A stretch of 64,000 nucleotides of DNA from Leptospira sp. (lineage in GTDB: Bacteria; Spirochaetota; Leptospiria; Leptospirales; Leptospiraceae). Position numbers and translations under genes: made by a program. The stretch is from positions 96,001-160,000 of the forward strand of contig JAWXAQ010000030.1 in the NCBI GenBank assembly GCA_034439575.1, written 5' to 3'. Positions within the stretch are counted from its first letter, which is position 1. Each line of letters begins with the position of its first letter. Positions 1-64,000 of this stretch are shown here, one piece after another. The notes below the pieces were generated by a model, which made no database searches, was not told where the DNA came from, and was given only the letters and a program-made list of their open reading frames with translations.

Positions 1-988
1 AATCCAAGTCAGCTCAAGACCCACGACTACCTTTGCTGTTGGTCAAAAACTAACTCTCTATAAAATTCTTGGTCGTTATCTTCACTTAGAATGCACTGTC
101 GAACAAGAGAAAGGTGAATCCCAATATATACTCACTTTGAATAAAATCGCCATTGCGAAAAAAGATCGAGATAGCCAAAGGGTATTTCTCCAACCAGGCC
201 AAGCTTGGATTACAAACATCATTTCTTCTAAAGCAAAAATTGAAACTGATATGTTTCATATTCCGACCGCGGTCAAAGTCAATTTCCAAGACTATGAAAC
301 AAAACTAAAAGACAAATGTGATTTTATAAAAATTTCTACTTTTTCAAGCAATGATGAAGAAAAAGTTCGCACTGTGAAAAAAACGAAAAAAAATCTTTTG
401 ATAGAAGATGCGCAAAACCCTGCAAGTTATCAAGTAGCACCTAACGAAGATTTCATTAATTTTGCCGAAGAAGTAGATGCAGAGATTCCAAAAGAAATCA
501 ACCAATTTCGAAATCAAAAAATTGTTTCAGAATTAATTATCCCAATACTGTATCTTAATGATGAGGATGAATCCATCCCTATCGGTTACATTCAAATGCA
601 AAGCAAATCAGAAAAATTTGATATGATTCGCGCTATGGAAACAAAAACCATTGCCTTTGAAATGGTGGATAGAATTCGAAATTCAAATATGATAAAATCA
701 GATGGCAAATATCCCGTTTTGGATATTTCAGAAGGCGGTCTAAAAGTAAAAATAGATCATCCTGATTTGATGTCCACCTTACCGAAGTTAAGTGGATTCC
801 ATTTTGATATATTTTTCAAAATGCAGGCACCACTCACAGCCTTCGGGCAAATTAAATCCATTCAAAAGGATGAGGAAGGCCATTTAACAGTGGGTCTAGC
901 CCTTGCTGGTCATTCATCTAGGATTGGTGAGAAAAAAAGATTTTTAGAGAATGTAGATGCACTTCGAAAAAATACGCAGAAGGCTTAA
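1..988 (+). CDS. DUF1577-family / PilZ-like domain protein, 5' end outside window
   Basis: Frame is open from nt 2 (IQVSSRPTT...). The C-terminal 'VLDISEGGLKV' is a PilZ-type DxSxxG motif. Resembles a conserved Leptospira protein. Confidence 0.65.
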   Translation, partial: IQVSSRPTTTFAVGQKLTLYKILGRYLHLECTVEQEKGESQYILTLNKIAIAKKDRDSQRVFLQPGQAWITNIISSKAKIETDMFHIPTAVKVNFQDYETKLKDKCDFIKISTFSSNDEEKVRTVKKTKKNLLIEDAQNPASYQVAPNEDFINFAEEVDAEIPKEINQFRNQKIVSELIIPILYLNDEDESIPIGYIQMQSKSEKFDMIRAMETKTIAFEMVDRIRNSNMIKSDGKYPVLDISEGGLKVKIDHPDLMSTLPKLSGFHFDIFFKMQAPLTAFGQIKSIQKDEEGHLTVGLALAGHSSRIGEKKRFLENVDALRKNTQKA

Positions 989-2919
989 ACTTCTCCGTAA
1001 CCTAAGACTTCGATAGACCATCTTTTTTCTAAATATCTTTCACCAAAAGATATCGCTTCAGGATCAATATTTTCCTTCATACTTTTCCAAAGACTTTCAG
1101 ACACTTCTCTATCCTGAAACCAAACCAAAGGCATATCTATCCCAATCTGATTTAAATTATCTGGTAGTGAAGATTTATCCATTTCCAGATAGAAAAAGAT
1201 ATTTTCATTTTTCTCCATGTTAGAAATCCATAATTTAGGTAAATCTGCATCCTTTTTGCATATAACAATGATTCGACGCTGCATATTTTCATTTCTATGG
1301 GCGAGTACTCTTGATAAATAACTTTGGGGAGCCTCATCTATTATTTTTTGAACTTTCTGAATGATAGCATCTGAGATCATAGTTTCTGTATAAAAAACAA
1401 AATCCATGGTGCAATAAGGATCAATGCCAATTCGTTTTTCTATACACATCTGCATTAGATTTAAATCCTTTGCCCAATCTTTTGATTCAAACCAAATCGC
1501 TTGGTGACGGCTACCTGGTTGTGAAATAACCTTTTGTATTTGATCTGGATTTAAATTTGAAAAATTGATATGAAAGTGATCATTAATATCACTAGCACCA
1601 TTACAAAGAAAGGGTCTCGGGAATTCGTCAACTCTACGATCTAACAAACTTTCCGCGAGCTCGAGTGTAGAGGAGATATCTTGTTCTGAAAAATCTGCTG
1701 TGGAAATGATACGATATGGGGGGCTTTGTAAAAAAATTAGTCCTTCCTTTTTGGCATCACGCCTCATCGCCGTTCCAGGCAAAACTGACAATGGAAATAC
1801 TTGCACCCATTCTTCCAGTCCATGTTCTAAAAAAAAATGTATTCCTCTTTCTACATCACTCGGTTTGTCTCCAGGCAATCCTATAATAAGGTCTAACAAA
1901 AGTTCTATCCCTTCTCCGACTAACATCTTCGAAACTTCGGCTACCTTTTCTGGATCCCCATATCTTTTTACACGTTTTAATGTTTCCGGATTTATGGATT
2001 GCATACCAAGTTCAATGCGATTGAATCCAGCTTTCGCCAATTTTTTGGCAATTTTTGATGTCACACCTTCTGACCGAAGTTCGGCGAACATAGACATCTG
2101 GTGGTCAGAATTTACTTCCGCGATAGCATCCAAAAAATTTTCGAATCCAGGACGATGGTTAAACGTAGGGTCTAAAAAAACTAATTCCCGAGCCCCACTC
2201 TCTTTCAAATGGCTGATTAGTTTTACTGTTTCATCAATATTTAAAGTTCTTAAATTTTGTGATGACTTGGGATAAAAACAATACGTACATTGAGATTTGC
2301 AGCCGCGCACAGTTTCTAGATAGGTGGATCTAGCACCATCCACAGAAAGAAATCCCGATGTATATGGGGAAGGAAAATCAGTGAGTGGGAAATCTGCCGA
2401 GACGTTATGTGTGAATTCGGACATTTTACCATTTGGCAATCTATAAGAAATATTTTCTACAGATGATAGTGGGGATTTTTCCACTAAGGATTTCATTAAC
2501 TTCCCAAAACTATGTTCTGCTTCCCCACTAACAGCGATATCATAGCCTAATTGTTCCATTAAAAATGGATTGTCAGCATTTACCTCGGGCCCGCCAATAA
2601 GTATAGTAATATCACTTTTTTGTTTTTTGAGTTCTCTCGCTAAATGAAGACTTCTTTCGGTATTCCAAAGATATAGTGAAAATCCGACATAGTCTGGATT
2701 TGATTCTAATAAAAAGTCAACAAGCTCCGTATCACCCATGTTATCCGTAATTTCTGGAGCGACAGATGTGGCGGTTAAATTTTTTATAGGTGTTTCTTTA
2801 TAGGAAAGACTTGATGCCAGGCTCGCCGCGGCGAGAGGAACATTTCCAGTCGCCGCATAATATGATGGAGGTGGCACAGGTAATTGTAATAATTGAATGA
2901 TTGCCAAGATTGTCTCCAA
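985..2919 (-). CDS. B12-binding radical SAM protein
   Basis: CxxxCxxC motif (RGCKSQCTYC); N-terminal cobalamin-binding-like motifs 'PDYVGFSLYLWN', 'ILIGGPEV', 'GEAE'. The true start may be TTG at 2907, behind a GGAG. Confidence 0.9.
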   Translation of the reverse strand: METILAIIQLLQLPVPPPSYYAATGNVPLAAASLASSLSYKETPIKNLTATSVAPEITDNMGDTELVDFLLESNPDYVGFSLYLWNTERSLHLARELKKQKSDITILIGGPEVNADNPFLMEQLGYDIAVSGEAEHSFGKLMKSLVEKSPLSSVENISYRLPNGKMSEFTHNVSADFPLTDFPSPYTSGFLSVDGARSTYLETVRGCKSQCTYCFYPKSSQNLRTLNIDETVKLISHLKESGARELVFLDPTFNHRPGFENFLDAIAEVNSDHQMSMFAELRSEGVTSKIAKKLAKAGFNRIELGMQSINPETLKRVKRYGDPEKVAEVSKMLVGEGIELLLDLIIGLPGDKPSDVERGIHFFLEHGLEEWVQVFPLSVLPGTAMRRDAKKEGLIFLQSPPYRIISTADFSEQDISSTLELAESLLDRRVDEFPRPFLCNGASDINDHFHINFSNLNPDQIQKVISQPGSRHQAIWFESKDWAKDLNLMQMCIEKRIGIDPYCTMDFVFYTETMISDAIIQKVQKIIDEAPQSYLSRVLAHRNENMQRRIIVICKKDADLPKLWISNMEKNENIFFYLEMDKSSLPDNLNQIGIDMPLVWFQDREVSESLWKSMKENIDPEAISFGERYLEKRWSIEVLGYGEV

Positions 2920-2961
2920 TCACCATAGGAAAACAAGATTCTATAATAGCAAAAACTTTCC

Positions 2962-4257
2962 CTACCGCGAAAGGACGATATCAATAAAGAGTATCAGATT
3001 ATCACCAAAATCCCGCGAAAAAGTTCGAAGCATCACATTTTCCGAAATATCGTGATACACAGGTGATATCGCCCAAGAATCTTTACTGGTTCTTGATTTG
3101 TGGATATGCTCAAAAAAATAAGGGCGCCATGACCAATTTTTGCCTAAATAAGAATAATCTGCGATTAATCCTTTTTTTGGATCTTGTGAATAGTTGGGTG
3201 AAATTTGAAAACCAAATGGATTTGTAATGTACATTCGAAAGAAATCTGAATCTTTTGAGATCTCAGACTGTCCTTTCAAATCCCATTCCCAAACTCCATC
3301 ATGCGAATCAAAACCCAGGGTAATATTTGATAACTTTGCTTTCCACCTTTCTTCCCAAATGATTTGGGATTCCATTTCTTCATTCTTTCTACCGTGGAAA
3401 TAATCTAAGGCATGACTCATCTCTTTTCTAAATCCAAATCTTTTTGCGAAGTCACGTTCTGGTTTGGCAAAATGATATCCTTGGATGTATCTTGCCCCAT
3501 AGTTTAGTGCATTATATAATTCATCATTTGATTCTATACCTTCAAAAAGTAGAGAACTTCCCAAGGATTCACCTAGTCTTGATAAGTTGAGTAGTATTTC
3601 TTTAAAATTTCTAGAGAATGTAGAACGACGTAACATTTGTAAGTCGACTTTTATAATTTCAGGATGATACAATCCAATTCTATCTAAATTCGATGCCTCA
3701 GATCCAGCATCATCAACCGCAATACTAAATCCTTCACTTCGATATAAATTCAGTATAGGTTTTAGAATTTCCAGATTTTGCTCAAACCTTTCTTCGGTGA
3801 TTTCTATCACTATCCTAGTAGGATCAATTTCTAGTTCCCTCACCTTTTGAATAGTAAACGGAAGTTTGGCGGGAAAACTTTGCAATAAATCAAACATTAA
3901 ATGAGGAGATACGTTTATAAATAATTTTGTCTCGGGCGGTGCCTCTTCTTTGAATTTTTTAAGTGCCTGGTATCGAATTTCACGATCCACTTTTTTTTTG
4001 AGTCGAAAGAGATCACTTGTTTTGTGAAAGTTAAGTTTTGAACCTCTTGCTTCATCAATGGCAAGAAAGAATGGCCCAAGGCTTAATAGTTCAGTTGTTG
4101 TCTCGAGTCGCCCAAGAACTTCGTAGCCAAAGACACCAGTGGATTCAGAAGACAATATAGGTTGAAATACAGGAACCAGTGTTCCCTTGCTTAACCAGGT
4201 CTCCCATTCATCAGTTTGTCTTAAATCTCTCTCTTGCAGAACCATTTTACTACTCAC
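2962..4257 (-). CDS. EAL-domain protein with YkuI-like C-terminal domain (c-di-GMP phosphodiesterase-like)
   Basis: Motifs 'PVFQPI...GYEVLGR', 'FINVSP', 'IEITE', 'AVDDAG', 'IIKVD', 'EGIE', 'YIQGY'; C-terminal 'GKNWSWRPYF' is typical of the YkuI_C domain. Confidence 0.9.
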   Translation of the reverse strand: MSSKMVLQERDLRQTDEWETWLSKGTLVPVFQPILSSESTGVFGYEVLGRLETTTELLSLGPFFLAIDEARGSKLNFHKTSDLFRLKKKVDREIRYQALKKFKEEAPPETKLFINVSPHLMFDLLQSFPAKLPFTIQKVRELEIDPTRIVIEITEERFEQNLEILKPILNLYRSEGFSIAVDDAGSEASNLDRIGLYHPEIIKVDLQMLRRSTFSRNFKEILLNLSRLGESLGSSLLFEGIESNDELYNALNYGARYIQGYHFAKPERDFAKRFGFRKEMSHALDYFHGRKNEEMESQIIWEERWKAKLSNITLGFDSHDGVWEWDLKGQSEISKDSDFFRMYITNPFGFQISPNYSQDPKKGLIADYSYLGKNWSWRPYFFEHIHKSRTSKDSWAISPVYHDISENVMLRTFSRDFGDNLILFIDIVLSR

Positions 4258-4532
4258 AACCTTGCAAGAACGGTACCATTAAGCAAATTGTCCAAAAATA
4301 TAGCTAAATCATATACTAATATGAATGTAATGAAATCGATTACTTATAAAACGTACGCATTGTTCACAAAGATAGCATATCGTACCGATGATGAAATGAT
4401 TCATCAAAATAAGATAAACAGACCTAAATCGGCTAATGGGGGAAAGATTAATTGTGATTAGAGGATAACAATGGAGAGAGAAAAAATAAGCAAGACTCTA
4501 AAAAATCTCTAGAGCCTCACAATAAATAATTA

Positions 4533-4700
4533 TTATTTAATATCGCTTTGTCTTTGTTTTAAAGATTCGTCGAGTTTTGGTTTTTTAGAAGGTTTTGGCT
4601 CTTCCACTGGCGGAGGATTTTGTTTCACCTCATTGGACGAACAATTAACAAGTGTAATAGCAAAAATAGCCATGAGTATGGACAATGTAATTTTTTTCAT
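4533..4700 (-). CDS. Small (55 aa) Pro/Lys-rich lipoprotein, below the ORF-track cutoff
   Basis: Translated by hand: MKKITLSILMAIFAITLVNC-SSNEVKQNPPPVEEPKPSKKPKLDESLKQRQSDIK*. GGAG RBS 6 nt before the ATG; spirochaete-type lipobox LVNC. Confidence 0.75.
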   Translation of the reverse strand: MKKITLSILMAIFAITLVNCSSNEVKQNPPPVEEPKPSKKPKLDESLKQRQSDIK

Positions 4701-4791
4701 TTTTGGCTCCTAATGCTAATTTTTTGCCGTGCATAAAAATGTCCACAAAAAAAGATGAATGAGCATTCAAAGTAAGGACACACAGAGATAA

Positions 4792-5391
4792 ATGGGCAAA
4801 TTTTTCGTATTTGAAGGGATAGATGGCTCGGGAAAGACAACTTTATCAAAACTTGTAGCTAATAAACTAGAAGCTCCACCGAACATAGAAATCATTTGGC
4901 ATAGAGAACCGACTGATGGCGCCTATGGAAAACAAATTAGAAATTTTTTGACAGGACGCATTACATTAACAAAGACAGAACAGATGGAACTATTTCTTAA
5001 AGATCGGCATCAATCCGTAACGGAAGTTATTCGACCAAATATCACAAAAGGAAATATCGTAATTCAAGATAGATATATTTATTCCACAGCCGCATACCAA
5101 GGTGGAAATGAATTTACTTGCGAAGAAATACTATTAAAAAACGAAGAACAAGGTTTTCCTAAACCAAATTTAGTTTTTTTTATAGATCTCACTCCAGAAG
5201 AAGCCCGCGAAAGAAGAGTCGCTCGTGGAGGAAAAAAAGAATATTTCGATGAAGACTCATCGCAAAATTTAATTTATCAAAATTATATGAAAATTTTACC
5301 AGCGAATACCGTATTCTTAGATGGTAATGCTAATTTGGAAGAACTAACAACGATTGTGTTGGAACAAATAATGTCGTACATTGTTGATTAA
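4792..5391 (+). CDS. tmk: Thymidylate (dTMP) kinase
   Basis: P-loop 'FEGIDGSGKTT', 'REP', 'DRYIYSTAAYQG', 'PNLVFFIDL'. Confidence 0.95.
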   Translation: MGKFFVFEGIDGSGKTTLSKLVANKLEAPPNIEIIWHREPTDGAYGKQIRNFLTGRITLTKTEQMELFLKDRHQSVTEVIRPNITKGNIVIQDRYIYSTAAYQGGNEFTCEEILLKNEEQGFPKPNLVFFIDLTPEEARERRVARGGKKEYFDEDSSQNLIYQNYMKILPANTVFLDGNANLEELTTIVLEQIMSYIVD

Positions 5392-5495
5392 TTGTTAAAC
5401 GACATGAACAGAGCATAATTTAAACCAAAAAGTTTAAAAATTTATTTATTTACTTAAAAAAAATAAATTAGGAAATATGAAATAATAATAATATT

Positions 5496-5906
5496 ATGAA
5501 ACAAAAACCAAATTTTGATCATGCACTACAAGATTTTCTAAATTCAATTTCTAATCGCAATATTGAAACATACAAAAAGTATATAACGAATGAAAAAGAA
5601 ATGTATACAATTGTCCAAAATGGACATGCATTTATAACTTCACTTGAATTAATTTCTATCCATGAAGAATGGTTCAAAGACCTTAAGTGGATTTGGGAAG
5701 GTAAAATTGTTCGAAAGGTTGTTGGAGAAGACATGTCATTTGCTCTAATAAAATATGATTATCAAATTACGAAGGAAGATCCTCCTTTCAGTAATTGGCT
5801 AACTTATGTATTTCGGTTAGAAAATAATGAGTGGCGAGTCATACATGATCATAATACCGCATTAGATTTCAAAGCATTTGCAAAATCAGCAGGCATTGAT
5901 ATCTAA
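5496..5906 (+). CDS. NTF2-like / SnoaL-like (DUF4440-type) protein
   Basis: 136 aa ending in 'TYVFRLENNEWRVIHDHNT', typical of this fold. Confidence 0.75.
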   Translation: MKQKPNFDHALQDFLNSISNRNIETYKKYITNEKEMYTIVQNGHAFITSLELISIHEEWFKDLKWIWEGKIVRKVVGEDMSFALIKYDYQITKEDPPFSNWLTYVFRLENNEWRVIHDHNTALDFKAFAKSAGIDI

Positions 5907-6219
5907 ATATTGTACAGTAATAGAATAATATTTATTATCGATTCATCACAAATACTTATTTTCTTATAACAATTACAAATAAACAAAAAAGAGTCCGTTA
6001 TTTCGAACAATAAAAATCTTAGCTATTATACACATAATGTAAAAATTAAGCTTTCATCAATTTATGCAAATGTTCACGTCGTATAACTTCGGCCGACAGC
6101 TACGCAACACCTCTTACGCCCTCGTTTATAGGTATATGGCAAATTGACTCCTGGTAGACTTCTTATCTTTTGGTTATAATTCAAAAAACAAGAATGAATA
6201 TTACTGGTATAATAACAAT

Positions 6220-6651
6220 ATGAATAGTAATTTTAAGTTATTACACAACATAAGCGAATTAGAGGGCACATGCTATATCGAATTTTTACCTGGAAAATAT
6301 ACAGGCAAGTGTTGGAATGAAAGTTCAATTTATATCAATGAAGAAACATTCTTAATATTTGAAGATTTATTTAAAGAGGTTTTAATAAACTACGACCATT
6401 ATTCTTTCAATGAAATGCCTGCATCCAAAGTTAGGTTACTTAAAGTAAAATTACATCAAAGAATCTCAATTCTAAAAAACCTTCAAAACAATTTATTGAA
6501 TGGAGAAACACTTTCTCTTCAAATTAATGAATTATTTACACAAAAATTTAAATCGAATCAAATTGAGATAATTCAAATGTTGGAGAATTTCTATGATTGG
6601 TTAAAAAAAATTGAAACTCAGAATATTCCACTTTCTATATTAGGAATTTAG
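6220..6651 (+). CDS. Hypothetical protein
   Basis: 143-aa ORF with plausible composition in an AT-rich patch; no recognised motif. Confidence 0.6.
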   Translation: MNSNFKLLHNISELEGTCYIEFLPGKYTGKCWNESSIYINEETFLIFEDLFKEVLINYDHYSFNEMPASKVRLLKVKLHQRISILKNLQNNLLNGETLSLQINELFTQKFKSNQIEIIQMLENFYDWLKKIETQNIPLSILGI

Positions 6652-6993
6652 ATAGATCAGATTTGAATGAAAATGCCCCAAACAAATAAAATTGCATAAA
6701 TAAATAATTTTCATTCATCTAGTTAATTTTATAAAATAAGATCTTATATAAACAGATCGAAACTATTAAAAAGTATTACTAATTATTTAAATTTCAAATG
6801 TAAATTTTTAGTAATGGGTTAGTGAGTATAAATTGCATTTAAACTTGATGAATAAGCCAAAAATATTAAACTAGAAATTCTTTCAAATTGGCTATTCGAT
6901 GAAATTTCGAAAATACGTCATAATGATTCAAAAGTATAACTCTATTGATTCAATATAATATCAGAAATCCTTAATGGTAGAACTTGGTCTTAC

Positions 6994-7869
6994 CTAGTTC
7001 GTTACCTGAATCGCCATCATATCACCCTGGTTAGTATACTTTACGATTCTATCAAAAAAATATTTTTTGATTTTAAAGAAAGGATTAGCATTAGATTTAT
7101 TTGTCATTCCACTACCATACGTAATGGATTTTGGTGAATTAAAATCCAATTCTTTCAATAATTGGATCAGACCACTCAAACTATAATAATATAAGTGTTC
7201 TGGTACATTTAAATACCGCCAATCTAAACCCTTCCATTTGGCGAGGATTCCATAACGACAAGTAGAGAGGATAAGTGTACCGCCTGGATTCAAATGCTTT
7301 TTAATTTTTTGAAGTGTTTCTTTTGGTTTGTGTAGGTGTTCGATGGTCGCCCACATCGTGATCACATCATATTTATTTTTAAAATCCTGATCCCAAGCCA
7401 GAAAATCTTCTTTATGAATCTTTAACCCGAGTTTGTTCCGAGCAAATTCCACTGGTCCATCTGCGACTTCAATTCCTTCTGATTCATAACCTTTTGTGCG
7501 CATAAAATCAACAAAGTATCCAGCGGCACAACCAATATCCAGTGATCGAAGACTAACATGGTTTGAAAGACGATATTCTTTTTCCCATTTAAAAAATCCT
7601 AAGTCATTAAGATTTAATTGAAAAACTCGACTGATTTCACTTCGAATTTTATCTGAATAATAATTGTCATAACCTCTATCCGTTCTTTCTGTAAAATAGG
7701 AATTATTATAATACTTCAGCACCTCATTTAAGTTTGGTTGCGGATTCACTTGTACTAAACGGCATTTTTTACAGCGAACAATCTTAAACGATTCTCCAAG
7801 TGGACTAGCTTTTTCAAAAATAAAGTTAAATTGAGAGGAGCCACAAGTATTACAATTTACAATTTCCAT
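6994..7869 (-). CDS. Class I SAM-dependent methyltransferase with N-terminal CxxC...CxxC
   Basis: 'LDIGCAAGYF', 'YDVITMWATIEHL', 'LNPGG', 'PEHLYYYS'; N-terminal CNTC...CKKC. Confidence 0.9.
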   Translation of the reverse strand: MEIVNCNTCGSSQFNFIFEKASPLGESFKIVRCKKCRLVQVNPQPNLNEVLKYYNNSYFTERTDRGYDNYYSDKIRSEISRVFQLNLNDLGFFKWEKEYRLSNHVSLRSLDIGCAAGYFVDFMRTKGYESEGIEVADGPVEFARNKLGLKIHKEDFLAWDQDFKNKYDVITMWATIEHLHKPKETLQKIKKHLNPGGTLILSTCRYGILAKWKGLDWRYLNVPEHLYYYSLSGLIQLLKELDFNSPKSITYGSGMTNKSNANPFFKIKKYFFDRIVKYTNQGDMMAIQVTN

Positions 7870-7892
7870 ATTTTTTTTATCGGTAATTATTT

Positions 7893-8729
7893 CTAAAATG
7901 ATTTGATTAATCTACGAATGATTAAAAAACAAAAAGACAATAAACACATAAAAAGTATGATCAAAGATGAAGTGGGAAAATAAATATCTTCTCCATGATA
8001 ATTGACACCAGTAAGACTCAGCAAAAATCCACCAGCTGTGCCAATGACTGAAAACAATACACATAAAATCGCAAGTATACGTGTTGATTTAACAATTGGC
8101 AATAGTGTAAAGACAGGAAGTAACATATGTGCAATGGAATAATAGGAACCTAAAATATTTACAGCCACAGTCACTGCGATGGATAGTATCATATAAAATA
8201 TGATATCAAAAATAATCGGATTTCCGATTTGGATTCTATATTCTTCCCTATCAAAACTCAAAAACAAAAATCTTCTAAATAATGCGATGTATAAAAACAA
8301 AGACAATAAGGCGAGCCATACACTGAGTGAATTGAGTTTCACTTGGGAAGTTAAGATATCTCCGAAATAAGAAGCCAACAAATGATTTTGGACATTCCCA
8401 CCTAATGCTAATAAAACTTGAGATAAGGATGCGAAAAAAACAAAAAGTATTCCAAGAACTACTTCTTCTTTCATGACTGTTGTTTTCCTTAATATGACTA
8501 AAGGAAAAATCAAAAGCATAGAAATCAATATAGGTGCGATTTCATTTTCCCATGACATAAATAGAGAAAAAGCTACCGAAAAACTAACTGCTTGTGATAA
8601 TGTAACACCAAAAAAAGTCATATTTCTTAATACAAGCAGTATCCCCAAAACACTCAAAAGTGCTCCGATGATACTACCGATTAAAATTTGGGGGAGAAAC
8701 AACTCCCAGTTATTTAATAAATCAATCAT
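7893..8729 (-). CDS. Metal (Zn/Mn) ABC transporter permease, ZnuB/MntB-like
   Basis: Multi-pass membrane protein with 'YFGDIL' and 'LSFDREE'. The likely ATG at 8729 overlaps the ATPase stop. Confidence 0.88.
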   Translation of the reverse strand: MIDLLNNWELFLPQILIGSIIGALLSVLGILLVLRNMTFFGVTLSQAVSFSVAFSLFMSWENEIAPILISMLLIFPLVILRKTTVMKEEVVLGILFVFFASLSQVLLALGGNVQNHLLASYFGDILTSQVKLNSLSVWLALLSLFLYIALFRRFLFLSFDREEYRIQIGNPIIFDIIFYMILSIAVTVAVNILGSYYSIAHMLLPVFTLLPIVKSTRILAILCVLFSVIGTAGGFLLSLTGVNYHGEDIYFPTSSLIILFMCLLSFCFLIIRRLIKSF

Positions 8730-9438
8730 GATGATGGCAGTTAGGTGGTCTCTCACCGTCAGAGATTTTATAAAATTTTCCTTCATCTATTTCAAAAATT
8801 TCATCAAATCCATCTTTCCAATCATGATCCAAACTATGAGTTATAAAAAAGAAGGCTCTAGTTTTTGGAAATAAATATTCTTTCAGTACCACTTGGAATA
8901 AATCCCTAGATTTATGATCGAGTGAGTCCATAGGTTCATCCAAAAATATCAAATCGGCTTCAGTAAGAAGAGAACGTAAAATTAATACTCGCTGCAACTG
9001 ACCTCCACTACATTCGGAAATCTGTTTATTCAAATATTCGATTACTCCAGTTCTCTCAATCAATTCCATCTGTGCTTCTGAAAATTTATTCTTTGGAAAA
9101 AAACTTAAGCCAATATTTTTTGGCATGAGCAACACTTCTTGGACATTCAAAGGATAATCCAATCTCATTTTTTTTGCCTGAGGAACGTAGGAACAAGAAA
9201 TATGTTTTGAAAAGAATAAATTTCCCGAAAGTGGACTGAGTAAACCTGTCAAGGTTCGAAAAACAGTTGTTTTGCCAGCTCCATTCCCACCAACTAATGC
9301 ATATGTTTTGCCAGGGAGAATCGTAAAGGATATATCTGAAACCACCGGAAAACCTTTCCTGTAACCAACAGATAAATGATCCGTCTTTACAAAAAATTCA
9401 TCCGTAGAAAGTAAATTATTTTGTTTTATCTGCAGCAT
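8722..9438 (-). CDS. Metal ABC transporter ATP-binding subunit, ZnuC-like
   Basis: Walker A GGNGAGKT, signature CSGGQLQR, Walker B IFLDEP, C-terminal CHHHD. Confidence 0.92.
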   Translation of the reverse strand: MLQIKQNNLLSTDEFFVKTDHLSVGYRKGFPVVSDISFTILPGKTYALVGGNGAGKTTVFRTLTGLLSPLSGNLFFSKHISCSYVPQAKKMRLDYPLNVQEVLLMPKNIGLSFFPKNKFSEAQMELIERTGVIEYLNKQISECSGGQLQRVLILRSLLTEADLIFLDEPMDSLDHKSRDLFQVVLKEYLFPKTRAFFFITHSLDHDWKDGFDEIFEIDEGKFYKISDGERPPNCHHHD

Positions 9439-10360
9439 CTCTTATTTTCTGTAAGGAAATTTTCAATGAATCTTCATACGTTTGTGCATCAGCAGTCCCT
9501 CCGACAGAGACGGGTAAAACCACAACCATACTCCCTGGAACTTTGGAAGAAACATATTCTGCATACTTCTGATTATTGTATGGTCCAATCAGTATAATTT
9601 TGATTTTTTCTGCCAGCATATAGGAAACGACTTGGTCCATATAACGAACAGATGGTGGAACACCAGGTCTTTCTTCGATTGTCAAATTTGCATTGAATTT
9701 AAATCGTGAGGCTAAATAAATAAATTGATCATGGAATACGGCAACTTTTAAACCAAAATAAGGTTCCATCTTCTTTAATTCATCTTTTGTGAGTGTTATC
9801 AGCTTCTTTTTGAAGTTATTGAAATTCTCATCGTAATAATCACCATTCATTGGATCAATTCTAATTAACGCATTCTTTATGTTTTGTGCCATCTGAATCG
9901 CATTGATTGGATCATTCCAATAATGTGGATTTCCATAGATGTGCATATCACCCATAGACCTATCCATCATAACTGCAGGTTCGCCGAGAATTTTTATTCC
10001 GAAAGATGTATCGCAATACCCAGGTTGTCCTTTTTGAATTTTAACATTGCGGGATTGTTGTTGTAAGTAAGGGATCCAACCTACTTCCATATCCAATCCT
10101 ATCACACATAAAATGTCCGCTTCATTTAACTTTACTATGAAATCTGGTCTTGTCATTACAAAGTGTGGATCATCAGTTCCACGAATCATACCATACACAT
10201 CCGCTCTATCACCTGCGACCTGTTCTGCGATATATCGTATATCGGTAATACTTGCGACCAATGAAACTTTTGCTTGAATACTTTCTGTAAAACCAAATAG
10301 GCTAAAACAAAAAAATAATAGGTGAATTAAATATCTGAATTTTTTCATTTTATACCTCAT
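9416..10360 (-). CDS. Metal ABC transporter substrate-binding protein (ZnuA/TroA cluster A-I)
   Basis: Signal peptide; 'DPH', 'GNPHYWNDP', 'FHDQFIYLA'. Confidence 0.92.
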   Translation of the reverse strand: MRYKMKKFRYLIHLLFFCFSLFGFTESIQAKVSLVASITDIRYIAEQVAGDRADVYGMIRGTDDPHFVMTRPDFIVKLNEADILCVIGLDMEVGWIPYLQQQSRNVKIQKGQPGYCDTSFGIKILGEPAVMMDRSMGDMHIYGNPHYWNDPINAIQMAQNIKNALIRIDPMNGDYYDENFNNFKKKLITLTKDELKKMEPYFGLKVAVFHDQFIYLASRFKFNANLTIEERPGVPPSVRYMDQVVSYMLAEKIKIILIGPYNNQKYAEYVSSKVPGSMVVVLPVSVGGTADAQTYEDSLKISLQKIRDAADKTK

Positions 10361-10365
10361 CCAAT

Positions 10366-11721
10366 TTAATAACTATGCGCGGGGTGTGAACCTAAAATGG
10401 CAACTGTCTGAAAATAAATTCGATATTCTCGAACTTCTTGAAAATCTTCTTTCGAAAAATCTTGTATATAGCGCCGCTCTAGCGAACCACGAATTTTTCC
10501 AAATTCAGAACTATGAAAAGTCATTTGCAAGGATTGTGCTTCAATCGCATTTTTTGCTGGAGTGCCATCCTTGTTTGTCAAACTTTTATCTGTTAAATAA
10601 TCGTATCTAAATCCCGCAGACCATAGTTGATGAAATTTGTATTCGGCGAAAACATAATAGCCCCATTGGTCTTTTGAAGGAGTCTTTTTTGTGAGGTATG
10701 TAGTACTATCGATTGTGTCGGGAAATATTTCTTGTTGGTACCAAAACTCAGAAAGTAACATCACTTCCCGTAGATTAGATTGATTCCAGCGAAGTACACC
10801 ATCTAATCCGTATAGATATCTTTGGTTCCGTCGGTTTGTAGTAGGTTCAAATCGTACGCCAGAAAAACCAAACTGTGTTCCCCAATTGTTTCCAAAATAA
10901 TAAAAATGTTTGAGATGCAAATAACCCATAGGATTATTTTTTGCTTCACCTTCGGTATGAGTATGTCCCCACTTCTTTCCGTTAGTAGCACCTATGACCA
11001 ATTCTTGCGTAATTTTTTTCCATGGAAACAAAATGCTAAATTCAGCACCGGTATCCATAGCAGATTCCCAACCTATAAATTTTTCGTGAACAATAGGTGT
11101 CATAGTAAATGCACGATCATGGGAATGAATTTTATTTAAACGGCCAATATCTAAAAACATCTGGCCGACTTTAAGTGAGGTGTTAAATGGTAAAAATGGA
11201 AATTGGACCCAAGCTTCATGAACTTCATAATAATACTTTCCATTTTCACCGTGTGCAGCAGCTAAAAAATTACCACGTAACCACTGATCTACGGCACCAG
11301 AAAATCCAAATTCTGCAGTTCGAATATCCAGCTTATTATTGATACGCTCGCTAGTTCCGCGTGGTTTATTTCTATCCCAAGCACCTACGATGTCTATGGC
11401 GACAGAAACATCCATCATTAGATTCTGAGATGACCTATTGACTTGGTTATTTGATTGAACCGGAGAAGTAGTTCCTCGGGAACCCTCTGAACCTTTACTT
11501 CGATTTTCTTGATCTTTTAGGTCTTTTTCCAGTTCATCTTCCCAAGTATTTGTTTTACTGGCTGGACTTACTGATTGGGAAACTTTATTTTTCGGTTTAT
11601 TATCATCGTCTAACTCTGCTTCCCATTTCGAAGTTTGTGCAAGCAGTATAACAGAAAATAGAGTAAGGAGAATGAAACTCCCTACTCTTAAAAATTTGGA
11701 AAAGAAAAAAAAGACCATCAA
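10366..11721 (-). CDS. Outer-membrane beta-barrel, zinc-uptake-associated His-rich porin/receptor
   Basis: Signal peptide, alternating beta-strands, 'EVHEAW', 'GRLNKIHSHD', 'GHTH', C-terminal 'GSHPAHSY'; lies in the metal ABC operon. Confidence 0.75.
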   Translation of the reverse strand: MMVFFFFSKFLRVGSFILLTLFSVILLAQTSKWEAELDDDNKPKNKVSQSVSPASKTNTWEDELEKDLKDQENRSKGSEGSRGTTSPVQSNNQVNRSSQNLMMDVSVAIDIVGAWDRNKPRGTSERINNKLDIRTAEFGFSGAVDQWLRGNFLAAAHGENGKYYYEVHEAWVQFPFLPFNTSLKVGQMFLDIGRLNKIHSHDRAFTMTPIVHEKFIGWESAMDTGAEFSILFPWKKITQELVIGATNGKKWGHTHTEGEAKNNPMGYLHLKHFYYFGNNWGTQFGFSGVRFEPTTNRRNQRYLYGLDGVLRWNQSNLREVMLLSEFWYQQEIFPDTIDSTTYLTKKTPSKDQWGYYVFAEYKFHQLWSAGFRYDYLTDKSLTNKDGTPAKNAIEAQSLQMTFHSSEFGKIRGSLERRYIQDFSKEDFQEVREYRIYFQTVAILGSHPAHSY

Positions 11722-11734
11722 TAATCTTCTTTGA

Positions 11735-12487
11735 TTATAGAATTGAACCAGCTATGCCAATATTCGTAGAATATATGTTAAGTGATTTGATCGTAGCTTT
11801 ATTAATTTTTAATGCAATGCGATCCCCTGAAAAGTCAAATCCAGAAAGAGATGCTTCTTCGAATCCATATGTTCCGCGGGTCACAGAAGAACATTCTCCT
11901 TCCCATCCAAATATATGAGCCCCATTTTCATTGTGCACCTCTAAACAAAGTGTTTTTTCTTGAGATAATGAAGACGCCCATGAGCCAGCTCTTCCGCCAA
12001 GTGATGATGTTGCCCCTGTTGCTAATTTCTTTTTAATTTCACTGGGTGTGATTTGAAATGTTGGACCCGAGAAGCTGGTCGTTGAAGGCAATATAACATC
12101 GATTGTAGAATCGCTCGCAGCCAATACATAAGTGATTTGAATGCTCGCTTTTTTCTCACCACCAGTGCTTGATAAACTTGAAGAATCTCTAATCAATGTT
12201 GATGTGTCACCAGTTCCGACGATCCCACCTAACAACTGAACATTGGATGCAGTAAATCCAGCTAATTTTAGGGCTGCAGCAGATGGGCCACTACACTGAG
12301 TAAAATCGAATCGCGTACCATTTGTAGGTTGAGCAGAAATGGATGTTCCCGCAGAACAAACAGCATTATTTGAAAGTGCCAAAAGAAGAGTTTCAGCTGT
12401 TTTATCTTCTTCTTCTTTTTGAAACAATTCAGCACAATTAAAAGTAAAAAGTAAGGTTATAGAAAAAAGTAATAAATTTTTAAACAT
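11735..12487 (-). CDS. Hypothetical lipoprotein, first gene of the metal-uptake operon
   Basis: Lipobox 'FTFNC', AAGGAG RBS, Ser/Thr/Gly-rich. Confidence 0.75.
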   Translation of the reverse strand: MFKNLLLFSITLLFTFNCAELFQKEEEDKTAETLLLALSNNAVCSAGTSISAQPTNGTRFDFTQCSGPSAAALKLAGFTASNVQLLGGIVGTGDTSTLIRDSSSLSSTGGEKKASIQITYVLAASDSTIDVILPSTTSFSGPTFQITPSEIKKKLATGATSSLGGRAGSWASSLSQEKTLCLEVHNENGAHIFGWEGECSSVTRGTYGFEEASLSGFDFSGDRIALKINKATIKSLNIYSTNIGIAGSIL

Positions 12488-12510
12488 AAATATCTCCTTT
12501 GGTCAGGTAA

Positions 12511-12561
12511 ACGCAACACAATTGCAAATGCAACAAAGTTTTATTTGCAACACTGTATTAT
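12511..12561. promoter_or_regulatory. Three tandem 17-bp Zur/Fur-family-like boxes
   Basis: ACGCAACACAATTGCAA (12511), ATGCAACAAAGTTTTAT (12528), TTGCAACACTGTATTAT (12545); consensus ATGCAACnnnGTTGCAT; directly upstream of the metal-uptake operon. Confidence 0.7.
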
Positions 12562-12582
12562 TTAGAAAAATATTTTAGGTTT

Positions 12583-13584
12583 CTATGCCAACAAATATTT
12601 AGCGTTTTTGTATAGGATTTTTGCCTTGGCAGTATCGGAAATAGGCAAATTTAACAGATTACAAATGGGGTGTGAAACATTATAAGGAATGTTTGGAAAA
12701 TCAGAACCAAAAAAAATACGATCCTGGAACCTATCTAATAAAGGAATCGCAAAATCTGTATTTTCACCCGTAGCCAAAAAATCCACAAACACCATAGTGG
12801 TATCCAGATACAAATTGGAAAATTCCTCCAGTAGTGCCGCATAACCTTGAATTTCATGTGCACCCATATGAGCGATGATCACTTTCAGATTTGGATATTT
12901 CTTTATAAATGGATAAAAAAATTGTAAGCCTGTAAATTCTCCAGGTTTTGGAGCAGTGCCAGTATGTATAATGATGGGAATTTGACATTCTTGCAAATAA
13001 GAAAATGTCGGAGCTAATTCTCGTTCGTTGAGATCAAACTTACCTACTTCACAGTGAAGTTTGAATCCTTTAAATTCGTAAACTTCAACTGCTTTTTTCA
13101 CATAATTTAGAGTATCCGATTCAGGATAAAATGTCCCGAAGGGAATGGCTCCTATCCAATTTTTGTAATTATTAAATGTCCAATCGTTTAACCAGGATGC
13201 CATTTCCTTCTTATGAGCATAATTTAATGTTGTAAATTGGTAAATTTTATTTCTATGTAGAGATTCAATTCTATGTTCTTCCGAAAATCTGTAAGCGATC
13301 GGCCAATTCACCCCATCAAACCAACGCCAAATCAATTTCATTACAAATTCTGGAAAAAAATGTGTATGAATATCAATGATATGCGGAATATTCAACTTCT
13401 CTAATAAAGGAAGGTGAGGAGGAATGTCTTCATCTGTAATTGGAGGAAATGATGATTTATCTTTCCATTCAAAAGGAGATTTCAGACGAATGTCTGCTTG
13501 ATTAACAGTTAAAGGAAATTCATCCTTGTTCTGACCGAAGCAGGCAAAACAAGGATGAATCGATTCAAAAGGAGAAAATTCCAA
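12583..13584 (-). CDS. Amidohydrolase family protein (Amidohydro_2)
   Basis: 'IDIHTH', 'GFKLH', 'IHTG', 'IAHMG', 'FGSDFP'. Confidence 0.9.
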   Translation of the reverse strand: MEFSPFESIHPCFACFGQNKDEFPLTVNQADIRLKSPFEWKDKSSFPPITDEDIPPHLPLLEKLNIPHIIDIHTHFFPEFVMKLIWRWFDGVNWPIAYRFSEEHRIESLHRNKIYQFTTLNYAHKKEMASWLNDWTFNNYKNWIGAIPFGTFYPESDTLNYVKKAVEVYEFKGFKLHCEVGKFDLNERELAPTFSYLQECQIPIIIHTGTAPKPGEFTGLQFFYPFIKKYPNLKVIIAHMGAHEIQGYAALLEEFSNLYLDTTMVFVDFLATGENTDFAIPLLDRFQDRIFFGSDFPNIPYNVSHPICNLLNLPISDTAKAKILYKNAKYLLA

Positions 13585-13596
13585 TCGAATATTTTC

Positions 13597-15354
13597 TTAG
13601 GCGTGAACTAAAGTTTTTTTCTTTCCTCTAATTTTCGTTAGATTGGATTCAATAATCGCAGAACTATCTAATATATAGTTATTTGTTAAATTCTTTCTAT
13701 GTTCACGACGCTCGACTTTCGAACGGCCTATGCTTCTTTCCAGAAGTAAACTAACATGAAATCTGGCTGCGGATTCCACAACTTCAAATGCTAATTCATC
13801 TCTCAAACCACTTGTGTCGATTTCTGTGAATTCTTTGACTACTGTTTCAAACTTGGAAAATAAATCTTTCAATTCACTAGATACGGTAAATTGATTCATT
13901 TCTTCATTTAAATAGGCTCTAAAGATTCCTGACTCTGACATACCAGAAACAATACCACCAATGCAAGCAACAGTTTGTAATTGAGTGGTACCTTCGTAAA
14001 TATTCGTTATACGAACATCTCGAAAGATTCTCGCTACATCATAATCTTCTGTATATCCCGCTCCGCCGTGAATTTGTACTGCATCATAAGCTACAGTATT
14101 TGCGAGTTCTGTAATATAGTATTTTGAAAGAGGAGTGAATAAACCTGCAAGTTTTTCCCATTTTTTGAAAGATTCATCTTTTCGAATGTCTTTCTCTGAG
14201 ATACCATTCATTTTGCCTCGTTCTTCTTTCCATCGGTAAAGATCTACAGCACGACTTGCTTCATATAGAATACAACGCATACCAGCTACTTCGCGTTCCA
14301 TACGATCTAACATTTTTTTAACAGCAGGAATTTGTTCTATAGGTTTGCCGAATTGAATGCGCTCAGAGGCATATTTTTTTGCTTCAAAATAAGCGGCAGT
14401 TCCGATGCCCATGGCTTGTGCTGCAATATTTAACCTTGCTTGGTTCATCATGGCCATAGAATATTTTACAAGTCCTTTGCCCTCATCACCAATAAGGATA
14501 CCAGGACTATTTTCAAAAACCACTTCGCAAGTCGGAGAACAATGTAATCCCATTTTTTTCTCAATGGATGCTACAAATACATCCTTTGAGTGAACTAGGA
14601 AAAAGGAAAGTCCACGAGCGCCACTTGTTGTAGATCCAGTTCTTGCAAGTGTTAAGATGATTGATGGGATTTCGTTGAAACCACAAGCATGAGTTATGAA
14701 TCGTTTCGTTCCAGTGATGCGCCAAACACCATCTTCGCCTTTGATAGCTTTTGTCTGTAAATTTGGTAAATCTGAACCGTAATTAGGTTCCGTCAATGCC
14801 ATCGCCCCACACAATTCACCAGCGGCCATTTTAGGAACATATTCATGAATCATTTCATCAGTTCCAAATCTTTCAACAGTTTCGGCTAAATTCATACATC
14901 CGAGTGTAATGGCAAGTCCACCATCTGCACGAGACACTGCTTCAGATAACATTGATTGTACGACAGATGGTAATCCTAGACCACCATAGTGTCTGTGAAT
15001 TCCATAAGGTAATAGACCCGCTGATTTAATCTTATTAATTACATCCACCATTTCTTTTGGAAATGTAACTTTGCCATCTTTGTATTTTAATCCCTCTTCA
15101 TCCATAGTTTTGGCAACTTGGGAAATTTCTTTTCCAGAAATATCACCAGCAGCTTCCAAACTTTGACGGTAGTATTCGATAGCATCTTCATAATTTCCTG
15201 GCGCATACGCCAATTCTTCTTTTCCGTTTTTTTGGTATGTAGCAAAGTCAGAAAAATTATCTTCATACGCTTCAACGATTTCATTCCAATTCGTTATCGA
15301 ATCAAAATGATCTTTTAAATCTTCATTATCACTAAAATAATTATTTATAATCAT
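13597..15354 (-). CDS. Acyl-CoA dehydrogenase
   Basis: '[12 protein letters not shown]', 'GTKRFIT', 'EKKMGLH', 'QFGKPI', 'QIHGGAGY', 'IYEGTTQLQ'. Confidence 0.95.
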
Positions 15355-15442
15355 AAAACTCTCCTAAATAGAGTAAGGCTTTTATCAAATTTATCTTGAT
15401 TGCAATTGATAACAAACAAATTTTTTTGCGAAAATTGGTTCG

Positions 15443-16975
15443 TTATCTAATCTTTTCCGACTGTTCTGAAATTTCCTGAATCTGATCTTGAAGTGTTCGA
15501 GTGTTATTTGCCACCAATTGCACTGCGTCTTCAATACTTTGGGCGGCTCTCATTACTTCTTGGTTACCAAGACTTTGTTCTTTCGCGATAATTTCTAATT
15601 GAGAAGAAAGTTCTTTCAGTTCACGCTGTGAAGAAACGACTCGGGCATTAAGGTTTTGCATTTCAATGATTTTAGCATTAAATTTCTTTACACTATCTTC
15701 GATATGCTGAAGTTCTCTTTGTTGGTTGTCTGCCATCTCAGAGGCATTAGCTGCCGATCGATTTCCAATTTCTAAATCGGATCTAGATTTTAATATCGTC
15801 TTTGAAATAATACTCGCGTTATTTGCAGAATTTTCTGCCAATTTTGCAACTTCTTGCGCCACAACAGCAAAGCCTCTTCCATGTTCACCAGCCCGAGCCG
15901 CCTCAATAGATGCATTTAACGCGAGTAAGTTTGTTTGATCGGCGATTTCTTTCATGATTTGGTTTACATCTTCGACTTTTTGAAAGGAACCTCTCACTTC
16001 ACCAAACGCTGCATTAAGTGAAGACATGGAAGCTGTCACATCTGCACTAAAGCTAGATGATTGGTTGATTTGTGAACCAATTTTTTCTATTTGATTTCGG
16101 ACTTCTTGGACAATGGAATCCAATGTTACACTTTCTTCATTTAGTTTTTCTATTTTGTAATATTGGTCTTTTACAAATTGAGCAGAATTTTCTGTTGATT
16201 GGGAAATTTCTGTTAAGGAGGCGCTAATTTCTTCTATGGATGCTGCTTGTGATTGAATTTGCAAATTGAGTTCTTCGGTGAATGATTTAAGTGAAACTAC
16301 AGAAACATTTAATTTCTCTGCAATTTTTACCATATTTGCCTTTTGGTTCTCAACTATATTTGCATGTTCGTCTGATTTTGTTTTCGCATCCATAGCCTGA
16401 TCTCTAACGCTGATTAGGAGACCAACAATTTGACTCATAGCATAAGTTGCCATAAGTAAAAATATTACTTTTACGATTTCAATAGGAAGTGAAACTGCAT
16501 GGGCCAATTGGTGGGTGTCAGGTCTGTCGACAAATTGAATTCCCATTTTGTATGCAATGATTAATGCGAAGATATCCAATGTTGTTATCAGTGATCCTAT
16601 TAAAATGGTACACTTTTTTGAGAATAAAAATCCTGAATAAAGAATCACAAAAAAACAAATCGTATAATTGATGCCTAATTTTAAACTAGCAGCTGTGAGG
16701 TCAATGTCGATAATACTTTGGCCAATGACGCTGATGGAAGTAAGCAAGACATCTAATAAAAGAAAATAAAACGCATACGGTTCTTGACTTTTTCTAATTC
16801 GAAACCATTGAACAAATGCGGCTATACCATACATGACAGTGCAAAAAACCATGATGCTAAGTTGGTCAATTCGAAGTGAACCTAACGAAGATATGATTCC
16901 TAAGGTGTATATGACAAAAAGCATAATACGAATCGAATTAATCGTTTTTGCTGCGTTCTTTAGGTAATGATCCAT
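15443..16975 (-). CDS. Methyl-accepting chemotaxis protein with multi-TM N-terminus
   Basis: MCP signature '[37 protein letters not shown]'. Confidence 0.95.
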
Positions 16976-17049
16976 TCTTCATATTGGTTATAAAGTAAAC
17001 ATTCTGACAAGCGATTAGTCGTTTCCTAGATACATTCTGCCCAAGCGCA

Positions 17050-17133
17050 ATGCAACTAAGTTGCAAAAATTGTTTGACGAAAATTCATACAATTTCATAA
17101 TGCAACCAGATTGCGTTTGCAACATAATTGCAA
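17050..17133. promoter_or_regulatory. Three Zur/Fur-family-like boxes, same motif as 12511-12561
   Basis: ATGCAACTAAGTTGCAA (17050), ATGCAACCAGATTGCGT (17100), TTGCAACATAATTGCAA (17117); a TTGACG -35-like hexamer lies between boxes 1 and 2. Confidence 0.75.
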
Positions 17134-17154
17134 AGAAGGGAAACAGGTCGCATA

Positions 17155-17670
17155 ATGTATATATATTTAGGAGATAAAAAAATCAAAGTCTATGAGAATC
17201 ATCTTAAAAAAGGTGAACCATTGGATGTCAAATTTACCCTTCCCCCAGCGTATAACACGAAGAAATTTTTAAAGAAAAATGATATCAATAAGGGTCTTGT
17301 CATTTTATCAACTCTTCCGAATATCAAATCCAATGAATGTTCGACTCAAGTATTGGATTTGGAAACAGAAGTGAATGCCAGAAAATTAAATGCAAAAATA
17401 TTTCATATTGCTTGTGATTGTCCAAATCATTGGGATGAAGTAAAACAACTCCATCCATTCTTAAAAGCGAAAGGATATACTTTTGAATTGGCCAATCAAA
17501 ATGATATAGAAAATTTCAAACAAACATTAGGTGTTGGAGTCTATGGCTCTAAACGAATAGTCCATGGTCTTTTTGCTTTTTTGGATGGAAAACTATTATC
17601 TTCTTATATTCCAAAACAACAATATGGAACTCCGAATGTAAAAAAATTTCTAAATTCATTGGATATTTAA
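17155..17670 (+). CDS. Divergent Tpx/peroxiredoxin-like thioredoxin-fold protein
   Basis: 'LSTLPNIKSNECSTQ' fits the Prx PxxxT/SxxC loop; 'IACDCP' aligns with Tpx ISxDLP. The ATG at 17155 is preferred because the ORF-track start lies inside an operator box. Confidence 0.6.
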   Translation: MYIYLGDKKIKVYENHLKKGEPLDVKFTLPPAYNTKKFLKKNDINKGLVILSTLPNIKSNECSTQVLDLETEVNARKLNAKIFHIACDCPNHWDEVKQLHPFLKAKGYTFELANQNDIENFKQTLGVGVYGSKRIVHGLFAFLDGKLLSSYIPKQQYGTPNVKKFLNSLDI

Positions 17671-17680
17671 CGAATATTAC

Positions 17681-17712
17681 AGCTTAATACATTGATGAAA
17701 ATGTATTAAGCT
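17681..17712. terminator. Inverted repeat between convergent genes (probable bidirectional terminator)
   Basis: AGCTTAATACATT-gatgaa-AATGTATTAAGCT, perfect 13-bp arms. Confidence 0.6.
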
Positions 17713-17721
17713 TGATTCTAA

Positions 17722-19293
17722 TTATTTATTTTTATTTCGCCAATTGTTCCATTCTGATTTTGTTCTGAAATGTTCACCTGTTATTGCAGTTAACGCATAG
17801 TAGGTGATTTTTCTTTTATCCGCATTATCTGAATTTAGAATTTCAAAAAGTAAAGGTAAGGATTCTTTGTTTTTTAATTTCGCGATTTCTTCTAGTGCTG
17901 GTCTAAAAACATCAGGATCGTTTGATTTTGCATACTTCTCGATGACAATTCTTGCAGAATCATTTTTAATTTGGCCTATGGCGGATAAAATTTGAGGAGC
18001 CATCTTTGGTCGATTTGACATAAACGCTTCAAGAGTAGCGAGAGAACTAACTTCCGCTATCGCACCTATCGCTTCCAATGCAAAAGAAACAAGTTTCGGA
18101 TCTGAATCATTTAAGGCAGCTTCCAAATCGGGAAGCGCTTCTTTGGCTCCTAAAATTCCAAGTGACCATGCCGAGCCATATCGTCCTTCTTTAGATTTTG
18201 AAGTTAGAACTTTCCGTAAAACAGGGATAGATCCTTTATCACCTAACCAACCAAGGGCTTCGGCAAACAAATCTCTTTCGGGAGTAGACTCAAGGATTAA
18301 CATTTGTTCTATTTTTTCTCTTCCTGGTTTATACTTTTGACGCCCTACGATTTTTGCAGCACTACCCCAGGCAAATTTTTTGTCAGAATTTAAAAAGCCA
18401 AGTGCCTTTTCTCCTGCCTCAAGAGAAGGGATTTCTGACAGAACATCAGTTACATACATTCGAGTTTCAGATTCATCGATGGCGAGAAGTGGAAATACTA
18501 AGGATATTGCTTTTTTATCTCCAATTTCTATCAGAGCTTGTGATGCATTTTCTTTGCCTTTGGAATAAGGGTGTTTCAAAGCACGAACTAGGATTTCTAC
18601 AGCTTTATAGCTTTTGATCCGGCCTAGAGCTAAGTAAGCTGCCGCTAAGGTCGGACTCTCATCTTGAACATCGGTTAATTTTATAAGGTATGATTCAGCC
18701 GATTTAACTTTAAGTTTACCCATTGCCATGGCAAAATTTTTATCTTTCTCGCGATCTTTATTTTTTAAAGCTAGCGCGAGTATAGCAGATCCTTGGCTTT
18801 GCGCATTGATTTGAACTAATGTATCTACGGCAATTAAGCGAAGTGTGGCATCTTCTGAATTCAAAAGAGGTGTTATGTGGGAGCCTGCACTTGGATCTTT
18901 CATTCTTGCCAATGCGTCTAAATAAACTTCTTTCGGATTTTCTTTATCCGATCCAAGTAACAAAGCGATAGTTTCGGTTGATTTTTTATCCGATAACTCT
19001 CCGAGCGCAATTGCAGCCCCAGCTCGCACACCTGGCTCTTTATCTTTTAAAAAGGATCTTAGTTTGGGGATACTTGCTTTTTCCTTTCGACTGCCTAATT
19101 GGATGGTGGCTTGAGAACGTATAAATACATCTTGGGAATCTAATTGTTTTAAAAGTTCTGCGCTTGAAATTTCTTCTTCGTTCATTTCTTCTGGAACCGA
19201 ATTTTGTGGTTCAGGTTTTGGTTCACAGTTTATCATAGTAAATGTGCTTAGTGCGAGAGAAAGTACCAAAAGAATTTTTATTTGTTCATTCAT
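17722..19293 (-). CDS. HEAT-repeat lipoprotein
   Basis: Lipobox 'TMINC' after the ATG at 19293; many HEAT/PBS-lyase-like repeats (e.g. 'VRAGAAIALGEL'). Confidence 0.85.
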   Translation of the reverse strand: MNEQIKILLVLSLALSTFTMINCEPKPEPQNSVPEEMNEEEISSAELLKQLDSQDVFIRSQATIQLGSRKEKASIPKLRSFLKDKEPGVRAGAAIALGELSDKKSTETIALLLGSDKENPKEVYLDALARMKDPSAGSHITPLLNSEDATLRLIAVDTLVQINAQSQGSAILALALKNKDREKDKNFAMAMGKLKVKSAESYLIKLTDVQDESPTLAAAYLALGRIKSYKAVEILVRALKHPYSKGKENASQALIEIGDKKAISLVFPLLAIDESETRMYVTDVLSEIPSLEAGEKALGFLNSDKKFAWGSAAKIVGRQKYKPGREKIEQMLILESTPERDLFAEALGWLGDKGSIPVLRKVLTSKSKEGRYGSAWSLGILGAKEALPDLEAALNDSDPKLVSFALEAIGAIAEVSSLATLEAFMSNRPKMAPQILSAIGQIKNDSARIVIEKYAKSNDPDVFRPALEEIAKLKNKESLPLLFEILNSDNADKRKITYYALTAITGEHFRTKSEWNNWRNKNK

Positions 19294-19436
19294 AAACTTA
19301 TCTAAATGATAAAACGTAGGTTTGATTTGTAAATTCCAATAATCAAAAGATATTGTTTGGCTCAAAAATAAAAAAACGTGAGCCCTTACTACAAGTGCCC
19401 ACGTTCTATAGCGTTTTGGTTCTTATGTGCTAAAAC

Positions 19437-20114
19437 TTAGCTTTTCGGAACTTGACTTCTTACATCTTCCAAAACAGAAAGTTCTTTTTTCCAGAGAGAA
19501 ATATCTTTCTGTGCATTGATCTTATCATTTGCATTCGGCTGATTATTTTCCATCCAATATTCAACCATCTGAATTCGAGATTGAAGTTCATTGATCTTGA
19601 AATCAAAGTAGGCTCTCTGTTTTTCTGGTGCTGGTTTTTTAGGCTCTGCTCCAGGAGTGGAGCCAACTTCAGCCCATTTATTTTTAGATAAATCTGCGGC
19701 AATGGATGCGTCCATAGCAGTAAAATCATCTAATGTTTGTGCTGCGGCTTTCTCTTCAGCCTCTGTTCGAGTTGGTCTCATTTCCCTTGGAATATAAAAA
19801 TTTTTCGGATATTTAGCCGCAAATTCTCTCCATTCTTCTTTAACCTTTTCTTTACGATCCGGTTTTCTTTCTAAGGCAAATGGCCAAAGAGTTTCCGCCT
19901 GGCCGAGCTCTTCATCTTCAGGAGTTGGAGCATCAGCAAATTCAGGATCATCAAACAAAGACTTGGCGGTCGATCGAATCGATCTATCCTCATCACTTAA
20001 ATTATTGTTCTTTGTTTCTTTTTCTTCTTTGCCACCGCTAAAAAGAAAAAAGGTTACAAAGACTAGAGCCAAAAGCCCTAGTCCTCCAATTATCCATTTG
20101 TTACGATCTGTCAT
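19437..20114 (-). CDS. Membrane-anchored helical hypothetical protein, partner of the SGNH hydrolase
   Basis: Single N-terminal TM helix, charged helical body; starts 16 nt after the hydrolase stop. Confidence 0.7.
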   Translation of the reverse strand: MTDRNKWIIGGLGLLALVFVTFFLFSGGKEEKETKNNNLSDEDRSIRSTAKSLFDDPEFADAPTPEDEELGQAETLWPFALERKPDRKEKVKEEWREFAAKYPKNFYIPREMRPTRTEAEEKAAAQTLDDFTAMDASIAADLSKNKWAEVGSTPGAEPKKPAPEKQRAYFDFKINELQSRIQMVEYWMENNQPNANDKINAQKDISLWKKELSVLEDVRSQVPKS

Positions 20115-20130
20115 AATTGTTCCTCAAGTC

Positions 20131-21396
20131 TTAAGCAAATATTGATACAACCCAAGAAATTGCCTGACCGAAAATGTTTTCAGTTAGGAATTTTTTAAGA
20201 TCAACTGGATTTCTATTGAGTGAATCATAATACCATGCAGTGTATTCGCTCACTTGCGGAATTGTATATCCATAACGAGAGTTAATTGCTTTAATTAACT
20301 CATTCGCAAATACAGAATGACCAAACATATTTGGGTGCACACCATCTAAACCAAAAACACCTGGTTGGTTAGGAAGTGGCCAATTCGCACGAGCATTACC
20401 TGGTGTGTATCCCGTTGAACTTCTGAGTGGTCTGCCGTTTTCTTTCATGTCATCAAAAATTACTTTCAAATCAGCAACGGCAAATCTCATAGTTGCACCT
20501 TGCGCTTTGATTTCATTGTTAAGCATAGTTAGGAAATTTGAAATCGTTGCGATTTCGGTCGCATCTAAAACTTGGTTCGGATCAGAAACGGATCCTCTAT
20601 AAAAAGCTTTAAGTCCAGAATAATTGGCACGACCATTTGGATCAGTGTATCTTTCTAAAAATGCGATAGCCGTTACGTTAGGAATCGTAAATAGAACTCC
20701 ACCTTTCAGTGAACCCATAACAGACATTCTGCGGAAAAATTCACGAATATCTCTTTTGTATCTTGCTTCATCTAAACAATCCAATGATGTATGAAGAGCA
20801 GTACAAAGAACATGGTTTGCACCCGCTGTTCCAAATAGGAAAGTTGGTTTCACTTTTTCCATGATTTGTGTTTGGGTTCCAGCATCACGAAGTCCGAATT
20901 GGTGGAATTTGTCTGGTTCTTTGCAATCTTGAACAGTTACCCAACGGTAAGTGTAATGATACCAAGTTCTCCAATACCAATCTTTCTCTTGTTTGGTGGC
21001 AGTGATGTCTTCACATTTTCCGGATGTGCGAAGTAAAGTCGTATATTCAGCGCCAGTAATACCAGCATGCGAAGGCAGAGAAACGGTAGCTTCATTTCCC
21101 CCGATAATTGATGAGGCAATACAGAAAACACCGCAATCCCATTTCAAAACATCTTCTAAGTTTACATAAGGGCCTTTTAATACATTATAAGAAACCGAAG
21201 CGCCTGCTTGTTTCGATACGAGGACAGGATAGGCCCAATCTTGGGTCTTTTTTTCGACAGTAACACCGAAAAATCCATGACTAAGGGAATCCCCAACTAC
21301 ACCCACTTTTTGGAACATTTCTGCTTTGGTTTGTGACCAAACCGGCATGGTTGAAATTAGGGCGAAAAAACTCCCTATTGCGATGATTTTCTTCAT
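20131..21396 (-). CDS. Secreted SGNH/GDSL hydrolase (lipase/esterase)
   Basis: 'GDSLSHG' block I, 'GAN' block III, 'DGVHPN' block V; signal peptide after the ATG at 21396 with a GGAGG RBS. Confidence 0.85.
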
Positions 21397-21631
21397 TTTA
21401 TCCTCCGAACGAAACATATTTAACACATTTACGCCATTTGTATCATTTCTATGCTTTTTTGAACCAGTGTCAAGATTTTTGGCAAAAAATTTCCAAAAAA
21501 ATAGCCCATTATGTCCAATTTTTGTTCCCTAAATCTTCGATTCCAGTCCTCTCGTTGATTAGGAACTATGGATAAGGTTTGCCAAATTAGGGAAATCCTA
21601 AGAATCTCTTAACATAGTAAAGGCGGGCCAA

Positions 21632-22114
21632 TTGTTATCTAAAACCATATTCGCATTTCTTATCTTAACGTTTTCCCTAAATATAACTTCTGTATATGCA
21701 GAGTCCAAAAAGAAAAAAACGGAACCTTCTGGAAATCAAGAATTGCTCTTGGAGACTCTTGGCACAGTTTCTGTCCAAGGTTTATATCTCAGTTATATGG
21801 CGATGGGAAGTTTATCTGATGGATTTGTGGTCCAAAGTTATGATACAGAAACAACAAAAATCGTAATGACCACTTATATAAATCTTGCGAGCACTTGCAA
21901 AGACCAGTTAAGCAAACTTACATTAGATGGAAACCTAAGTAAAGAAGATAAAAAGATATTAAAGGAAATAGAAGTTTCCTATGGGTATCTTATCGCACAA
22001 GGGAATGCCTTGTTAAATTATATCCAATCTGGTAGCGAAGAAGAACTCACAAAATTTGAATTCAATAGGAAACAAGCAGGAAACAAAATTGATCAATTAA
22101 TCAATGCTAAATGA
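21632..22114 (+). CDS. Secreted hypothetical helical protein
   Basis: Signal peptide ending in VYA; 160 aa. Confidence 0.7.
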   Translation: MLSKTIFAFLILTFSLNITSVYAESKKKKTEPSGNQELLLETLGTVSVQGLYLSYMAMGSLSDGFVVQSYDTETTKIVMTTYINLASTCKDQLSKLTLDGNLSKEDKKILKEIEVSYGYLIAQGNALLNYIQSGSEEELTKFEFNRKQAGNKIDQLINAK

Positions 22115-22134
22115 TTGGCGAACATAGTTTAATT

Positions 22135-23220
22135 TTATGATTTGGGAGAAACTATTTTTCGTAAATCCTTCCAAATTTTTAAAAATATCAGAGTCCATAT
22201 AAACATCATAATGGAAAAAAATAAACTCGCAAGATTTGGATTTTGTAAGGCGGTCGAAAGAATGGAAACTATTTCTTTTCTAAGGAGAATGAAATGAGTA
22301 GTTCGTGTTATAATGCCATAGATTAAAAATAAAGAGAGCGCATACTGACTGAGATCTAGAAATAAAAATTTCCAAAGTTGATTCAATAGATTTAGACTAT
22401 CAACTTTAGAACAGGATTGAAAAAATAAATACATGAGTTCTATGACGCAAGTCGTCAAAAAAACAAAAGTCAAATTCCAATTTGTTTTATTGGGAGGAAA
22501 TTCAAGATATAATACGAATCCGACTGCTAAGTAAAAAATGAATTTCCAAATGATTCTATAAATAGAATTTTTTTGACTCTCTTGGTAGGCAGCAAAAGCG
22601 CCTAAACTAACAGATAACAAAGCTGAAATAGAAGTAATGAAACCTTCTGGATCATAAAATTTTGTTTCATTCCATAAATGTTCACCAAACAAAAACCTAT
22701 CCAATTTGGCACCGATCGTATCTTTTATCGGAATTGGTATAAAACTAAAATGGGAAAAAGCATAATTCCAATGTACATTGATAATTGATATTAAAATCGA
22801 AATGCTTATGATCCAATAGAATGTTTTTTTTACACCAAAGTATTTTAAACTCATGGCAAAAATAAAATAACAAAAGCCGATTCTCTGCAAAACTCCCGGT
22901 ATCCGGAAATGTTCAAAATCAAACTTGGGAAATAAAGAAAGAAAAATCCCGAGGCCAATCAGTATGAAAGATCGATAGAATATTTTTAATGTGTAATTAT
23001 TGTTAGTTTGAATTTGATTTTTTTGGAATGATAAAAGAATACTATATCCGACTACCCATAAAAAAATGGGAAATACAATGTCTGCAACTGTGATACCATC
23101 CCACTTCGCATGTTTAAGTGGTGAATACATATTTCCCCAAGAGCCAGGGAGATTGACTAGTATCATCAAGAATACAGCTAAACCTCGCAAATGATCTAAA
23201 GCTGAGTTTCTAATTGACAT
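22135..23220 (-). CDS. Heparan-alpha-glucosaminide N-acetyltransferase-like (NagX/DUF5009) membrane protein
   Basis: 'LDHLRG...MILVN.PG', 'HAKWDG.T.AD.VFP.F', 'RIPGVLQRI', 'DPEG'. Confidence 0.85.
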   Translation of the reverse strand: MSIRNSALDHLRGLAVFLMILVNLPGSWGNMYSPLKHAKWDGITVADIVFPIFLWVVGYSILLSFQKNQIQTNNNYTLKIFYRSFILIGLGIFLSLFPKFDFEHFRIPGVLQRIGFCYFIFAMSLKYFGVKKTFYWIISISILISIINVHWNYAFSHFSFIPIPIKDTIGAKLDRFLFGEHLWNETKFYDPEGFITSISALLSVSLGAFAAYQESQKNSIYRIIWKFIFYLAVGFVLYLEFPPNKTNWNLTFVFLTTCVIELMYLFFQSCSKVDSLNLLNQLWKFLFLDLSQYALSLFLIYGIITRTTHFILLRKEIVSILSTALQNPNLASLFFSIMMFIWTLIFLKIWKDLRKIVSPKS

Positions 23221-23225
23221 CTAAC

Positions 23226-24107
23226 CTAAATAAAACGACCATGTAGATCGAAATTGTTCAATAAAAACAAAAGTGTTGTTTCTTCACTTTCGTCGATCAA
23301 GGCTCCGTTTCCTTTTATATAAGATACAATATCAGAACGGTCTTCGGCTTTGACTTTTACTAGTTCGCGTAACATTTGTGAGAGTCTGTTTCCATTTCTA
23401 TCTCTGGGAGGTAAATGCTTTTCATTTTCAATCACAAATTCTGATTTGATCTTATTGCAAAAGTTATCCCAAACTTGCACAGAATCCAATATTAGTTTCA
23501 ATTGATTTCTTTTTACCAATTCGGTTTCATCACCATCTTTTGCACCTGATACCATCATCATTTGCAAATAATAATAGAGAGTCGGGCTATTGAGAAGAAT
23601 TTTACGAATTTCATTTTCACGTAGATTGGAAAAAATTCCAAGCAAGGCATTCATAGTCATAGAATTTTGTTCTAAGAGATCAAAATAAGCTTCCCATGTT
23701 TGTGGATCTAAATTTGCAAGTAGGTGAATTTTTAAGGTAGGATCTTTATCCATTTGTTCTGCCAAAGATAAAACGCGCAAACTTTGTTCAGAATTTAGCA
23801 TATTTTTAATATCTCTAAAATAGGCTGTAGAGTCAAAATTCCCAGACATGAATTGTTTACCAAAACCGAAGTAGATAAATTTCAAAATCAGATCTGCTGA
23901 GAATTTAGGGGAATTGAAAAGTGAAATGGTTTTTTCTTCGCTTCGACAAAGCCAAAGGTATTCAAAAACTAAATCAGCAAATCCATCATCTGACTCCATT
24001 TGAGCCACCCATTCGATGATGGAATCATTTTCATACAAATGCTCAAATAGATTGAGTAGTTCGTTTGGTGATGCATGTTTCCAGAAGTCTGATTCTTTCC
24101 AACGCAT
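23226..24107 (-). CDS. Conserved hypothetical protein
   Basis: 293-aa helical ORF co-oriented with its neighbour; no motif recognised. Confidence 0.75.
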   Translation of the reverse strand: MRWKESDFWKHASPNELLNLFEHLYENDSIIEWVAQMESDDGFADLVFEYLWLCRSEEKTISLFNSPKFSADLILKFIYFGFGKQFMSGNFDSTAYFRDIKNMLNSEQSLRVLSLAEQMDKDPTLKIHLLANLDPQTWEAYFDLLEQNSMTMNALLGIFSNLRENEIRKILLNSPTLYYYLQMMMVSGAKDGDETELVKRNQLKLILDSVQVWDNFCNKIKSEFVIENEKHLPPRDRNGNRLSQMLRELVKVKAEDRSDIVSYIKGNGALIDESEETTLLFLLNNFDLHGRFI

Positions 24108-24199
24108 ACCATAAAAGTAGAACTTTTCTAAGAAAGAGTCAAGCGATAAGAAGGAAAGAAAATATTAAATGCGAATATTAGTTCATTTTTATAAATGAA

Positions 24200-24592
24200 T
24201 TAATTCTCTTCTATCCAAACAGCATGTACAGTATCAAAGTATTCTTTAACGTTTTTAATCTTTCCCTCTTGAAGGGTAAATAAAAAATGATAATGATTAT
24301 TATATGATTTACCATTCGATTTACGTTTTGCATGCGATTCGGCAATCACACTCACTCGGTTTTCTTCTGATGTCATTTCACCTAACGTAAATTTAAACCC
24401 ATCAAAAGCACGGAAAATCATTTTTAAGCCCATACTGATTTTTCGTTTATCATAATTTCCTGATACAGGAATATTTCCGAGTATCCACCAATCTAAATCT
24501 TCGGCGAATAATTCAAAGGCTTCGCTCATCTTCTGCTCGTTTAAATAACCAAAAAACTTACCTATTAACTCTTTGTTTGTATTTGTATTCAT
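24200..24592 (-). CDS. SnoaL/NTF2-like (ketosteroid isomerase-like) protein
   Basis: 'GKSYNNHYHFLFTLQEGKIKNVKEYFDT'. Confidence 0.85.
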   Translation of the reverse strand: MNTNTNKELIGKFFGYLNEQKMSEAFELFAEDLDWWILGNIPVSGNYDKRKISMGLKMIFRAFDGFKFTLGEMTSEENRVSVIAESHAKRKSNGKSYNNHYHFLFTLQEGKIKNVKEYFDTVHAVWIEEN

Positions 24593-24605
24593 CGATATCC
24601 TCTTT

Positions 24606-25166
24606 TTATTTTTTTCTTAACACACAAACTTTCATTTGCTCTTTCATTCTATCTATGACTTTACGATCTTTCGTTAAAGAATATAAACGTAGTCCACCTA
24701 GATACAACATATACAATTCTAAACTTAAGGATTTTAATGGATCTGATTTTAAGTCCGATTTGAATCTATTAATGCAAGTTTCTATGGTTTCTAAAACATG
24801 CTGTACTGCTTTGTTTCGATACATATCAAATTGGGGAAGATGGGAAACTTCACCAGAAAAAAGTGCAATAGGACAATCCTTTCTGGATGAGTTTCTTTGG
24901 TTTCTAAGTACAAAATTTACCCATTTTTCAATGAAATCATCCAAACTATTCGCCTTGTCCAATACCTTCAGCATAACAATGCCTTGTTGGATAGACAAAT
25001 AATCCAAATATTCAAAACCAATATGATCTTTTGATTCAAAGTGATCATATAGTGTTTTTTTGTAGGCACCTGCTTTTTCTAAAATTTCAGAAATCCCAGT
25101 CGCTTGGTATCCCTTTTCTCTGAACAGGGTGAAAGAACTTTCCAATATTTTGTCTTTTGGCTTCAT
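24606..25166 (-). CDS. TetR/AcrR transcriptional regulator (NemR/ComR-like)
   Basis: HTH 'GYQATGISEILEKAGAYKKTLYDHFESK'; 'DCPI' in the C-terminal domain; ATG at 25166. Confidence 0.9.
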   Translation of the reverse strand: MKPKDKILESSFTLFREKGYQATGISEILEKAGAYKKTLYDHFESKDHIGFEYLDYLSIQQGIVMLKVLDKANSLDDFIEKWVNFVLRNQRNSSRKDCPIALFSGEVSHLPQFDMYRNKAVQHVLETIETCINRFKSDLKSDPLKSLSLELYMLYLGGLRLYSLTKDRKVIDRMKEQMKVCVLRKK

Positions 25167-25174
25167 ATTTTTTG

Positions 25175-25225
25175 TAGACCGATCAGTACACTTTTGCAAT
25201 ACCAGTTATTAGACCGATCGTTTCA
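25175..25225. promoter_or_regulatory. Two TetR (NemR-type) operator-like sites
   Basis: TAGACCGATCAGTACA (25175) and TAGACCGATCGTTTCA (25210), close to the palindrome TAGACCGATCGGTCTA; between the divergent tetR and hydrolase genes. Confidence 0.7.
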
Positions 25226-25276
25226 CTATTTCGGATTTAAAAATCCAGTAGGACAAATTTTCACGGGAGAAAAAAA

Positions 25277-26224
25277 ATGTCTAACACATCTTTTCAAATC
25301 AAAGCGAGAGATGGATATCTTCTCACTTGCACATATTTCGAAGCTTCAAATTCGAAGGCTCAAATTGAACAAGTAATTATGATATATCCAGCAGTGGGTG
25401 TCAAACGTGGATTTTATGGACCACTGGCAAAATATTTATCCCAATCAGGATTTCACGTTTATACTATTGATTATCGTGGAATGGGAGATTCAGGCGATCC
25501 AAAATTAGTAAATGATGGGATGTATACTTGGGCCACTTTAGACATGAATGCATTGCAAATGTATGTAAGCGAAAAACATAAAAAAGCAGATTATCATATC
25601 ATTGGGCATAGTGGAGGTGGCTGGTTACTTGGATTTATAAAACCTCTGGCAAATTTAAAAAGCTTAACATTCTTAAATGTTGGTGATGGATATTTCAACT
25701 CTTTCCCTTTTCCTAAAAATTTACAAATTTATTTATCTTGGAAATTTTTAATCCCATATGCGATTAAAAAACATGGAGTATTGCCAACTAGCAAAAGTTA
25801 TTATGGAACTACTTTGCCGAAAAATATAGCCTTGGATTGGGCCACATACGGATTAAAAAAAGATTTTATCGAAGACTTCTCATTGAACCCTCGCGGTGCC
25901 TATCTCTCTGCTTATATGATTCCGAAACTAGCAATTAGTTTTTCTGATGATGAGGTTTTGGGAATTAAATCTATCAAATCCATATTAAAAAAACTAGACG
26001 CCAATGATTTAACACATGTTCATGTTCAACCTAAAGAAATTGGTGAAAAAGAAATGGGACACTTCGGATTTTTGAAACCAGGGCAAAGAAAAAATTTATG
26101 GCCAAGACTTGTAGAATGGATTCAAACGGGAAAGTTTCCCCAAGTCAAAATTGAAACAACTGCTAATTTAGAAATGAAATCCGTTAGAACAAAAATTCTG
26201 AAAGAAAGAACACAAATTAATTAA
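25277..26224 (+). CDS. Alpha/beta hydrolase (COG4757-like)
   Basis: 'DYRGMGDS', nucleophile 'GHSGGG', 'SDD', 'GHFGF'. Confidence 0.88.
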   Translation: MSNTSFQIKARDGYLLTCTYFEASNSKAQIEQVIMIYPAVGVKRGFYGPLAKYLSQSGFHVYTIDYRGMGDSGDPKLVNDGMYTWATLDMNALQMYVSEKHKKADYHIIGHSGGGWLLGFIKPLANLKSLTFLNVGDGYFNSFPFPKNLQIYLSWKFLIPYAIKKHGVLPTSKSYYGTTLPKNIALDWATYGLKKDFIEDFSLNPRGAYLSAYMIPKLAISFSDDEVLGIKSIKSILKKLDANDLTHVHVQPKEIGEKEMGHFGFLKPGQRKNLWPRLVEWIQTGKFPQVKIETTANLEMKSVRTKILKERTQIN

Positions 26225-26241
26225 TTTCCCAGTATATTGAT

Positions 26242-26281
26242 TGGGACTAGGAAATTCAAATTTTTCTAGTCCCATTTTTTT
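26242..26281 (+). terminator. Rho-independent terminator
   Basis: TGGGACTAG...CTAGTCCCA stem followed by a T run, just after the hydrolase stop. Confidence 0.8.
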
Positions 26282-26418
26282 ATTTAAGGTAGTTCTTTAA
26301 ACTACTAGAATAATAGATTAATTGGAATTTTAAACCATTGATTAGTAGTCTCATAGACATCATTTCATCTATTTGTAAAAAATTGTTCACTCAATCCTAA
26401 TTATTTGTAATTTAGCAT

Positions 26419-28008
26419 TTGCCAAACTATGACTCAGATTTCAAAGTACGATTGGGAGATTCCATATTGAAATCATTATTCCTTAAATACTATCCTTTTC
26501 TCCTTGTTATTTTTCCATGTTTACTTGCAGAACTGCTTGGAGCATTAACCGTATTTTCAGGCAAATATTTGATTGCCGAATATCTTCTTCGTTTGCCAGA
26601 ACGAAGTATGGAAATGAGCAGGTTAGAAATTTCGCTCATTATTATATTGGAAATTACCTATGTAACTAGCAGCCTACTTTTTCTATTACCCATATTTAAA
26701 GTTTATAAAAATTTAAATACCACAGATACAGATTTGTTATTAAAAGCAAAAACTAGAATCTATAATTTCCCTGCCTTTTTAATCATTTCTGTTTGGATAT
26801 TGAATGTATTGGAACATTGTCTTTTCCTTTTTCTAAAACCAGAATTTGTTAAAACGATACCATTTAGTTTTATCGCTTTGGTTTCAACAATCGTTACTGC
26901 AGTGATCATTTATTATTCATGTGAATTTTTAAATCGTTTTGTATTAATTCCCCATTGGTTTCCCGATGGGAAGATAAAAGTAAAATGGAAAATTCATGTG
27001 CCTTCCCTATTCCTGCGTTTTGGTGATACATTTCTCGTGAGTGGTATATTGCCAATTATTGCCATTTTAGGCATTCTTCTTTTGACTTTGTCGACAGGTG
27101 TCCATGATGAAAAAGAACTAGAAAGAATATTTTATGTTTGTTTGGTTGTGGGTGGTATTTTTTGGACATTAGGTGGACTATTAACCTTTCTAAACAGCAA
27201 AACTTTTTTATCACCTATTGCCTCTATGCAATCTGCATTAACTGAATTTTCTGAAGGAAAATTTGCAACTCGCATCATCGTTCATAGTGATGATGCCTTA
27301 GGTGTTTTGGAAGCCGCCGTAAATCAAATGGGCGAAGAGTTAGAAGAAAAAGAAATTATAAAAACCATTTTTGGACATTATGTATCCCCTGCAGTTCGGG
27401 ATCTAATACTTGGTGGAAAAGTAAATACCGATGGAGATCGCATTGAGGCTGTTATTTTATTTACTGATATTCGTTCTTTCACAGCTTTATCAGAAAATCA
27501 CGCACCGGAAAGAATTGTAAAATTATTAAATATTCACTTCACTCGTATTGTTGATATTGTTAGTCGCAATGATGGCTTTGTGGATAAATTTATTGGTGAC
27601 GCCGTAATGGCAGTGTTTGATGAAGAACTAACACGTGGACATCATAGGCTATCAGCACTACGAGCAGCGGCTGGTATATTAAAAGAATTGGAAGATACGA
27701 ATACAGAAATTGCAGAGCTTGGTTTCGCACCGATTAAAATTGGCATTGGTATGGCAGCAGGACCAGTAATACGCGGGAACATAGGTTCTGAGAATCGACG
27801 TGAGATGACGGTGATTGGTGATACAGTCAACTTAGCCAGCCGATTAGAATCAGCGACAAAAGAATTCGGTAGTCCCATCCTTATGACAGAATCTTCTTTT
27901 GATACGGCCTGTGCCGATTTTAAATTGATAAAAAAAATATCTGAAGAGGCACTTAGCATTCGCGGGAAGTCTAATTTAGTAAGAGTATTCGCATTGGATC
28001 TTGCATAA
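26419..28008 (+). CDS. Membrane adenylate/guanylate cyclase with HAMP domain
   Basis: About 6 TM helices, HAMP, 'LFTDIRSFT', 'DKFIGDAVMA', 'IGDTVNLASRLE'. Confidence 0.92.
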   Translation: MPNYDSDFKVRLGDSILKSLFLKYYPFLLVIFPCLLAELLGALTVFSGKYLIAEYLLRLPERSMEMSRLEISLIIILEITYVTSSLLFLLPIFKVYKNLNTTDTDLLLKAKTRIYNFPAFLIISVWILNVLEHCLFLFLKPEFVKTIPFSFIALVSTIVTAVIIYYSCEFLNRFVLIPHWFPDGKIKVKWKIHVPSLFLRFGDTFLVSGILPIIAILGILLLTLSTGVHDEKELERIFYVCLVVGGIFWTLGGLLTFLNSKTFLSPIASMQSALTEFSEGKFATRIIVHSDDALGVLEAAVNQMGEELEEKEIIKTIFGHYVSPAVRDLILGGKVNTDGDRIEAVILFTDIRSFTALSENHAPERIVKLLNIHFTRIVDIVSRNDGFVDKFIGDAVMAVFDEELTRGHHRLSALRAAAGILKELEDTNTEIAELGFAPIKIGIGMAAGPVIRGNIGSENRREMTVIGDTVNLASRLESATKEFGSPILMTESSFDTACADFKLIKKISEEALSIRGKSNLVRVFALDLA

Positions 28009-28026
28009 GCGCATGAGCAAATAAGA

Positions 28027-29169
28027 ATGAAAATTTCTAGAAAAAAATTGATTTTAAATTCTCTCATTGGTGCTCTTGGCATTGGCGTTTCCTCATTTAT
28101 CGCAAAATTATTTTTATCAAATCAACGAGAGAGTACTAAAATCATGAATCCATCTTCTATTAAAAGTATTGTCCAAATGGGTTTCCAATGGCAAACTGCA
28201 GATCCATTTTTATTTTGTGTGCATCATGAAGATTTTTACCCCAAAGGAAATGCGATCATGGGCCCGAATTCTCCCCTTTCTGGTAGAAATATTGGCCAAG
28301 ACTTTACTGTAAAAGATGGCTTTCGAATGTATCATGGAGAAAAAATTCCAGGTTTCCCAAGTCATCCGCATAGGGGATTCGAAACCGTAACAGTTGTTCG
28401 TTCAGGTGTAGTTGATCATTCGGACTCAATGGGTGCAGTGGGAAGATATTCAAATGGTGATGTGCAATGGATGACAGCTGGATCAGGCGTTCAACATTCA
28501 GAAATGTTTCCTTTGTTAAGTGAAGAAAAAGAGAATACTTTGGAATTATTTCAAATATGGTTAAATTTACCCAAAAAAAATAAAATGGTGAATCCTCATT
28601 TTACTATGTTATGGAATGAATCTATCCCCAAATTAGAATTTAAAGATAAAAATCAAAAATCCACCTTTATCGAGTTAATTGCTGGTAAAATTGGAGATAC
28701 TAGTCCACCTCTTCCCCCACCTGATTCTTGGGCAGCAGATCCCGAAAACTCTGTGCAAATTTGGATTATTAAAATGCAAGCAGGTGCTAGTTGGAAATTG
28801 CCTGCACATCAAGCGGATCTGAATCGAAATCTTTATTTCTACAGAGGAACCAATTTGCAAATTGAAGGCCAAAGTATTCCAGAATATCATAAAACCGAAT
28901 TAGAATCCCATCATGAGATTAGTTTATTTAACGCTAGTTTGGAGGAAATACAATTACTATTATTAGAAGCACGTCCCATCAAAGAACCAGTGGTTCAGTA
29001 CGGACCATTTGTTATGAACACTCGGCAAGAAATTGAAGAAACTTTTGCAGACTTTCAAAGAACACAGTTTGGTGGTTGGCCGTGGAAATCTTCTGAGCCT
29101 GTTCATGATCGGAAACAAGGTCGTTTTGCAAAACACGCGAATGGCAAGGAAGAATTTCCTTCCGCTTAG
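28027..29169 (+). CDS. Pirin family protein
   Basis: 'HPHRGFETVT', 'HSDS', 'WMTAGSGVQHSE', 'QIWLNLP', 'YGPFVMNT'. Confidence 0.93.
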   Translation: MKISRKKLILNSLIGALGIGVSSFIAKLFLSNQRESTKIMNPSSIKSIVQMGFQWQTADPFLFCVHHEDFYPKGNAIMGPNSPLSGRNIGQDFTVKDGFRMYHGEKIPGFPSHPHRGFETVTVVRSGVVDHSDSMGAVGRYSNGDVQWMTAGSGVQHSEMFPLLSEEKENTLELFQIWLNLPKKNKMVNPHFTMLWNESIPKLEFKDKNQKSTFIELIAGKIGDTSPPLPPPDSWAADPENSVQIWIIKMQAGASWKLPAHQADLNRNLYFYRGTNLQIEGQSIPEYHKTELESHHEISLFNASLEEIQLLLLEARPIKEPVVQYGPFVMNTRQEIEETFADFQRTQFGGWPWKSSEPVHDRKQGRFAKHANGKEEFPSA

Positions 29170-30419
29170 TATTTGTTATAGTATGCACTTTGAAGGATAG
29201 AATCGCAGATTCTTCCTTTCGCACCCGTGTTTATTTTTAATAATTGATTACTCGTATGAGGAATGGCGATGATATTACCCTCAGGCGTGACTACTCCATC
29301 ACCCCATTTATTACCACCACTTATGGATGTTTCCAATAATGACATTAGGTACGTTTCACTATTGATCACTAAAATATTAGAAATATCAGATGGGAATGCA
29401 TAGACATTGCCATCAGGTCCAAGAGATGCACCCCTCCATTTGGAATTTGCTTCGATCGGGGTTTTAATAGAAAACATAGCATTTGTTTCTGGATCCAAAA
29501 TTAACAAATAATTACTATTAGATGGGACAAAAAGAATTTTCCCATTCGGAAGCAAAACTCCATGCCGCCACTTCCCAGTTCCAGAAATAGTTACATTAAG
29601 CATACTTACAGAATTAGATTCTGGATCAATAATAAGGATGTCATTGCCATCAACGGGGATTCCATAAATTTTTCCATTTGGGGCAAGGACAGCTCCTTCC
29701 CAAAGATTAGTTTGCGAAGTCGTAAAAGGGATAAGGCTAGTTGAGTTGTCTGATGGATCAATCACCAAAATTGAATTAACAGAGATAGGAATGGCGTATA
29801 TTTTTCCATTAGGTGCAAGAATACCTCCTCTCCATTTATTTGATCCACTTAATGGACTCACAATATATTCGCTAGTTCCTCTTTCTGGATCAAAAACTAA
29901 AATAGAATCTGCATTTCTAGGTATTGCGTATATTTTTCCGTTAGGTGCGAGCACTCCCCCTTCCCATTTTCCGGAACCAGACAAGGATATTGGCAATACA
30001 TTTATATTATCTATTGTTGAATCATAACTTAATATTGAATCTTCATTATAAGGTATTCCATATATTTTTCGATTTTTACCCATCACTCCGCCTAACCATT
30101 TTGCAACATTGGATACTGGAGAATCTAAGGTCGAGAAAGACGTTACCTCCTTTCCGAGAGCTGACTGTTTATATAGTTCTCTTTGTACATACTTCCATTT
30201 TTTTGGTTGAATCACTTCGAGTGTTGTTAATTGGCATATCCCTGGTAAACTTATTTTTGCTCCGCAATATGCAGATTCATCCTCTTGGATTAATTTTAAT
30301 GTAAAAATATTTTTATAATCATCGTTTGTCGGATCACAATTGTTTTTTAAATCCTCTGCTTGGCAGTGAGTTAAAAAAAATAATACTGCAAATAGAGATA
30401 AAATCTTTTGAGCTTTCAT
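29166..30419 (-). CDS. Beta-propeller repeat lipoprotein
   Basis: Lipobox 'FLTHC'; seven repeats of about 43 aa, 'W.GGVLAPNGKIYAIP....ILVIDP'. Confidence 0.85.
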   Translation of the reverse strand: MKAQKILSLFAVLFFLTHCQAEDLKNNCDPTNDDYKNIFTLKLIQEDESAYCGAKISLPGICQLTTLEVIQPKKWKYVQRELYKQSALGKEVTSFSTLDSPVSNVAKWLGGVMGKNRKIYGIPYNEDSILSYDSTIDNINVLPISLSGSGKWEGGVLAPNGKIYAIPRNADSILVFDPERGTSEYIVSPLSGSNKWRGGILAPNGKIYAIPISVNSILVIDPSDNSTSLIPFTTSQTNLWEGAVLAPNGKIYGIPVDGNDILIIDPESNSVSMLNVTISGTGKWRHGVLLPNGKILFVPSNSNYLLILDPETNAMFSIKTPIEANSKWRGASLGPDGNVYAFPSDISNILVINSETYLMSLLETSISGGNKWGDGVVTPEGNIIAIPHTSNQLLKINTGAKGRICDSILQSAYYNKY

Positions 30420-30578
30420 ATGAATTGATTACTTAATTAGTATAACACAATCTTCAATTAGCTTCGTCTTACCTTCCAAGTGAATACTGATTTTTTTATT
30501 ATTGGCTTAAGCATGAAGCCGAACTTAGCTTTTAAAAAATTTCGAAAACCAGATGTTTGATTGAGGGAAAGGGGAATA

Positions 30579-30675
30579 TGTGTTAGAGGGGGGATGCGGA
30601 ACTGCCCACGAGCCACTCCCCTCCACCCAAACTCGGGTGGGGGATCGATCGATTATCGGCCCTATTATGTCTCAT
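30579..30675 (+). repeat. REP-like intergenic element, family C, copy 1
   Basis: TGTGTTAG...GCCCACGA...CCCCTCCACCC...CTCGGG.GGGGGATCG...TATTATGTCTCAT; second copy at 38733-38827. Confidence 0.8.
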
Positions 30676-30723
30676 CAAATCCATTAAACTCCATACAATT
30701 TAAACCTTACCTATCAAAATATC

Positions 30724-31230
30724 TCAATCAATCTTCACTAAAAGAATTTTGAATTTTTTCCCATCTTCCGTTAAATTCGTGTTAACGTTTACAGTTTCCG
30801 TCTTAAACGTGCAGAATATTTGTTGGCAGATCAAATCATTGTTAAATTTTTTAGGATTCGAATTTGAATTTATTTCTTTCGATAATACGCTGAGTTTACC
30901 CTTGTAAGGTGACTTCGTATCGCTGGCCCTTGAGATCGTGAGATAAATGGAGATTTGATTTAATGTTTGAGTGCTACTATCTTCTCTAACTTTAATACCC
31001 AATTTATCCCATGCATAATACAATCCATCGTCTCGCGTTTCTTTAAGATCATATTTTCCAAAAATATTTTCGTAATCTTCAATTTTGAAAGAGACATTCA
31101 ACTTGTCATTGTTAACGTATACACCTTCCTCTTTGATATTGATACTAATATTCTTTCCGTTTATCTCTTTTGCAATCAAACCAAAAGTGAAAAGAAAAAT
31201 TAATGCTAAAAATAAATATTTATTCTTCAT
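30724..31230 (-). CDS. Secreted hypothetical protein
   Basis: Signal peptide MKNKYLFLALIFLFTFGLIA, GGAG RBS; flanked on both sides by REP-like elements. Confidence 0.75.
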   Translation of the reverse strand: MKNKYLFLALIFLFTFGLIAKEINGKNISINIKEEGVYVNNDKLNVSFKIEDYENIFGKYDLKETRDDGLYYAWDKLGIKVREDSSTQTLNQISIYLTISRASDTKSPYKGKLSVLSKEINSNSNPKKFNNDLICQQIFCTFKTETVNVNTNLTEDGKKFKILLVKID

Positions 31231-31321
31231 ACATAGCTCCATGAATTTCTGAAATTAAGTAATTCTATTTGAGAATTGTTTATTGTCCACTATCATATTT
31301 TTAGTAATGTTCTATATAAAC

Positions 31322-31412
31322 TTGGGCGTTCCCAATGGGATAGAATTTTCATTATTAATAGAATAAGGGTCGGGCTCTCCCTCAGGCACGGCCTCCGGTC
31401 GATCCCTAACGC
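31322..31412 (+). repeat. REP-like intergenic element, family D, copy 1
   Basis: TTGGGCGTTCCCA-(variable AT spacer)-GGGTCGGGCTCTCC...GGCAC.GCCTCC.GTCGATCCCTAACGC; second copy at 40390-40480. Confidence 0.8.
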
Positions 31413-31475
31413 ATTAGATTGTTACTTATAAGTAAATTCTGAATTTATTCAAATACTGAAATACGAATCTGAGAT

Positions 31476-33380
31476 TTATAAACTATTTTTCATTAAATCC
31501 ATATTACTTGCATAAGGAATAAATATTTCAGCGATAAAAACATTGTCTTTGATTTGCGAATTCACTTTTCCTTCTAGTTTTTGCAATCGATTACCTATAC
31601 TTTTCAAAGAAAGAAATTTATTTTCACTTTCCTCATTGATTTGATTAGTTTGATAAATCCGTATTTCATTAACTACTAGATCAAGACGCCAAATCGATTC
31701 CCCGAATCCATATTTTAAATCATTTGTGCAAAGTTCATAAAGCATATAGTAAATATCTAAGAAATAGATTCTATTATTAGATTTCAAATGTACTGATTGC
31801 AATGTGGAAGAAAGCTTTTCAGAAATATTAAAATCAAATTCTCTACCGGCATCAAAATACCGCCTAAGTAATGTTAAATTTAGACCAGTTAGAAAATTTT
31901 CATAAGTTAAATTCAGATCTTCGATAGATAATAATTGATTTCTCAAAGATTTAATTATAGAAATAACTCTGTATTGAAGTTGAGGTAATAATTCATTTAT
32001 CTGAATAAAATTTAAATTTCTAGACTGTTTTTCTAAGTAAACTTTAAGATCAGTTAGATCAGCACCCAAATTATCATGCATCATGATTTGCATATCTGAG
32101 CGTTGTTTGGCTAGAGCATTCATATTTTCTTCTGCCATTTTAAATTCCAATTCAGATCTGCTTTCTATGGCATAAGTGAAATATTTTCCTAACGATAAAG
32201 ATTGAAAAATTACATAAATTAAATAACCAAGGATCAAATAAAGACCTCCTTGGATTCCTAAAAAATTAAGTGAAATTGATAGAAAACAAAAAATGGCCAA
32301 ACTGAATAATCCTATACCCATTAAATAGTAGGATTCCCTATTTTTTTTATTCAAATATAAAAGCAAAAATGAATGAAGTAAAAAAAACAAAAGGAAAATT
32401 ATGAGATACAATAAATTCAAATAATAACGATGTCTACCATCGATGAGTGGAGAAAAACATGCGCCCAAAGCACCAAAATAAAAAATATAATTTATAAATG
32501 AAAATTTTTTCCTTTGAAACAATGTATTTAGAAATAAATTTCCAGCCATAAAGGATAAAATATTGATAAAATGCAATATCATCATTTCTTTCTCAAAGCT
32601 GAATGTCGGTAAAACATATTCATACATTTTAGAATTCAAAAAAGGGATCCGCATTAAAAAAGTAAAACAAATGATGGAGAAAAATAAAAATGCATGTTGG
32701 CTTCTATTGAGTAAGAAGAAAAACAAGTGATATACAAATGATCCAAATATTAATCCGAAGACAAACATCTCTACCATGATTGTCTTAATTTGATAAAGTT
32801 GGATTTGTTTAAAACTACCTAATAAGAATTCTGCTCTAGGACCGCCTAGATAAAATTTGCTATTAGAAATTTGTAATATTATATCTAAATAATTCTCATT
32901 TGTGTTAATATCAACACTCGTATTAGATCTCAACGGAATCATTTTGTCTAAGTCGTTTGAAACCTTTCCCGTTTCATGTACCATTTTTCCATTTACAAAT
33001 AGTTTAGAAGACGTATGTAAATTATGATAGAAAATAGAAAATATTCTAGGTTGGTTCTGATCTTGTACTTTAACTTTAAATCTATAAGTAGCGAAACCAG
33101 ACGCTTGTAATTTTTCATTTCCCACCTTATGGTATGTCCAAGGCCGAAACGACTCAATTTCTGAAATTCGATCGAAAACTGATTCAATTTCGAAATCTTT
33201 TGGCTCATATAATTTTTGCCAATAAAATTCCCAAGGGTAAGAAAGATTAACAGGAATTTGGTTCTCCCAATCAATTGTCGATAAATCCAAATTCTCCTTT
33301 TTATTAGCTAAAGAATTTATATCCGTATAACAATTTGATATGATTAAAACAAACGCGCATATAATAAGCCTTTTAATCAT
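31476..33380 (-). CDS. 7TM-DISM sensor histidine kinase (HisKA_3-like, divergent ATPase domain)
   Basis: Extracellular 'WEFYWQKL...GFATYR', 7TM region, H-box 'MHDNLGADLT', N-box 'ELCTNDLKYG'. Confidence 0.75.
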   Translation of the reverse strand: MIKRLIICAFVLIISNCYTDINSLANKKENLDLSTIDWENQIPVNLSYPWEFYWQKLYEPKDFEIESVFDRISEIESFRPWTYHKVGNEKLQASGFATYRFKVKVQDQNQPRIFSIFYHNLHTSSKLFVNGKMVHETGKVSNDLDKMIPLRSNTSVDINTNENYLDIILQISNSKFYLGGPRAEFLLGSFKQIQLYQIKTIMVEMFVFGLIFGSFVYHLFFFLLNRSQHAFLFFSIICFTFLMRIPFLNSKMYEYVLPTFSFEKEMMILHFINILSFMAGNLFLNTLFQRKKFSFINYIFYFGALGACFSPLIDGRHRYYLNLLYLIIFLLFFLLHSFLLLYLNKKNRESYYLMGIGLFSLAIFCFLSISLNFLGIQGGLYLILGYLIYVIFQSLSLGKYFTYAIESRSELEFKMAEENMNALAKQRSDMQIMMHDNLGADLTDLKVYLEKQSRNLNFIQINELLPQLQYRVISIIKSLRNQLLSIEDLNLTYENFLTGLNLTLLRRYFDAGREFDFNISEKLSSTLQSVHLKSNNRIYFLDIYYMLYELCTNDLKYGFGESIWRLDLVVNEIRIYQTNQINEESENKFLSLKSIGNRLQKLEGKVNSQIKDNVFIAEIFIPYASNMDLMKNSL

Positions 33381-34015
33381 TTGAGAATAGAATATTCGTG
33401 GACCTTTGAAGCTAATTCAGATCGATTATGAACATGCAATTTTTTGTAAATTGATTTCACATAACCATGAACTGTATGCTCACTCAGATCAAGAAACTTA
33501 GCCAAGGAAAGAATAGTTTTTCCTTTGACAAGTAATTCTAACACCTGTTTTTCGCGATCTGTGAGCTTGAATGATGGTTTATGAATCGGTTTTCGAAAAT
33601 TAGCGAAAACTCTCAGAGCAATCGTAGGAGTAATTGTCGCTCCACCTTCAATTACCACTTTAATAATTTCATCCATCTGCCCTAGTTCTGATTTCAAAAT
33701 ATAACCGAGTGCACCATTCTGAATCGAATTAAAAATCATTTCATCTGAATTCATATTGGTCAACATGATCACTTTTATATCTGGATTTCTCTCAGCGAGC
33801 AAATTGACCAAATCAATACCATTCATACCTGGAAGCATTATATCAAGAAATAGAATATCAATTTTTTTATGTTCTGAATCGCGAAGAAATGTCTCTGCTG
33901 AATTCCATGACTTGATAGTAGAAATTAAATCTAAACCAGATAATCTCTCTTTAACTTCTTCTAAAAAGTATTCATCATTTTCAAGAATTCCGACGAGATA
34001 TTGATTTTTTATCAT
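33377..34015 (-). CDS. NarL/LuxR-family response regulator
   Basis: Receiver 'FLDIMLPGMNGI', 'GALGYILK'; HTH 'LTDREKQVL...TVHGYVKSIYKKLHV'. Confidence 0.95.
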   Translation of the reverse strand: MIKNQYLVGILENDEYFLEEVKERLSGLDLISTIKSWNSAETFLRDSEHKKIDILFLDIMLPGMNGIDLVNLLAERNPDIKVIMLTNMNSDEMIFNSIQNGALGYILKSELGQMDEIIKVVIEGGATITPTIALRVFANFRKPIHKPSFKLTDREKQVLELLVKGKTILSLAKFLDLSEHTVHGYVKSIYKKLHVHNRSELASKVHEYSILK

Positions 34016-34045
34016 TTTTAGCTCTGTAATTATCGAAAATTAGAT

Positions 34046-37000
34046 CTATACTTTAGCATATTCTAAATTAATGGTTTTGATCGATAAATTTTCTCGCATT
34101 TTAATGAACTCAGAATTTGGAACCAAACCATCTTCATCCATGGAATACTCGGATTTTAGCCTTTTCAGAAAATACATATCAACTTCACCTTTTCCTTTTG
34201 CTTTTATTTTTCCTCTATAATCGCATTCAAAATAATCTTTTATTTTTTCATACGTTGTTCCAGAAATATTGATCTCCCCTTTTTCTCCTGAAGATTCCAT
34301 TCGACTAGCAGTATTGACAGAATCTCCCCAAATATCATAGGCAAATTTATTATTTCCGATGACGCCAGCAGTCACAGGACCTGTGTGAATTCCTATTCTC
34401 AATTCCCAAAATGGTAACTCAAGAGCCTTTTTTATTTCTCCCATCTGAAGCATAAAAGATCGAAATTCCATAGCGGCAAGACAAGTATCAATTGCATGAG
34501 TGTTATTTGGAACTGGCAATCCCCCCGCACACATATAAGCATCACCAATTGTTTTTAATTTTTCCAAATTGTTATGTAAAATAATTTCATCAAATTGACT
34601 AAAACATCCATCCAATTCCCTGATCAAATCTTCTGGACTTAACTTCTCAGATATTTGTGTAAATCCAACAAAGTCAGTAAAAAGAACAGTTGCCGATTCG
34701 ATTAACTGAGGTTTAACGACATTAGTTGACTTCAATTCTTCTGCAATTTTTTTTGGTAAAATATTTTCGAGTAGTTTATCTGACTTCTCTCTTTCTTGTT
34801 CTACTTGTTTGTATAGATTTGAACTATAAATAATTCCTGCTAATTGTTCCCCCAATATAGATAAGTAAGTGATTTCTTCTTTGGTATGTTTCATTTTTCC
34901 CAAATTATATAAATCAAGAAAACCAATTGGCTTATTCTGCAAGATCAACGGAATCACAACTAAAGATTCAAATTTTATTAAGTTATGGATGAAATCTTCT
35001 TCTGGAGATAGAGCAGATTTTTTGACTCTTAGTGCATAAATAGGCCTTTTATATTTAAATGCCAATGCATGAGCTCCTATTTTTTGTGTAACGGGAATAG
35101 ACATACTAGAAATTTTTTGTTTATCTCGAGTAGAAACAAAATCAGGAAGAAAAGAATCCAAATGAATTAAATTTTTACCTTCGCTGTCTAATACACTCAA
35201 TCCATAATATTCTAATTTAAAATTTGAATTTATATATAAATGAACTTTTTGCATAATCGTTTTGATATCCAAATTTTCATTTAAACTTTTTATTAATAGA
35301 TTCAATTGTTCTGCAAATTTTTTCTGTTTTTCGGATTCTAATTTGGATTTTGTCGCTACATCTTTTTCTTTCATGACCAAAGTTAACAAATGATTGTTGT
35401 CGATGGAACCTGCGATTTGGAAGCAAAGATTTGAGATTTTATTAATCTCTTTCTTGGAAAGCAACATTGGTTTATCAAAATTTGTAAATGCAGTTATGCC
35501 AATACATTGATTGTTTCGAACCAGTGGTACTATTAAAAAAGATGTAAAACCTATATTTTCTATAAGCTCTTTATCGATAGCATAATCAGTTTTTGGAATT
35601 CTTCGAAGGTAGAGCGGTTTTTTACTTTTAAATACTTTGAATAAGAATCCGCCTTCTTCACTCAAAGGTATTGTTTTATTCAATAAAAAATCTTTGACCT
35701 TTTCATCCACATCAGTAAATGCATTGAATTTAGAAGCTAACAAAAATTGGCTACCATCATTCGGAAGCAGAAGCCAAGAACCTAATATACCATATCTCTC
35801 AAACGTATGTTTACTCAATTCTTGTAATATCAATTCTAAATTGGTCAGTGAATTTACCTTGCTTGTAAATTGATTTAAATCAACAATTTCTTCCTTAGTG
35901 ACCTCCAAATCACGAGTACGCAATTGCACCTTTTGTTCGAGTTCACTAGATAATTCTTCACTTATATTGAATGCGTCGCCAATTCTATGAGCAAGTGCAG
36001 CCGCTTGAGTAAAAATGAAAAAAAACAATCCATAAGGTAAGATTAATCCTATACCAATTAAAAAATTATAAAAAAGTAAATCGTTCAATGCAGCAATGAA
36101 GTAGGCACTGAATCCAATTAACATCAGTCTTGCTCCCTTACGTTTAAAACGAACAGCTTGAATTAAGATATAAGTTACATATGCCATTGCCAATAGGGTG
36201 ATCACTTGAAAAATTAGTAAAGTGGATGTGAATACTTCGATGGGTGTTAATATAACAATTGCAATGAAGATACTAGGCAATATTATGAATATTCGTCTAA
36301 CAGCTAACTTAAACTCTTCAGGAAAAAGTGAGTTCAAAAATAAGAAAAAAGGAGGAATCAGTGAATAAAAACCAAGGTATTCCATTCTAAGAAAAAAGGA
36401 GAACGGTATGTTTGGAAACATTTGCATAAATAACCTTTCCCCTGTAAATACAAGACGAATAGTCATCACCAAACATAAAATACCAAACCATAAGGCAGAT
36501 GTATCTTTCTTTCGATAGAAAAATAAGGATAAATGATATAAGGCAATAATTAACAACACACCAAGTAAAAATATCTGGAAGAAATAATTTCTTTGTTTGC
36601 TTACGAAAATTCTCTCTGCCGTATCAATCTTTATCGGGGTCTGAAAACCTCCATTCTTGTGAACATGATTTGAAATGATCATTACCACATCTAAGGAGGA
36701 TTTGTTTTCGGTATAGATCTTGCCATATTGTGTTAGGTAAATCGCTCGCTCTGAATCTGCCTCCAAAGACGGCTTCCCATTTTTTGCAACCAATTCACCA
36801 TCTATGTACATCTCATAGGCAGAACCTTGTCCATCTTCTATGTAAAAACCAAGGTCATTACCGTTAGGTGGAACCAAAACCTTCAACTTAAAACTTGCAT
36901 AACCGTGGCCAGGAATGGTCTGAGGATTCGCAATTTTTAAATCATTCCATTTACCAGGAACCCATATAAATTCTTTTTCCTTTGGCGAATCAATTTCAAA

Positions 37001-37228
37001 TAGGATATTCTTATTCCAATAAAATTCCCAATCACCATTTAGTTTTAAAGATCCATTTCTTTCAAAATCCCAATCTCTTAAGTCCAATACCCCTTGCTTC
37101 GCTAACGGGATTTCCAAATTTTGTTCAACTTGACTGCAGGATATCAAAATCGTAACCAAAGTTAAAGCAACGAATGTGTTAGATATTTTTTTCAACATGG
37201 TATAAGAAATATTTTTTTTAAACGGCAT
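34046..37228 (-). CDS. 7TM-DISM / two-GAF adenylate/guanylate cyclase
   Basis: Lipobox-like 'LISC', 'LNGDWEFYW', 7TM region, two GAF-like repeats, cyclase motifs 'LFTDFVGFT', 'KTIGDAYM', 'DIWGDSVNTASRMES'. Start is probably 37228 or 37198 rather than 37366. Confidence 0.9.
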   Translation of the reverse strand: MPFKKNISYTMLKKISNTFVALTLVTILISCSQVEQNLEIPLAKQGVLDLRDWDFERNGSLKLNGDWEFYWNKNILFEIDSPKEKEFIWVPGKWNDLKIANPQTIPGHGYASFKLKVLVPPNGNDLGFYIEDGQGSAYEMYIDGELVAKNGKPSLEADSERAIYLTQYGKIYTENKSSLDVVMIISNHVHKNGGFQTPIKIDTAERIFVSKQRNYFFQIFLLGVLLIIALYHLSLFFYRKKDTSALWFGILCLVMTIRLVFTGERLFMQMFPNIPFSFFLRMEYLGFYSLIPPFFLFLNSLFPEEFKLAVRRIFIILPSIFIAIVILTPIEVFTSTLLIFQVITLLAMAYVTYILIQAVRFKRKGARLMLIGFSAYFIAALNDLLFYNFLIGIGLILPYGLFFFIFTQAAALAHRIGDAFNISEELSSELEQKVQLRTRDLEVTKEEIVDLNQFTSKVNSLTNLELILQELSKHTFERYGILGSWLLLPNDGSQFLLASKFNAFTDVDEKVKDFLLNKTIPLSEEGGFLFKVFKSKKPLYLRRIPKTDYAIDKELIENIGFTSFLIVPLVRNNQCIGITAFTNFDKPMLLSKKEINKISNLCFQIAGSIDNNHLLTLVMKEKDVATKSKLESEKQKKFAEQLNLLIKSLNENLDIKTIMQKVHLYINSNFKLEYYGLSVLDSEGKNLIHLDSFLPDFVSTRDKQKISSMSIPVTQKIGAHALAFKYKRPIYALRVKKSALSPEEDFIHNLIKFESLVVIPLILQNKPIGFLDLYNLGKMKHTKEEITYLSILGEQLAGIIYSSNLYKQVEQEREKSDKLLENILPKKIAEELKSTNVVKPQLIESATVLFTDFVGFTQISEKLSPEDLIRELDGCFSQFDEIILHNNLEKLKTIGDAYMCAGGLPVPNNTHAIDTCLAAMEFRSFMLQMGEIKKALELPFWELRIGIHTGPVTAGVIGNNKFAYDIWGDSVNTASRMESSGEKGEINISGTTYEKIKDYFECDYRGKIKAKGKGEVDMYFLKRLKSEYSMDEDGLVPNSEFIKMRENLSIKTINLEYAKV

Positions 37229-37303
37229 TTGATCTGTATTTCCTCGGGAATCACATGGATACCAAAAGTGGTTTTCGAAGAAAGTATTTATTTCTAATAG
37301 CCA

Positions 37304-37322
37304 TCCCCCTAAACAGGGGGTA
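37304..37322. promoter_or_regulatory. GC-rich palindrome, candidate NarL/LuxR-type operator
   Basis: TCCCCCT-AAAC-AGGGGGTA in AT-rich DNA upstream of the cyclase-regulator-kinase operon. Confidence 0.4.
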
Positions 37323-37572
37323 ATTGAATGGAATAATTTTAATGAAATGGTATTGCACAGGTTCACAAAATTATATTAGATCATTTGCATATATCTCCTA
37401 TCAAACTAAATAGATACGTAATTATAATTGCAATCAGCGCAAAGGTTATAGTAGGAAAAAAATTCCGATTCTAGTCTAATATTTCATGCTTGAAAGTTAT
37501 TTTGCCTCTCATATGCTATATAAATCAGGGACAAGTTTATCTCCCTATTTCAAGAAAGGATTCGTTTTCACT

Positions 37573-38624
37573 ATGTATAAATATTTGTTCATCACATTTT
37601 TCTTTTTATCAATCATTAATATCACCGCATCTCCATTAGACGATGATGATGATGTCATTTTTTATCCTACATTTATGTATTTAGACTCAAGCAAAAATAC
37701 CTACAAAGTCAAAATTCATCTGCATGTTTTTGAGAAAAAAGAAGATTCAATTAAGCGTAAATTTTTATTACATTATTTAAATTCTGAAATAGGTGATGAT
37801 AGTTCTACGCAGACAGATTTATTAAAGAACGAGCAAAATGGTTTCTAATTGATAATAAACGTGGAAAAGAAGTCTCTATTGAATTATTTGGGAAAATTTA
37901 TCAATTAAACGAAACAGAGCCAAACGGCCGCTCAATGACAGAAATATCTATAGATAAATCACTTATTTTATCCAAAGATGAGCAAAATGGGTATATAGAA
38001 TTCAAGAGTTCCACAACTAAAAGAAATAAAAATACTTATCCTGGAAAATTCTTTCTCGTCAAAGAAGATTCTACCTGCCTAATTTCGGATATAGACGATA
38101 CCTTGAAAATAAGTGATGTGAGAAACAAAAAAGCCTTATTAGCAAATAGTTTTGTCAGGCCTTTTGCATTAGTTCAAGGCATGAATGATTTTTATAATTC
38201 ACTACTTTCTAAAGATAATACTTGTTTTGTGAATGTCAGTGCTAGTCCTTGGCAAATGTATACGATCTTACATCAATTTTTTGAAGCTAGTGGCTTTCCA
38301 CAAACCGCTTATTACATGAAGGATTTTCGATTAAAAGATTCAGATTTCTTTAATCTTTTTGAAAAACCAGAAGAATACAAATACAACACTATCGAACCGA
38401 TATTAAACGAATGGAAAAAGGTAAAATTTATTTTAGTAGGAGATTCTGGTGAAAAAGACCCAGAAGCCTATGCCAGACTTGCCCTTAAATATCAAAATCA
38501 AGTCAGTCAAATTTTTATCAGAATCGCGTATGAAGAAAATCTTGATGATCGAATCGCCAAAGTTTTTGAAAAAATTCCAAAAAGTAAGTATCGCTTTTTT
38601 AAGAATGTCCAAGAAATAAAATGA
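37573..38624 (+). pseudogene. App1/DUF2183 phosphatidate-phosphatase-like gene split by a 1-nt frameshift near 37822
   Basis: The signal-peptide ORF from 37573 continues in the -1 frame as KERAKWFLIDNKRGK...NGRSMTE into the 37935 ORF, which carries 'ISDIDDTLK', 'VSASPW' and 'LVGDSGEKDPE'. Confidence 0.8.
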
Positions 38625-38732
38625 CAAATGTATATTGCCCCAACTTAATGATGGGGAAATAAGTATAAAAATACGAATATAATTAGAATAAATTTTTATA
38701 AATTATAATAGGTATTGATGAAAACTTAATGT

Positions 38733-38827
38733 TGTGTTAGGTGTAAAATCCGCACAGCCCACGAACCTCACCCCTCCACCCAATCTCGGGCGGGGGATCG
38801 TAAAATTCCCATATTATTATGTCTCAT
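38733..38827 (+). repeat. REP-like element, family C, copy 2
   Basis: Matches 30579-30675; its end overlaps the stop codon of the 38817-39530 ORF. Confidence 0.8.
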
Positions 38828-39530
38828 AATCTATTCCCCCCCTCCTTCCCAATTCCTTTAAAATTTCAAACCGAAGTGTTGTGAACTCTGTATGAAAATC
38901 ATTTCGATTTCTTTCTAGCATTGCATTTTTATGTTCTAAGCCATCTGTCTTTGGTTCCGTTCCATGAACCATTTGCAACATTTGTTTTTCCGAATCCCAA
39001 ATGCTAAACGTTAAAAAATTTCGAAAAGGACGAAACGCAGCGAACGCATAATGTTTCCCATGATGATCCCTAACTTGTTTTTCCACCGGCTTTCCCCATT
39101 TCGCAAAACGAATTGTATGTGAAAGTTTTAAGCGTGCAAGTGTAATGGCAACCATCGGTGTTTCCAAAGCCGAATATTTAGGATAAACCGTTGCAGATTC
39201 TAATTCGCTAATTTTTCCCCACCTCCTATACAATCGCAATCGAATTTGCCAACCGGAATGAATGGGATAATTTTGACATTGAGATAAAAATAAATTCAAA
39301 TCTTCTTCAGTTTGCCAGAATGCAATGAGTACAATCTGCGTTAGGTGATAACGTCTTTTAGAAAAAATAGACTCTCCTAGTTCCATGGGGATCAAAGTTT
39401 CTGAATGGATAAGACCTTTAATTTTTTTCTGCTTTAAATAAAAAAACAAGTAATAGGGAAGTTTATAAATCGGAACTTCAAAACGATGAAAACTAAAAAC
39501 TTCTTGTGTAGGTATTGGTTTCTGTGACAT
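38817..39530 (-). CDS. DUF3291 / spheroidene-monooxygenase-like dimeric alpha-beta barrel protein
   Basis: 'AITLARLKL...RFAKWGKPV', 'TFSIWDS..M', 'H..AM', 'EFTTLRF' pattern. Confidence 0.55.
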   Translation of the reverse strand: MSQKPIPTQEVFSFHRFEVPIYKLPYYLFFYLKQKKIKGLIHSETLIPMELGESIFSKRRYHLTQIVLIAFWQTEEDLNLFLSQCQNYPIHSGWQIRLRLYRRWGKISELESATVYPKYSALETPMVAITLARLKLSHTIRFAKWGKPVEKQVRDHHGKHYAFAAFRPFRNFLTFSIWDSEKQMLQMVHGTEPKTDGLEHKNAMLERNRNDFHTEFTTLRFEILKELGRRGGIDYET

Positions 39531-39543
39531 TTATTATTATCTT

Positions 39544-40350
39544 ATGAATGAAAAATATTTATTGCTGTTTGTTCTTATTTTTGGATATACCATAGCGCCC
39601 TTCTTTAGCAATCGTTTGCTTTTGAATCATTCAAGAACATATTCCATAATTCACATCATTTCTCTTATATTTATCATTATTGCCATCCTTTTAAATATAC
39701 CACAATTAACTATTTTATGGCCTATTTTTTGTTGTCTTGGTTTATTTTTATTTTGCAAAATTCGAATGGCATGTTTGTTTCAGGGATTTACTTTTATTGG
39801 CTTATTTCCATTTGGGTTTAGTATACTATCTTCTATTTGGTTTTATTGTGGAATTAACAACTATTATCTCCTTGGCTATAATCAGACATGGAGTTACTAC
39901 GCTGCCCTTCATGGATGTTTTATAGGTTGGCTATTTTTATCGGGTATCACTTTTCTTTCCGAAAAAAATAAAGATTCAAAAATGTATCCTTATCTTAGCC
40001 TAAGTATCGTTATTATATTTCTATTAATTGCTTTTGGAATTTTTGGATCTCCCATCATAAAAAGAATCGGTGTGATTGGTTATTCCCTTCTATTACCATT
40101 TTCTCTTTGGAACGCAAATAAATTGTTTCAAAGTCAAAATTTCATTTCCATATCCCTAGCCAGATGTAGTATTTTTTTTCTTTGTTTCACCCTTATATTT
40201 GCCCTCTTACATGAATTTTATCTAGGTTTTCCTAGATATATTTACGGGTATTCATTAATGGTTTTACTGCATGGAATTACGAATGCGTTTATCGTGATTC
40301 CTTGTTTTCTGAGCTCACTCCTGTTAGCCGAAAACAAATCAAGGAAGTGA
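39544..40350 (+). CDS. YndJ-like integral membrane protein
   Basis: About 9 TM helices; 'LLGY...AALH', 'MVLLHGITNA'. Confidence 0.6.
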   Translation: MNEKYLLLFVLIFGYTIAPFFSNRLLLNHSRTYSIIHIISLIFIIIAILLNIPQLTILWPIFCCLGLFLFCKIRMACLFQGFTFIGLFPFGFSILSSIWFYCGINNYYLLGYNQTWSYYAALHGCFIGWLFLSGITFLSEKNKDSKMYPYLSLSIVIIFLLIAFGIFGSPIIKRIGVIGYSLLLPFSLWNANKLFQSQNFISISLARCSIFFLCFTLIFALLHEFYLGFPRYIYGYSLMVLLHGITNAFIVIPCFLSSLLLAENKSRK

Positions 40351-40389
40351 TTTTATTCTTATAAAATTTAAGAACTTAATTGTATACCT

Positions 40390-40480
40390 TTGGGCGTTCC
40401 CATTTTGTTAGACGAGAAAAGTATCTTAGTTAAGGGGTCGGGCTCTCCTTTCGGCACTGCCTCCAGTCGATCCCTAACGC
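40390..40480 (+). repeat. REP-like element, family D, copy 2
   Basis: Matches the conserved blocks of 31322-31412. Confidence 0.8.
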
Positions 40481-40772
40481 GGAAAAAATTATCCTATCAT
40501 TGAGTCAATTTCTGGGACATTAACTTGCACGGATTATTATTCAAAATTTGGCTACTACCACTTATATATTATATTATTGCAGAGTTTCGAGGATGATATA
40601 CGTCTCTGTGTAGAAAATTGATATCGAAATCATCCAAAATAAAATAAGCACTGAACTTATGCCCATCGGTATAAATTCTGAATCAATGATTGATGTCACT
40701 TTCGCTATATTACTTTTGCATTTTTGACAGACATAATTTGACCGGATTTCTATCGTAGAGAATCTGTTGTGG

Positions 40773-40808
40773 TTTTAATCGATATCAATCGTTTGATTTC
40801 GATTAAAA
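40773..40808. promoter_or_regulatory. 16-bp-arm inverted repeat upstream of the SRPBCC gene (operator or hairpin)
   Basis: TTTTAATCGATATCAA-tcgt-TTGATTTCGATTAAAA, one mismatch. Confidence 0.4.
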
Positions 40809-40835
40809 TTTAACAGAAAATTTTAAATAAATAAC

Positions 40836-41312
40836 ATGAATGATCGAGAATTAAAAATAGAAAGAGTTGTTGAAGTGCAAGCGGAGCTTCTTTGGAAATG
40901 TTGGACTGAACCTAAACATCTGATCCCATGGTTTACGCCGAAACCTTGGCAAACAATTGACGCCAAGTGCGAGTTAGTCGCTGGAGGAGAATTTTATACT
41001 TTGATGAAATCACCAGAAGGCGAACAATTTTCCAATCATGGCATCTACTTGGAATTAATAAAAAACAAACGAATAGTTTGGACGGATGCTATTCTTAAAG
41101 GTTGGATACCCACCGAAGATTCGTCCGATAGACCCTTTCGCGGAATATTTCAACTTGATTTTGAAGACATAGGCAATGGCAAATCAAAATTCACTGGCAC
41201 AGCTCGGCACTGGAATATTGAAGAATGCAAAAAACATGCAGAAATGGGATTTCATGAAGGTTGGGGAACTGCCCTTGATCAACTGATAGAGTATTCTAAA
41301 ACGATTAAATAA
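40836..41312 (+). CDS. SRPBCC/AHSA1 domain protein
   Basis: 'LWKCWTEPKHL..WF.P', 'HAEMGFHEGWGTALDQL'. Confidence 0.9.
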   Translation: MNDRELKIERVVEVQAELLWKCWTEPKHLIPWFTPKPWQTIDAKCELVAGGEFYTLMKSPEGEQFSNHGIYLELIKNKRIVWTDAILKGWIPTEDSSDRPFRGIFQLDFEDIGNGKSKFTGTARHWNIEECKKHAEMGFHEGWGTALDQLIEYSKTIK

Positions 41313-41404
41313 TTGAGTAAAAGTATCACTATAACAATGGTTATTATGCAAAACTTTTTAGAAAACAAGCATACAAAATTCAAACTAATAAAGGTAAATG
41401 AATT

Positions 41405-42316
41405 ATGAATTTTTTGCTAAATATCATAAAAAAACTTTTAAATAAAATATTTGCTAAATCTTATCTTGAAGCAGATTCGAAATCAGGTTTGTGGCTTGAT
41501 TGGGCAAATGATACGGAAATAACCAAACGTAAAAATCATGAATACCTTTTTGCTTTCAAAAAATATGGATATGTTCGTATCCCTAAATTGATCTCAGATA
41601 ATCTTTGCGACGCATTAAATGATGAATTCAAAAATCATTCGATAAAAGAAAATGTGATCACTGCAATAGATGAATTTGGTCTTCATTCCCGATTGTGTAA
41701 CTTCCATATGGAATCAAAGACCGCAAAGGAAATTGCATTCAACAAAATACTTTTAGATATCCTAGATCAAATATTTGATTCAGAAACCATTTTATGTTCA
41801 AGCCTTTACTTTGAAAAAGGTAGTGAACAAAGAATACATCGAGATGGTCCATTTTTTTATACTTCACCAAAGAATCTCTTTGTAGGAGTTTGGATAGCTT
41901 TGGAAGATATTAAAGAAGGCACGGGAGAATTAATATATTATCCAAAGGGTCATACAATTCCAATTTCTGTTAATAATATCATAGCGAACGGAGGTGGATG
42001 GAATGAATATACCAAAGATATAGAATCAGAATGTAAAAAACAGAATCTATCTCTCCAAAAAAATATAGCAAATAAAGGTGATGTGTTAATTTGGCACGCC
42101 GAACTTCCGCATGGTGGAGCTGCAATCGAACATCCATCTCAATCGCATAAATCAATAGTTTTTCATTACAAAGCAAAATCAGTTCCCATTTATGGAGAAG
42201 AAGTTTTTTTTAAACGAGCTCCAGTGTCAAAATTTAATGTGTTTAAATATCGCTCCCATGGAAATAGAAAATACATTGATCAAGGAAAACCATTTTTTGC
42301 AAAAAATGAATATTAA
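41405..42316 (+). CDS. Phytanoyl-CoA dioxygenase (PhyH)-family 2OG-Fe(II) oxygenase
   Basis: 'QRIHRD', 'GVWIALED', 'YYPKGH', 'KGDVLIWHAELPHGG'. Confidence 0.9.
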   Translation: MNFLLNIIKKLLNKIFAKSYLEADSKSGLWLDWANDTEITKRKNHEYLFAFKKYGYVRIPKLISDNLCDALNDEFKNHSIKENVITAIDEFGLHSRLCNFHMESKTAKEIAFNKILLDILDQIFDSETILCSSLYFEKGSEQRIHRDGPFFYTSPKNLFVGVWIALEDIKEGTGELIYYPKGHTIPISVNNIIANGGGWNEYTKDIESECKKQNLSLQKNIANKGDVLIWHAELPHGGAAIEHPSQSHKSIVFHYKAKSVPIYGEEVFFKRAPVSKFNVFKYRSHGNRKYIDQGKPFFAKNEY

Positions 42317-42834
42317 TTTTTATTGGATGTTGCAAAACTTTCACTTTTTAATTTCATCCTAGATTACATTAAGTTTGCTTAAGGCGAACTATAAAAAACG
42401 ATCAAAGCTGACAAGAATGCTTTGTGCTCCTTATACTTTCTATAAACTCCAGATGAGTTTACAATATGAATATAAGATAATTTCAAACCGATTCCTCTCC
42501 ACATGGCTCACATCGTTTAAATTAAATTTCCCTTCATATTTGAAGCTCTTTACTGCTTATTGAAAATAAGGTTTTACTAGAAATATATTACACTGAATTG
42601 ATCGCATTCATCTACCGTTTCACTTATGTATAAACGAAAAATTAATCTTTTGTTAGACTGGTAAAACTAAATAAAGAACTAACCATTAATAAAGAAGGCT
42701 TGCCATTACTTCCTTTCGGATGCGGTTTAAAATTTCCGAAATATACTTAAATTTGCTATTGCCATTTTGGATTTTTTTATGCATCACATATATTTTTATA
42801 TCCATATTTTCCATTTAGTTCACTGTCTCTAAAT

Positions 42835-44037
42835 ATGATTAGGCGGAATAATACCTTGAAATCAAAAAATAATCTTATCTCGAAATTTATTCTGCTTTTC
42901 TTTTGGATTATATCTCACTTAGAAGCCACTCCCTCAACTGCCGTGGATTGTCCCACGCCGATTGCTGATAAAGATTGGCAGATAAGTAATACTTTCGATT
43001 CCGAATTTGATAGAGATAAATTTTGCAATATAATTCAACAAGTTAGTTCTGAATCGAGCGGATTTCATTCCCTAATCATTGAACGCCACGGAAAGTTAAT
43101 CATAGAAATTTATAATACAAGAAAAGATAAACCGTTTAACAAACGCTATGGACTAAGGTTTCCGTTTGATGGAGAGACTATATTCGATGTTAATACCTTA
43201 CACGATGTACGCTCTGTAAGTAAATCAGTAACATCTTTACTCTTCGGAATTGCCATAGACAAAAAAATAATCGAAAGTGTAGACTTACCTGTAATTAATT
43301 CTTATCCTGAATTTACTATTTCTAAAGACGACCATAGGCAAAGTATAACATGGAAACATTTACTAACTATGAGCAGTGGGCTGGATTGGGAAGAATGGCG
43401 TTATGGTTTTTTATTCAGTGATGAAACGAGACTCCTATGGAAAAAAGACATCCCTGGATTTGTTATGAATAGAGATGTGATATCCATACCTGGAACTAAA
43501 TATAAATACAATGGTGGCGGAACATCTATACTTTCGGATATACTAATTAAAAAAACAGAGAAAACCTTAAAGGATTTGGCTAAGGAATGGTTATTTGATC
43601 CTTTAGAAATACAAAATTTTGAATGGGTAGAAGATTTGAACGGTCGCGCCCTTGCCCACGCTGGTCTTAGGCTAAGACCAAGAGATATGTTAAAAATCGG
43701 AAGGTTGGTTTTGAACGAAGGTGTATGGAAAGGAAAACAAATCATATCAAAACAGTGGTTATCTGATTCATTAACTCTTCATATCGATTCTCAAGTTACC
43801 ATCTTTAGAAAGGATGGAAATTCCTTCGGTTATGGATACCAGTGGTGGCTCGGAGAAACGGTAACTGGTGACAGAAAAATTCCTTGGTCCTTGGCACTTG
43901 GCAATGGAGGGCAACTTATCTTTGTCATTCCTACTCTGGATATGGTTGTAGTAACAACAGCCGGCGGATACGGAGACCCAACATCCATCCAAGAAATTGG
44001 GGCAGTTGTGGATTCTATTCTAACGACCGCAAAGTGA
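42835..44037 (+). CDS. Serine hydrolase, beta-lactamase class C-like
   Basis: SxxK 'RSVSKS', 'HLLTMSSG', 'YNGG', 'LRPRDMLKIG', 'GNGGQ'. Confidence 0.9.
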   Translation: MIRRNNTLKSKNNLISKFILLFFWIISHLEATPSTAVDCPTPIADKDWQISNTFDSEFDRDKFCNIIQQVSSESSGFHSLIIERHGKLIIEIYNTRKDKPFNKRYGLRFPFDGETIFDVNTLHDVRSVSKSVTSLLFGIAIDKKIIESVDLPVINSYPEFTISKDDHRQSITWKHLLTMSSGLDWEEWRYGFLFSDETRLLWKKDIPGFVMNRDVISIPGTKYKYNGGGTSILSDILIKKTEKTLKDLAKEWLFDPLEIQNFEWVEDLNGRALAHAGLRLRPRDMLKIGRLVLNEGVWKGKQIISKQWLSDSLTLHIDSQVTIFRKDGNSFGYGYQWWLGETVTGDRKIPWSLALGNGGQLIFVIPTLDMVVVTTAGGYGDPTSIQEIGAVVDSILTTAK

Positions 44038-44044
44038 AAAATAC

Positions 44045-46474
44045 CTAGCGAGTCTCATTGCCAGTTGTAAAATTCCATTTCTTTTTCCAAACTCTCTTAC
44101 CTCTACGAATGCCTTCCGATTCTACAGTATATGTTTCGTTCGGTTCTAAAGGATCTCGACTCATAATCCAAATTTCAGTTTCACCACCAATTCCATATTT
44201 TCCATCAGAAGGCTGAATCAGCCAATGTGGAATTGTTTTACCAGAACTATTTTGAAGAATTGCCTTAAAATCTTTTATGTCATAAGAGCGATCTGAATAG
44301 AATTTAATTACGATCGGATATCCCACAATTTTATCTTCGTCATCTAACGGAGTCGTGTTGGGAATTTCATTAATCATAGTTAATGGAACATTCTGTTGGT
44401 TTTCATAAGGATACACTTTTACATCAGGAGCTGTGTGCTCCATCATATTCAAATATTGGTGATTTAAACCTACGACTCGCATTACGGCTTTTTGTGATTT
44501 TTGATTTTCAGATTCCGCATATCCAAATCCCACTTTAAGTAAACCAAGGCCTGTGATTGGCCTTCGATGTAAAATAGTTTGGTTCCAAGTATCCACGGAT
44601 TCTTCACCTTTGTCGTTGTTAAATGAAATTGTTTCACCTTGATACCCATATCTAAATTCCTTTTTTGAACCTTCAATTGTATACAGGGGAAGAATGGGAT
44701 TTTGATTGTGCGCACCCAAACCCTTTGTGGTTGGATGGTTTTCATTGGCAACGAGATATCTCGCATGAGCTTCTGAAGCTAAGGTCAGACGAACGTCCAT
44801 TTCTAATGGTGGTGCTCCGTAATCAACTCTAAGTCGATTGAGTTTCTCAAATGTTTTTCGATATAATACATGTATTCTCTCCTTAGGAGGAGATAGATTC
44901 CAATAAATGATAACTGTATTTGGTAACAATTGTTTGAGTTTACTTAGAGCCTCTGGGTTTAGAGGATTTCCATCGATATGTATTGATTTTAATGATTTTA
45001 GTCCTTTCATAGATTCAGGAAAATTTGTAATCTTATTATTACGTAGACTCAAATATTCCAGACTTTTTAATTTCCCAAGTTCATCAGGAACTATGGTTAG
45101 GTGATTATCACTTAAATCCAACAAATTCAAATTGTTTAAATTTCCAATGGATTTCGGAAGGGAATTTAATTCATTACCGCCTAGAGAAAGCTCATTTAAA
45201 CTTTTAAGGCTACCAATAGTATCTGGTATTTTTTGGATTTTATTTCCAAAAAGATTTAGCAATTTTAATTTTTTTAATCCTTGGATGTCAGTTGGGATAG
45301 TTGTGAGTTGATTGAAACTCAGATCCAGTTCTTGGAGATTATTCATTTTACTGATTGTCGATGGAAGGATGGTAAGTTTATTAAATGTTAAATATAAACC
45401 TTTTAAATAAGATAAATATCCAATATTTTCGGGAAGGGATTCGATTTGATTAAAACTCAATTCCAAAACCTTCAGATTTTTTAATGCACCGATTTCTTTG
45501 GGCAATGATTTAAGCGAATTTTGTCTAAGGTGAAGTATTTCTAGTTCTGTTAGGTGTTTGATCTCGGGCGATATACTTTCTATTTTATTGTTCCATAAAT
45601 AAAAATGAGTCAGGCCTTTCAATCCTTTGATATCAGAAGGGATTTCATTAATTTGATTCGAATGCGCCCAAAGTTTTTTCAATGAGCTAAGTTCATTTAG
45701 ATCATCAAATAGCGACTCAATTTTGTTATGTGCAATATTAAGTGAACTCAATTTCTTTAAACTATTAATTACAGTTGGCCATTCTGAAAAATGGTTGTCC
45801 ATTAAATTGAGATCATTAATATTTTCTAAATTCGCAAATGAATCAGGTAATTCATTCAATTCATTGGTTTCGAAATTAAGACCTTCTAGAGATTTCAAGT
45901 TTTCAAAACTTTTTGGCAATTCCCGAATTTTATTATTAGTAGCACTCAACCATTTAAGTTGCGTTAAATATGTTATAGAGGCCGGGAAACTCTCAAATTC
46001 ATTTTCATTCAATGAAATTCCTTCCAGATTTTTCAATTGATTGATACTTTCAGGAAGGAACGTTAGACGGTTTGAAGTCAATCTAAGTTCGGAGAGATTT
46101 TTTAAGGCACCCAATTCGGAAGGTAGTTCCCTTAAACCAGAACTTATCTCCATTCGCTCAATGAAATCAAGACTTTGGATGCTAGGTGTAAGATTTTCAA
46201 AGTCACCATATAACTCAAGCCGTTTGAGGTTTTTAAGAGTTTCCCAATCCTTAGGAACATCCGTGGATTTTGTGTATATAGTAAGTCTTTCTAAGTTTTT
46301 GAACTTGGTGAGACCTTTGGGTAGCTCATCTAGATTCTTACTAAGTGATCCTAATGTTAGTCGAGACCTTTGACTTGATTCACTTTGAATTTGTTGTTCA
46401 ATTGATTGTCCCGAAATCGAAACAAAAGTGAAAAAAACTAAACTCGACGTAAGGATAAAATTTCTAAATGACAT
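44045..46474 (-). CDS. Secreted leucine-rich-repeat protein fused to a CAP (SCP) domain and an Ig-like C-terminus
   Basis: Signal peptide; about 20 23-aa LRRs (LxxLxLxxNxLxxLPxxIxxL); CAP motifs 'LNRLR...APPL..D.RL..A..AHARYL', 'GETI', 'HRRPI...VGFG'. Confidence 0.85.
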   Translation of the reverse strand: MSFRNFILTSSLVFFTFVSISGQSIEQQIQSESSQRSRLTLGSLSKNLDELPKGLTKFKNLERLTIYTKSTDVPKDWETLKNLKRLELYGDFENLTPSIQSLDFIERMEISSGLRELPSELGALKNLSELRLTSNRLTFLPESINQLKNLEGISLNENEFESFPASITYLTQLKWLSATNNKIRELPKSFENLKSLEGLNFETNELNELPDSFANLENINDLNLMDNHFSEWPTVINSLKKLSSLNIAHNKIESLFDDLNELSSLKKLWAHSNQINEIPSDIKGLKGLTHFYLWNNKIESISPEIKHLTELEILHLRQNSLKSLPKEIGALKNLKVLELSFNQIESLPENIGYLSYLKGLYLTFNKLTILPSTISKMNNLQELDLSFNQLTTIPTDIQGLKKLKLLNLFGNKIQKIPDTIGSLKSLNELSLGGNELNSLPKSIGNLNNLNLLDLSDNHLTIVPDELGKLKSLEYLSLRNNKITNFPESMKGLKSLKSIHIDGNPLNPEALSKLKQLLPNTVIIYWNLSPPKERIHVLYRKTFEKLNRLRVDYGAPPLEMDVRLTLASEAHARYLVANENHPTTKGLGAHNQNPILPLYTIEGSKKEFRYGYQGETISFNNDKGEESVDTWNQTILHRRPITGLGLLKVGFGYAESENQKSQKAVMRVVGLNHQYLNMMEHTAPDVKVYPYENQQNVPLTMINEIPNTTPLDDEDKIVGYPIVIKFYSDRSYDIKDFKAILQNSSGKTIPHWLIQPSDGKYGIGGETEIWIMSRDPLEPNETYTVESEGIRRGKRVWKKKWNFTTGNETR

Positions 46475-47130
46475 TGGTATATCTCCTACAATCGCCTTCG
46501 TTTAAAATTAATATGATAGCTCGAAAATTATACTGTCACTAGTAAATGTGCAACTCTAATATTTATTCTGATGATAAACTATACATAGAAAATTATGTTA
46601 TGAAATTTAATCTTCCTGATCGTTACTATTCATAAAAATCGAATCAAATGAATACTGCTGGGATAAGAATAGATTTAGATTTTCTGTAACTTTAAAATAG
46701 GCTCTATTTGTTAATATTTAAGGCAAAGTTAAATCTAAAAAGCACATATAGCAAAAGATAGAAATTCATGCACCAAAAATTATTCAAGAGTTTCAAACTA
46801 TCTAATGTATTTTTTTTGCTTTTTACAATTGTGACACATTTAATAATATAACGACTGTTCCTAGGCTTGATCAATTACAAATCTCTCATCATTTCAAATC
46901 ATTAAAATTTCCGAACATGGTATTAAAAATTTGGATTTATCTTACAGCACTACCCGAAAAGAGACTTATACTCAAACAGATTCTATTGAAGGCATTTACA
47001 AATACAAAAACCAATATTCCACTCTTCCTACACCATATGTAAATTTAGTAAATTAGAATTATTTAAAAAGTAAATGTAATCTTTAAAAGTTGGATGAAGT
47101 TTGATTAAATTAAAATTAGTAGGCCCCTTT

Positions 47131-47321
47131 GATGTGTTATATGGATGAAACTTTATCGAAAGAACCGATCCCGCTCTCCCTAAGACGAGGGCACTCTGTC
47201 GAGCAATAGCAAACCTCGTTCCCATCTCCCTTCCCTCTCACCTCCGTGTTCGAAGGAAGGACTCCGACATCCATGTCTCCGTTACCGATGGAAACAAGGT
47301 TTGCTGGCCGAAGAAAGATCG
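47131..47321. repeat. Composite repeat, copy 1 (block A 47131-47181, hairpin block B 47209-47321)
   Basis: A is 49/51 identical to 51106-51156; B core 47215-47305 is 90/91 identical to 50962-51052. Confidence 0.95.
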
Positions 47322-47654
47322 TGTAACGATATCAATGATGGGCTCTCACATTCTGCAAAAGTATTATAAATTACGCTCTCATCCCGTTCTTTGTGGGTTC
47401 ATAACCTACTTACATCTTTTGAAACAGCCGCCTAAATAAAGATAACATTCGTTTTTCTGTGAAGTCTCTCTGCTTCTGGCGAAGGATTAGTTATGTACGA
47501 AAATCATTTCTTTTTGAAAATTAGTTCTATTCTATTTGTAAAATCGTGAACTAACTAACAATTTGTAGACTAGCAACGAACAATAAGTTTACTGTGTTGT
47601 GAAAATTTCTGTCTTAACGTACATAGCTTCTACGATTGTAGTGTTTGCGAGATT

Positions 47655-48218
47655 TCATGTTAAATTATTTAAAATCCCGATCGTAAAATTTATAATTTCA
47701 TTCCATTCTGTATCTGAAAAATTTGGAGTGTATATTAAGTTTATAGTAACTCGAAATGTTTTTTTATACTTTTTGTGGTAATAAAATGCAATCACCTTTC
47801 CCCCGATTACTTCACTTGGTCCATATAAAATTTCCATTTTTTCTGTTTTATAACGGATAAATTTTTTCCATCGATTGACGGATGTTGGTTCAAATTTAAA
47901 GTCTTTTAATTTTGATTCGGTGACAATTTCTTCAAATCTCTTTAATGAATTAGGGATTATAGATACATCAATTAACAAAGAAAAACATTCATTCTCTTGC
48001 AGGCAATCTGCTTTAAAATAAGTTATCGGATATTTTAATTCCTGTTGAACAGAATCAATTCTTTCTGTTACTTTTGGAACATAAAGTCTCATAGATTCAA
48101 CTTTTTCTTCTCTTACAGGATAAAAAGCGATGCCTCGATAACTTTTCGTTAAATCTAATTTCTGAGCATTTAGAAGAGTAAATGAAAGCAGACACAACAA
48201 AAGAACTAGTCTTATCAT
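47655..48218 (-). CDS. Secreted hypothetical protein (candidate orphan immunity protein)
   Basis: Signal peptide MIRLVLLLCLLSFTLLNA; co-oriented, 38 nt downstream of the lipoprotein gene. Confidence 0.7.
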   Translation of the reverse strand: MIRLVLLLCLLSFTLLNAQKLDLTKSYRGIAFYPVREEKVESMRLYVPKVTERIDSVQQELKYPITYFKADCLQENECFSLLIDVSIIPNSLKRFEEIVTESKLKDFKFEPTSVNRWKKFIRYKTEKMEILYGPSEVIGGKVIAFYYHKKYKKTFRVTINLIYTPNFSDTEWNEIINFTIGILNNLT

Positions 48219-48256
48219 TTCGTCACCTAATGATAGTTTGCATCTAATTTGAGCTA

Positions 48257-49024
48257 CTACGGCTTTTCATAACTCGTTGGATCATAAATATCTGCATCAA
48301 TTTTCCGTTTGTATTTTGTTTCATAAGCAGATACAAATTTTTCCATCTGACCCTCTGAAACTTTTTTCCATCCTTGAAACATAACCATCTTTAAAGAAGG
48401 CAGGTTCAACATACAATCTAGGCTTTTTTTAGTTAGGTTGGTCATATCATCCATGCGAAGGAAAGTAAGGTTTTTTGCATTTTCTGTGAATTTGCACATG
48501 CCTTCATCTGTGATTTTTGCACCAGGCCCAAGAATAAATCGATCTAATTTTAATACGTGCGAAAAACATTCAACATCATTGTCTAATAGAGGGACGTGGC
48601 TGTAATCTATTTTTACCTTAGGTGCTTTTAGTCCTTTTGCAATCTCACATATCTGTTTGTGGTTTAGTTCGCTTCCTCTTATAAAAAGTGTCGTTAAATT
48701 AGAATTCTTGCATGCGCTCATTTCCTGGTCACTGAAATCTGGCAAGGCACCCCAAGATATATCTAAGAAATTTAATTTCTTTATCGAACATATGGTTACA
48801 AGGTCTTCCGGTAAGTAAATTCCCTTTCCAGTCATTTCAATTGCAGGGATTTTTTCTTTCGTTGAAGCATCGAAAGTCTCCATATAATATCGATAGGACC
48901 GAGAAGTGAGATTTTTGATCAAATCTTCATCCGACAGGCTTGCAATCCGTGAAGTCGCCGTCGAACAAGCATGAAGGACGAAAGACATTAGAACGAAAGA
49001 TAATTTCTTCAAAGAGTATTTCAT
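48257..49024 (-). CDS. LRR-like lipoprotein (candidate immunity protein for the 49027 module)
   Basis: Lipobox 'VLHAC'; Cys-containing LRR-like units ('KITDEGMCKF...KNLTFLRM', 'LPSLKMVMF'); starts 2 nt after the upstream stop. Confidence 0.7.
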   Translation of the reverse strand: MKYSLKKLSFVLMSFVLHACSTATSRIASLSDEDLIKNLTSRSYRYYMETFDASTKEKIPAIEMTGKGIYLPEDLVTICSIKKLNFLDISWGALPDFSDQEMSACKNSNLTTLFIRGSELNHKQICEIAKGLKAPKVKIDYSHVPLLDNDVECFSHVLKLDRFILGPGAKITDEGMCKFTENAKNLTFLRMDDMTNLTKKSLDCMLNLPSLKMVMFQGWKKVSEGQMEKFVSAYETKYKRKIDADIYDPTSYEKP

Positions 49025-49026
49025 TC

Positions 49027-51021
49027 TTATTTCCTTGCTATATAATCAAAATTATAGGGCGCATATGTTGCATATTTGTTTAAATCGTTCTTAGGATTCC
49101 CCAATACTGACCCACTCACATTCTCTGGATCAAATTCCGTTCCATTCACAGTTGTCGATTGTGACCCATCTACCACTGTGTAAGTATAACGTCCATCCTT
49201 CATCGGATTCCTTTGTAAACTGATTGTATGACCAGTTCCACTACCATCATCTTTCACTCGCAATGTGATCGCTAATGGTTGTTCTTTCTTTAGAAAATCA
49301 GCAATGACTTGATATCCTTCTGCGCGTGCCGAAGCAACTGAAGCAGGATTGGATCTGTCGCCTTGTGGAAGTGGCGGATGAGATTTGTCATCATTCCATC
49401 GCTGGAAAGAACCATTGCCATTCATATAGGAATTGATTACCGCGCTTGTGCCACCTTGAGGTCCATTCAATTCCATGTTCTCAGGTTTCATAAAACCATT
49501 GTCAGTAATGTCCTTGATGAACTGTGGAAAATCTGGAATGGCATCACCTAAATTTCGTTTTAACATTCCCCAGTTAGCTGCTGCTACACACCACCTCTCA
49601 CGTAAGTAATCTGGCATACTTTTAGAATCTATGCCAGCCTTTACTGCTTCGGCAGTGGCATATGAAAGAGTTTCTGGCTTTCCCCATTGTTGGAGGGAAC
49701 CTTTTGCCTGGTTCGCATAATAATTTGAGTCTTGATGAAAAACTTCCCCAATTCTAAAATTCCCAGTGGCTTCATTTACATAAACATTCAATGCTAATGG
49801 TTTCGTAGTTGCAGGGAGAACTTCGATCACTCCATTCTTTGCATTGAAGAGCTTCTTCATTGCGTCAGAGATTACACCAGGTTCTTTTTTGAGTCCACCA
49901 GATTGGATCAGATCTTCTCTTGTATTACCTACTGTTTTTATAACATCGTCCATGGATTTACCATATTTCTTTTCAAAGGATGCTTGGGCTGCTTTCATTG
50001 CATCCGATTTTTTTGTCAAATCCGCCTGCATTTCTTTAGATATAGGCATATTATTGGATACAGACTCTATGCTTTTTGAAAGAGCATTCTTAAAATCAGC
50101 TTCTGCTTTTACATATTTATGAACTGCGGATTTTACAGAAGGATCCATTTCTTGGCTTAACATCGGATTATTTAGAATGTCTATTGCCACTTCCATTCTT
50201 TGCGTTTTCGATAATGATAAATCTTGTGCTTTTTTAAATATTAAGCGCTCCGATTCTGCCTTTTTAATAGCATCCATTTCCGTTTTCGTAATTTTAATCA
50301 TTTCATTCTGAGTTATTGTTAATTCATTATTATACTTTATCAAAGTGTTACTTAGATATTGAATTAATTGGGTTTCATTTTTTGGAACGAATCCTGGATC
50401 TTTTTGATGTAAATGGTTATATTCACCAACACCTAAAACCACTCTTTCAATCTGACCTCGAACTGCCTCGATATCCAGTTTCGCTTGTGAGGCTTTATCA
50501 TTCAATTCAATGTATTTCGGATCTAATTTTAACTCAGCAATTTTATTCTTAGCCTGAGTAATTCTCTCGTTTATATTTTGTTCTTGTTCGCTAATGATGC
50601 TTGTCCTGTCTGCATGCATGTTTTCAAAAGCCATCAAAGATTTTGTCACCGTATCTTGCATTGATCCCATATAAGCCCTTGCTGTATCAGTGGAACTAAC
50701 GACTGTCCGTTTTGGTAAATCGGGAACATTGATAATTACCTGTCCGCCATTATCAACTTTTACGTATACTCCTTTCTTATCTGAAAGCGAAAGAATTTTT
50801 GATTCCTCAATCAACTTTAATCTCTCGGAATCTGGCATTGCATTGATTAAATCAATACCTTCATTAGGTGTATTCGAAAATTTTGGTTCGATCAGTATGC
50901 ATTTAGGAATCTGGCCTTCCGTATAACGTGAATTATGTTTATTACCCAGCCCAGGCAAACGCTCGTTCCCATCTCCCTTCCCTCTCACCTCCGTGTTCGA
51001 AGGAAGGACTCCGACATCCAT
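49027..51021 (-). CDS. Orphan C-terminal toxin-like module with putative papain-like Cys-His-Asp domain; 5' end derived from a repeat
   Basis: No signal peptide; the first ~21 codons lie inside repeat B; coiled-coil body; 'RWCVAAANW', 'GHTISL', 'VVDGS'. Confidence 0.65.
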   Translation of the reverse strand: MDVGVLPSNTEVRGKGDGNERLPGLGNKHNSRYTEGQIPKCILIEPKFSNTPNEGIDLINAMPDSERLKLIEESKILSLSDKKGVYVKVDNGGQVIINVPDLPKRTVVSSTDTARAYMGSMQDTVTKSLMAFENMHADRTSIISEQEQNINERITQAKNKIAELKLDPKYIELNDKASQAKLDIEAVRGQIERVVLGVGEYNHLHQKDPGFVPKNETQLIQYLSNTLIKYNNELTITQNEMIKITKTEMDAIKKAESERLIFKKAQDLSLSKTQRMEVAIDILNNPMLSQEMDPSVKSAVHKYVKAEADFKNALSKSIESVSNNMPISKEMQADLTKKSDAMKAAQASFEKKYGKSMDDVIKTVGNTREDLIQSGGLKKEPGVISDAMKKLFNAKNGVIEVLPATTKPLALNVYVNEATGNFRIGEVFHQDSNYYANQAKGSLQQWGKPETLSYATAEAVKAGIDSKSMPDYLRERWCVAAANWGMLKRNLGDAIPDFPQFIKDITDNGFMKPENMELNGPQGGTSAVINSYMNGNGSFQRWNDDKSHPPLPQGDRSNPASVASARAEGYQVIADFLKKEQPLAITLRVKDDGSGTGHTISLQRNPMKDGRYTYTVVDGSQSTTVNGTEFDPENVSGSVLGNPKNDLNKYATYAPYNFDYIARK

Positions 51022-51156
51022 GTCTCCGTTACTGATGGAAACAAGGTTTGCTCAGCCGAAGAAAGATCGAAAATAAACATCTCTTTCTTTCCGTTGGGCA
51101 CCTCGGATGTGTTATACGGATGAAACTTTATCGAAAGACCCGATCCCGCTCTCCCT
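50955..51156. repeat. Composite repeat, copy 2 (block B 50955-51069, block A 51106-51156)
   Basis: Direct-orientation copies of the 47.1-47.3 kb blocks, but in swapped order. Confidence 0.95.
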
Positions 51157-51191
51157 CGACGGTAACGCTCGGTCGATCGGTGGTGCAAGAC

Positions 51192-51833
51192 TCATTTATT
51201 TTTTTCTTCCTTTTCTGGACCAACAATATCATAGGAAGAATTATTTTTTTGTATTTCGGCTATTTCTGCTACCGTCGTCACACATTCTTCATAAGTTGTA
51301 TAGTCAATCCCTGCTCTTCCATCGTCTAGAACTGTATCTGAATTTAAGGCATAAAACTCAAATTCGCGAAAGACAGGAGTTGGATCTTTGTAATTACCAC
51401 TGTAAATCATTTTGAATCGTAATATTTTGGTCTCGCTTTCATTGGTTAAATAAAAAAAGTCTCCTTTCTTTGACAAAAATTTCAAATGAATATCGAATTT
51501 GCGTCCAGTGGAACGAAAGCGAAACAAATTCTTATCGGGTATAAATTCACCACAAGATGTAGCATAAATAGGCCGATATTCCCAAGCATTGGAAGCTTTT
51601 TTTCGAAGATCATCCTCAATATATTTCAAAAATGTATCATCTGGGTCTAAAATAACGACTCCTACCAACTCAGGATAGTCCATCAAAGTAAACTTTGGAT
51701 CAGTATATACCTTTATATCTACTATCGAGTTAGAAACTGATTCTGTCTTAACTTTTTCGTCAACTTTTTTGCACGCAAAAGGCGGAAGACTCAAAAATAA
51801 TATTAGAATATAATAATTTAGCTTATTTGTCAT
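51192..51833 (-). CDS. Lipoprotein, candidate cognate immunity protein of the giant protein
   Basis: ATG at 51833 overlaps the giant ORF stop by 11 nt; MTNKLNYYILILFLSLPPFAC lipoprotein signal. Confidence 0.75.
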   Translation of the reverse strand: MTNKLNYYILILFLSLPPFACKKVDEKVKTESVSNSIVDIKVYTDPKFTLMDYPELVGVVILDPDDTFLKYIEDDLRKKASNAWEYRPIYATSCGEFIPDKNLFRFRSTGRKFDIHLKFLSKKGDFFYLTNESETKILRFKMIYSGNYKDPTPVFREFEFYALNSDTVLDDGRAGIDYTTYEECVTTVAEIAEIQKNNSSYDIVGPEKEEKNK

Positions 51834-54800
51834 AATAAATCCCATAGACTGGGTGATCCTTGAAATTAACTGGCAGAAAATCACCGCTTTCTCTTTCTCC
51901 ATTATTGTTCATATCATACCACTTTCCATCTGTTCCTTTGATGATCAAATTGTAATGATTGCCACCTGGACGATCTTTCCTATCTGTATCTCGATAAACT
52001 TGAACAACTTCACCAGGTTTTCGATCTGCTAAAATGTTGTTTACTTCGACTGTTGTAAATGGTCTTGATACACCAACAATCCCATTGTCAGTAAAATCAA
52101 AATTTGGGGAATTATTTCCCGTTTTCGTTCCAGTAAGATCGAGCCTACTTTCAACTCGGGTTGTATAACCGGCAAGATTATTTTGATCCATAACTGGTTT
52201 AGGTGGACTAGAACTATCTGCTCCGATATCTCCTATCCTAAACTTTGTGATCAGATATTCAGAAAAACTAGCAGACGTTTTGTTGTTTGCCACTGCAAGA
52301 GTATAATTAGCATAAACTTTACATAATTCCGCTGTTGTATTCTTTGCAATCGCGTCAGTCGATGCTGCCTTGTCGCCGAATATATAATTCTTGATAAATT
52401 CGAAGTTTTTACTCCCCGATGGATCTCCTGCAAAAGTAAAATTATCTTTTCCTTGATCCCTGATCGTGGCAAATACAAGTTCCACCATTTTTGACATCCC
52501 ACCATTCTTACTCTGATTGACAATTGTTGGGTCAAGTAACTTATTCATAGCGTTGATTCTGTCTTGTCCTTCCAGAGAAGCAAAACTCCGTCCTTCCAAC
52601 TCTGGCATATTTGCTCGAAGAAACTCGTCTGGTGTTTGATTTGCTCGTTCAATTCCATCAAGTTGAGCCTTTGTCAGACCCTCCACCGTTCTCATATTTT
52701 CTGCTGTATCAGAAAGTGTTTTTTGATACGGTTCCGCGACCTCTGGAATTCTGTCGAATTGGGCCTGTAAATTAGACGAAGAAACCGATATGGGCTCACC
52801 CAATTTGACAGAGTTCAATTTTTCTAATGGTCCATTAAAAGTCTGCGTGGTCGGATCAAAAAATTTCTGATGCAAGAAAGCATTCATCTCGGTTTTCAAT
52901 TTTCCAAAGGAAGTAACCTGAGCAGAAAGTTCATCATTTCGTGTGCGTACTTCTTTAATAATTTGTTTTTCAAGCTGCTGACTTTCAAGATTCGCTTTTT
53001 TATAGTCAACCGATTGATTCTGTAAATCCTTGATCTGTCTCACTAGAGTCATTTCCTCAGGACTTGAACCTTTAATTTGTGAAAGAATCTTCACGAAATC
53101 AGAGTCTTTACTCTTAACATCCAATCTTAAAACTTGTTCTAACAATTTTGGCTTACCATTTAAAAAACCAGATATATTGTTCTCAGACGAATTGCGATTT
53201 AATAACAATTCACTGCTATTTTGCCCACCAAGTTCAAATTTAAGTGTATCAAATGCGTTCTTTGTATCAGTAAGTTTTTGAATCAGCTTTCCTTGCTTGA
53301 CCTCGCTTGGCAATGGCTTAGATAATCTCTCAATGGCGCTCTCTACATTTGATATTTTGTCTCCAAAGTTTGTTTCAAATTCTACCCTATATGCTAATGG
53401 CATAGACTCAGAAATTTTTGAAAATGTATCATGAATTTTTTCTGATGGAGTTTTATTAGGAGTCCCCAATTCCGACGAGCCAAAATACTGAATACCAAGT
53501 GTTGATCTGATGAAACCCCCACCCGAATTGTCTGTCACATAAACCACATTAGGCTCTCCTCCGAGACCAGATGTCTGCCTTACATTATCAAAAATAGCCA
53601 TATCGCTTGCGTTAGGTGTGCGTATACTTGTTTCACCTGTGATTTCATTTAAAACGACTGTTTGCAATCGACCATTTTCATCTTGTCGAATTGCTTTCAA
53701 TGAACCATCTGCTTCACGACCATAAATTATACCTGAATCAGGATCTACCCAGTATCCATCTCGATCGATACCTTCATACATTTTTCGTCTTCGTGTTTCA
53801 ATCGCATCAACAGCTACGTTATTATTTGTTGTATTGTTAGGCGCCGCATTCCCAGCCCCTCTTCCTAGTCCAACGAACGCTAACAAGGCGGCACTTGTCG
53901 TGCCTAAGATTCCCATAGTTGCATCAGCAATCCCATCAGCACTGATCATGCCATCTATATGGTTAAGTGCCAAGCTTCTATCATATTCTGACATTCTATT
54001 GATTTGGTCAGATGTATACTGTCCGCTTTCCACTATTCGATTAGTATCTATGATACGAATGGCATTCTCTCTTGCTATGGGATCCATTCCACGAATTTGG
54101 TCTTCCGTATAATATGATCTAAGTTTAATATCTGCAGCTCTCGCTCTCTCGGCATCCCCCGTCATATCTTGCGCCAAATTGATATTTTGCTCAGCCCAAT
54201 TCATCTCATCATACTGGAAGCCATCTTCTGTCATTGTCGCTAAATTTACACCATGTAACTGTAGTGAGTTCGACAATCCGTTAGTGTCAATGGTAGCATT
54301 ATAGCCAAGTCCCGTAGCACTATCTGTATAGCCTACTGTTCCGGATACTTGCCCTCTATTTGTATCATAGTTCGCTCCAAAATTCCAACCTCGTCTTGGT
54401 CCTTCATTACTTGGATTATAGTTTACCCCTACTGTAGTTGAACCGTTAGTCGTTGAAGAGCCTGTTACTTGAACTCCTTCTATTGACGTATTATAAGACG
54501 CGTTAATGGTTGTATTTCCCCTCTGAGAAAAGGATATACTCGCATTAGTCATATCACCACCGATTCCGATCATACCGCCCCAACCAGCTCGCCTATCGTA
54601 GGTAACTCCAAGACCAAGTGTCGTACCGGATAATATACCGGTTCCGCTGCTGAATGTAAAGTTCCCATTAGCAGTCATCGCTCCTAAAAATCCGTTTGCA
54701 AAGCCTGCAAGCATGCCTTGCGTTCCATTCCGACTACCATCTATCGTCTGTACGGCTCCGTTTAGAATCGCGGCCGTTAATCTAGCACTGCCAGATACAG

Positions 54801-57800
54801 CGTTCATTGTTCCTTGCAATGCAGGGCCAAATGCACCTGCCGCTCCTAATGTTACAGCTGTTGTAACGGTAGTGATCGCAGTTGACCGAACAGCTTCTGC
54901 TCTTGCTTTTTTATCAGCACGACTTTGTTCATAACGACTTACGGTATTCCTTAGAGATGCATTTAATATTTCTTTTTCATCGTCTGTCATACCGACTGAC
55001 AGTGCCTCAACGGCCATCCTTTGACCAAGTTCCTTAGTAAAACCTTTCTTGTCTTTAATGGATGGTGTAGAACTCGTATAACTAGTACCAGGTGCTTTCA
55101 TACCAGATGCTTGATTCATAAAAGCATTTCCTTGTGCCTCGAGTGTACTATCACGAGTAGTTGAGAAAAGAACGCGTGTGGAATCACTAATCATCTCTTG
55201 AATGTCCCTTTCAGGCACTCCAACTGCGACCATTGCTGTTTTCACAATACCTCCTCCTATTCCCATGACTTGAGACATTATATTCATAACCGGATTAGCA
55301 TTGATCGCTTGGCGTGTTTTTTTGGCTTTTTTTGCTCCATAATAATCAGCGATTGCATTTCCTACGACTTCGAGCGGAAGGCCGGTAGATGTTGCTACTG
55401 CTTGTGTTCCAATGGACTGTATGATTGATTGTTCATTCGCCTTAATCGCTGCTAGTTTGTCTTTAGATCGTGTACTGGCATTAATAGTTGCCTCGTATTT
55501 CTTCTCTCCGACCGCTGATTTGTACATTACTGAAGCCATAATACCTCCAGAAGAAAACATTTGTGTAAAGGCGATAGCTGGCGTTAGGATAGCACTGCCA
55601 ATATCCGCCTTCTTAATCTTCCTTTCTTGCACCTTACCTTTCATAAAACTTAGAGCTTGTGCAAGCTGTCCTATCTGGCTTTCATCGGCACCTGTAGCTC
55701 GTGCAAACGCTGTGGCGATATCCATATTGATCTTATCTTCTATCTTGCCTTTGATTGCACCCTTAACTCCCGCCATACCACCGCTAATGTAGGCAATAAT
55801 GAGATCCTTCACAAGTGAATCGTGATTTTCTTGTTCTGTTTTGGCCTTTTGGAATTTCCTTTCGTTAGCGGATTCTACAGAACGAATATCGGCCACAAGA
55901 CTTCCGACGATAGAATTGTCTTTGGCCAATTGTTTAGTATAAAAATTGTTCATCACGGCATTTGCTTGGGCACTAAAATCTTTCCAATCTGCTTGTTCCC
56001 ACACATCGAATAAATCTTTGCCAGTAGGCATAGTAACGGGCGCGACATTGGAAAGTGCTATCGTTCTAGTTTCCGATTGTCGACCACTTAAATATTTTCC
56101 AGAGGCATCTCTACCTTCAATGCGCCCATTGCTAATAACTTTAGTAAGTGTCGCAACTTTGGTTGCTGTATTAAATTTTACTTCGAAATCTTCTCGTAAT
56201 AATCTCCCCCCACCCTCGACACTTACACAATTATGTGGGTTCGCATAACAAGATCCAACTCTTTCTTTTTGTTCCTTGGTGAGTAATTTCTTATCTGCTT
56301 CGGAAAGAATATCTAATTTAATTCTATCTTCTAGATCACCATAGGATCTAACAATCATCCCATCCTGGTATTCATATCCGTCTTTTTTTAACTCATTCAG
56401 AGTCCAGCCATGAACTAAACCAAAGCAGTTAGCATCTTTGCCATGTTCTACTTTACAGGCTGCCATTTGTTTTTCATATCCCTTGGTATCTGTCAGAAGT
56501 TTCAAAGCATGATTCACTTTGGCATCACCCACAAAGTTCCCATTCTCATCAAATCGTCCCACCGCCCGATCTTCCCAGCGGATTCCAAAAGCTTGTCGAT
56601 TTAGCATTGTCCTCTGTTCGGCGATCGCATTCTCTTCGTTTTTAGAATTTACGGATAACAATTGTGAATATTGATAAACACCATTTACGGTTGTTTGCAA
56701 AATTTGAGTTATATCTTTATTACCTATATTGAGGGAAGTATTTACTGTGATTTGCGATTCTGCATTGAAAAGATTCACACCATTCACTGTTTCTGAAATC
56801 AGAGATGTTAGATTTGCAGAAAAAGATGAGGTCACACTCGCTATATCCGTATTAGTTGGAGTAGAATCCTGATATGCTGATTTTAATTTAATCTGTGCTA
56901 TATTTTGGAATTGGTTTGCATCTCTGGTACTGCGAACAGAGACAGATTGTCTCTCTAGGTTATCCCATTCGCTCTGTCCTTGGATAAACTCATCTTGGAT
57001 TTTTGATAGCCATCGCTGTTTTCTCTCATCCAATGCGGCAAGAGCCGTTTCCCTTTCCTGTGTCGCCTGCGTGCGTGTTAAATCAGCTTTAACCTTCCAT
57101 GCTGTATAAAAGTCATTATAATCTTTTACTTGTGATTCCCAAGCTGTCGCCGCTGGGATAAGGTTCATTTCATAATTATTTATCTGATTATTTAGAGAAT
57201 TTTTGATTCCATTCCAATAAGTGGTATGAGCATCTTTATTGGCATCATATACTTCGTAAGCTAGGGCAAAGGTCACATGATCCATTTGGAATGCTGTTGC
57301 AGTAGGACCTCGCAACAAAAAATAGGTCCGATAATCGAATCCATTTTGCCTATCCATATTCATATTACCTTGCTTAACCGCATTGTTATCACATGGCAAT
57401 GGGACTATACATTCCGATCCACCTTTGGCGATACCAGTCCAACCTAAATTATCTCCCACCGCATGTTTATTCGCAAAGGCAGTATCTCGGGTATAAATAT
57501 TATAATATACATTTGTTCCTGTGCGAATCGACTGATCGGAACTTAAATAACGCTGTAATAAAGCTTGTATACCTGCTTGGTTGCCAGTATGCATATAGTG
57601 AAGTAGTTCGATATGATCTCCTACTCCTAATGAATAATTAAAAGGATTATTGTTAAAATCCGCAGCTAGACCCCATGCAAATTCACTAGATATATTTTTC
57701 CAATGTTCATATCCTGCATGATTGATAGTCCCTATCATATTTAAAAGTGAGGAAGGAGCAATGCTTGTCCTATCATTAAATTTATTATAAACTTGATATA

Positions 57801-58797
57801 TTTGAGATTGATAACTCGTATAATTTGAATTTGCTGTCAATCGCTGACTCGTTAAATAAGTATTCAAATTTGTAGCAAGGGTACTTATTGAAAACGATGG
57901 TGAGATCGTAGTTGAATCCACTTCTGTTCTAATTGCATTCACCAATGCTTGTAAGGTGGCCCCTGCTGTATTGATCACACCATTATTATCACGATAGGCA
58001 CATCCGTCTGCCACCGAACATGCTGCGTTCAATTCTACTTGGAAGCCATCAATCATATCTTTAATCGCTCTTTTAACTTCCTTTTTATACTTGTCTATTT
58101 CCGTTAATTGGCTTTGGAAGTTAGTATCCGATCCATCAAGAGAGTTAATCACCTCCGCATAATTTCTTTCAATTTGATCTGCGGCTTGCGTAAAATCATA
58201 ATTCCCCTGAACATAGCGATCGCTATACACAGACTCCCATTCCGATCTCGCTTCCAACATTTGATTTTGCAAGGCAGCTTGATTAACAGTTTCATTAGTC
58301 ACATTTCCTAACAGAGAACTTTGCACGATTAGGCGATCAAAATATACTTCATTCACGCGACCAGTATTCAGCCTTGCTATAAACTCACTTTTGTTTTGTA
58401 ATAAATCTAAATTTGCATTCTGTTCCCAAACATTCAAAGCATCTTCTTTTTGTGAAAATAATGATCTCTCCACGTAATCTTTGTATGCCGCCACATCGTT
58501 AATTGCATCGCTACTAGTAATAGAATCTACATAGTCATAGATTGCATCGTCTACCGATGCTTCCCAGGCTCCTCGAATCAATCCTTGATAGTAAGTTATC
58601 TGCTCAGACCAGGTGGTTAAGGAATTCAAAAAATAACTGTGTCCATAAACTTCGCTCATTAGGTTGGGATCATATTGGCTTATATTCAAATTTAGAACTG
58701 TTGCTTGTGAAAAAATAGATTGGATAAAGAAAAAGACAATGATTACAATCGAAACGATAAAATTTTTTCTGCCAACAAACGATAATTTATCTTTCAA
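51823..58797 (-). CDS. Giant (2324 aa) TIGR04388-like Leptospira protein, putative polymorphic toxin
   Basis: Signal peptide with GAGG RBS; N-terminus ('...DAINDVAAYKDYVERSLFSQKEDALNVWEQ...') resembles the TIGR04388 family from memory; coiled coils, Gly/Ala hydrophobic helices, beta-rich segment, C-terminal 'ELCKVYANY...NHYNLI...WYDMN'. Confidence 0.75.
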   Translation of the reverse strand: MKDKLSFVGRKNFIVSIVIIVFFFIQSIFSQATVLNLNISQYDPNLMSEVYGHSYFLNSLTTWSEQITYYQGLIRGAWEASVDDAIYDYVDSITSSDAINDVAAYKDYVERSLFSQKEDALNVWEQNANLDLLQNKSEFIARLNTGRVNEVYFDRLIVQSSLLGNVTNETVNQAALQNQMLEARSEWESVYSDRYVQGNYDFTQAADQIERNYAEVINSLDGSDTNFQSQLTEIDKYKKEVKRAIKDMIDGFQVELNAACSVADGCAYRDNNGVINTAGATLQALVNAIRTEVDSTTISPSFSISTLATNLNTYLTSQRLTANSNYTSYQSQIYQVYNKFNDRTSIAPSSLLNMIGTINHAGYEHWKNISSEFAWGLAADFNNNPFNYSLGVGDHIELLHYMHTGNQAGIQALLQRYLSSDQSIRTGTNVYYNIYTRDTAFANKHAVGDNLGWTGIAKGGSECIVPLPCDNNAVKQGNMNMDRQNGFDYRTYFLLRGPTATAFQMDHVTFALAYEVYDANKDAHTTYWNGIKNSLNNQINNYEMNLIPAATAWESQVKDYNDFYTAWKVKADLTRTQATQERETALAALDERKQRWLSKIQDEFIQGQSEWDNLERQSVSVRSTRDANQFQNIAQIKLKSAYQDSTPTNTDIASVTSSFSANLTSLISETVNGVNLFNAESQITVNTSLNIGNKDITQILQTTVNGVYQYSQLLSVNSKNEENAIAEQRTMLNRQAFGIRWEDRAVGRFDENGNFVGDAKVNHALKLLTDTKGYEKQMAACKVEHGKDANCFGLVHGWTLNELKKDGYEYQDGMIVRSYGDLEDRIKLDILSEADKKLLTKEQKERVGSCYANPHNCVSVEGGGRLLREDFEVKFNTATKVATLTKVISNGRIEGRDASGKYLSGRQSETRTIALSNVAPVTMPTGKDLFDVWEQADWKDFSAQANAVMNNFYTKQLAKDNSIVGSLVADIRSVESANERKFQKAKTEQENHDSLVKDLIIAYISGGMAGVKGAIKGKIEDKINMDIATAFARATGADESQIGQLAQALSFMKGKVQERKIKKADIGSAILTPAIAFTQMFSSGGIMASVMYKSAVGEKKYEATINASTRSKDKLAAIKANEQSIIQSIGTQAVATSTGLPLEVVGNAIADYYGAKKAKKTRQAINANPVMNIMSQVMGIGGGIVKTAMVAVGVPERDIQEMISDSTRVLFSTTRDSTLEAQGNAFMNQASGMKAPGTSYTSSTPSIKDKKGFTKELGQRMAVEALSVGMTDDEKEILNASLRNTVSRYEQSRADKKARAEAVRSTAITTVTTAVTLGAAGAFGPALQGTMNAVSGSARLTAAILNGAVQTIDGSRNGTQGMLAGFANGFLGAMTANGNFTFSSGTGILSGTTLGLGVTYDRRAGWGGMIGIGGDMTNASISFSQRGNTTINASYNTSIEGVQVTGSSTTNGSTTVGVNYNPSNEGPRRGWNFGANYDTNRGQVSGTVGYTDSATGLGYNATIDTNGLSNSLQLHGVNLATMTEDGFQYDEMNWAEQNINLAQDMTGDAERARAADIKLRSYYTEDQIRGMDPIARENAIRIIDTNRIVESGQYTSDQINRMSEYDRSLALNHIDGMISADGIADATMGILGTTSAALLAFVGLGRGAGNAAPNNTTNNNVAVDAIETRRRKMYEGIDRDGYWVDPDSGIIYGREADGSLKAIRQDENGRLQTVVLNEITGETSIRTPNASDMAIFDNVRQTSGLGGEPNVVYVTDNSGGGFIRSTLGIQYFGSSELGTPNKTPSEKIHDTFSKISESMPLAYRVEFETNFGDKISNVESAIERLSKPLPSEVKQGKLIQKLTDTKNAFDTLKFELGGQNSSELLLNRNSSENNISGFLNGKPKLLEQVLRLDVKSKDSDFVKILSQIKGSSPEEMTLVRQIKDLQNQSVDYKKANLESQQLEKQIIKEVRTRNDELSAQVTSFGKLKTEMNAFLHQKFFDPTTQTFNGPLEKLNSVKLGEPISVSSSNLQAQFDRIPEVAEPYQKTLSDTAENMRTVEGLTKAQLDGIERANQTPDEFLRANMPELEGRSFASLEGQDRINAMNKLLDPTIVNQSKNGGMSKMVELVFATIRDQGKDNFTFAGDPSGSKNFEFIKNYIFGDKAASTDAIAKNTTAELCKVYANYTLAVANNKTSASFSEYLITKFRIGDIGADSSSPPKPVMDQNNLAGYTTRVESRLDLTGTKTGNNSPNFDFTDNGIVGVSRPFTTVEVNNILADRKPGEVVQVYRDTDRKDRPGGNHYNLIIKGTDGKWYDMNNNGERESGDFLPVNFKDHPVYGIYYDK

Positions 58798-58946
58798 TAT
58801 ACGTTACCTCTCTTTCCAATGAAACAAAAAATATCTTTATATATTCATTATATATAATTTACTTATTAACATTTCTTGGATTGAAAGGTGATAAAATTTG
58901 GATTTTGGGCCTGAACTTTTCTTTTTTTAGAAAATTTTCTTTATTT

Positions 58947-61865
58947 TTAAAAAAAGGTTCTAATTTTAAAAAAATAAACTTCAAAATAACTATGTATTTT
59001 TATATTAAATTTTGCCTCCCAATCTCTAATGATAAAGACAGTGAAAATATATAGAATAAATTGCATGCTGATCATTAAAATTAGGTAAAAAAAACTAATA
59101 ACCGCTTGAGGTAACATTAGGATGAATAATAACAATAGACATTCGAAAATGAAAGTCATTCTATTTATATGTGCAAGCGGACGTTCACCGAACCATAACA
59201 ATATTGGTTGGGATAATAGAATTCCAATCTGAAAAGATATATTTAAGCTAGTAGAAAAGAAAAATTGTAAAAGAAAAAAGGAAATAATATATGGAATAAA
59301 AAAATGAAATACCCAATGAATAGGTTCAATACTATTTTTATATATTAAAAATATTGTAAAAAACAAAAGCGAAGGATAAATCAAAAAAAATATTTTCTTT
59401 GAATAAAATTCGTTAGTTGATGCATTATCCGCCGATTCGATTCGATAACCTTCAGGTATTGAAATTTTTTTTACATAACCAATTAATTCATCTTTATCCG
59501 ATTGTCGATTTCCTTCTAATTTTACAGTAAAACTCAAATTACGCTGTCTATTTTTATGGTAATACTTTAATGGAATATTTTTTTCCTGAACTTTAACAAT
59601 TTCAGATATCGGTATAAATTCTCCTTTTTTATTTTTAATTCGTATAGATTTGAAATCACTTTTTGTATTTCTAAATTTTTCCATAAAACGTACTCGAATA
59701 TCTATTTCTTTTTCTGAACTAATGTATTTAGATATTACCCCACCTTGCAAAGCCAGACGGAGCTCATCACCAAATGTTTGTATATTTAAATCTGACGCAT
59801 GCAAGGCTTCGAAACTTGGAAAAAGTTGTAATTCTGTTCTAGCTTGTTTGTATCTCAAAACGACTTCATTCACATTCTCTAAATATTTTAATTTTTCTGA
59901 AATATTTTGGGTTAAGGATTCTAATTCTTTTTGATCATATCCAATCACATCAAAAGTTACTTCGGAAAAACTATTCGAATTTTCTTCGATTGCAAAAAAA
60001 AGAAAACCATCTGCAGTAGATCCAATTTTTTGCTTCAAACCAATTATTAATTCTGAATCAGGCAAATATCCGTCACTTAATGTTATTATTAAAAGTGCAT
60101 GCCCCGGTTCAATTTTTGAAATAACTTGTGCGACTTCTTCAAATTCCTTTAACTTTTTTTCAACTTGCAATGATACTTCATCCGTATGGGAATAAGATGT
60201 CCCAGAAGGAAATTCTAAAAAAGCCACCAATTCATTGTTATCTGAATTTAATGAATTCAAAAACTCGAGTTTAGTAATTGAAAATAATCCCAAAAGTATT
60301 AAAAATATTAAGCTCAAAGGAAATAACTTTTGATTTGAAAGTAATGGAACTGTGATTTTTTCTCTAAATTTAAATAGCCAAGCATTTAAAAATTTATATA
60401 TTTTTTTATTTAGGAATATTAACTTTTTCGATTTTTTAATATCTTTTATAAATTTAAAAATTAAAATGTAAGAACTTATAGCATAATAATCTAACAGAAT
60501 GAACGCACATATACCATATAATAAAAAACTAAAATAAAATCTAAACAATTCCCTGGAAATGAAGGCAGAAAATCCCAAAGAAAAAATTAAATAAATACAA
60601 AATTTTCCGATTTTACGGAAAGAATTAAATTGAATGGAGTTCGTATTAAATTTGAGATCTATAGAACGAAAATTATACCAAAACAAAGATCCTAATACAA
60701 TTCCGTAACAATTGGCTAGATTACATTTACCACCGAACAAATATGTGATGAATATGATTGCATAAAATGTAAAAGGAATTGAAATAAAAAACAAAATAAA
60801 GAAAATTTGATTTTGTTTATAATATAAAACAAAAATCATCAAAATAGATATAAGTATGATTACACTAAGACCAAAATATGTATTTGAAATTATTAACGAA
60901 TCATCTTGGTTATAATCGACATCAAGGCCGATATCATTTTGAACTGAGGTAATCTTTTTGATTTGATTCGCTATATAAAGTGGATCGCCAGATTCATTTT
61001 TATATAAAAATATTGAAACTTTTTCGGTAGCATTTAATCTTGCACCAACAAAATCATCTCTCGGAGAATACCCCACAGTAGCAATGTCTTTTAGATAAAC
61101 ATATTTTCCTTTTTGATCTACACTTAACGGAAGTTCATTCAATTCCAATATCTGATTTATTTTTTCACGAAGTGTTAATGAAATTAATTCTATGTTAGTA
61201 GATATTTTTCCTAATGATATGCTTGTATTCTTATCTTGAATTTTATTTACAATATCTCGCAAACTAAATTGGTAAGACTCAATCTGATGAGCATCACATG
61301 AAATCAATATTTCTCGAATTTTTCCACCCGCCACTATCACCAGGCTTAGTCCATCTATTGATTCATAAGCTCTCTTAAGTTTTTTCTCTACAATTTCTCT
61401 CAATTCATCTTGAGTTAAGTTCTCTTTTGAAAATGAAATGACCATCAAAGGGGAATTAGTCGGATCATGTCGAAATACTTGAGGCTTATGTACTTCTTTC
61501 GAAAAATTAGAATTAATTAAATCAAGTTTTTCTCGAAATTCCAAAGATTTCAATTTTAAATCAACATTTTCATCCATCTGAATTTGCAAAAGGGAACTAC
61601 CATCTTCAGAAACGGATGTTATTTTATGAACTCCTCCTACTTGTGATATAACTCTTTCTATAGGAGATGTGATATCACTTTCAATTTTTGAAGCATCAAA
61701 GCCATTTGCTTCCGTACGAATGGCAATACCCGGATAAACCTTTTTATCTTCTCGTTTAAAAGTAATTTTCTGGAATGATAAAATACCCAACAGAACCAAA
61801 AATAATCCAAACATTAGCATTAAAGTTGGATTTATTTTTTGAATCTTAAGAAATAAATTAACCAT
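58947..61865 (-). CDS. AcrB/CusA-family RND permease, highly divergent in its TM regions
   Basis: 'IESDITSPIER', 'SVSEDGSSL', 'GGKIREI', 'LKDIATV', 'FPSGTS', 'IPISEIV'; very AT-rich, with eroded TM segments. Confidence 0.8.
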   Translation of the reverse strand: MVNLFLKIQKINPTLMLMFGLFLVLLGILSFQKITFKREDKKVYPGIAIRTEANGFDASKIESDITSPIERVISQVGGVHKITSVSEDGSSLLQIQMDENVDLKLKSLEFREKLDLINSNFSKEVHKPQVFRHDPTNSPLMVISFSKENLTQDELREIVEKKLKRAYESIDGLSLVIVAGGKIREILISCDAHQIESYQFSLRDIVNKIQDKNTSISLGKISTNIELISLTLREKINQILELNELPLSVDQKGKYVYLKDIATVGYSPRDDFVGARLNATEKVSIFLYKNESGDPLYIANQIKKITSVQNDIGLDVDYNQDDSLIISNTYFGLSVIILISILMIFVLYYKQNQIFFILFFISIPFTFYAIIFITYLFGGKCNLANCYGIVLGSLFWYNFRSIDLKFNTNSIQFNSFRKIGKFCIYLIFSLGFSAFISRELFRFYFSFLLYGICAFILLDYYAISSYILIFKFIKDIKKSKKLIFLNKKIYKFLNAWLFKFREKITVPLLSNQKLFPLSLIFLILLGLFSITKLEFLNSLNSDNNELVAFLEFPSGTSYSHTDEVSLQVEKKLKEFEEVAQVISKIEPGHALLIITLSDGYLPDSELIIGLKQKIGSTADGFLFFAIEENSNSFSEVTFDVIGYDQKELESLTQNISEKLKYLENVNEVVLRYKQARTELQLFPSFEALHASDLNIQTFGDELRLALQGGVISKYISSEKEIDIRVRFMEKFRNTKSDFKSIRIKNKKGEFIPISEIVKVQEKNIPLKYYHKNRQRNLSFTVKLEGNRQSDKDELIGYVKKISIPEGYRIESADNASTNEFYSKKIFFLIYPSLLFFTIFLIYKNSIEPIHWVFHFFIPYIISFFLLQFFFSTSLNISFQIGILLSQPILLWFGERPLAHINRMTFIFECLLLLFILMLPQAVISFFYLILMISMQFILYIFTVFIIRDWEAKFNIKIHSYFEVYFFKIRTFF

Positions 61866-64000
61866 TCAAATTGATATCTTTGAACGAGAATACAAGGGGG
61901 ATGACAAATAACGAAAGAACTGTTGATGTAATGAGCCCAGAAATTACGACAATACCTAGAGGAATTTGAAATTCAGATCCTTTGCTAATGGAAAATATAA
62001 TTGGAAACATACCTAAAATAGTTGTTGTGTTGTTCATAATCACTGGTCGGAAAATTGTAGATGCGGCGGCAAACATTGCTTTTTCGATATCTCCGATTTC
62101 TTTCAAATATAAATTAAAATATTCATAGTATAATGCTGCATTATCTACTACGACGCCCATTAACAAAATAAATCCCATAAATGAACTTATGTTCAAAGAT
62201 TTACCGGTAATAAATAAGGCCGGAAAAGTTCCAATAAATACTAAAGGAACAGTCGTTAACATTAAAAAAGAGGAAATATAAGATTGGCTAAGACCAGCTA
62301 ACAACATGAATATAAGTAATAATGCTAAAGAAAATGCAATGGCCATCTCATTTAAAGACTCAGTCAATTTTTCTTTTTCCGATGAGTCTTTTATTTTAAT
62401 ACCCTCGGGTAATTGAGTCTTATTTAATAAATCCAGAATTTGATTTTTAGAATCTGGGGTCTTTGGATCTATAAAAATTTGAATCGGATTGACTTGGGTG
62501 TTTCCATGCCTTATTATATTTGATCTAATATTTTTTTTCTGAAAAGAGACGAATTGTTCTAGGGGAACATTTTCGCCGAAGGGAGTTACGATGCGAAGAG
62601 ATTTGATTTTTTCAATTGTATCCGAAGAATTTTTCTTCATACCAATGCGAATCGGAAGAGAAATTCCTCCTTCTTTTATTTCTGATACTTTAATTCCTTT
62701 CAAAGCAATTTTTATAAAAGTTGATATATATACATTCGTTAATCCATATTTAGCTAACTTGTATGCATCATATTTAATTTGATATTCAGGTTTCTCCTCT
62801 TCATTTCCTAAAAATATCATTCTGACACCATTGATTTTATAAATTTTGTCCTTCAGATTCTTTGAAAATTCATTTAGAACATTTTCTTCTTCTCCAATGA
62901 TAAAATAGGAAATCTCGGCTGACTTTTCGGAAAGCAATTCTCCTAACATATTTTCTTTAGGTTCTATCAAATAAGTCACTAAATCAGTATTTTTCAATAT
63001 CTCTTTCAATTTGATGGAGAAATTAAAAGAAGAAATTCCTATTTCTTCTTTTAACGAAACTTTTACATTTAATTGGCTAAATTCTTCTGAAGAACTTTTA
63101 TGAATTAAAAAATCTTCTTCTGCTCCCACCATTGTAAGTATGGAATTTATATTCGACTTTATTTCTGGTAATGATTCAATATGTTCTGCATATTTATTTA
63201 ACAACTGTAAACTTGTCCCAGTTGGCAGTCTTATTTTGATATTAATTTCACCAGTATCTATACGCGGAATATATTCTTTTTCGATAAAAAAAAATAGAGT
63301 TAGGCTAGTGAGGAATAGAATCAATATAATCTTTAAAAATAATAATTTATACTCATAAATAAATTTTAATTTCTTTTGATAAATTCTCAGTAATTTCTCT
63401 TCATTGAATATATTAAAAAGTATATTTTTTCGAGCTTTATCATTTCGAAATTTATAAAAATAACTCGTAATAAGAGGAATGAAAGTTAATGAAACAATAA
63501 AACTCAAAGACAATGTGATCACGATTGATAATGCCATTTCACGAAAAATCATACCTAAAGAACTTTTAATAAATCCAATAGGTAAAAATACGATAACGGT
63601 TGTAGCCGTAGCCGCAAATACTGAAGAAAAAACTTCTTGCACTCCATTAGAAATGGATATAAATAAATCTTTTCCGAGCATTCGATGTCTTTCAATTGCA
63701 GATAAAACAACATTACTCGAATCAAATAACATTCCAATCCCTAAAGCTAGACCACCTAAGCTCATCATATTGAAGCCAATATCTATATAATCAAAGATCA
63801 AAAAACTTGGAAGAAGCGTTGCTGGAATAGCTAAAATAAGAACCATTGGACTTTGATAATTTTTTAATATTAATAATAAAGATAAGAAGGCTAAAAATGC
63901 ACCTAGAATAAGACTAAAAAATAATCCACGTAATGAATCAGAAATAAATTTAGCTTCGTCATTTATAATTTCACCATGAATTTCTTTGGAAAATAAATTG
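61858..64000 (-). CDS. AcrB/CusA-family RND permease, 5' end outside window
   Basis: Frame is open to the window end; 'FNMMSLGGLALGIGMLFDSS', 'TTVIVFLPI', 'GVVVDNA', 'RPVIMNNTTTILGMFP', 'GLITSTVLSLFVIP'; overlaps the next RND gene by 8 nt. Confidence 0.9.
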   Translation of the reverse strand, partial: NLFSKEIHGEIINDEAKFISDSLRGLFFSLILGAFLAFLSLLLILKNYQSPMVLILAIPATLLPSFLIFDYIDIGFNMMSLGGLALGIGMLFDSSNVVLSAIERHRMLGKDLFISISNGVQEVFSSVFAATATTVIVFLPIGFIKSSLGMIFREMALSIVITLSLSFIVSLTFIPLITSYFYKFRNDKARKNILFNIFNEEKLLRIYQKKLKFIYEYKLLFLKIILILFLTSLTLFFFIEKEYIPRIDTGEINIKIRLPTGTSLQLLNKYAEHIESLPEIKSNINSILTMVGAEEDFLIHKSSSEEFSQLNVKVSLKEEIGISSFNFSIKLKEILKNTDLVTYLIEPKENMLGELLSEKSAEISYFIIGEEENVLNEFSKNLKDKIYKINGVRMIFLGNEEEKPEYQIKYDAYKLAKYGLTNVYISTFIKIALKGIKVSEIKEGGISLPIRIGMKKNSSDTIEKIKSLRIVTPFGENVPLEQFVSFQKKNIRSNIIRHGNTQVNPIQIFIDPKTPDSKNQILDLLNKTQLPEGIKIKDSSEKEKLTESLNEMAIAFSLALLLIFMLLAGLSQSYISSFLMLTTVPLVFIGTFPALFITGKSLNISSFMGFILLMGVVVDNAALYYEYFNLYLKEIGDIEKAMFAAASTIFRPVIMNNTTTILGMFPIIFSISKGSEFQIPLGIVVISGLITSTVLSLFVIPLVFSFKDINLNG

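Follow-up and report, generated by a model that had tools for sequence, protein, structure and literature searches.

The co-oriented genes at the right end of the analysed stretch of Leptospira DNA (64,000 nucleotides, here called the window) most probably make up a polymorphic toxin-immunity locus in a Leptospira of the saprophyte clade, its carrier being a giant protein of the family TIGR04388, with toxicity, immunity and secretion all predicted from sequence. The locus was read together with about 90 related loci, and what they have in common makes a broader claim well supported: the TIGR04388 giants of the genus have the anatomy of polymorphic toxins. The giant in the window ends in a domain of its own, followed by a candidate immunity lipoprotein, and downstream lies an orphan toxin-immunity pair set between repeats of two families. 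An RND operon stands upstream.

Layout of the locus

An ORF check of the 64-kb window found each reading frame that the original prediction had named, every one of them on the minus strand. Read from the right, the array begins with RND permease 1 (61858..>64000), whose 5' part extends beyond the window to C30:160932 (full length, taken from the genome, 1024 amino acids), and continues with a divergent ORF for an RND-like permease 2 of 972 amino acids (58947..61865). The 2324-aa giant follows (51823..58797), with a segment like a signal peptide at its N-terminus. Its end is overlapped by the ORF of a 236-aa lipoprotein (51192..51902), in which the lipobox-like LSLPPFAC was picked out by eye. 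Three nucleotides past the stop of that gene lies a structured repeat, element E (51080..51196), and then copy B of a hairpin repeat, D1 (50955..51075).

This copy of D1 carries the ATG and the first ~20 codons of a 664-aa ORF (49027..51021), a candidate orphan toxin module that has no signal peptide and consists of a helical N-terminal part and a C-terminal domain that models as papain-like. A 255-aa lipoprotein-like ORF, the candidate immunity gene for the orphan, starts 2 nt past the 664-aa stop (48257..49024). Both the overlapping and the coupled lipoprotein had been predicted, and both are in place. The orphan cassette also holds a 187-aa secreted protein (47655..48218), with an N-terminus like a signal peptide; it had no homologue among the fetched related loci, and its sole Pfam match was below cut-off. 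Repeat comparison places the end of the array at 47115..47320, where copy A of D1 (47205-47320) adjoins a copy of E that is either degenerate or halved (47115-47205).

The giant and its constant region

The giant had been labelled TIGR04388-like, and the family model bears the label out: TIGR04388 (Lepto_longest, NCBIfam) matches residues 22-708 with 192.3 bits, the cut-off being 45 (E 1.1e-56), and a control search of 14 unrelated genomes gave no match in any. The family occurs only in Leptospiraceae, and there also in genera other than that of the window (80 of 114 genomes), which we take to include the pathogenic and intermediate Leptospira. Pfam assigned the giant no family at E <= 0.01, neither PT-HINT nor any toxin domain, and a search for related loci with its N-terminus found no relative.

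Comparison with a paralogue on contig C13 divides the protein in two. Residues 75-1550 are 40% identical to the paralogue, and there the identity ends. The same division is seen among giants at large, which have about 1540 N-terminal residues in common, up to the motif WAEQNINLAQD, and diverge beyond it. The motif is present in 45 of 56 giants; in the window it lies at 54166-54198 and closes the constant region (residues 1-1544, 54166..58797, minus strand), behind the signal-peptide-like N-terminus and the TIGR04388 N-domain. Composition analysis marks residues 1301-1500 as a stretch rich in Gly, Ala, Ser, Thr and Asn.

The variable region (residues 1545-2324, 51826..54165, minus strand) begins with a linker, in which residues 1626-1645 are a hydrophobic segment; next come helices and, at the end of the protein, a domain of about 240 amino acids (51826-52545). 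Relatives of this C-terminus were found in the fetched loci: the ends of the giants at L086 (40% identity over 426 aa) and L070, and an orphan at L090. Across the relatives, C75, H197 and N215 of the terminal domain are invariant. The leads given by the ESM Atlas are all papain-fold families, every one with a score below 0.9. Together the three residues and the Atlas leads point, weakly, to a papain-like Cys-His domain. Other approaches gave little: word-based homologue searches with the C-terminus recovered no long protein but the giant itself, and no short protein; PDB sequence searches with the C-termini of giant and orphan and with profile A2 returned nothing significant; and the single-sequence AF2 model (pLDDT 46.5) was unusable for fold search. 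When the two papain-like alignments, that of the giant and that of the orphan, were compared by hhalign, the His-box regions were aligned, at a probability of 0.16%, which is not significant.

The 236-aa lipoprotein probably starts at 51833, which gives an overlap of 11 nt with the giant's stop. It matched no Pfam or NCBIfam family. A homologue of 32% identity directly follows the L086 giant, a bearer of the related C-terminus, so that a homologue is present at one of the three loci with related C-terminal ends. This position makes 51192-51902 a candidate immunity gene for the giant's C-terminus.

Polymorphism of the giants across genomes

If the giants are polymorphic toxins, their ends should differ from one another while the carrier stays the same. 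The C-termini of the 45 motif-bearing giants form 13 clusters. The C13 paralogue has PT-HINT (3.4e-24) and a lipase-like end, then an ankyrin protein, and ankyrin proteins follow four giants of the lipase type. A domain search of 18 other C-termini found M23 in six, PT-HINT in two (one with Tox-REase-9), Peptidase_C39_2 with a lipase-like domain in one and a lipase-like domain alone in another; eight had no match. The ends of relative giants thus include M23 peptidase, class-3 lipase, PT-HINT with REase nuclease, and papain-like domains. Even at RND-linked loci with the window's type of operon the ends are papain-like, lipase, M23 and M23, with two lacking an assignment. In the fetched loci, the gene downstream of the giant, usually one for a lipoprotein, co-varies with the C-terminus. 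Orphan modules occur outside the window at L038, L039, L043, L090 and in the array at L094; at L038, L039, L043 and L094 the orphan arrays retain pieces of the constant region. The number of giants per genome ranges from 1 to about 11.

Polymorphic toxins in the sense of Zhang et al. 2012 combine a conserved carrier and unrelated C-termini with recognisable toxin domains at those C-termini, a co-varying downstream immunity gene and downstream orphan modules. All of these are present here, the toxin domains in members of the family. The giants of the genus display a constant N-region, a sharp junction motif, C-termini with toxin domains, and orphan modules. The expectation that C-termini and downstream genes vary holds for the 13 clusters and their co-varying neighbours, but not for one form of giant, the 'core' form. 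At 22 of 28 loci its C-terminus (mean identity 56%; N-region, 60%) and the gene downstream are both conserved, and every one of the other 40 genomes in the genus has kept this form. The TIGR04388 family is therefore not polymorphic throughout.

The orphan module and its leucine-rich-repeat lipoprotein

Five TIGR04388 giants (L042, L093, L084, P0003 and P0011) have C-termini homologous to the 664-aa ORF, the last two being TIGR04388 proteins with the orphan-type domain at their ends. With the end of L042 the ORF has 24% identity over about 600 aa (E 1e-37). Homologues of the 255-aa lipoprotein, which contains leucine-rich repeats (LRR), lie directly after the giants at L042 and L093, with two copies at L093, and the lipoprotein accordingly accompanies 664-like ends at two of the three other loci with visible flanks. 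Because of these matches to giant C-termini and the LRR homologues behind them, reading the two ORFs as an orphan toxin-immunity pair, 5'-truncated and begun inside a repeat, is supported. The module had been called C-terminal-like, which is right with respect to other giants but not to its own: BLAST found no similarity of the 664-aa ORF or of either lipoprotein to the giant or to one another.

The C-terminal domain of the orphan lies at about 49030-49734, and its AF2 model has a pLDDT of 81. Foldseek ranks the cysteine-peptidase CDI toxin 8ssk first (E 7.9e-4) and, after it, Josephin, SpvD, AvrPphB and a papain-like toxin. Against C39 peptidases, staphopain, SpvD and Josephin, the fold gives Z of 8.2-8.7 over 133-164 residues (133-157 for C39 peptidases and staphopain), a middling range, and WCVA, GHTISL and TVxD are conserved motifs of the domain family. 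The domain models, then, as a papain-like cysteine peptidase. Its family is rare, with 23 matches among 1.84 billion representatives. The repeats of the 255-aa lipoprotein contain cysteine, an invariant Cys recurring every ~25 residues. A complex prediction for the orphan toxin with the LRR lipoprotein scored 0.59, the best control 0.25, which lends weak support to the lipoprotein as candidate immunity protein for the orphan.

The RND operon beside the giant

The two permease genes belong to a pump operon that is completed just outside the window by genes for OEP, Big_5, TPR and MFP and for small proteins. RND permease 1 matches PF00873 (ACR_tran) at 8.7e-127 and permease 2, whose gene is low in GC (26-30%), at 1.7e-79, with a best stretch of only 13-391. 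Both match this superfamily domain and no subfamily model; the models for multidrug and heavy-metal RND proteins (NF033617, TIGR00915, TIGR00914) scored them no higher than 330.6 and 223.9 bits, where the cut-off is 1250.

RND-giant linkage was seen in 7 of 18 loci and then in 28 of 36 further loci, including all 26 of the core type; in 28 of 28 core loci operon and giant are immediate neighbours with the same orientation. Homologues of permease 2 lie directly upstream of giants in other genomes, and homologues of the operon were found in 13 of 16 loci from other genera. The genome has a second operon, which reaches the end of its contig and breaks off there in a signal peptide like that of a giant; this fits the giant on C13, which lacks its 5' part. 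A scan with an alignment of the MFP also matched Leptospira records. The linkage across genomes that had been predicted is real, then, in the core loci and in other genera, but it is not obligate: eight loci (L132-L135 and L137-L140) have the operon and no adjacent giant, and at least nine informative giant loci (e.g., L036, L039-L043, L049 and L053) have no operon in view.

From synteny only, we infer a role of the operon in export or assembly of the giant. The OEP/Big_5/TPR/MFP/RND1/RND2 operon ranks first among the candidates for assembling the giant or passing it through the outer membrane, a role that it quite possibly has, at something short of even chances; RND pumps are not, to our knowledge, known to move proteins. 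Perhaps instead the toxin system is as described and the operon is no exporter, having a small-molecule or lipid substrate of its own. Linkage might then come from co-regulation, envelope maintenance, self-protection of the producer, or descent from an ancestral operon with a core giant. This is a possibility to be taken seriously, if not a probable one. It agrees with the operons that lack giants and the giants that lack operons, and with the MFP, which is an ordinary RND adaptor (TIGR01730, 197 bits). It agrees as well with two genomes (G066 and G080) that have RND2-like matches near 1e-108 and no TIGR04388 match at 1e-10, within a comparison of phyletic co-occurrence blurred by RND paralogues that match too. 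Yet adjacency, invariable in the core loci, recurs in other genera and across operon versions that are only 22-54% identical; Big_5, TPR, a LIC10494-like lipoprotein and a degenerate second permease are unusual company for an efflux pump; and giants located elsewhere could be served by the operon in trans.

Repeats at the cassette junctions

The repeats reported in the original prediction exist: 47215-47305 corresponds to 50962-51052 (99% over 91 nt) and 47122-47181 to 51097-51156 (92% over 60 nt). They are not private duplications of this locus, since both families, D1 and E, are dispersed. D1 is a hairpin of 115 nt with 29 copies, several of them in arrays. It is an imperfect palindrome with terminal inverted repeats of ~18-19 nt and the ends GCAAAC...GTTTGC; folded as single-stranded DNA, copy A reaches -22 kcal/mol (z -3.6) and copy B -18.2 kcal/mol (z -2.1). 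Element E, carried by 40 of the 41 genomes in the genus, has the invariant core GATCGACCGAGCG..CGTCGAGGGAGAGC, and its copy at 51080..51196 has a CM score of 100.6 bits. The core is closed by a covarying 3-bp helix, with 97% of cells paired and a covariation of 0.245 versus 0.094 in shuffled alignments (0 of 500 shuffles as high), figures that overstate the support, as the structure was derived from the same sequences, 13 copies from four genomes only. A search of Rfam with 46400-51400 gave only one snoRNA match, below threshold. Both E and D1 mark cassette junctions, and in the window the orphan block lies between direct copies of D1, in the order E-D1-block-D1-E'.

The orphan has no constant-region sequence in common with the upstream giant, so simple homologous swapping is impossible here. 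One might consider that the 664-aa/255-aa/187-aa block is an integron-like mobile cassette, D1 an attC-type site, and the arrangement a result of insertion by a tyrosine recombinase and not of displacement of a C-terminus. Such an origin is less likely than not. The direct D1 copies around the block, their hairpins and their arrays are in its favour. An array of five copies, containing VapC-type cassettes, starts 3 nt past a gene for a tyrosine recombinase on contig C11, which passes NF040815 ('site-specific tyrosine recombinase/integron integrase') at 231 bits against 220, and D1 sites on C35 and C33 flank orphan toxin fragments with lipoproteins. But the C11 recombinase falls below the cut-off of the integron-integrase model TIGR02249 (162 versus 265 bits), and the end boxes of D1 do not fit RYYYAAC/GTTRRRY, the consensus of attC end boxes. 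The orientation of D1 relative to neighbouring ORFs is mixed, one pair on C8 being inverted, and no excised or empty form appeared in the contigs, short and of low depth, from four metagenome runs. Chromosomal integrons of the VCR type in Vibrio carry cassettes with homogeneous attC sites. The D1 arrays resemble them in their imperfect palindromes of about 115 nt between small accessory cassettes, VapC included, and in the tyrosine recombinase adjoining one array; they differ in the sub-threshold recombinase, the atypical end boxes, the mixed orientation and the second structured element, E. The abstract of a 2013 paper (PMC3607928) also names Treponema as the only spirochaete clade with integrons.

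An integron-like origin of the block is compatible with reading its genes as toxin and immunity. A single 'skip' joint in the metagenome contigs was considered as an excision product and rejected, its letters being identical to the repeat locus of the genome on C35. As for the compound proposal that the tripartite RND/MFP/OEP pump, together with its Big_5, TPR and lipoprotein accessories and the degenerate permease 2, is a dedicated exporter, carrying Sec-exported giants from periplasm to surface, and that toxin ends are shuffled at E and D1 by site-specific recombination, it is unlikely that both halves hold.

A possible mode of action

With the array taken as a toxin-immunity locus, the giant would be exported by Sec and would then pass to the cell surface or a neighbouring cell, the upstream RND operon perhaps serving its outer-membrane passage or assembly. 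It would deliver the putative papain-like Cys-His domain into the periplasm of a competitor, where the target, at a guess, would be the cell wall or an envelope protein, while the lipoprotein encoded at 51192-51902 would protect the producer. What retains the orphan pair may be above all its immunity gene, together with its use as a recombination reservoir, modules being joined or exchanged at the junction repeats, E and D1.

The suggestion that the giants are self-acting envelope proteins, with M23, amidase-like and lipase ends that remodel the producer's own wall or membrane and with lipoproteins as regulators or inhibitors, would suit the conserved core form and the frequency of M23 peptidases as housekeeping enzymes (several non-giant M23 genes were matched in the genome), but PT-HINT pretoxin domains and the restriction-endonuclease fold of Tox-REase-9, 5'-truncated orphan arrays with downstream genes of their own, the range of copy numbers and the unrelated C-termini at the same locus, typical of antagonism, make it very improbable.

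A full-text literature search found no paper for the accession TIGR04388, the family of the longest Leptospira proteins. Under the toxin-immunity reading, the family gains a concrete and testable role, the giants being predicted to carry antibacterial enzymes that can be exchanged and that have lipoproteins as their antidotes, and the point of exchange is defined by WAEQNINLAQD. A rare family of predicted papain-like toxins and its candidate LRR inhibitor have been identified, and a structured repeat at cassette junctions has come to light throughout the genus. We know of no T5SS-CDI, T6SS or T7SS route for interbacterial toxins described in Leptospira. The conserved pump operon could prove to be a protein exporter of a new type, and RND export of giants, if true, would be a route of protein secretion not described before in spirochaetes. 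If pathogenic and intermediate Leptospira carry the family, it would bear on competition in soil, water and biofilms.

Comparison with known systems

Toxin-like proteins of Leptospiraceae have been noted before. L. interrogans LA_3725 was described as a large, toxin-like protein with one N-terminal transmembrane segment and PT-HINT (PMC4751964), and PT8, a polymorphic-toxin domain specific to Leptospiraceae, as toxic in E. coli (bioRxiv 10.1101/2021.10.19.465003). The passages that describe them name neither TIGR04388 nor its junction motif, and no orphan arrays, repeats at junctions or RND operon. In the main text of their 2012 paper (PMC3482391), Zhang et al. likewise use neither the word 'Leptospira' nor 'RND', so the TIGR04388 carrier and its operon are not described there. 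The repertoire of the giants (PT-HINT, Tox-REase-9, Ntox10, lipase, papain-like) does resemble that of the Rhs/YD-repeat and MafB toxins which that paper covers, as do immunity proteins with ankyrin or leucine-rich repeats, alternative C-terminal cassettes and, as in MafB, Sec-type signal peptides. Pfam finds no RHS/YD repeats and no MafB N-domain in the giant, which sets it apart from Rhs and MafB proteins. With its toxin and immunity roles predicted, the locus is a new variant among polymorphic toxin systems.

The likeness to CDI (CdiA/CdiI) extends to the order of parts: an exoprotein of giant size whose constant region leads through a short conserved junction motif (VENN in CDI, WAEQNINLAQD here) to a variable C-terminal toxin, an immunity gene directly downstream, and further on 5'-truncated orphan pairs of the cdiA-CT/cdiI type. 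The best fold match of the orphan domain, 8ssk, is itself the cysteine-peptidase toxin of the CdiA-like StbD. Yet by Pfam the giant has no TPS domain or FHA repeats and no CdiB partner among its neighbours, which sets it outside CDI; the carrier is TIGR04388, beside RND/MFP/OEP, Big_5 and TPR; and the window's orphan retains no constant-region sequence at all.

Periplasmic effectors of T6SS (the Tae/Tai and Tle/Tli types) are cell-wall or membrane enzymes with lipoprotein immunity. The classes of enzyme are the same here (papain-fold hydrolase, M23, lipase), and the immunity proteins bear signals of lipoproteins or for secretion, implying action in the periplasm. The difference lies in delivery: neither the window nor the fetched flanks contain T6SS genes, and the toxins are fused to a Sec-exported carrier of 1500 residues. 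The orphan domain also has a weak fold match to a T6SS effector-immunity complex (9jdd, E 0.23).

A candidate toxin-immunity array

Every ORF listed earlier for the minus strand between 47.1 and 64 kb is present as described. By ORF call, the array on that strand runs from RND permease 1 (61858 to past the end of the window) through an RND-like permease 2 of 972 aa (58947..61865) to the giant, a protein of 2324 aa (51823..58797), and on to a 236-aa ORF that overlaps the giant's end (51192..51902), a 664-aa ORF (49027..51021), a 255-aa ORF that starts 2 nt past the 664-aa stop (48257..49024), and a 187-aa ORF with a signal peptide (47655..48218). Both repeat pairs are also there, one (47215-47305 versus 50962-51052) matching at 99% and the other (47122-47181 versus 51097-51156) at 92%. 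The giant belongs to TIGR04388, as originally predicted, scoring 192.3 bits against a cut-off of 45; a Pfam search with all 2324 aa matched no family. The genome is 4.1 Mb, and relative to its mean GC of 35.7%, both RND genes (58947-64000) lie at 26-31%, while the giant reaches 38-44%.

The same genome carries a second TIGR04388 gene, on contig C13. The two giants are 40% identical across residues 75-1550 of the window's giant and unrelated beyond. The later part of the C13 paralogue contains a PT-HINT pretoxin domain (3.4e-24) and then a lipase-like end, which at 21.9 bits falls slightly below the cut-off and in which a GHSLGG motif can be seen by eye. An ankyrin-repeat gene lies downstream. 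The family is present in all 40 other genomes of the genus, from which 54 loci were fetched around TIGR04388 matches for comparison. In 45 of 56 giants, the motif [FW]AEQNIN.AQD marks the end of the constant region. Pfam recognizes Peptidase_M23 in 6 of 18 C-termini, PT-HINT in two (one also with Tox-REase-9), Peptidase_C39_2 with a lipase-like match in one, a lipase-like match on its own in another, and no domain in the remaining 8. The ORFs downstream of giants, judged by eye, are mostly lipoprotein-like. At three loci (L038, L039, L043), a full-length gene is trailed by 5'-truncated giant fragments, every one of them paired with a small downstream gene of its own, and at a fourth (L094), the array consists of a giant, its immunity gene and a pair of long orphans that each have a separate lipoprotein. 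This comparative evidence backs the reading of toxin, immunity and orphan module, and it is quite likely that the locus in the window is a system of this kind.

The variability of the C-termini, also part of the original prediction, is borne out in one portion of the family: past the motif, the C-termini of the 45 giants fall into 13 clusters. It does not extend to most giants of a conserved "core" type (~1960 aa), 22 of 28 of which share a C-terminus about as conserved as the N-region (56% versus 60% mean identity) and share the downstream gene as well. The core loci outside this 22-member cluster have different C-termini, and that of L070 is related to the end of the window's giant. Judged from these alignments, not every giant is polymorphic. 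Probably an ancestral giant of fixed function, carried in an operon with RND genes, was the source of the toxin-swapping paralogues; this is the order of events we infer.

Two predicted papain-like toxins

The 664-aa ORF has only 23 relatives among the 1.84 billion representatives searched. In two long relatives that pass TIGR04388, P0003 (2492 aa) and P0011 (1716 aa), the homologous region is at the C-terminus, and three giants among the fetched loci (L042, L093 and L084) end in a similar region. Directly behind the giants of L042 and L093 there are homologues of the 255-aa lipoprotein, two of them at L093; none was found behind the L084 giant. In the L042 giant, a lipase-like domain precedes the 664-like module, and downstream the LRR-lipoprotein homologue comes first and an ankyrin protein second, which would put the two immunity genes in mirror order to the modules. 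Homology of the 664-aa ORF to L042 begins at residue 35 of the ORF, whose first ~20 codons are derived from a repeat, and no signal peptide was found on it. We take the 664-aa ORF, from these homologies, to be a putative orphan toxin module, with the 255-aa lipoprotein as its candidate partner.

An AF2 model of orphan residues 251-664 (pLDDT 81) has as its top Foldseek match in the PDB the toxin of CdiA-like StbD (8ssk, E 7.9e-4), described in a preprint abstract as an antibacterial cysteine peptidase. Lower matches include Josephin clippases, SpvD, AvrPphB, and an entry named "papain-like cysteine protease toxin/immunity pair". With VIA-align, residues 172-414 of the model gave Z of 8.2-8.7 (middling by the tool's own grading) over 133-164 residues against C39 peptidases, staphopain and SpvD. 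The conserved orphan motifs WCVA, GHTISL and TVxD would fit a Cys/His/Asp triad. In the 255-aa lipoprotein, invariant cysteines recur at a spacing of ~25 residues, which indicates a predicted cysteine-containing LRR. When the orphan peptidase domain was modeled together with the mature lipoprotein, the median score was 0.59, versus 0.25 for the best control, with at least 77% of contacts agreeing between runs and a partner pLDDT of at least 81. In calibration, 58 of 80 solved complexes reached the mark, as did 2 of 110 mismatched pairs; just 7 of the 80 solved complexes, and both mismatches, passed with scores of 0.60 or less. The modeling thus lends weak support to a complex of the two proteins.

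The giant's own C-terminus had no relatives by word-based search. Among the fetched loci, its relatives are the giants of L086 (40% over 426 aa) and L070 and a 176-aa orphan in L090. C75, H197 and N215 are invariant in the alignment of these sequences, and the invariant Cys is the sole Cys within the giant's last 1400 residues. Matches in ESM Atlas were to papain-fold families only (YopQ, Gln_amidase, CIF, C58 and SpvD), with scores of 0.84-0.88 that all stay under the 0.9 line. A papain-like fold is somewhat favored for the terminal domain. A homologue (32%) of the 236-aa lipoprotein lies directly after the L086 giant. A profile of the giant's end showed no significant similarity to the orphan family profile. 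We read the giant's end as a second predicted papain-like toxin, unrelated in sequence to the orphan and with its own candidate immunity gene.

The RND operon

Beyond the window, on the same strand, the operon that includes the two permeases extends through genes for an RND adaptor (MFP), a 228-aa protein, a TPR protein, a 198-aa lipoprotein, a Big_5 protein and a TolC-like OEP. The 198-aa lipoprotein is near the LIC10494 family (64 bits versus a cut-off of 70), and both permeases fall far under the cut-offs of curated multidrug and metal RND subfamilies.

The original prediction tied the RND pair to the giant. Of the first 18 loci, 7 have the operon next to the giant, co-oriented with it in five and divergent in two. 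Among the other 11, contig ends truncate two, and one belongs to a tandem cluster of giants behind an RND-linked giant. Among the next 36 loci, all 26 with a core giant show OEP, Big_5, MFP, RND1, RND2 and giant, in most cases with a conserved ~215-aa gene next after the giant, and two more, non-core, loci are likewise linked. With L050 and L051, the core loci linked to the operon come to 28 of 28. The window's genome has no core-type giant but holds the window's type of operon twice, the two being 49-67% identical. Contig C32 stops after the second of them (OEP to RND2) and a giant-like signal peptide, and the PT-HINT/lipase giant, truncated at its 5' end, starts C13; the two contig ends are probably adjacent across a gap of ~45 codons. 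The association extends to other genera, where 13 of 16 loci have operon homologues and 8 have RND permeases. For scale, there are about 12 RND loci in the window's genome, so by our own estimate a random 20-kb stretch would include one ~7% of the time.

The tie is nonetheless not obligate. Eight operon loci lack an adjoining giant, one of them retaining only a 103-aa ankyrin remnant; dispersed giants are common; and two genomes have RND2-like matches (29% identity) yet no TIGR04388 match. At one operon locus without a giant behind RND2 (L132), a copy of the repeat element E, described below, lies ~100 nt past the RND2 stop, an arrangement that fits loss or relocation of a giant at E. The proposal that the RND pair serves as export or assembly machinery is plausible. 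The operon is the best candidate, given an old and widespread association and no sign of other secretion genes nearby, and we regard it as a possible, though slightly doubtful, exporter of the giant.

At four loci of another genus of the family (L108, L110, L111 and L113), what stands ahead of the giants (3100-3200 aa) is not the RND pair; its place is taken by two lipoprotein-like genes of ~1000 aa together with an OEP-Big_5 pair in divergent orientation. The association has another local form here.

Repeats flanking the putative orphan module

Two kinds of repeat accompany the orphan. D1 is an imperfect palindrome of ~115 nt (in copy A, a 19-bp terminal stem, -22 kcal/mol, z -3.6), found in 29 copies in the genome, chiefly intergenic and several of them arrayed. 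The window's second repeat represents the 3' half of E, a larger element whose full copy (51080-51196, minus strand) begins 3 nt past the stop of the 236-aa lipoprotein. The E core (GATCGACCGAGCG....CGTCGAGGGAGAGC) is ~90% conserved in other species, where the neighboring proteins are 30-45% identical, and it is closed by a covarying 3-bp helix. Over 13 copies from four genomes, column pair 18/60 is CG in 8, AU in 3, GC in 1 and unpaired in 1, and pair 19/59 is GC in 7, CG in 5 and UG in 1. The helix's covariation was 0.245, for a structure derived from those same copies, versus 0.094 ± 0.022 when shuffled (0 of 500 shuffles as high); slid controls reached at most 0.079. E had no match in Rfam. 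Its active form could be either RNA or single-stranded DNA.

A covariance model of E finds matches in all genomes of the genus but one (40 of 41), with 2-37 copies each, the number being highest where a genome has many giants. Copies of E in other genomes follow immunity genes, and just behind them orphan ORFs begin with a conserved leader. In one complete genome, 13 of the 22 E matches listed lie within ~15 kb of a giant or orphan, on its downstream side, so E is enriched there, yet not exclusive to such sites.

Along the minus strand, the window has lipoprotein, E, D1, the 664-, 255- and 187-aa ORFs, D1, and half of E. This order is compatible with the product expected if a circle bearing D1 had inserted into a D1 site, and unequal recombination between dispersed repeats could also yield it. 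An array elsewhere in the genome (C11:40691-46585; L054 4692-10586) looks like the integron type: a tyrosine recombinase is followed after 3 nt by five D1 repeats interleaved with small genes, VapC-type genes among them, including a VapC toxin. That recombinase passes NF040815 (231 versus 220 bits) and falls well short of the integron-integrase model (162 versus 265 bits), and according to a 2013 abstract (PMC3607928), spirochaete integrons are known only from Treponema. We consider an integron-like mechanism behind the D1 cassettes rather unlikely. D1 and E also flank further short orphan toxin fragments at C35:32031-36936 (L055) and C33:271908-273640 (L056). One, of 176 aa, resembles the end of the L047 giant and the other, of 199 aa, that of L041; a lipoprotein follows each. 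An Rpn-family transposase-like gene is present at the C35 site as well.

Relation to earlier descriptions

PT-HINT has been noted in the large Leptospira protein LA_3725 (PMC4751964), and PT8 has been described as a Leptospiraceae-specific toxin domain (bioRxiv 10.1101/2021.10.19.465003). The main text of Zhang et al. 2012 (PMC3482391) contains neither "Leptospira" nor "RND". A full-text search gave no mention of TIGR04388. Nothing relevant was found on interbacterial antagonism with immunity proteins in Leptospira, nor, among titles and abstracts, on Leptospira RND/TolC with giant proteins. The carrier family, its junction motif and elements, and the pump association were not found described in the literature searched, and supplements may list carriers.

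Other features of the window

Next downstream of the array comes a gene (44045-46474, minus strand) whose 809-aa product combines numerous leucine-rich repeats with a CAP (cysteine-rich secretory protein) domain; no tie between it and the toxin locus was found. The stretch also occurs in sequencing runs labeled as microbial mat or groundwater metagenome. Further along, at 31476-37366 (minus strand), are two 7TMR-DISM membrane sensors, one of which (1106 aa) is fused to GAF and adenylate/guanylate cyclase domains.

Follow-up and report, generated by a model that had tools for sequence, protein, structure and literature searches.

Introduction

Modular, structured intergenic repeats that are dispersed, prone to tandem arrangement and able to combine their modules serially are known as the REP/BIME, ERIC and BOX elements. 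In Neisseria, silent pilS copies that are truncated at the 5' end lie head to tail, through conserved non-coding repeats, beside one expressed gene. For Rhs, CDI and T6SS proteins, the turnover of spare modules has been explained by homology inside the genes. The Rhs/CDI orphan modules, as described in the available parts of two reports (PMC3150448, PMC3967940), resemble the locus presented here in that a giant protein with a conserved body and a variable C-terminus is accompanied by a small cognate gene, and in that displaced copies, truncated at the 5' end, are stacked downstream with partner genes of their own.

The Flavo-1 motif (RF01705; Weinberg 2010, PMC2864571) is also of relevance. 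In the accessible excerpts of later reports, it is counted among the most abundant Rfam "small RNAs" (PMC9029176) and, in another phylum, is matched in transcriptomes in both sense and antisense, with many copies untranscribed (PMC9723704).

Here, we analyse a stretch of 64,000 nucleotides of a Leptospira sp. genome (the window), in which a previous sequence-only reading had described an orphan cassette between direct repeats. We propose that the uncharacterised TIGR04388 giant proteins of Leptospira are polymorphic and exchange modules with one another.

The TIGR04388 locus and its orphan module

The genes of the locus are as follows:

51823..58797, minus strand: giant gene, 2324 aa, TIGR04388 'Lepto_longest' (NCBIfam, 192.3 bits, E 1.1e-56; curated cut-off 45 bits)
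51192..51902, minus strand: 236-aa ORF that immediately follows the giant gene and occupies the partner ('immunity-like') position (ORF list)
49027..51021, minus strand: orphan ORF, 664 aa as listed, its first 20 codons being B (see below) read as protein
48257..49024, minus strand: 255-aa partner gene of the orphan ('immunity-like'; putative, from linkage alone)
47655..48218, minus strand: 187-aa ORF, third gene of the cassette (sub-threshold Pfam match only)

About 1,700 N-terminal residues of the giant protein are conserved and its C-terminus is variable: residues 8-1717 align at 34-44% to the giant ORFs of four other loci, the remainder being unaligned. The 236-aa ORF, present in a single copy in the genome, matched no Pfam or NCBIfam family. 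The true start of the orphan is likely M62 at position 50838, giving a protein of 603 aa.

Six-frame genome searches revealed homologues of the orphan at the C-termini of giant TIGR04388-like proteins from other species. Residues 1-579 of the 664-aa ORF are 25% identical to the C-terminus of a 2682-aa ORF (locus L067); the ORF also aligns to the C-terminus of a 2427-aa ORF (L068, 41%) and to those of 2358- and 2359-aa ORFs (L070), and it has a full-length stand-alone homologue (P0001, 58%). Homologues of the 255-aa gene directly follow every 664-type C-terminus examined (L062, L063/L069, L064-L068 and L070), and the three-gene block of the cassette recurs in another species (L062, 63-78% identity). 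The earlier claim that the repeats enclose an orphan module is upheld by these homologies to giant C-termini, each followed by a 255-aa homologue; judged by such homology, the enclosed ORF is indeed an orphaned C-terminal module accompanied by its cognate partner gene.

Against the resident giant gene, the orphan displayed no similarity (best BLASTP E-value 0.28). A search for toxin domains returned no Pfam family and no PDB relative. One homologue (P0002) is a C58 YopT-type peptidase according to one source, an assignment that Pfam does not reproduce. We infer the putative toxin and immunity roles from the architecture only.

Two phases of a serial unit flank the cassette

The repeats around the cassette comprise the following features:

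51138..51189, minus strand: short-form Flavo-1-like hairpin F, opening the right unit (model R2, 30.4 bits, E 1.6e-5)
51097..51156, minus strand: block A, right, consisting of the F 3' arm and the A tail (repeat comparison, sequence reading)
50952..51074, minus strand: block B, right, consisting of the P0 lead-in and a three-way junction (R1 125.1 bits, R3 96.9 bits)
47205..47326, minus strand: block B, left, consisting of P0 and the three-way junction, with no F-A ahead (R1 139.9 bits, R3 99.1 bits)
47122..47204, minus strand: degenerate F remnant and block A, left, the start of the next unit, breaking off before P0-B

That near-identical direct repeats bracket the cassette had been claimed from the sequence, and the coordinates, lengths and mismatch counts were all reproduced. 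Repeat comparison within the window places the block B pair at 47215-47305 and 50962-51052 (91 nt, one mismatch), a near-identity far beyond chance; with indels allowed, the similarity grows to 115 nt at 96.5%. The block A pair lies at 47122-47181 and 51097-51156 (60 nt, 92%), and its 51-nt core (47131-47181 and 51106-51156) contains two mismatches. On the plus strand, the left side indeed shows the order A-B and the right side B-A. However, what had been taken for a permutation is a mere shift in the phase of a serial unit, as also found in tandem arrays elsewhere in this genome: the left copy consists of P0-B with the degenerate beginning of a further unit behind it, and the right copy reads short F-A-P0-B.

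The right F begins 3 nt past the stop codon of the 236-aa ORF, and the same short form was found at three other TIGR04388 loci (L077, L079 and L082). In the right B, the 3' arm of the P1 stem has a single additional bulged base, and the orphan ORF continues from inside this B copy. The left F remnant produced no R2 match at E <= 0.01. A variable inner segment is common, and private, to the two A copies, which are hence sisters.

It is extremely improbable that the repeat pair represents an assembly artefact or a meaningless chance juxtaposition of generic repeats. The genome was assembled from a metagenome, and contigs from public runs break at every B copy with none bridging one, so that the joins to the outer flanks come from the genome assembly alone. 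Nevertheless, a 3,707-nt piece (47285-50991) was recovered in contigs separately assembled from two public runs (X1 and X4), at a depth equal to that of its flanks (about 11x and 13x), and as both of its ends fall inside B in each run, the cassette is truly flanked by B sequence. The recurrence of this architecture in other species, in genomes that are complete or independent, also argues against an artefact, as does the private segment of the A copies. The contigs of four public runs stop at B and revealed neither an excised circle nor a deletion joint nor an empty site; one joint that 'goes back' was considered as a sign of deletion or circle formation, and belongs to another copy with 16 differing letters. 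In run X8, one part was without cover and was not counted as evidence.

Blocks A and B are modules of one folded element

Blocks A and B belong as modules to a single composite element, which is non-coding, folded and strand-specific. One serial unit measures about 250-300 nt and comprises F (a Flavo-1-type hairpin), the A tail, the small hairpin P0 and the three-way junction B, and the series F-A-P0-B-F-A is visible in tandem arrays on contigs C22 and C35. The sequence-only reading had regarded the repeats as non-coding and structured, which agrees with the pairing and covariation observed across 35 distinct B copies. In these, 92.5% of cells pair, and sliding the partners lowers this to 43-52%; both sides change in nine of 30 pairs, and the observed covariation score was reached by none of 500 shuffles. 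A U-G pair is kept in 32 of the 35 copies, and the fold is therefore strand-specific. These structural statements are based on the family alignment, model R1 being one that finds copies by sequence. The gene strand folds at -88.7 kcal/mol (z -2.1), and the other strand at -69 kcal/mol (z -0.9).

Coding sequence was ruled out as an explanation of B by indels of 1-3 nt between copies and by the covarying paired positions. No Rfam family matched B, and an origin from 5S rRNA, considered because by eye 13 of 15 nt agree with the loop-C region, was rejected as the 5S model does not recognise B. The P1 stem bears AAC...GTT at its ends and a bulged base in some copies, and is otherwise continuous over 17 pairs; it might be read as 18-bp inverted ends, yet conservation continues past it in the 5' direction. 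GGA is present in the P2 and P3b loops, which may thereby resemble CsrA sites.

The F hairpin of full-length units is the Rfam motif Flavo-1, scoring 42-64 bits against a gathering score of 42 (for example, 55.5 bits at L015:3467-3562 and 53.5 bits in a second unit). This genome contains 33 Flavo-1 matches, 23 of them above the cut-off. With RF01705, the A/F copies of the window went unmatched both over 46000-52500 (E <= 1) and over 50930-51210 (E <= 10).

The element marks the start of displaced modules

Among 20 giant genes of 12 genomes, hand-picked from the strongest entries in a list of 64, 12 are followed by a co-oriented F at no more than 3.7 kb (no more than 1.9 kb in 11 cases), where our own arithmetic, using 11-41 F matches per genome, would predict about 0.2; such an F is absent at the remaining eight. 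In 20 low-copy genomes with 52 B-like matches, six matches are co-oriented and lie 0.6-2.2 kb downstream of a giant gene (about 0.02 expected), models R2 and R3 having been partly trained on copies from TIGR04388 loci. In G037 and G009, the sole B-like copy occupies this position. As the same convergent neighbour gene is present in all six, these placements probably reflect one conserved ancestral placement and not six events.

At all four loci where an orphan shares DNA-level homology with its resident gene, this homology starts within 2 nt of the 3' end of a B-like copy (L070, 99% identity; L078, 97%; L079, 96%; L077, 84%), and the same junction is seen at the protein level in L085. The junctions fall at a different place in the giant gene each time. 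Two direct units enclose the cassettes of the window, L077, L079 and L085, and F alone those of L067 and L068; this bracketing follows from the element coming after the partner gene and the orphan beginning at the 3' end of B. The earlier proposal that non-coding repeats act rather than coding homology does not stand as a general rule, since the orphans of L070, L077, L078 and L079 have kept stretches of the resident gene at 82-99% identity.

The position of the element at the starts of spare copies suggests that it helps cassettes to be duplicated, swapped or lost. On balance, we lean towards a reading in which the element is the 3' end of units made up of a TIGR04388 giant gene and its partner, and acts as a breakpoint or homology source for the duplication, swap and loss of modules. 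Duplication or displacement would break at the 3' end of B, where the hairpin might be cut or might be a point of stalling or template switching. The homology for swapping the variable C-terminus and partner module may come from the conserved element (3' side) and the conserved gene core (5' side), and direct copies of the element could let modules be deleted or looped out. The variation of a tandem array on contig C22 between strains, described below, is in keeping with this reading. Swapping through the gene core cannot act in the window at present, because orphan and resident gene have no sequence in common there.

The same placements could be viewed at the RNA level, with the unit as an operon part (a 3'-UTR stabiliser, a terminator or a 3'-derived small RNA and, where an orphan follows, an insulator or translation-start region) that occurs once per module because each module needs one, recombination being incidental. 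The strand-specific fold lies on the gene strand, which keeps its U-G pairs and folds the better of the two, and the GGA loops would suit such a role, as would the location of the unit at the operon end, facing a convergent gene, in six core-type loci. Furthermore, the reading frame is open through B in four of five orphans, all four DNA-level junctions share the same codon phase, and in the array of contig C11 a B copy is followed by a same-strand hairpin and T-run, terminator-like by eye. Even so, we regard this explanation as rather unlikely: it leaves breakpoints within 2 nt of the B end unexplained, neither unit of the window contains a predicted promoter-like or terminator-like site, copies elsewhere in the genome lie in either orientation relative to their neighbours, and the Flavo-1 hits in the transcriptome report mentioned above are both sense and antisense, many of them being untranscribed.

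Distribution of the element in the genome and the genus

B is a new structured motif, present in 33 of 41 genomes of the genus. In this genome, nhmmer returned 30 matches at 13 loci, only one of which, the window locus, is a TIGR04388 locus; the element is thus found at 12 other loci. The second of the two TIGR04388 loci in this genome possesses neither B nor a co-oriented downstream F. Enrichment of the repeats at TIGR04388 loci, for which a search had been advised, is evident across the genus, far above chance; in this genome, the repeats are not specific to such loci. As about 30 of the 32 B copies here lie away from TIGR04388 genes, the element may yet have a generic selfish or regulatory role.

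A more specific version holds that the element is a selfish, non-autonomous mobile repeat (MITE- or REP-like), and that the orphans are giant genes truncated by element-mediated adjacent deletion, a process whose signature would be a fixed element end combined with variable gene positions, as seen at the junctions. Copy number jumps between species, from 0-7 in most genomes to 28-48 in five; copies at unrelated loci are 97% alike, intergenic and often at stop codons; and tandem arrays differ between strains, as one array on C22 is shorter by a unit and lies beside another segment in a contig that shares 98.7% identity with this genome. We nonetheless consider this account improbable. No Y1/RAYT transposase (PF01797) was detected in this 99.98% complete genome, a control search having given matches in six of 14 genomes, and no multi-copy transposase lies beside the copies; an Rpn/YhgA-like gene next to one of them was examined as a candidate and is a single-copy gene. 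Inspection of 26 copies by eye yielded no target-site duplication. Moreover, six species share what is probably one orthologous position, two of them without any other copy, and the L070 orphan, at 99% to its resident gene, fits duplication better than the truncation of a paralogue. In a synteny comparison, the genes that flank B here lie far apart in all relatives.

A XerA-like recombinase beside an array

On contig C11, a tyrosine recombinase gene ends 6 nt before the first B copy of an array, whose five B sites separate vapBC and other small cassettes. Of the 18 genomes with an orthologue of this recombinase, ten have a B-like copy no more than 9.1 kb away from it, and three of these no more than 0.4 kb; this proximity in ten genomes is a lead only. 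If a dedicated XerA-like tyrosine recombinase used F-B as its recombination site, the two would form an integron-like platform by which accessory cassettes, among them giant-protein C-terminus/partner modules and vapBC pairs, would be captured, stacked, looped out and reshuffled, with a recombinase and a folded site both different from those of classical integrons. Such a platform is, in our view, quite unlikely. The recombinase is absent from four of the six genomes with ten or more copies, and a direct-repeat search beside its orthologues found no repeat array in six loci, where R3 gave single B-like copies. A classical integron was rejected: the C11 recombinase reaches 162.2 bits, in two stretches, against the 265 required by TIGR02249. 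Its best family is the XerA-type NF040815 (231.3 bits, cut-off 220), and the closest solved structures are those of archaeal XerA, with IntI4 third and split.

Comparison with known systems

The element shares with Flavo-1 a multi-copy, intergenic hairpin to which no function is assigned, and differs in that the Rfam model misses the F copies of the window, which are short or degenerate. In the available portions of the literature that uses the term Flavo-1, no function is given and no link is made to the B junction, to TIGR04388 cassette boundaries or to orphan breakpoints; the present data provide a first genomic context for the motif.

As in integron attC arrays, folded sites in direct order lie between small accessory cassettes, including vapBC, and the fold is strand-biased, with an extra bulged base on the 3' arm in some copies. 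In contrast to attC, the long stem appears to be perfect and to lack an unpaired central spacer, the sites are scattered over 13 loci, and the recombinase lacks the integron-integrase signature. The absence of a RAYT-type transposase, the conservation of one operon-end placement across species and the exact link to gene-duplication breakpoints set the element apart from REP/BIME, ERIC and BOX. The present case differs from pilS in protein, repeat and bacterium, and is known from sequence alone.

Relative to Rhs and CDI, the orphan of the window has no homology to the resident gene, and the toxin activity and secretion route of TIGR04388 proteins are putative, known from genes alone. Furthermore, a folded unit of about 250-300 nt lies between the modules here, with the orphan starting at its 3' end. 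A folded non-coding element is a fixed part of the modules themselves, and its presence at the breakpoint of all four displaced copies that are recognizable at the DNA level offers a handle on how such arsenals are rebuilt.

Repeats and genes of the cassette

The sequence-only reading described two direct repeats, A and B, bracketing a toxin/immunity cassette, and both were confirmed in position, mismatch number and order, with the plus strand reading A-B at the left end and B-A at the right. All genes of the cassette region are carried on the minus strand. The source genome, in which the window is C30:96001-160000, is metagenome-assembled and comprises 4.1 Mb in 37 contigs.

Features of the cassette region in the window
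47122-47181, minus: A, left copy; 60 nt at 92%, with a 51-nt core (2 mismatches)
47215-47305, minus: B, left copy; 91 nt, 1 mismatch versus the other copy
47655-48218, minus: 187-aa ORF, last gene before the left repeat
48257-49024, minus: 255-aa ORF, partner gene of the orphan, inside the repeat pair
49027-51021, minus: 664-aa ORF (orphan), after the right repeat
50962-51052, minus: B, right copy; 91 nt, 1 mismatch versus the other copy
51097-51156, minus: A, right copy; 60 nt at 92%, with a 51-nt core (2 mismatches)
51192-51902, minus: 236-aa ORF between the giant gene and the right repeat
51823-58797, minus: giant gene, TIGR04388 protein of 2324 aa (192 bits, cut-off 45)

Immediately upstream of the giant gene, on the same strand, are two large ORFs of 972 and 713 aa (58947-63999, minus), the second of which runs past the end of the window. 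The gene directly downstream of the left repeat (44045-46474, minus) encodes 809 aa, containing leucine-rich repeats and, at the C-terminus, a weak CAP domain.

Structure of the repeat unit

Block A constitutes the tail of a Flavo-1 hairpin: Rfam Flavo-1 (RF01705) matches the linker and the 5' part of A in full-length units with 55.5, 53.5 and 50.4 bits (gathering score 42). The genome has 33 Flavo-1 matches, 23 of them above the cut-off; in the genus, 40 of 41 genomes have matches. The serial unit consists of the Flavo-1-type hairpin (F), the A tail, a variable spacer, a small hairpin (P0) and B, and is directly followed by the next unit. The right copy in the window is one such unit; on the left, P0-B comes first and then the opening part of another unit, which is cut short. 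Hence, the order of the blocks stands, but their permutation is a phase shift of the serial unit and no rearrangement. The right F is a short form missed by Rfam, to which our own model of F (R2) gives 30.4 bits, while the left F is a degenerate remnant that R2 does not detect. The two window copies of A have in common a private inner segment absent from other copies, and hence are sisters.

An alignment of 37 B copies (35 distinct), drawn from this genome as well as other contigs of genomes and metagenomes, leads us to propose that B folds as a three-way junction: P1, the closing stem, has 17 pairs, P2 is a small hairpin, and P3 is a longer arm with an inner stem. Pairing is observed in 92.5% of the relevant alignment cells, as against 43-52% when partners are slid by 1-3 columns. 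Both sides change in nine of 30 pairs (99 cells), the covariation score was matched by none of 500 shuffles, and three compensating versions of the long arm exist. With a U-G pair kept in 32 of 35 copies, the fold is specific to the gene strand; the folding energy is -88.7 kcal/mol (z -2.1) on this strand and -69 kcal/mol (z -0.9) on the opposite one. An Rfam search with B matched no family. Both apical loops of B (e.g. window 50952-51074, minus) contain GGA, as AUGGAU or CAGGAC in P2 and ACGGAG in the P3 inner stem, and resemble CsrA binding loops. By eye, the inner arm also has 13 of 15 nt in common with the loop-C region of the 5S rRNA of the same genome.

The orphan module

The 664-aa ORF, whose first 20 codons are B sequence, shares no similarity with the resident giant gene and matches no Pfam family. 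Among longer proteins a search gave no match, a result overturned by six-frame searches of the genus. Its C-terminal 200-600 residues correspond to the C-terminus of giant ORFs at L067 (2682 aa), L068 (2427 aa) and L070 (2358/2359 aa), each directly followed by a homologue of the 255-aa ORF; the enclosed module is thus an orphan C-terminus, as had been supposed. The N-terminal ~1,700 residues of these giant ORFs can be aligned at 34-44% with the giant protein of the window. This shared body, with differing C-termini and following partner genes, implies that the giant proteins are polymorphic at the C-terminus and that partner genes co-vary. We infer a toxin function for the C-termini and an immunity function for the partners. 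Stacks of such fragments with partner genes are present in other species (L069), one of which has the three-gene block of the window cassette (L062) at 63-78% identity.

Distribution of the element

With the Rfam model, a Flavo-1 match directly follows the partner gene(s) at L070, L068 and L067; the latter two have another match behind the next gene block. R2 was scanned against 25 sources (432 kb) holding 20 giant genes from 12 genomes, picked from the strongest rows of a longer list. A co-oriented match lies at most 3.7 kb downstream of 12 of the 20 (at most 1.9 kb for 11 of them), three of these 12 having supplied sequence for R2; our own arithmetic, from 11-41 R2 matches per genome, gives ~0.2 by chance. 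The suggested enrichment at TIGR04388 loci holds across the genus; eight of the 20 giant genes lack a co-oriented downstream match.

At these loci, the A tail and P0 come next after F, and then B itself or a diverged B-like version aligning with it helix for helix. Our model of B and B-like forms (R3) finds matches in 33 of 41 genomes, with 28-48 copies in five and 0-10 in the remainder. Six of the 52 matches in 20 low-copy genomes are co-oriented and 0.6-2.2 kb downstream of a giant gene, after one 211-217-aa gene (~0.02 expected by chance); in two species this is the sole copy. A convergent neighbour gene is common to all six loci, which therefore probably represent one retained ancestral placement, not six events.

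Within the window's genome, nhmmer with the right unit gave 30 matches at 13 loci on nine contigs, and only one of the two TIGR04388 loci, that of the window, is included, the second (C13) being without any copy. Copies lie between genes, often abutting stop codons, and are single, clustered or in head-to-tail arrays (C22:28996-29482; C35:36152-36937). Genes bracketed by B elsewhere are mostly of accessory type: two vapBC pairs with another PIN-domain gene, an Rpn/YhgA-like nuclease, a DJ-1/HxlR/F420-reductase block and several ORFs of unknown function. Relative to C22:29000-30260, a contig 98.7% identical to the genome (L046:3436-4151) lacks one F-A-P0-B unit of the tandem array, and an unrelated 372-nt segment replaces 642 nt directly beside the Flavo-1 start. 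On contigs of two other organisms (L054:3986-4434; L041:2-1378), B copies are likewise close to rRNA genes (5S, 23S 3' end), within ~0.2-1 kb, a placement also seen where the C11 array described next ends.

On contig C11 (L013 = G000:C11:39500-47218, 1192-7719), the gene of a 305-aa XerA-type tyrosine recombinase stops 6 nt short of an array of five B copies, between which lie two vapBC pairs and three small ORFs; the array ends near a 5S rRNA gene (L013 7611-7719, minus). A further repeated module after B has the 5S 3' end in common, along with its hairpin and T-run. For the first ORF beyond the array (L043:4853-5380), Pfam gives Cass2, 'integron-associated effector binding protein', at E 9e-13, and also the common GyrI-like fold. 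In favour of a link between recombinase and element, orthologues of the recombinase (51-59% identity) were found in 18 of 41 genomes, with a B-like copy within 9.1 kb in 10 of the 18 and within 0.4 kb in three. Against it, eight of these ten cases may be common by descent, and four of the six genomes with at least 10 B copies have no orthologue.

Junctions and a possible mechanism

At all four loci with a DNA-level orphan match, homology to the resident gene begins at most 2 nt from the B-like 3' end.

Orphan matches to the resident gene
L070: 99% over 1,521 nt, from gene nt 2799
L078: 97%, from gene nt 2583
L079: 96%, from gene nt 2763
L077: 84% over 2,215 nt, from nt 2268 of a gene cut by the locus end

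The four junction sequences are mutually unrelated, sharing at most 1-3 T's with the element's end, and have identical codon phase (chance ~1 in 27). L085 has a protein-level junction of the same kind. Two direct F-B units bracket orphan cassettes in the window, L077, L079 and L085, and F alone does so in L067 and L068. Orphan ORFs of two species (window 49027-51021; L070:7928-9640) are open through B in the same frame, and some B copies, not all, have an in-frame ATG with a nearby GGAG. In L085 (G016:C1:2207000-2221000), the giant gene is split into 263-aa and 706-aa pieces (1838-4762), followed by an opposite-strand 341-aa ORF and, further downstream, by a C-terminus/partner pair and the orphan cassette.

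Alongside the observed fold, locus enrichment, position and exact junctions of the element, a mechanism may be envisaged in which duplications of the operon 3' part would break at the B end, modules could be exchanged through homology of element copies and gene core, and direct copies would permit cassette deletion or looping out. Contigs from public runs break at B, and the assembly graph fits an integrated cassette and a circle equally.

Comparison with known systems

The term TIGR04388 was absent from the literature searched, none of the papers there that mention Flavo-1 tied the motif to such loci, and searches for Leptospira with integron/attC or polymorphic toxin/orphan returned nothing on these elements. 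Flavo-1 is presented in PMC2864571 as a computational motif of unknown function, and a Flavobacterium transcriptome places its matches sense or antisense to transcripts, with many untranscribed (PMC9723704). As for integrons, the sole spirochaete clade in which PMC3607928 describes them as known is Treponema; the C11 recombinase scores 162 against a cut-off of 265 on the integron-integrase model, and was rejected as such, and 231 bits on NF040815 (cut-off 220).

Follow-up and report, generated by a model that had tools for sequence, protein, structure and literature searches.

Behind a resident giant gene in Leptospira: a probable displaced C-terminal tail cassette of TIGR04388 giants

What is an uninterrupted 664-codon reading frame, with neither a natural start nor a signal peptide, doing behind the gene for a giant Leptospira protein? 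The frame lies in a 64-kb window, by which we mean the whole stretch of DNA analyzed here (Leptospira sp. assembly GCA_034439575.1, contig JAWXAQ010000030.1, forward-strand positions 96,001-160,000); the host is an environmental saprophyte-type Leptospira. We verified the positions of this orphan ORF and of a 255-aa putative lipoprotein ORF, both on the minus strand, and the pair is located downstream of the gene for a 2324-aa giant and that giant's own lipoprotein gene (Table 1). An earlier note, made from the letters alone, had read the pair as a swappable alternative tip of the giant with its cognate immunity gene. We read the region, with a probability of about 0.7, as a displaced orphan C-terminal tail cassette of the Leptospirales TIGR04388 giants, situated behind a resident giant and its immunity gene. 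No secretion-system genes adjoin the locus, the upstream neighbors being AcrB-type transporter genes; no type VI genes were noted among the ORFs read near it, and a scan for promoters and terminators at the locus did no better than on shuffled sequence.

Table 1. Positions of the features of the locus within the 64-kb window
Feature	Position	Strand	Basis
Resident full-length giant, 2324 aa	51823-58797	minus	TIGR04388 match, core alignment, hydropathy scan
Lipoprotein, presumed immunity protein of the resident tail	51192-51836	minus	ORF, lipobox-like signal, homologue adjoining the resident-tail homologue in G034
Composite GC-rich repeat, occupying the entire intergenic space	50955-51191	minus	Module A 51097-51156, hairpin module B 50955-51069
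Orphan ORF, 664 aa	49027-51021	minus	Repeat codons 1-22, linker-like remnant 50907-50944, then tail
Orphan tail body, residues ~48-399	49825-50880	minus	Aligned with G036, G012, P0004
Orphan C-terminal papain-like domain (predicted), residues ~428-664	49030-49740	minus	Alignment, AF2 model, fold search
Predicted catalytic set of the orphan tip: Cys477; His598; Asp618	49591-49593; 49228-49230; 49168-49170	minus	
255-aa lipoprotein, predicted LRR fold, presumed cognate immunity protein	48257-49024	minus	Putative signal peptide, AF2, Foldseek, adjacency
187-aa secreted protein	47655-48218	minus	Homologues next to the closest immunity homologues
Second repeat copy, closing the three-gene module	47122-47325	minus	Module B 47209-47321, module A 47122-47181, order swapped

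As the earlier note had observed, the orphan protein carries no signal peptide, and a Kyte-Doolittle scan detected no transmembrane or other hydrophobic segment. The lack of a natural start turned out to be firmer than had been claimed: the reading frame opens just 10 codons above the ATG, and the ATG and first ~22 codons fall within a dispersed, structured 115-nt repeat that is present in 22 copies, mostly intergenic, so that the start is not native. These observations bear on one alternative, which we consider unlikely, namely that the orphan is a working stand-alone gene with a repeat-borne start, its product acting in the producer, e.g., as a regulated protease, with the lipoprotein as a mere neighbor or a regulator. 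Such a gene would account for the uninterrupted ORF over 2 kb with its Cys, His and Asp intact (many relatives are truncated or contain stop codons), for the GGAG that directly precedes the ATG within the repeat and for the absence of a terminator-like site between the genes in the scan mentioned above. It would also suit the comparison with the nearest fragment, where nonsynonymous differences are far fewer than synonymous ones (pN 0.16, pS 0.66, with synonymous sites near saturation), values that point to past purifying selection. On the other hand, the first ~22 codons are those of the dispersed repeat, and the gap between GGAG and ATG is only 2 nt. Moreover, the closest relative of the orphan (79% identity) is a 183-aa fragment that starts past the catalytic Cys and retains an intact lipoprotein gene, indicating that it is the lipoprotein, not the enzyme, that persists. 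No stand-alone homologues with their own N-termini were found, the complete copies being the C-termini of giants. A search for RNA data sets that contain the locus returned none. That the ORF is intact could reflect either a recent displacement or an independent function.

The origin of the orphan was evident from comparison with the rest of the genus. Residues ~35-664 are related by homology to the variable tails in which full-length TIGR04388 giants elsewhere in Leptospira end, and residues ~35-654 align (24% identity, E 2e-38) with the final ~550 aa of one such giant of 2682 aa. The proposal that the orphan represents an alternative C-terminal tip was thus borne out: full-length TIGR04388 giants in other genomes terminate in this tail. 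A genus search returned 26 orphan-tail matches outside the orphan's own genome, distributed over 16 of 40 genomes: five terminate long open frames (1407-2682 aa), three belong to frames truncated at a contig end, and the remaining 18 are in frames no longer than 614 aa, several of these in tandem and with stop codons. Tail-bearing frames of 2682, 2427 and 2359 aa pass the TIGR04388 cut-off, and NCBI gives the name "TIGR04388 family protein" to a 2358-aa protein with the tip domain at residues 2136-2335. The orphan ORF itself lacks the core spanned by the TIGR04388 model and matched no family in the TIGR04388/NCBIfam search. A word-based search, which is weak evidence in itself, returned no longer relatives of the orphan; fused forms were then found by the genome and representative searches. 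The body of the tail, described as helical in the earlier note and shared with other tails of the orphan's class (G036, G012 and P0004), had no Pfam match and no PDB sequence match, with nothing below E 0.4.

The carrier of such tails is represented in the window by the resident giant, which matches TIGR04388 (Lepto_longest) with 192 bits against a cut-off of 45, and which consists of an N-terminal signal/anchor, a conserved core to about residue 1700 and its own variable ~600-aa tail. Its core is 36-44% identical to three other giants through residues 1672-1717, beyond which similarity ends; the actual end of the conserved core, judged from the alignments and a hydropathy scan, is a hydrophobic helix at 1626-1644 followed by RRRK. 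This helix and basic patch occupy the core/tail junction, where no conserved demarcation motif was found. The whole giant returned nothing under E 0.4 in a PDB sequence search, and Pfam identified no Rhs/YD or filamentous-hemagglutinin repeats in it. The resident tail also ends a 2315-aa frame in G034 (47% identity), and its lipoprotein, 236 aa as an ORF or 214 aa counted from an ATG that overlaps the giant's last codons, has its sole homologue among 40 other genomes directly after the resident-tail homologue in that same genome. Of 151 Leptospirales genomes, 87 have a TIGR04388 match above cut-off; the 14 controls have none. In other genera, short frames with the core end alone (model positions ~1400-1693) come after full-length TIGR04388 genes, which is the classical orphan layout.

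We then asked how the orphan tail relates to the tail of its resident neighbor. The similar tail lengths that had been pointed out are real (615 aa after SNTPNE, at residue 49, against 597 aa after the giant's TPN, at 1727), but the landmark from which they were counted is not: TPN is at chance level and is missing at that position in three other aligned giants. The collinear echoes reported between the two tails also dissolved into chance (15.4 bits, BLASTP E 39), and a profile of the first ~190 aa of the orphan's tail class, built from four sequences, gave an hhalign probability of 0.08% against the giant's tail, while the two tips gave 0.3%. Homology between the orphan and resident tails was therefore rejected. 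What had been described as a second, divergent Cys-His-Asp warhead stands with respect to the conserved Cys-His-Asp and a papain-like predicted fold; it does not stand as a diverged copy, since the lack of detectable homology to the resident tip argues for a different domain family. The resident tip has a conserved set of its own (Cys, His and Asn/Asp, in an alignment of three sequences only), and its leads in the ESM Atlas (YopQ, Gln_amidase, C58, SpvD and Cif) were all below 0.9. Nor did we find support for the swapping proposed earlier: the orphan has just 38 nt in common with the resident gene (79% identity, E 3.8e-4 in a small search), beyond which its 5' end offers no core stretch for recombination into that gene. 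The remnant at 50907-50944 resembles the giant's pre-helix linker.

The orphan tip, i.e., the last ~235 aa, belongs to a rare family with 26 matches among 1.84 billion representatives. It had no Pfam match even at E<=10 and no NCBIfam model, and its profile returned nothing under E 0.4 against PDB sequences. The motifs picked out in the earlier note are present (W-C at 476-477, G-H-T at 597-599 and V-V-D-G at 616-619), with the Cys found in all aligned relatives that span the position and the His and Asp columns at least 90% conserved (17 sequences). In a confident AF2 model of 265 aa (pLDDT 86.9, pTM 0.84), Cys78 is located just before helix 79-95, His199 in strand 198-205 and Asp219 just after strand 215-218. 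A fold search with this model returned eight PDB chains at Z>=8, and nearly all of the 50 matches listed were papain-fold cysteine peptidases by title; the best were SpvD (Z 8.7), staphopain C (8.4) and C39 double-glycine peptidases (8.4-8.1), although a Z of 7-8 is a typical best score for models without a clear relative, so that the fold match is generic. Foldseek gave no match at E<=1e-3, and the ESM Atlas leads (staphopain, C39 and C70) were all below 0.9. Membership of Peptidase C39/C39_2 (PF03412, PF13529) was rejected, as there was no Pfam match and the likeness, at Z 8.1-8.4, is at the fold level only. From the placement and conservation of Cys, His and Asp, the tip is predicted to be a papain-fold (clan CA-like) cysteine hydrolase with predicted catalysis.

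We also analyzed the lipoprotein, whose ATG is, as noted earlier, 2 nt past the orphan stop codon. A homologue of the lipoprotein is next downstream on the same strand in 21 of the 26 toxin-domain matches, and conversely the toxin domain is in front in 21 of 26 lipoprotein matches, so the pairing of this tail with a lipoprotein partner of its own was upheld. The higher the identity of one partner to its counterpart at our locus, the higher that of the other (Spearman 0.78, 21 pairs), a purely descriptive value given the non-independence of related genomes. Partner genes survive without any tail in G027 and G019. The leader of the protein, a putative lipoprotein signal, has basic and hydrophobic regions followed by Cys20, near-invariant in 14 relatives, with an atypical His at the -2 position, while the Cys residues at 79, 105, 126, 153, 177 and 204 are invariant, one per repeat, every 21-27 residues. 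Its AF2 model (pLDDT 88.7) consists of strands alternating with helices, and Foldseek returned 37 PDB chains at E<=1e-3; nearly all of the 50 matches listed, which extend slightly past that limit, were LRR proteins by title. The top matches included F-box, NLR and TLR proteins, the best being the LRRs of KDM2A/KDM2B, FBXL17, NLRP and RNase inhibitor. We are therefore confident that the modeled structure is an LRR fold of the cysteine-containing type, as the earlier note had suspected, even though no Pfam LRR model matches the sequence. A search of 5.8 billion clusters returned nine relatives at E<=1e-3, and every source name among the matches listed was a Leptospira species; the family thus appears, from these searches, to be confined to Leptospira. 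The lipoproteins of the orphan and of the resident giant are unrelated, as stated before (best BLASTP E 9.6). When the tip domain and the mature lipoprotein were modeled as a complex, without controls, the scores were discordant (0.01, 0.55 and 0.00 against a mark of 0.32).

The three-gene module is flanked by two copies of the structured repeat. Module B of these two copies is 96-99% identical, and the copies in the genome are overall 90-97% identical. The fold of module B has an outer stem of 18 bp that encloses two hairpins, with compensatory changes in 10 of 33 pairs between two subtypes (15 copies); the ends of the stem carry AAC...GTT, the bases that are best conserved in attC core sites. 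On another contig, a tyrosine recombinase gene is followed by five repeat copies with small genes between them, two of which encode PIN domains, and a third cluster of repeats encloses a fragment weakly like Peptidase_C39_2 together with a secreted protein. Each of these features would be expected if the module were a mobile cassette and the repeats its site-specific recombination sites, the recombinase moving cassettes, as in an integron, without any homologous tail swapping. Nevertheless, we regard this as improbable. The recombinase reaches 231 bits on NF040815 ("tyrosine recombinase/integron integrase", cut-off 220) but only 162 bits on the integron-integrase model TIGR02249 (cut-off 265), so that it passes the broader XerA/integron-integrase sequence model only, and an attC/gene-cassette assignment by the integrase test was rejected. 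The repeat agrees with the full attC core consensus only in part. At our locus it points the same way as the genes; in the recombinase cluster it points against the PIN genes, which are on the plus strand. The high identity of the copies and their near-confinement to one genome (4 of 40 other genomes had weak matches only) would fit a recently expanded miniature element, and homologous cassettes in the five other genomes examined carry between them a single weak module-A match (L022). The contigs of four metagenome runs contained no joined, excised or otherwise rearranged form, being too fragmentary to show one. Rfam gave no match at the repeat, and a sub-threshold snoRNA match at 51262-51333 was taken as chance. 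The broader proposal, in which the giants are a Leptospirales-specific polymorphic-toxin delivery family whose cassettes are moved in this genome, integron-like, by a XerA-like recombinase at the 115-nt repeats, is more doubtful still. According to the abstract of PMC3607928, integrons in spirochaetes are reported only from Treponema.

We return to the displaced tail cassette. On sequence grounds, the giants behave like polymorphic toxins, with a conserved, signal-bearing core of ~1700 aa, interchangeable tails of 600-900 aa and a tail-specific lipoprotein gene after each. The orphan would retain a complete tail, comprising the body and the papain-like Cys477/His598/Asp618 hydrolase domain, but would have lost the core and any export signal, its ATG having been taken from the repeat; for this reason, it is presumably not deliverable on its own. 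The maintained part is probably the downstream LRR lipoprotein, whose role would be to inhibit, by binding in the periplasm, enzymes of this class that a neighbor delivers. Toxicity, binding-based neutralization and interbacterial delivery of the orphan class are what we infer from these features, as is a periplasmic or cell-envelope target, given that the partners of both tails are lipoproteins; peptidoglycan as the substrate of the tip is only a guess.

The topology of the giants is relevant here. They have an N-terminal signal and one further hydrophobic helix, with RRRK behind it, and by the positive-inside rule the tail should then be cytoplasmic in the producer. This predicted placement is at odds with the presumed immunity protein being a lipoprotein. 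The same topology would also fit another alternative, in which the giants are envelope or adhesion proteins, their tails self-processing or surface-remodeling peptidases and the lipoproteins inhibitors or chaperones, the orphan being a decaying duplicate. NCBIfam gives TIGR04388 no function, the literature searched contains no mention of it, and C39-type and Josephin-type peptidases, which are among the best fold matches, are processing enzymes, all of which agrees with this account. We nonetheless hold it to be quite improbable, since tail-specific partners, tandem truncated tails that keep their partners, partner genes that outlast the tails (G027, G019) and unrelated tails on one core together make up the polymorphic-toxin signature of Zhang et al. 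(2012; PMC3482391). Furthermore, the tail of the G036 giant contains an additional Lipase_3-like GHSLGG segment (21.6 bits, slightly below the cut-off of 22), a kind of segment often found in effector proteins.

Among known systems, the locus comes closest to orphan toxin-immunity modules. As in the rhs/cdiA systems outlined in PMC3482391, a conserved carrier bears unrelated C-terminal tips with a small partner gene after each, and truncated tip-plus-partner modules, sometimes in arrays, stand behind the full-length gene, with partners outliving tips. In contrast to rhs/cdiA, the carrier is TIGR04388, with neither Rhs/YD nor hemagglutinin repeats by Pfam and no demarcation motif found, the swapped unit is large (600-900 aa), the partners are lipoproteins, and the orphan keeps almost none of the core needed for homologous recombination. 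That a cysteine peptidase can form the tip of a polymorphic toxin is known from the CdiA-like StbD-CT/StbI of Citrobacter rodentium (PDB 8ssm, 8ssk; bioRxiv 10.64898/2026.05.07.723447), in which a papain-fold peptidase of the C39 type is at the extreme C-terminus, preceded by a separate domain and neutralized by an adjacent immunity protein. StbD-CT (8ssm) matched the orphan tip with Z 7.2 over 128 residues and 16% identity, the highest among the matches listed, but the two have no sequence-level relation. StbD acts in the target cytoplasm on topoisomerases, according to the abstract of that preprint, whereas a periplasmic site of action is suggested for the orphan by its lipoprotein partner. 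LRR immunity is less unusual than had been supposed, Imm-LRR being already listed, as a rarely used class, among polymorphic-toxin immunity proteins by Zhang et al. (2012; PMC3482391). With Imm-LRR and the cysteine-containing LRRs of F-box proteins and RNase inhibitor, the lipoprotein shares an LRR solenoid as presumed toxin binder and a Cys per repeat; it differs from them in its lack of a Pfam LRR match, its putative lipoprotein signal and its apparent restriction to Leptospira. Papain-fold amidase effectors that act in the periplasm, together with periplasmic immunity proteins, are also known from the type VI Tae/Tai pairs. The orphan pair resembles these in combining a predicted Cys-His hydrolase with a presumed, putatively exported immunity protein, and a type VI amidase complex (9jdd) is a weak match at Foldseek rank 20, but NlpC/P60-type amidases are absent from the top structural matches.

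If this reading is true, the longest Leptospira proteins carry exchangeable toxin tips and constitute the spirochaetes' own competition system. The orphan tip would stand for a new family of papain-like enzymes that probably act on the envelope, and its partner would be a natural LRR inhibitor of a cysteine hydrolase, the specificity of which could be read from ~20 co-varying pairs. The orphan would also illustrate the retention of immunity genes once the weapon has been lost. Our searches suggest that an interchangeable-tip toxin system of the Leptospira giants is undescribed; TIGR04388 is not named in the portions of the Leptospira polymorphic-toxin literature available, where bioRxiv supplements might name carriers of the Leptospiraceae-specific PT8 domain.

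The third gene of the module encodes the 187-aa secreted protein, which may be maintained alongside the lipoprotein. Its closest homologues (63-64%) come immediately behind the nearest relatives of the immunity gene in G004, G019 and G027, and by this adjacency the protein is linked to the orphan's cassette subtype. Remoter homologues (42-50%) in further Leptospira genomes are located at different loci.

When residues 48-664 of the orphan were searched against 40 other genomes of the genus, 26 matches were found outside its own genome, distributed over 16 of the 40. Five of these formed the C-terminal end of long open frames (1407-2682 aa), three were in frames reaching contig ends, and the remaining 18 sat in short frames (≤614 aa), several of them tandemly arranged and several interrupted by stop codons. 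Three long frames with an orphan-type tail (2682, 2427 and at least 2359 aa) all scored above the TIGR04388 cut-off; their cores were 36-44% identical to the resident giant up to its residues 1672-1717, with no similarity beyond. The junction between core and tail was, in four of four giants, a hydrophobic helix (residues 1626-1644 of the resident giant) followed by basic residues. Orphan residues ~35-654 aligned with the final ~550 residues of the 2682-aa giant (24% identity, E 2e-38). We also carried out an exhaustive HMMER search with the last 265 residues of the orphan, which returned only 26 relatives of the tip among 1.84 billion representative proteins (E≤1e-3); five are 1714-2605 aa long and match at their C terminus, one of them named "TIGR04388 family protein" by NCBI. 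The earlier note had suggested that the orphan would prove to be the C-terminal tail of full-length TIGR04388 proteins elsewhere, and the three giants together with the five long HMMER relatives bear this out. That the orphan is instead a stand-alone gene is unlikely; stand-alone relatives with N termini of their own were looked for in the homology searches and none was seen. Together, these alignments support the view that the orphan is a displaced tail of TIGR04388 giants.

Three further frames deserve mention. The 2682-aa giant has an extra insert of ~300 aa after its hydrophobic helix (about 5035-5850 of locus L021), which contains the sequence GHSLGG and scores 21.6 bits against Lipase_3, marginally short of the cut-off of 22, so the giant's tail may carry two enzymes. 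At a second locus (L023, 7880-9499), a giant and partner gene are followed by an open frame of at least 540 aa, which runs to the contig end and, since it ends in Gly-rich, core-like sequence, may represent either another giant or a larger orphan. The window's genome also holds a second full-length TIGR04388 gene on another contig (G000:C13:16952-18628; open frame of 2267 aa).

The ORFs and features reported in the earlier note were largely right. No NCBIfam model matched the orphan, the two lipoprotein-like ORFs or the 187-aa ORF, and nothing in them exceeded the Pfam threshold. The genome itself is a 4.1-Mb assembly of 37 contigs whose protein relatives carry names from saprophytic Leptospira species, and DNA of the window is also present in microbial-mat and groundwater metagenome runs.

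Layout of the locus, in window coordinates
Feature	Position	Strand	Basis or remark
Two AcrB-type transporter ORFs	upstream of giant	(-)	ORF reading
Resident giant, 2324 aa	51823-58797	(-)	NCBIfam TIGR04388, 192 bits (cut-off 45)
236-aa lipoprotein-like ORF	likely ATG 51836, overlapping end of giant	(-)	ORF reading
GC-rich intergenic DNA, 237 nt	between 236-aa ORF and orphan		ORF reading
Orphan ORF, 664 aa	49027-51021	(-)	ORF reading
255-aa partner ORF	48257-49024	(-)	ORF reading; 2-nt gap after orphan
187-aa ORF	47655-48218	(-)	ORF reading
Second patch of same GC-rich DNA	after 187-aa ORF		ORF reading
Repeat copies, ~115 nt, GC-rich	47209-47321; 50955-51069; 20 more in window's genome (e.g., loci L026, L027, L028)		

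The start of the orphan ORF is non-native. Its frame is open for just 10 codons above the ATG, and because this ATG sits within a dispersed repeat, the first 20-34 residues recur at nine other genome sites. The two patches in the window share 91 nt at 99% identity (50962-51052 and 47215-47305) and a second, 60-nt module at 92% identity (51097-51156 and 47122-47181); the two modules come in opposite order in the two patches. About 30 pieces of the repeat were detected by BLAST in the window's genome, and a genus-wide DNA search recovered 22 copies there, with 4 of 40 other genomes giving only weak matches. The predicted fold of the 115-nt module has an outer stem of 18 bp enclosing two hairpins (-22.7 kcal/mol), with z -3.6 for the gene strand vs. 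-2.1 for its complement, and no Rfam entry was found for it. Among 15 aligned copies, compensatory changes between two subtypes occur at 10 of 33 pairs and affect the inner stems; each subtype may trace to a single event. An integron-like cassette built on these flanking repeats would be another way to read the module, and we regard it as similarly improbable to a stand-alone gene.

Directly after the repeat, 38 nt of the orphan are 79% identical (E 3.8e-4 in a small search) to a linker located ~70 residues before the hydrophobic helix of the resident giant. This stretch appears to be all that is left of a core, and a hydropathy scan revealed no hydrophobic segment in the orphan ORF. With these 38 nt as the only sequence shared with the resident gene, the suggestion that the orphan tip could be swapped into it finds no support.

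Copies of the repeat also accompany other genes of the same genome. At locus L026 (G000:C11:38000-47218), a XerA-like tyrosine recombinase (2713-3606; NF040815, 231 bits; 162 bits against the integron-integrase model, short of its 265 cut-off) is followed by five copies between small genes, two of them encoding PIN-domain proteins, in an integron-like layout. At locus L028 (G000:C8:230000-236000), a 157-aa ORF (2704-3174) with a weak, below-cut-off Peptidase_C39_2 match (E 5e-4) and an ORF for a 264-aa protein that carries a signal peptide (3178-3969) lie between copies and may be another stranded enzyme/partner pair.

We then consider the tip. In a 17-sequence alignment, all sequences spanning the site contain the Trp-Cys motif, and Gly-His-Thr and Val-x-Asp are near-invariant, alongside an Asn-Gly-Thr-x-Phe-Asp-Pro motif. 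In the confident AlphaFold2 model (pLDDT 86.9, pTM 0.84), a long helix begins at the Cys, the His belongs to a strand, and the Asp comes behind the following strand. Foldseek gave no match to this model at E≤1e-3, and its weak list consisted of papain-fold enzymes. An exhaustive VIA search yielded eight chains at Z≥8, including SpvD (8.7), staphopain C (8.4), C39 double-glycine peptidases (8.4-8.1) and Josephin-type clippases (8.2-8.1), and the matches listed also included 8ssm, the C39 peptidase toxin of a CdiA-like protein (Z 7.2, 16% identity); since models without relatives also typically reach Z 7-8, as the tool cautions, what is claimed for the tip is a predicted papain-like fold class, with family assignment withheld. 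Nearly all of the best 50 VIA matches are, by title, papain-fold cysteine peptidases or deubiquitinases. That the killing tip of a polymorphic toxin can be a cysteine peptidase is stated for StbD in the available text of that report (bioRxiv 10.64898/2026.05.07.723447). Two metagenome proteins matched the tip's His-Asp strand region (query ~123-246) several times over, P0016 (1514 aa) in 11 separate stretches and P0026 (826 aa) in 4, which suggests a repeated unit related to the His-Asp hairpin.

The resident pair behaves like the orphan pair. In another genome (G034), a 2315-aa frame ends in sequence 47% identical to the last 260 aa of the resident giant, and the sole homologue of the 236-aa lipoprotein among 40 other genus genomes (33% identity) adjoins that frame downstream. 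Cys, His and Asn/Asp are conserved in the three resident-type tip sequences. The earlier note had called the orphan tip a second, divergent warhead; no relation between the two tips was detectable (hhalign probability 0.3%), so the orphan tip is not a diverged copy of the resident one, and the collinear "echoes" between the tails and the TPN landmark were at chance level. Its view that the two lipoproteins are unrelated held in a BLASTP comparison.

Of 26 toxin-domain matches, 21 have a homologue of the 255-aa partner as the next gene downstream on their strand, and 21 of 26 partner matches are preceded by a toxin domain, which supports a cognate lipoprotein in outline. Across 21 pairs, the identity of the tip to that of the window rises with the identity of the partner to the window's partner (Spearman 0.78; descriptive only). 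The closest relative of the tip is a 183-aa fragment (79% identity) beginning just after the catalytic Cys; its partner gene remains intact (61% identity) and is followed by a 187-aa-type gene. Five partner genes are tip-less, three in genome G027 and one each in G019 and G013. At the G027 (C1:427576-439874) and G019 (C1:88906-90231) loci, a partner-type gene precedes a 187-aa-type gene with no toxin-domain match nearby, and these look like immunity-only loci. The closest homologues of the 187-aa gene (63-64% identity) directly follow the closest partner genes in three genomes, fragments of it follow a second cassette in two of the three, and more distant homologues (42-50%) occupy other loci in other genomes of the genus. 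Its product has a signal peptide, and we treat the gene as a putative linked accessory of the cassette.

The partner family has a leader ending in a near-invariant Cys and invariant Cys residues at 79, 105, 126, 153, 177 and 204. The partner is modeled as a strand-helix solenoid (pLDDT 88.7), for which Foldseek found 37 matching PDB chains at E≤1e-3, with LRR domains of KDM2A/KDM2B, FBXL17, TLR2 and NLRP at the top, and three UniRef relatives are labeled "Leucine-rich repeat domain-containing protein." These features support the predicted LRR reading at the fold level; no Pfam LRR model matched the partner. The same reading had been made from the sequence, with the expectation that LRR immunity would be unusual; Imm-LRR is already named among immunity proteins in the available text of Zhang et al. 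2012 (PMC3482391), and LRR immunity is thus not new in principle. Just beyond the module, an 809-aa protein (44045-46474, minus strand) combines a CAP domain with strong classical LRR matches (LRR_14, E 3e-54) and seems to have the LRR fold class alone in common with the partner.

By analogy, the TIGR04388 giants follow the pattern of polymorphic toxin systems: a single conserved carrier bears unrelated tails, each kind of tail has a partner gene of its own, truncated tails form arrays in which the partners are intact, and some partners stand without a tail. That the giants are not toxins seems slightly less probable still than either alternative raised for the orphan. Against the toxin reading, a single helix with basic residues behind it would leave the tail on the cytoplasmic side of the producer. 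Since the partners of both tails are lipoproteins, we infer that the tips would target the periplasm or envelope of a recipient cell, where the LRR lipoprotein would block the enzyme. The orphan cannot be exported, so what it contributes at present is probably its immunity gene.

TIGR04388 scored above cut-off in 87 of 151 sampled Leptospirales genomes and in 0 of 14 control genomes; the 87 include all 38 genomes sampled from the genus, not counting that of the window. The literature searched contained no mention of the family, and the carrier appears undescribed; PT8, a Leptospiraceae-specific polymorphic-toxin domain, has been validated by other authors, according to the available text of the source. 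In other genera (G052, G079 and G119), frames of 434-1488 aa cover solely TIGR04388 model positions ~1400-1693 (the last ~230-290) and are found roughly 5-40 kb downstream of a full-length gene within one contig; these are orphans that retain part of the core.
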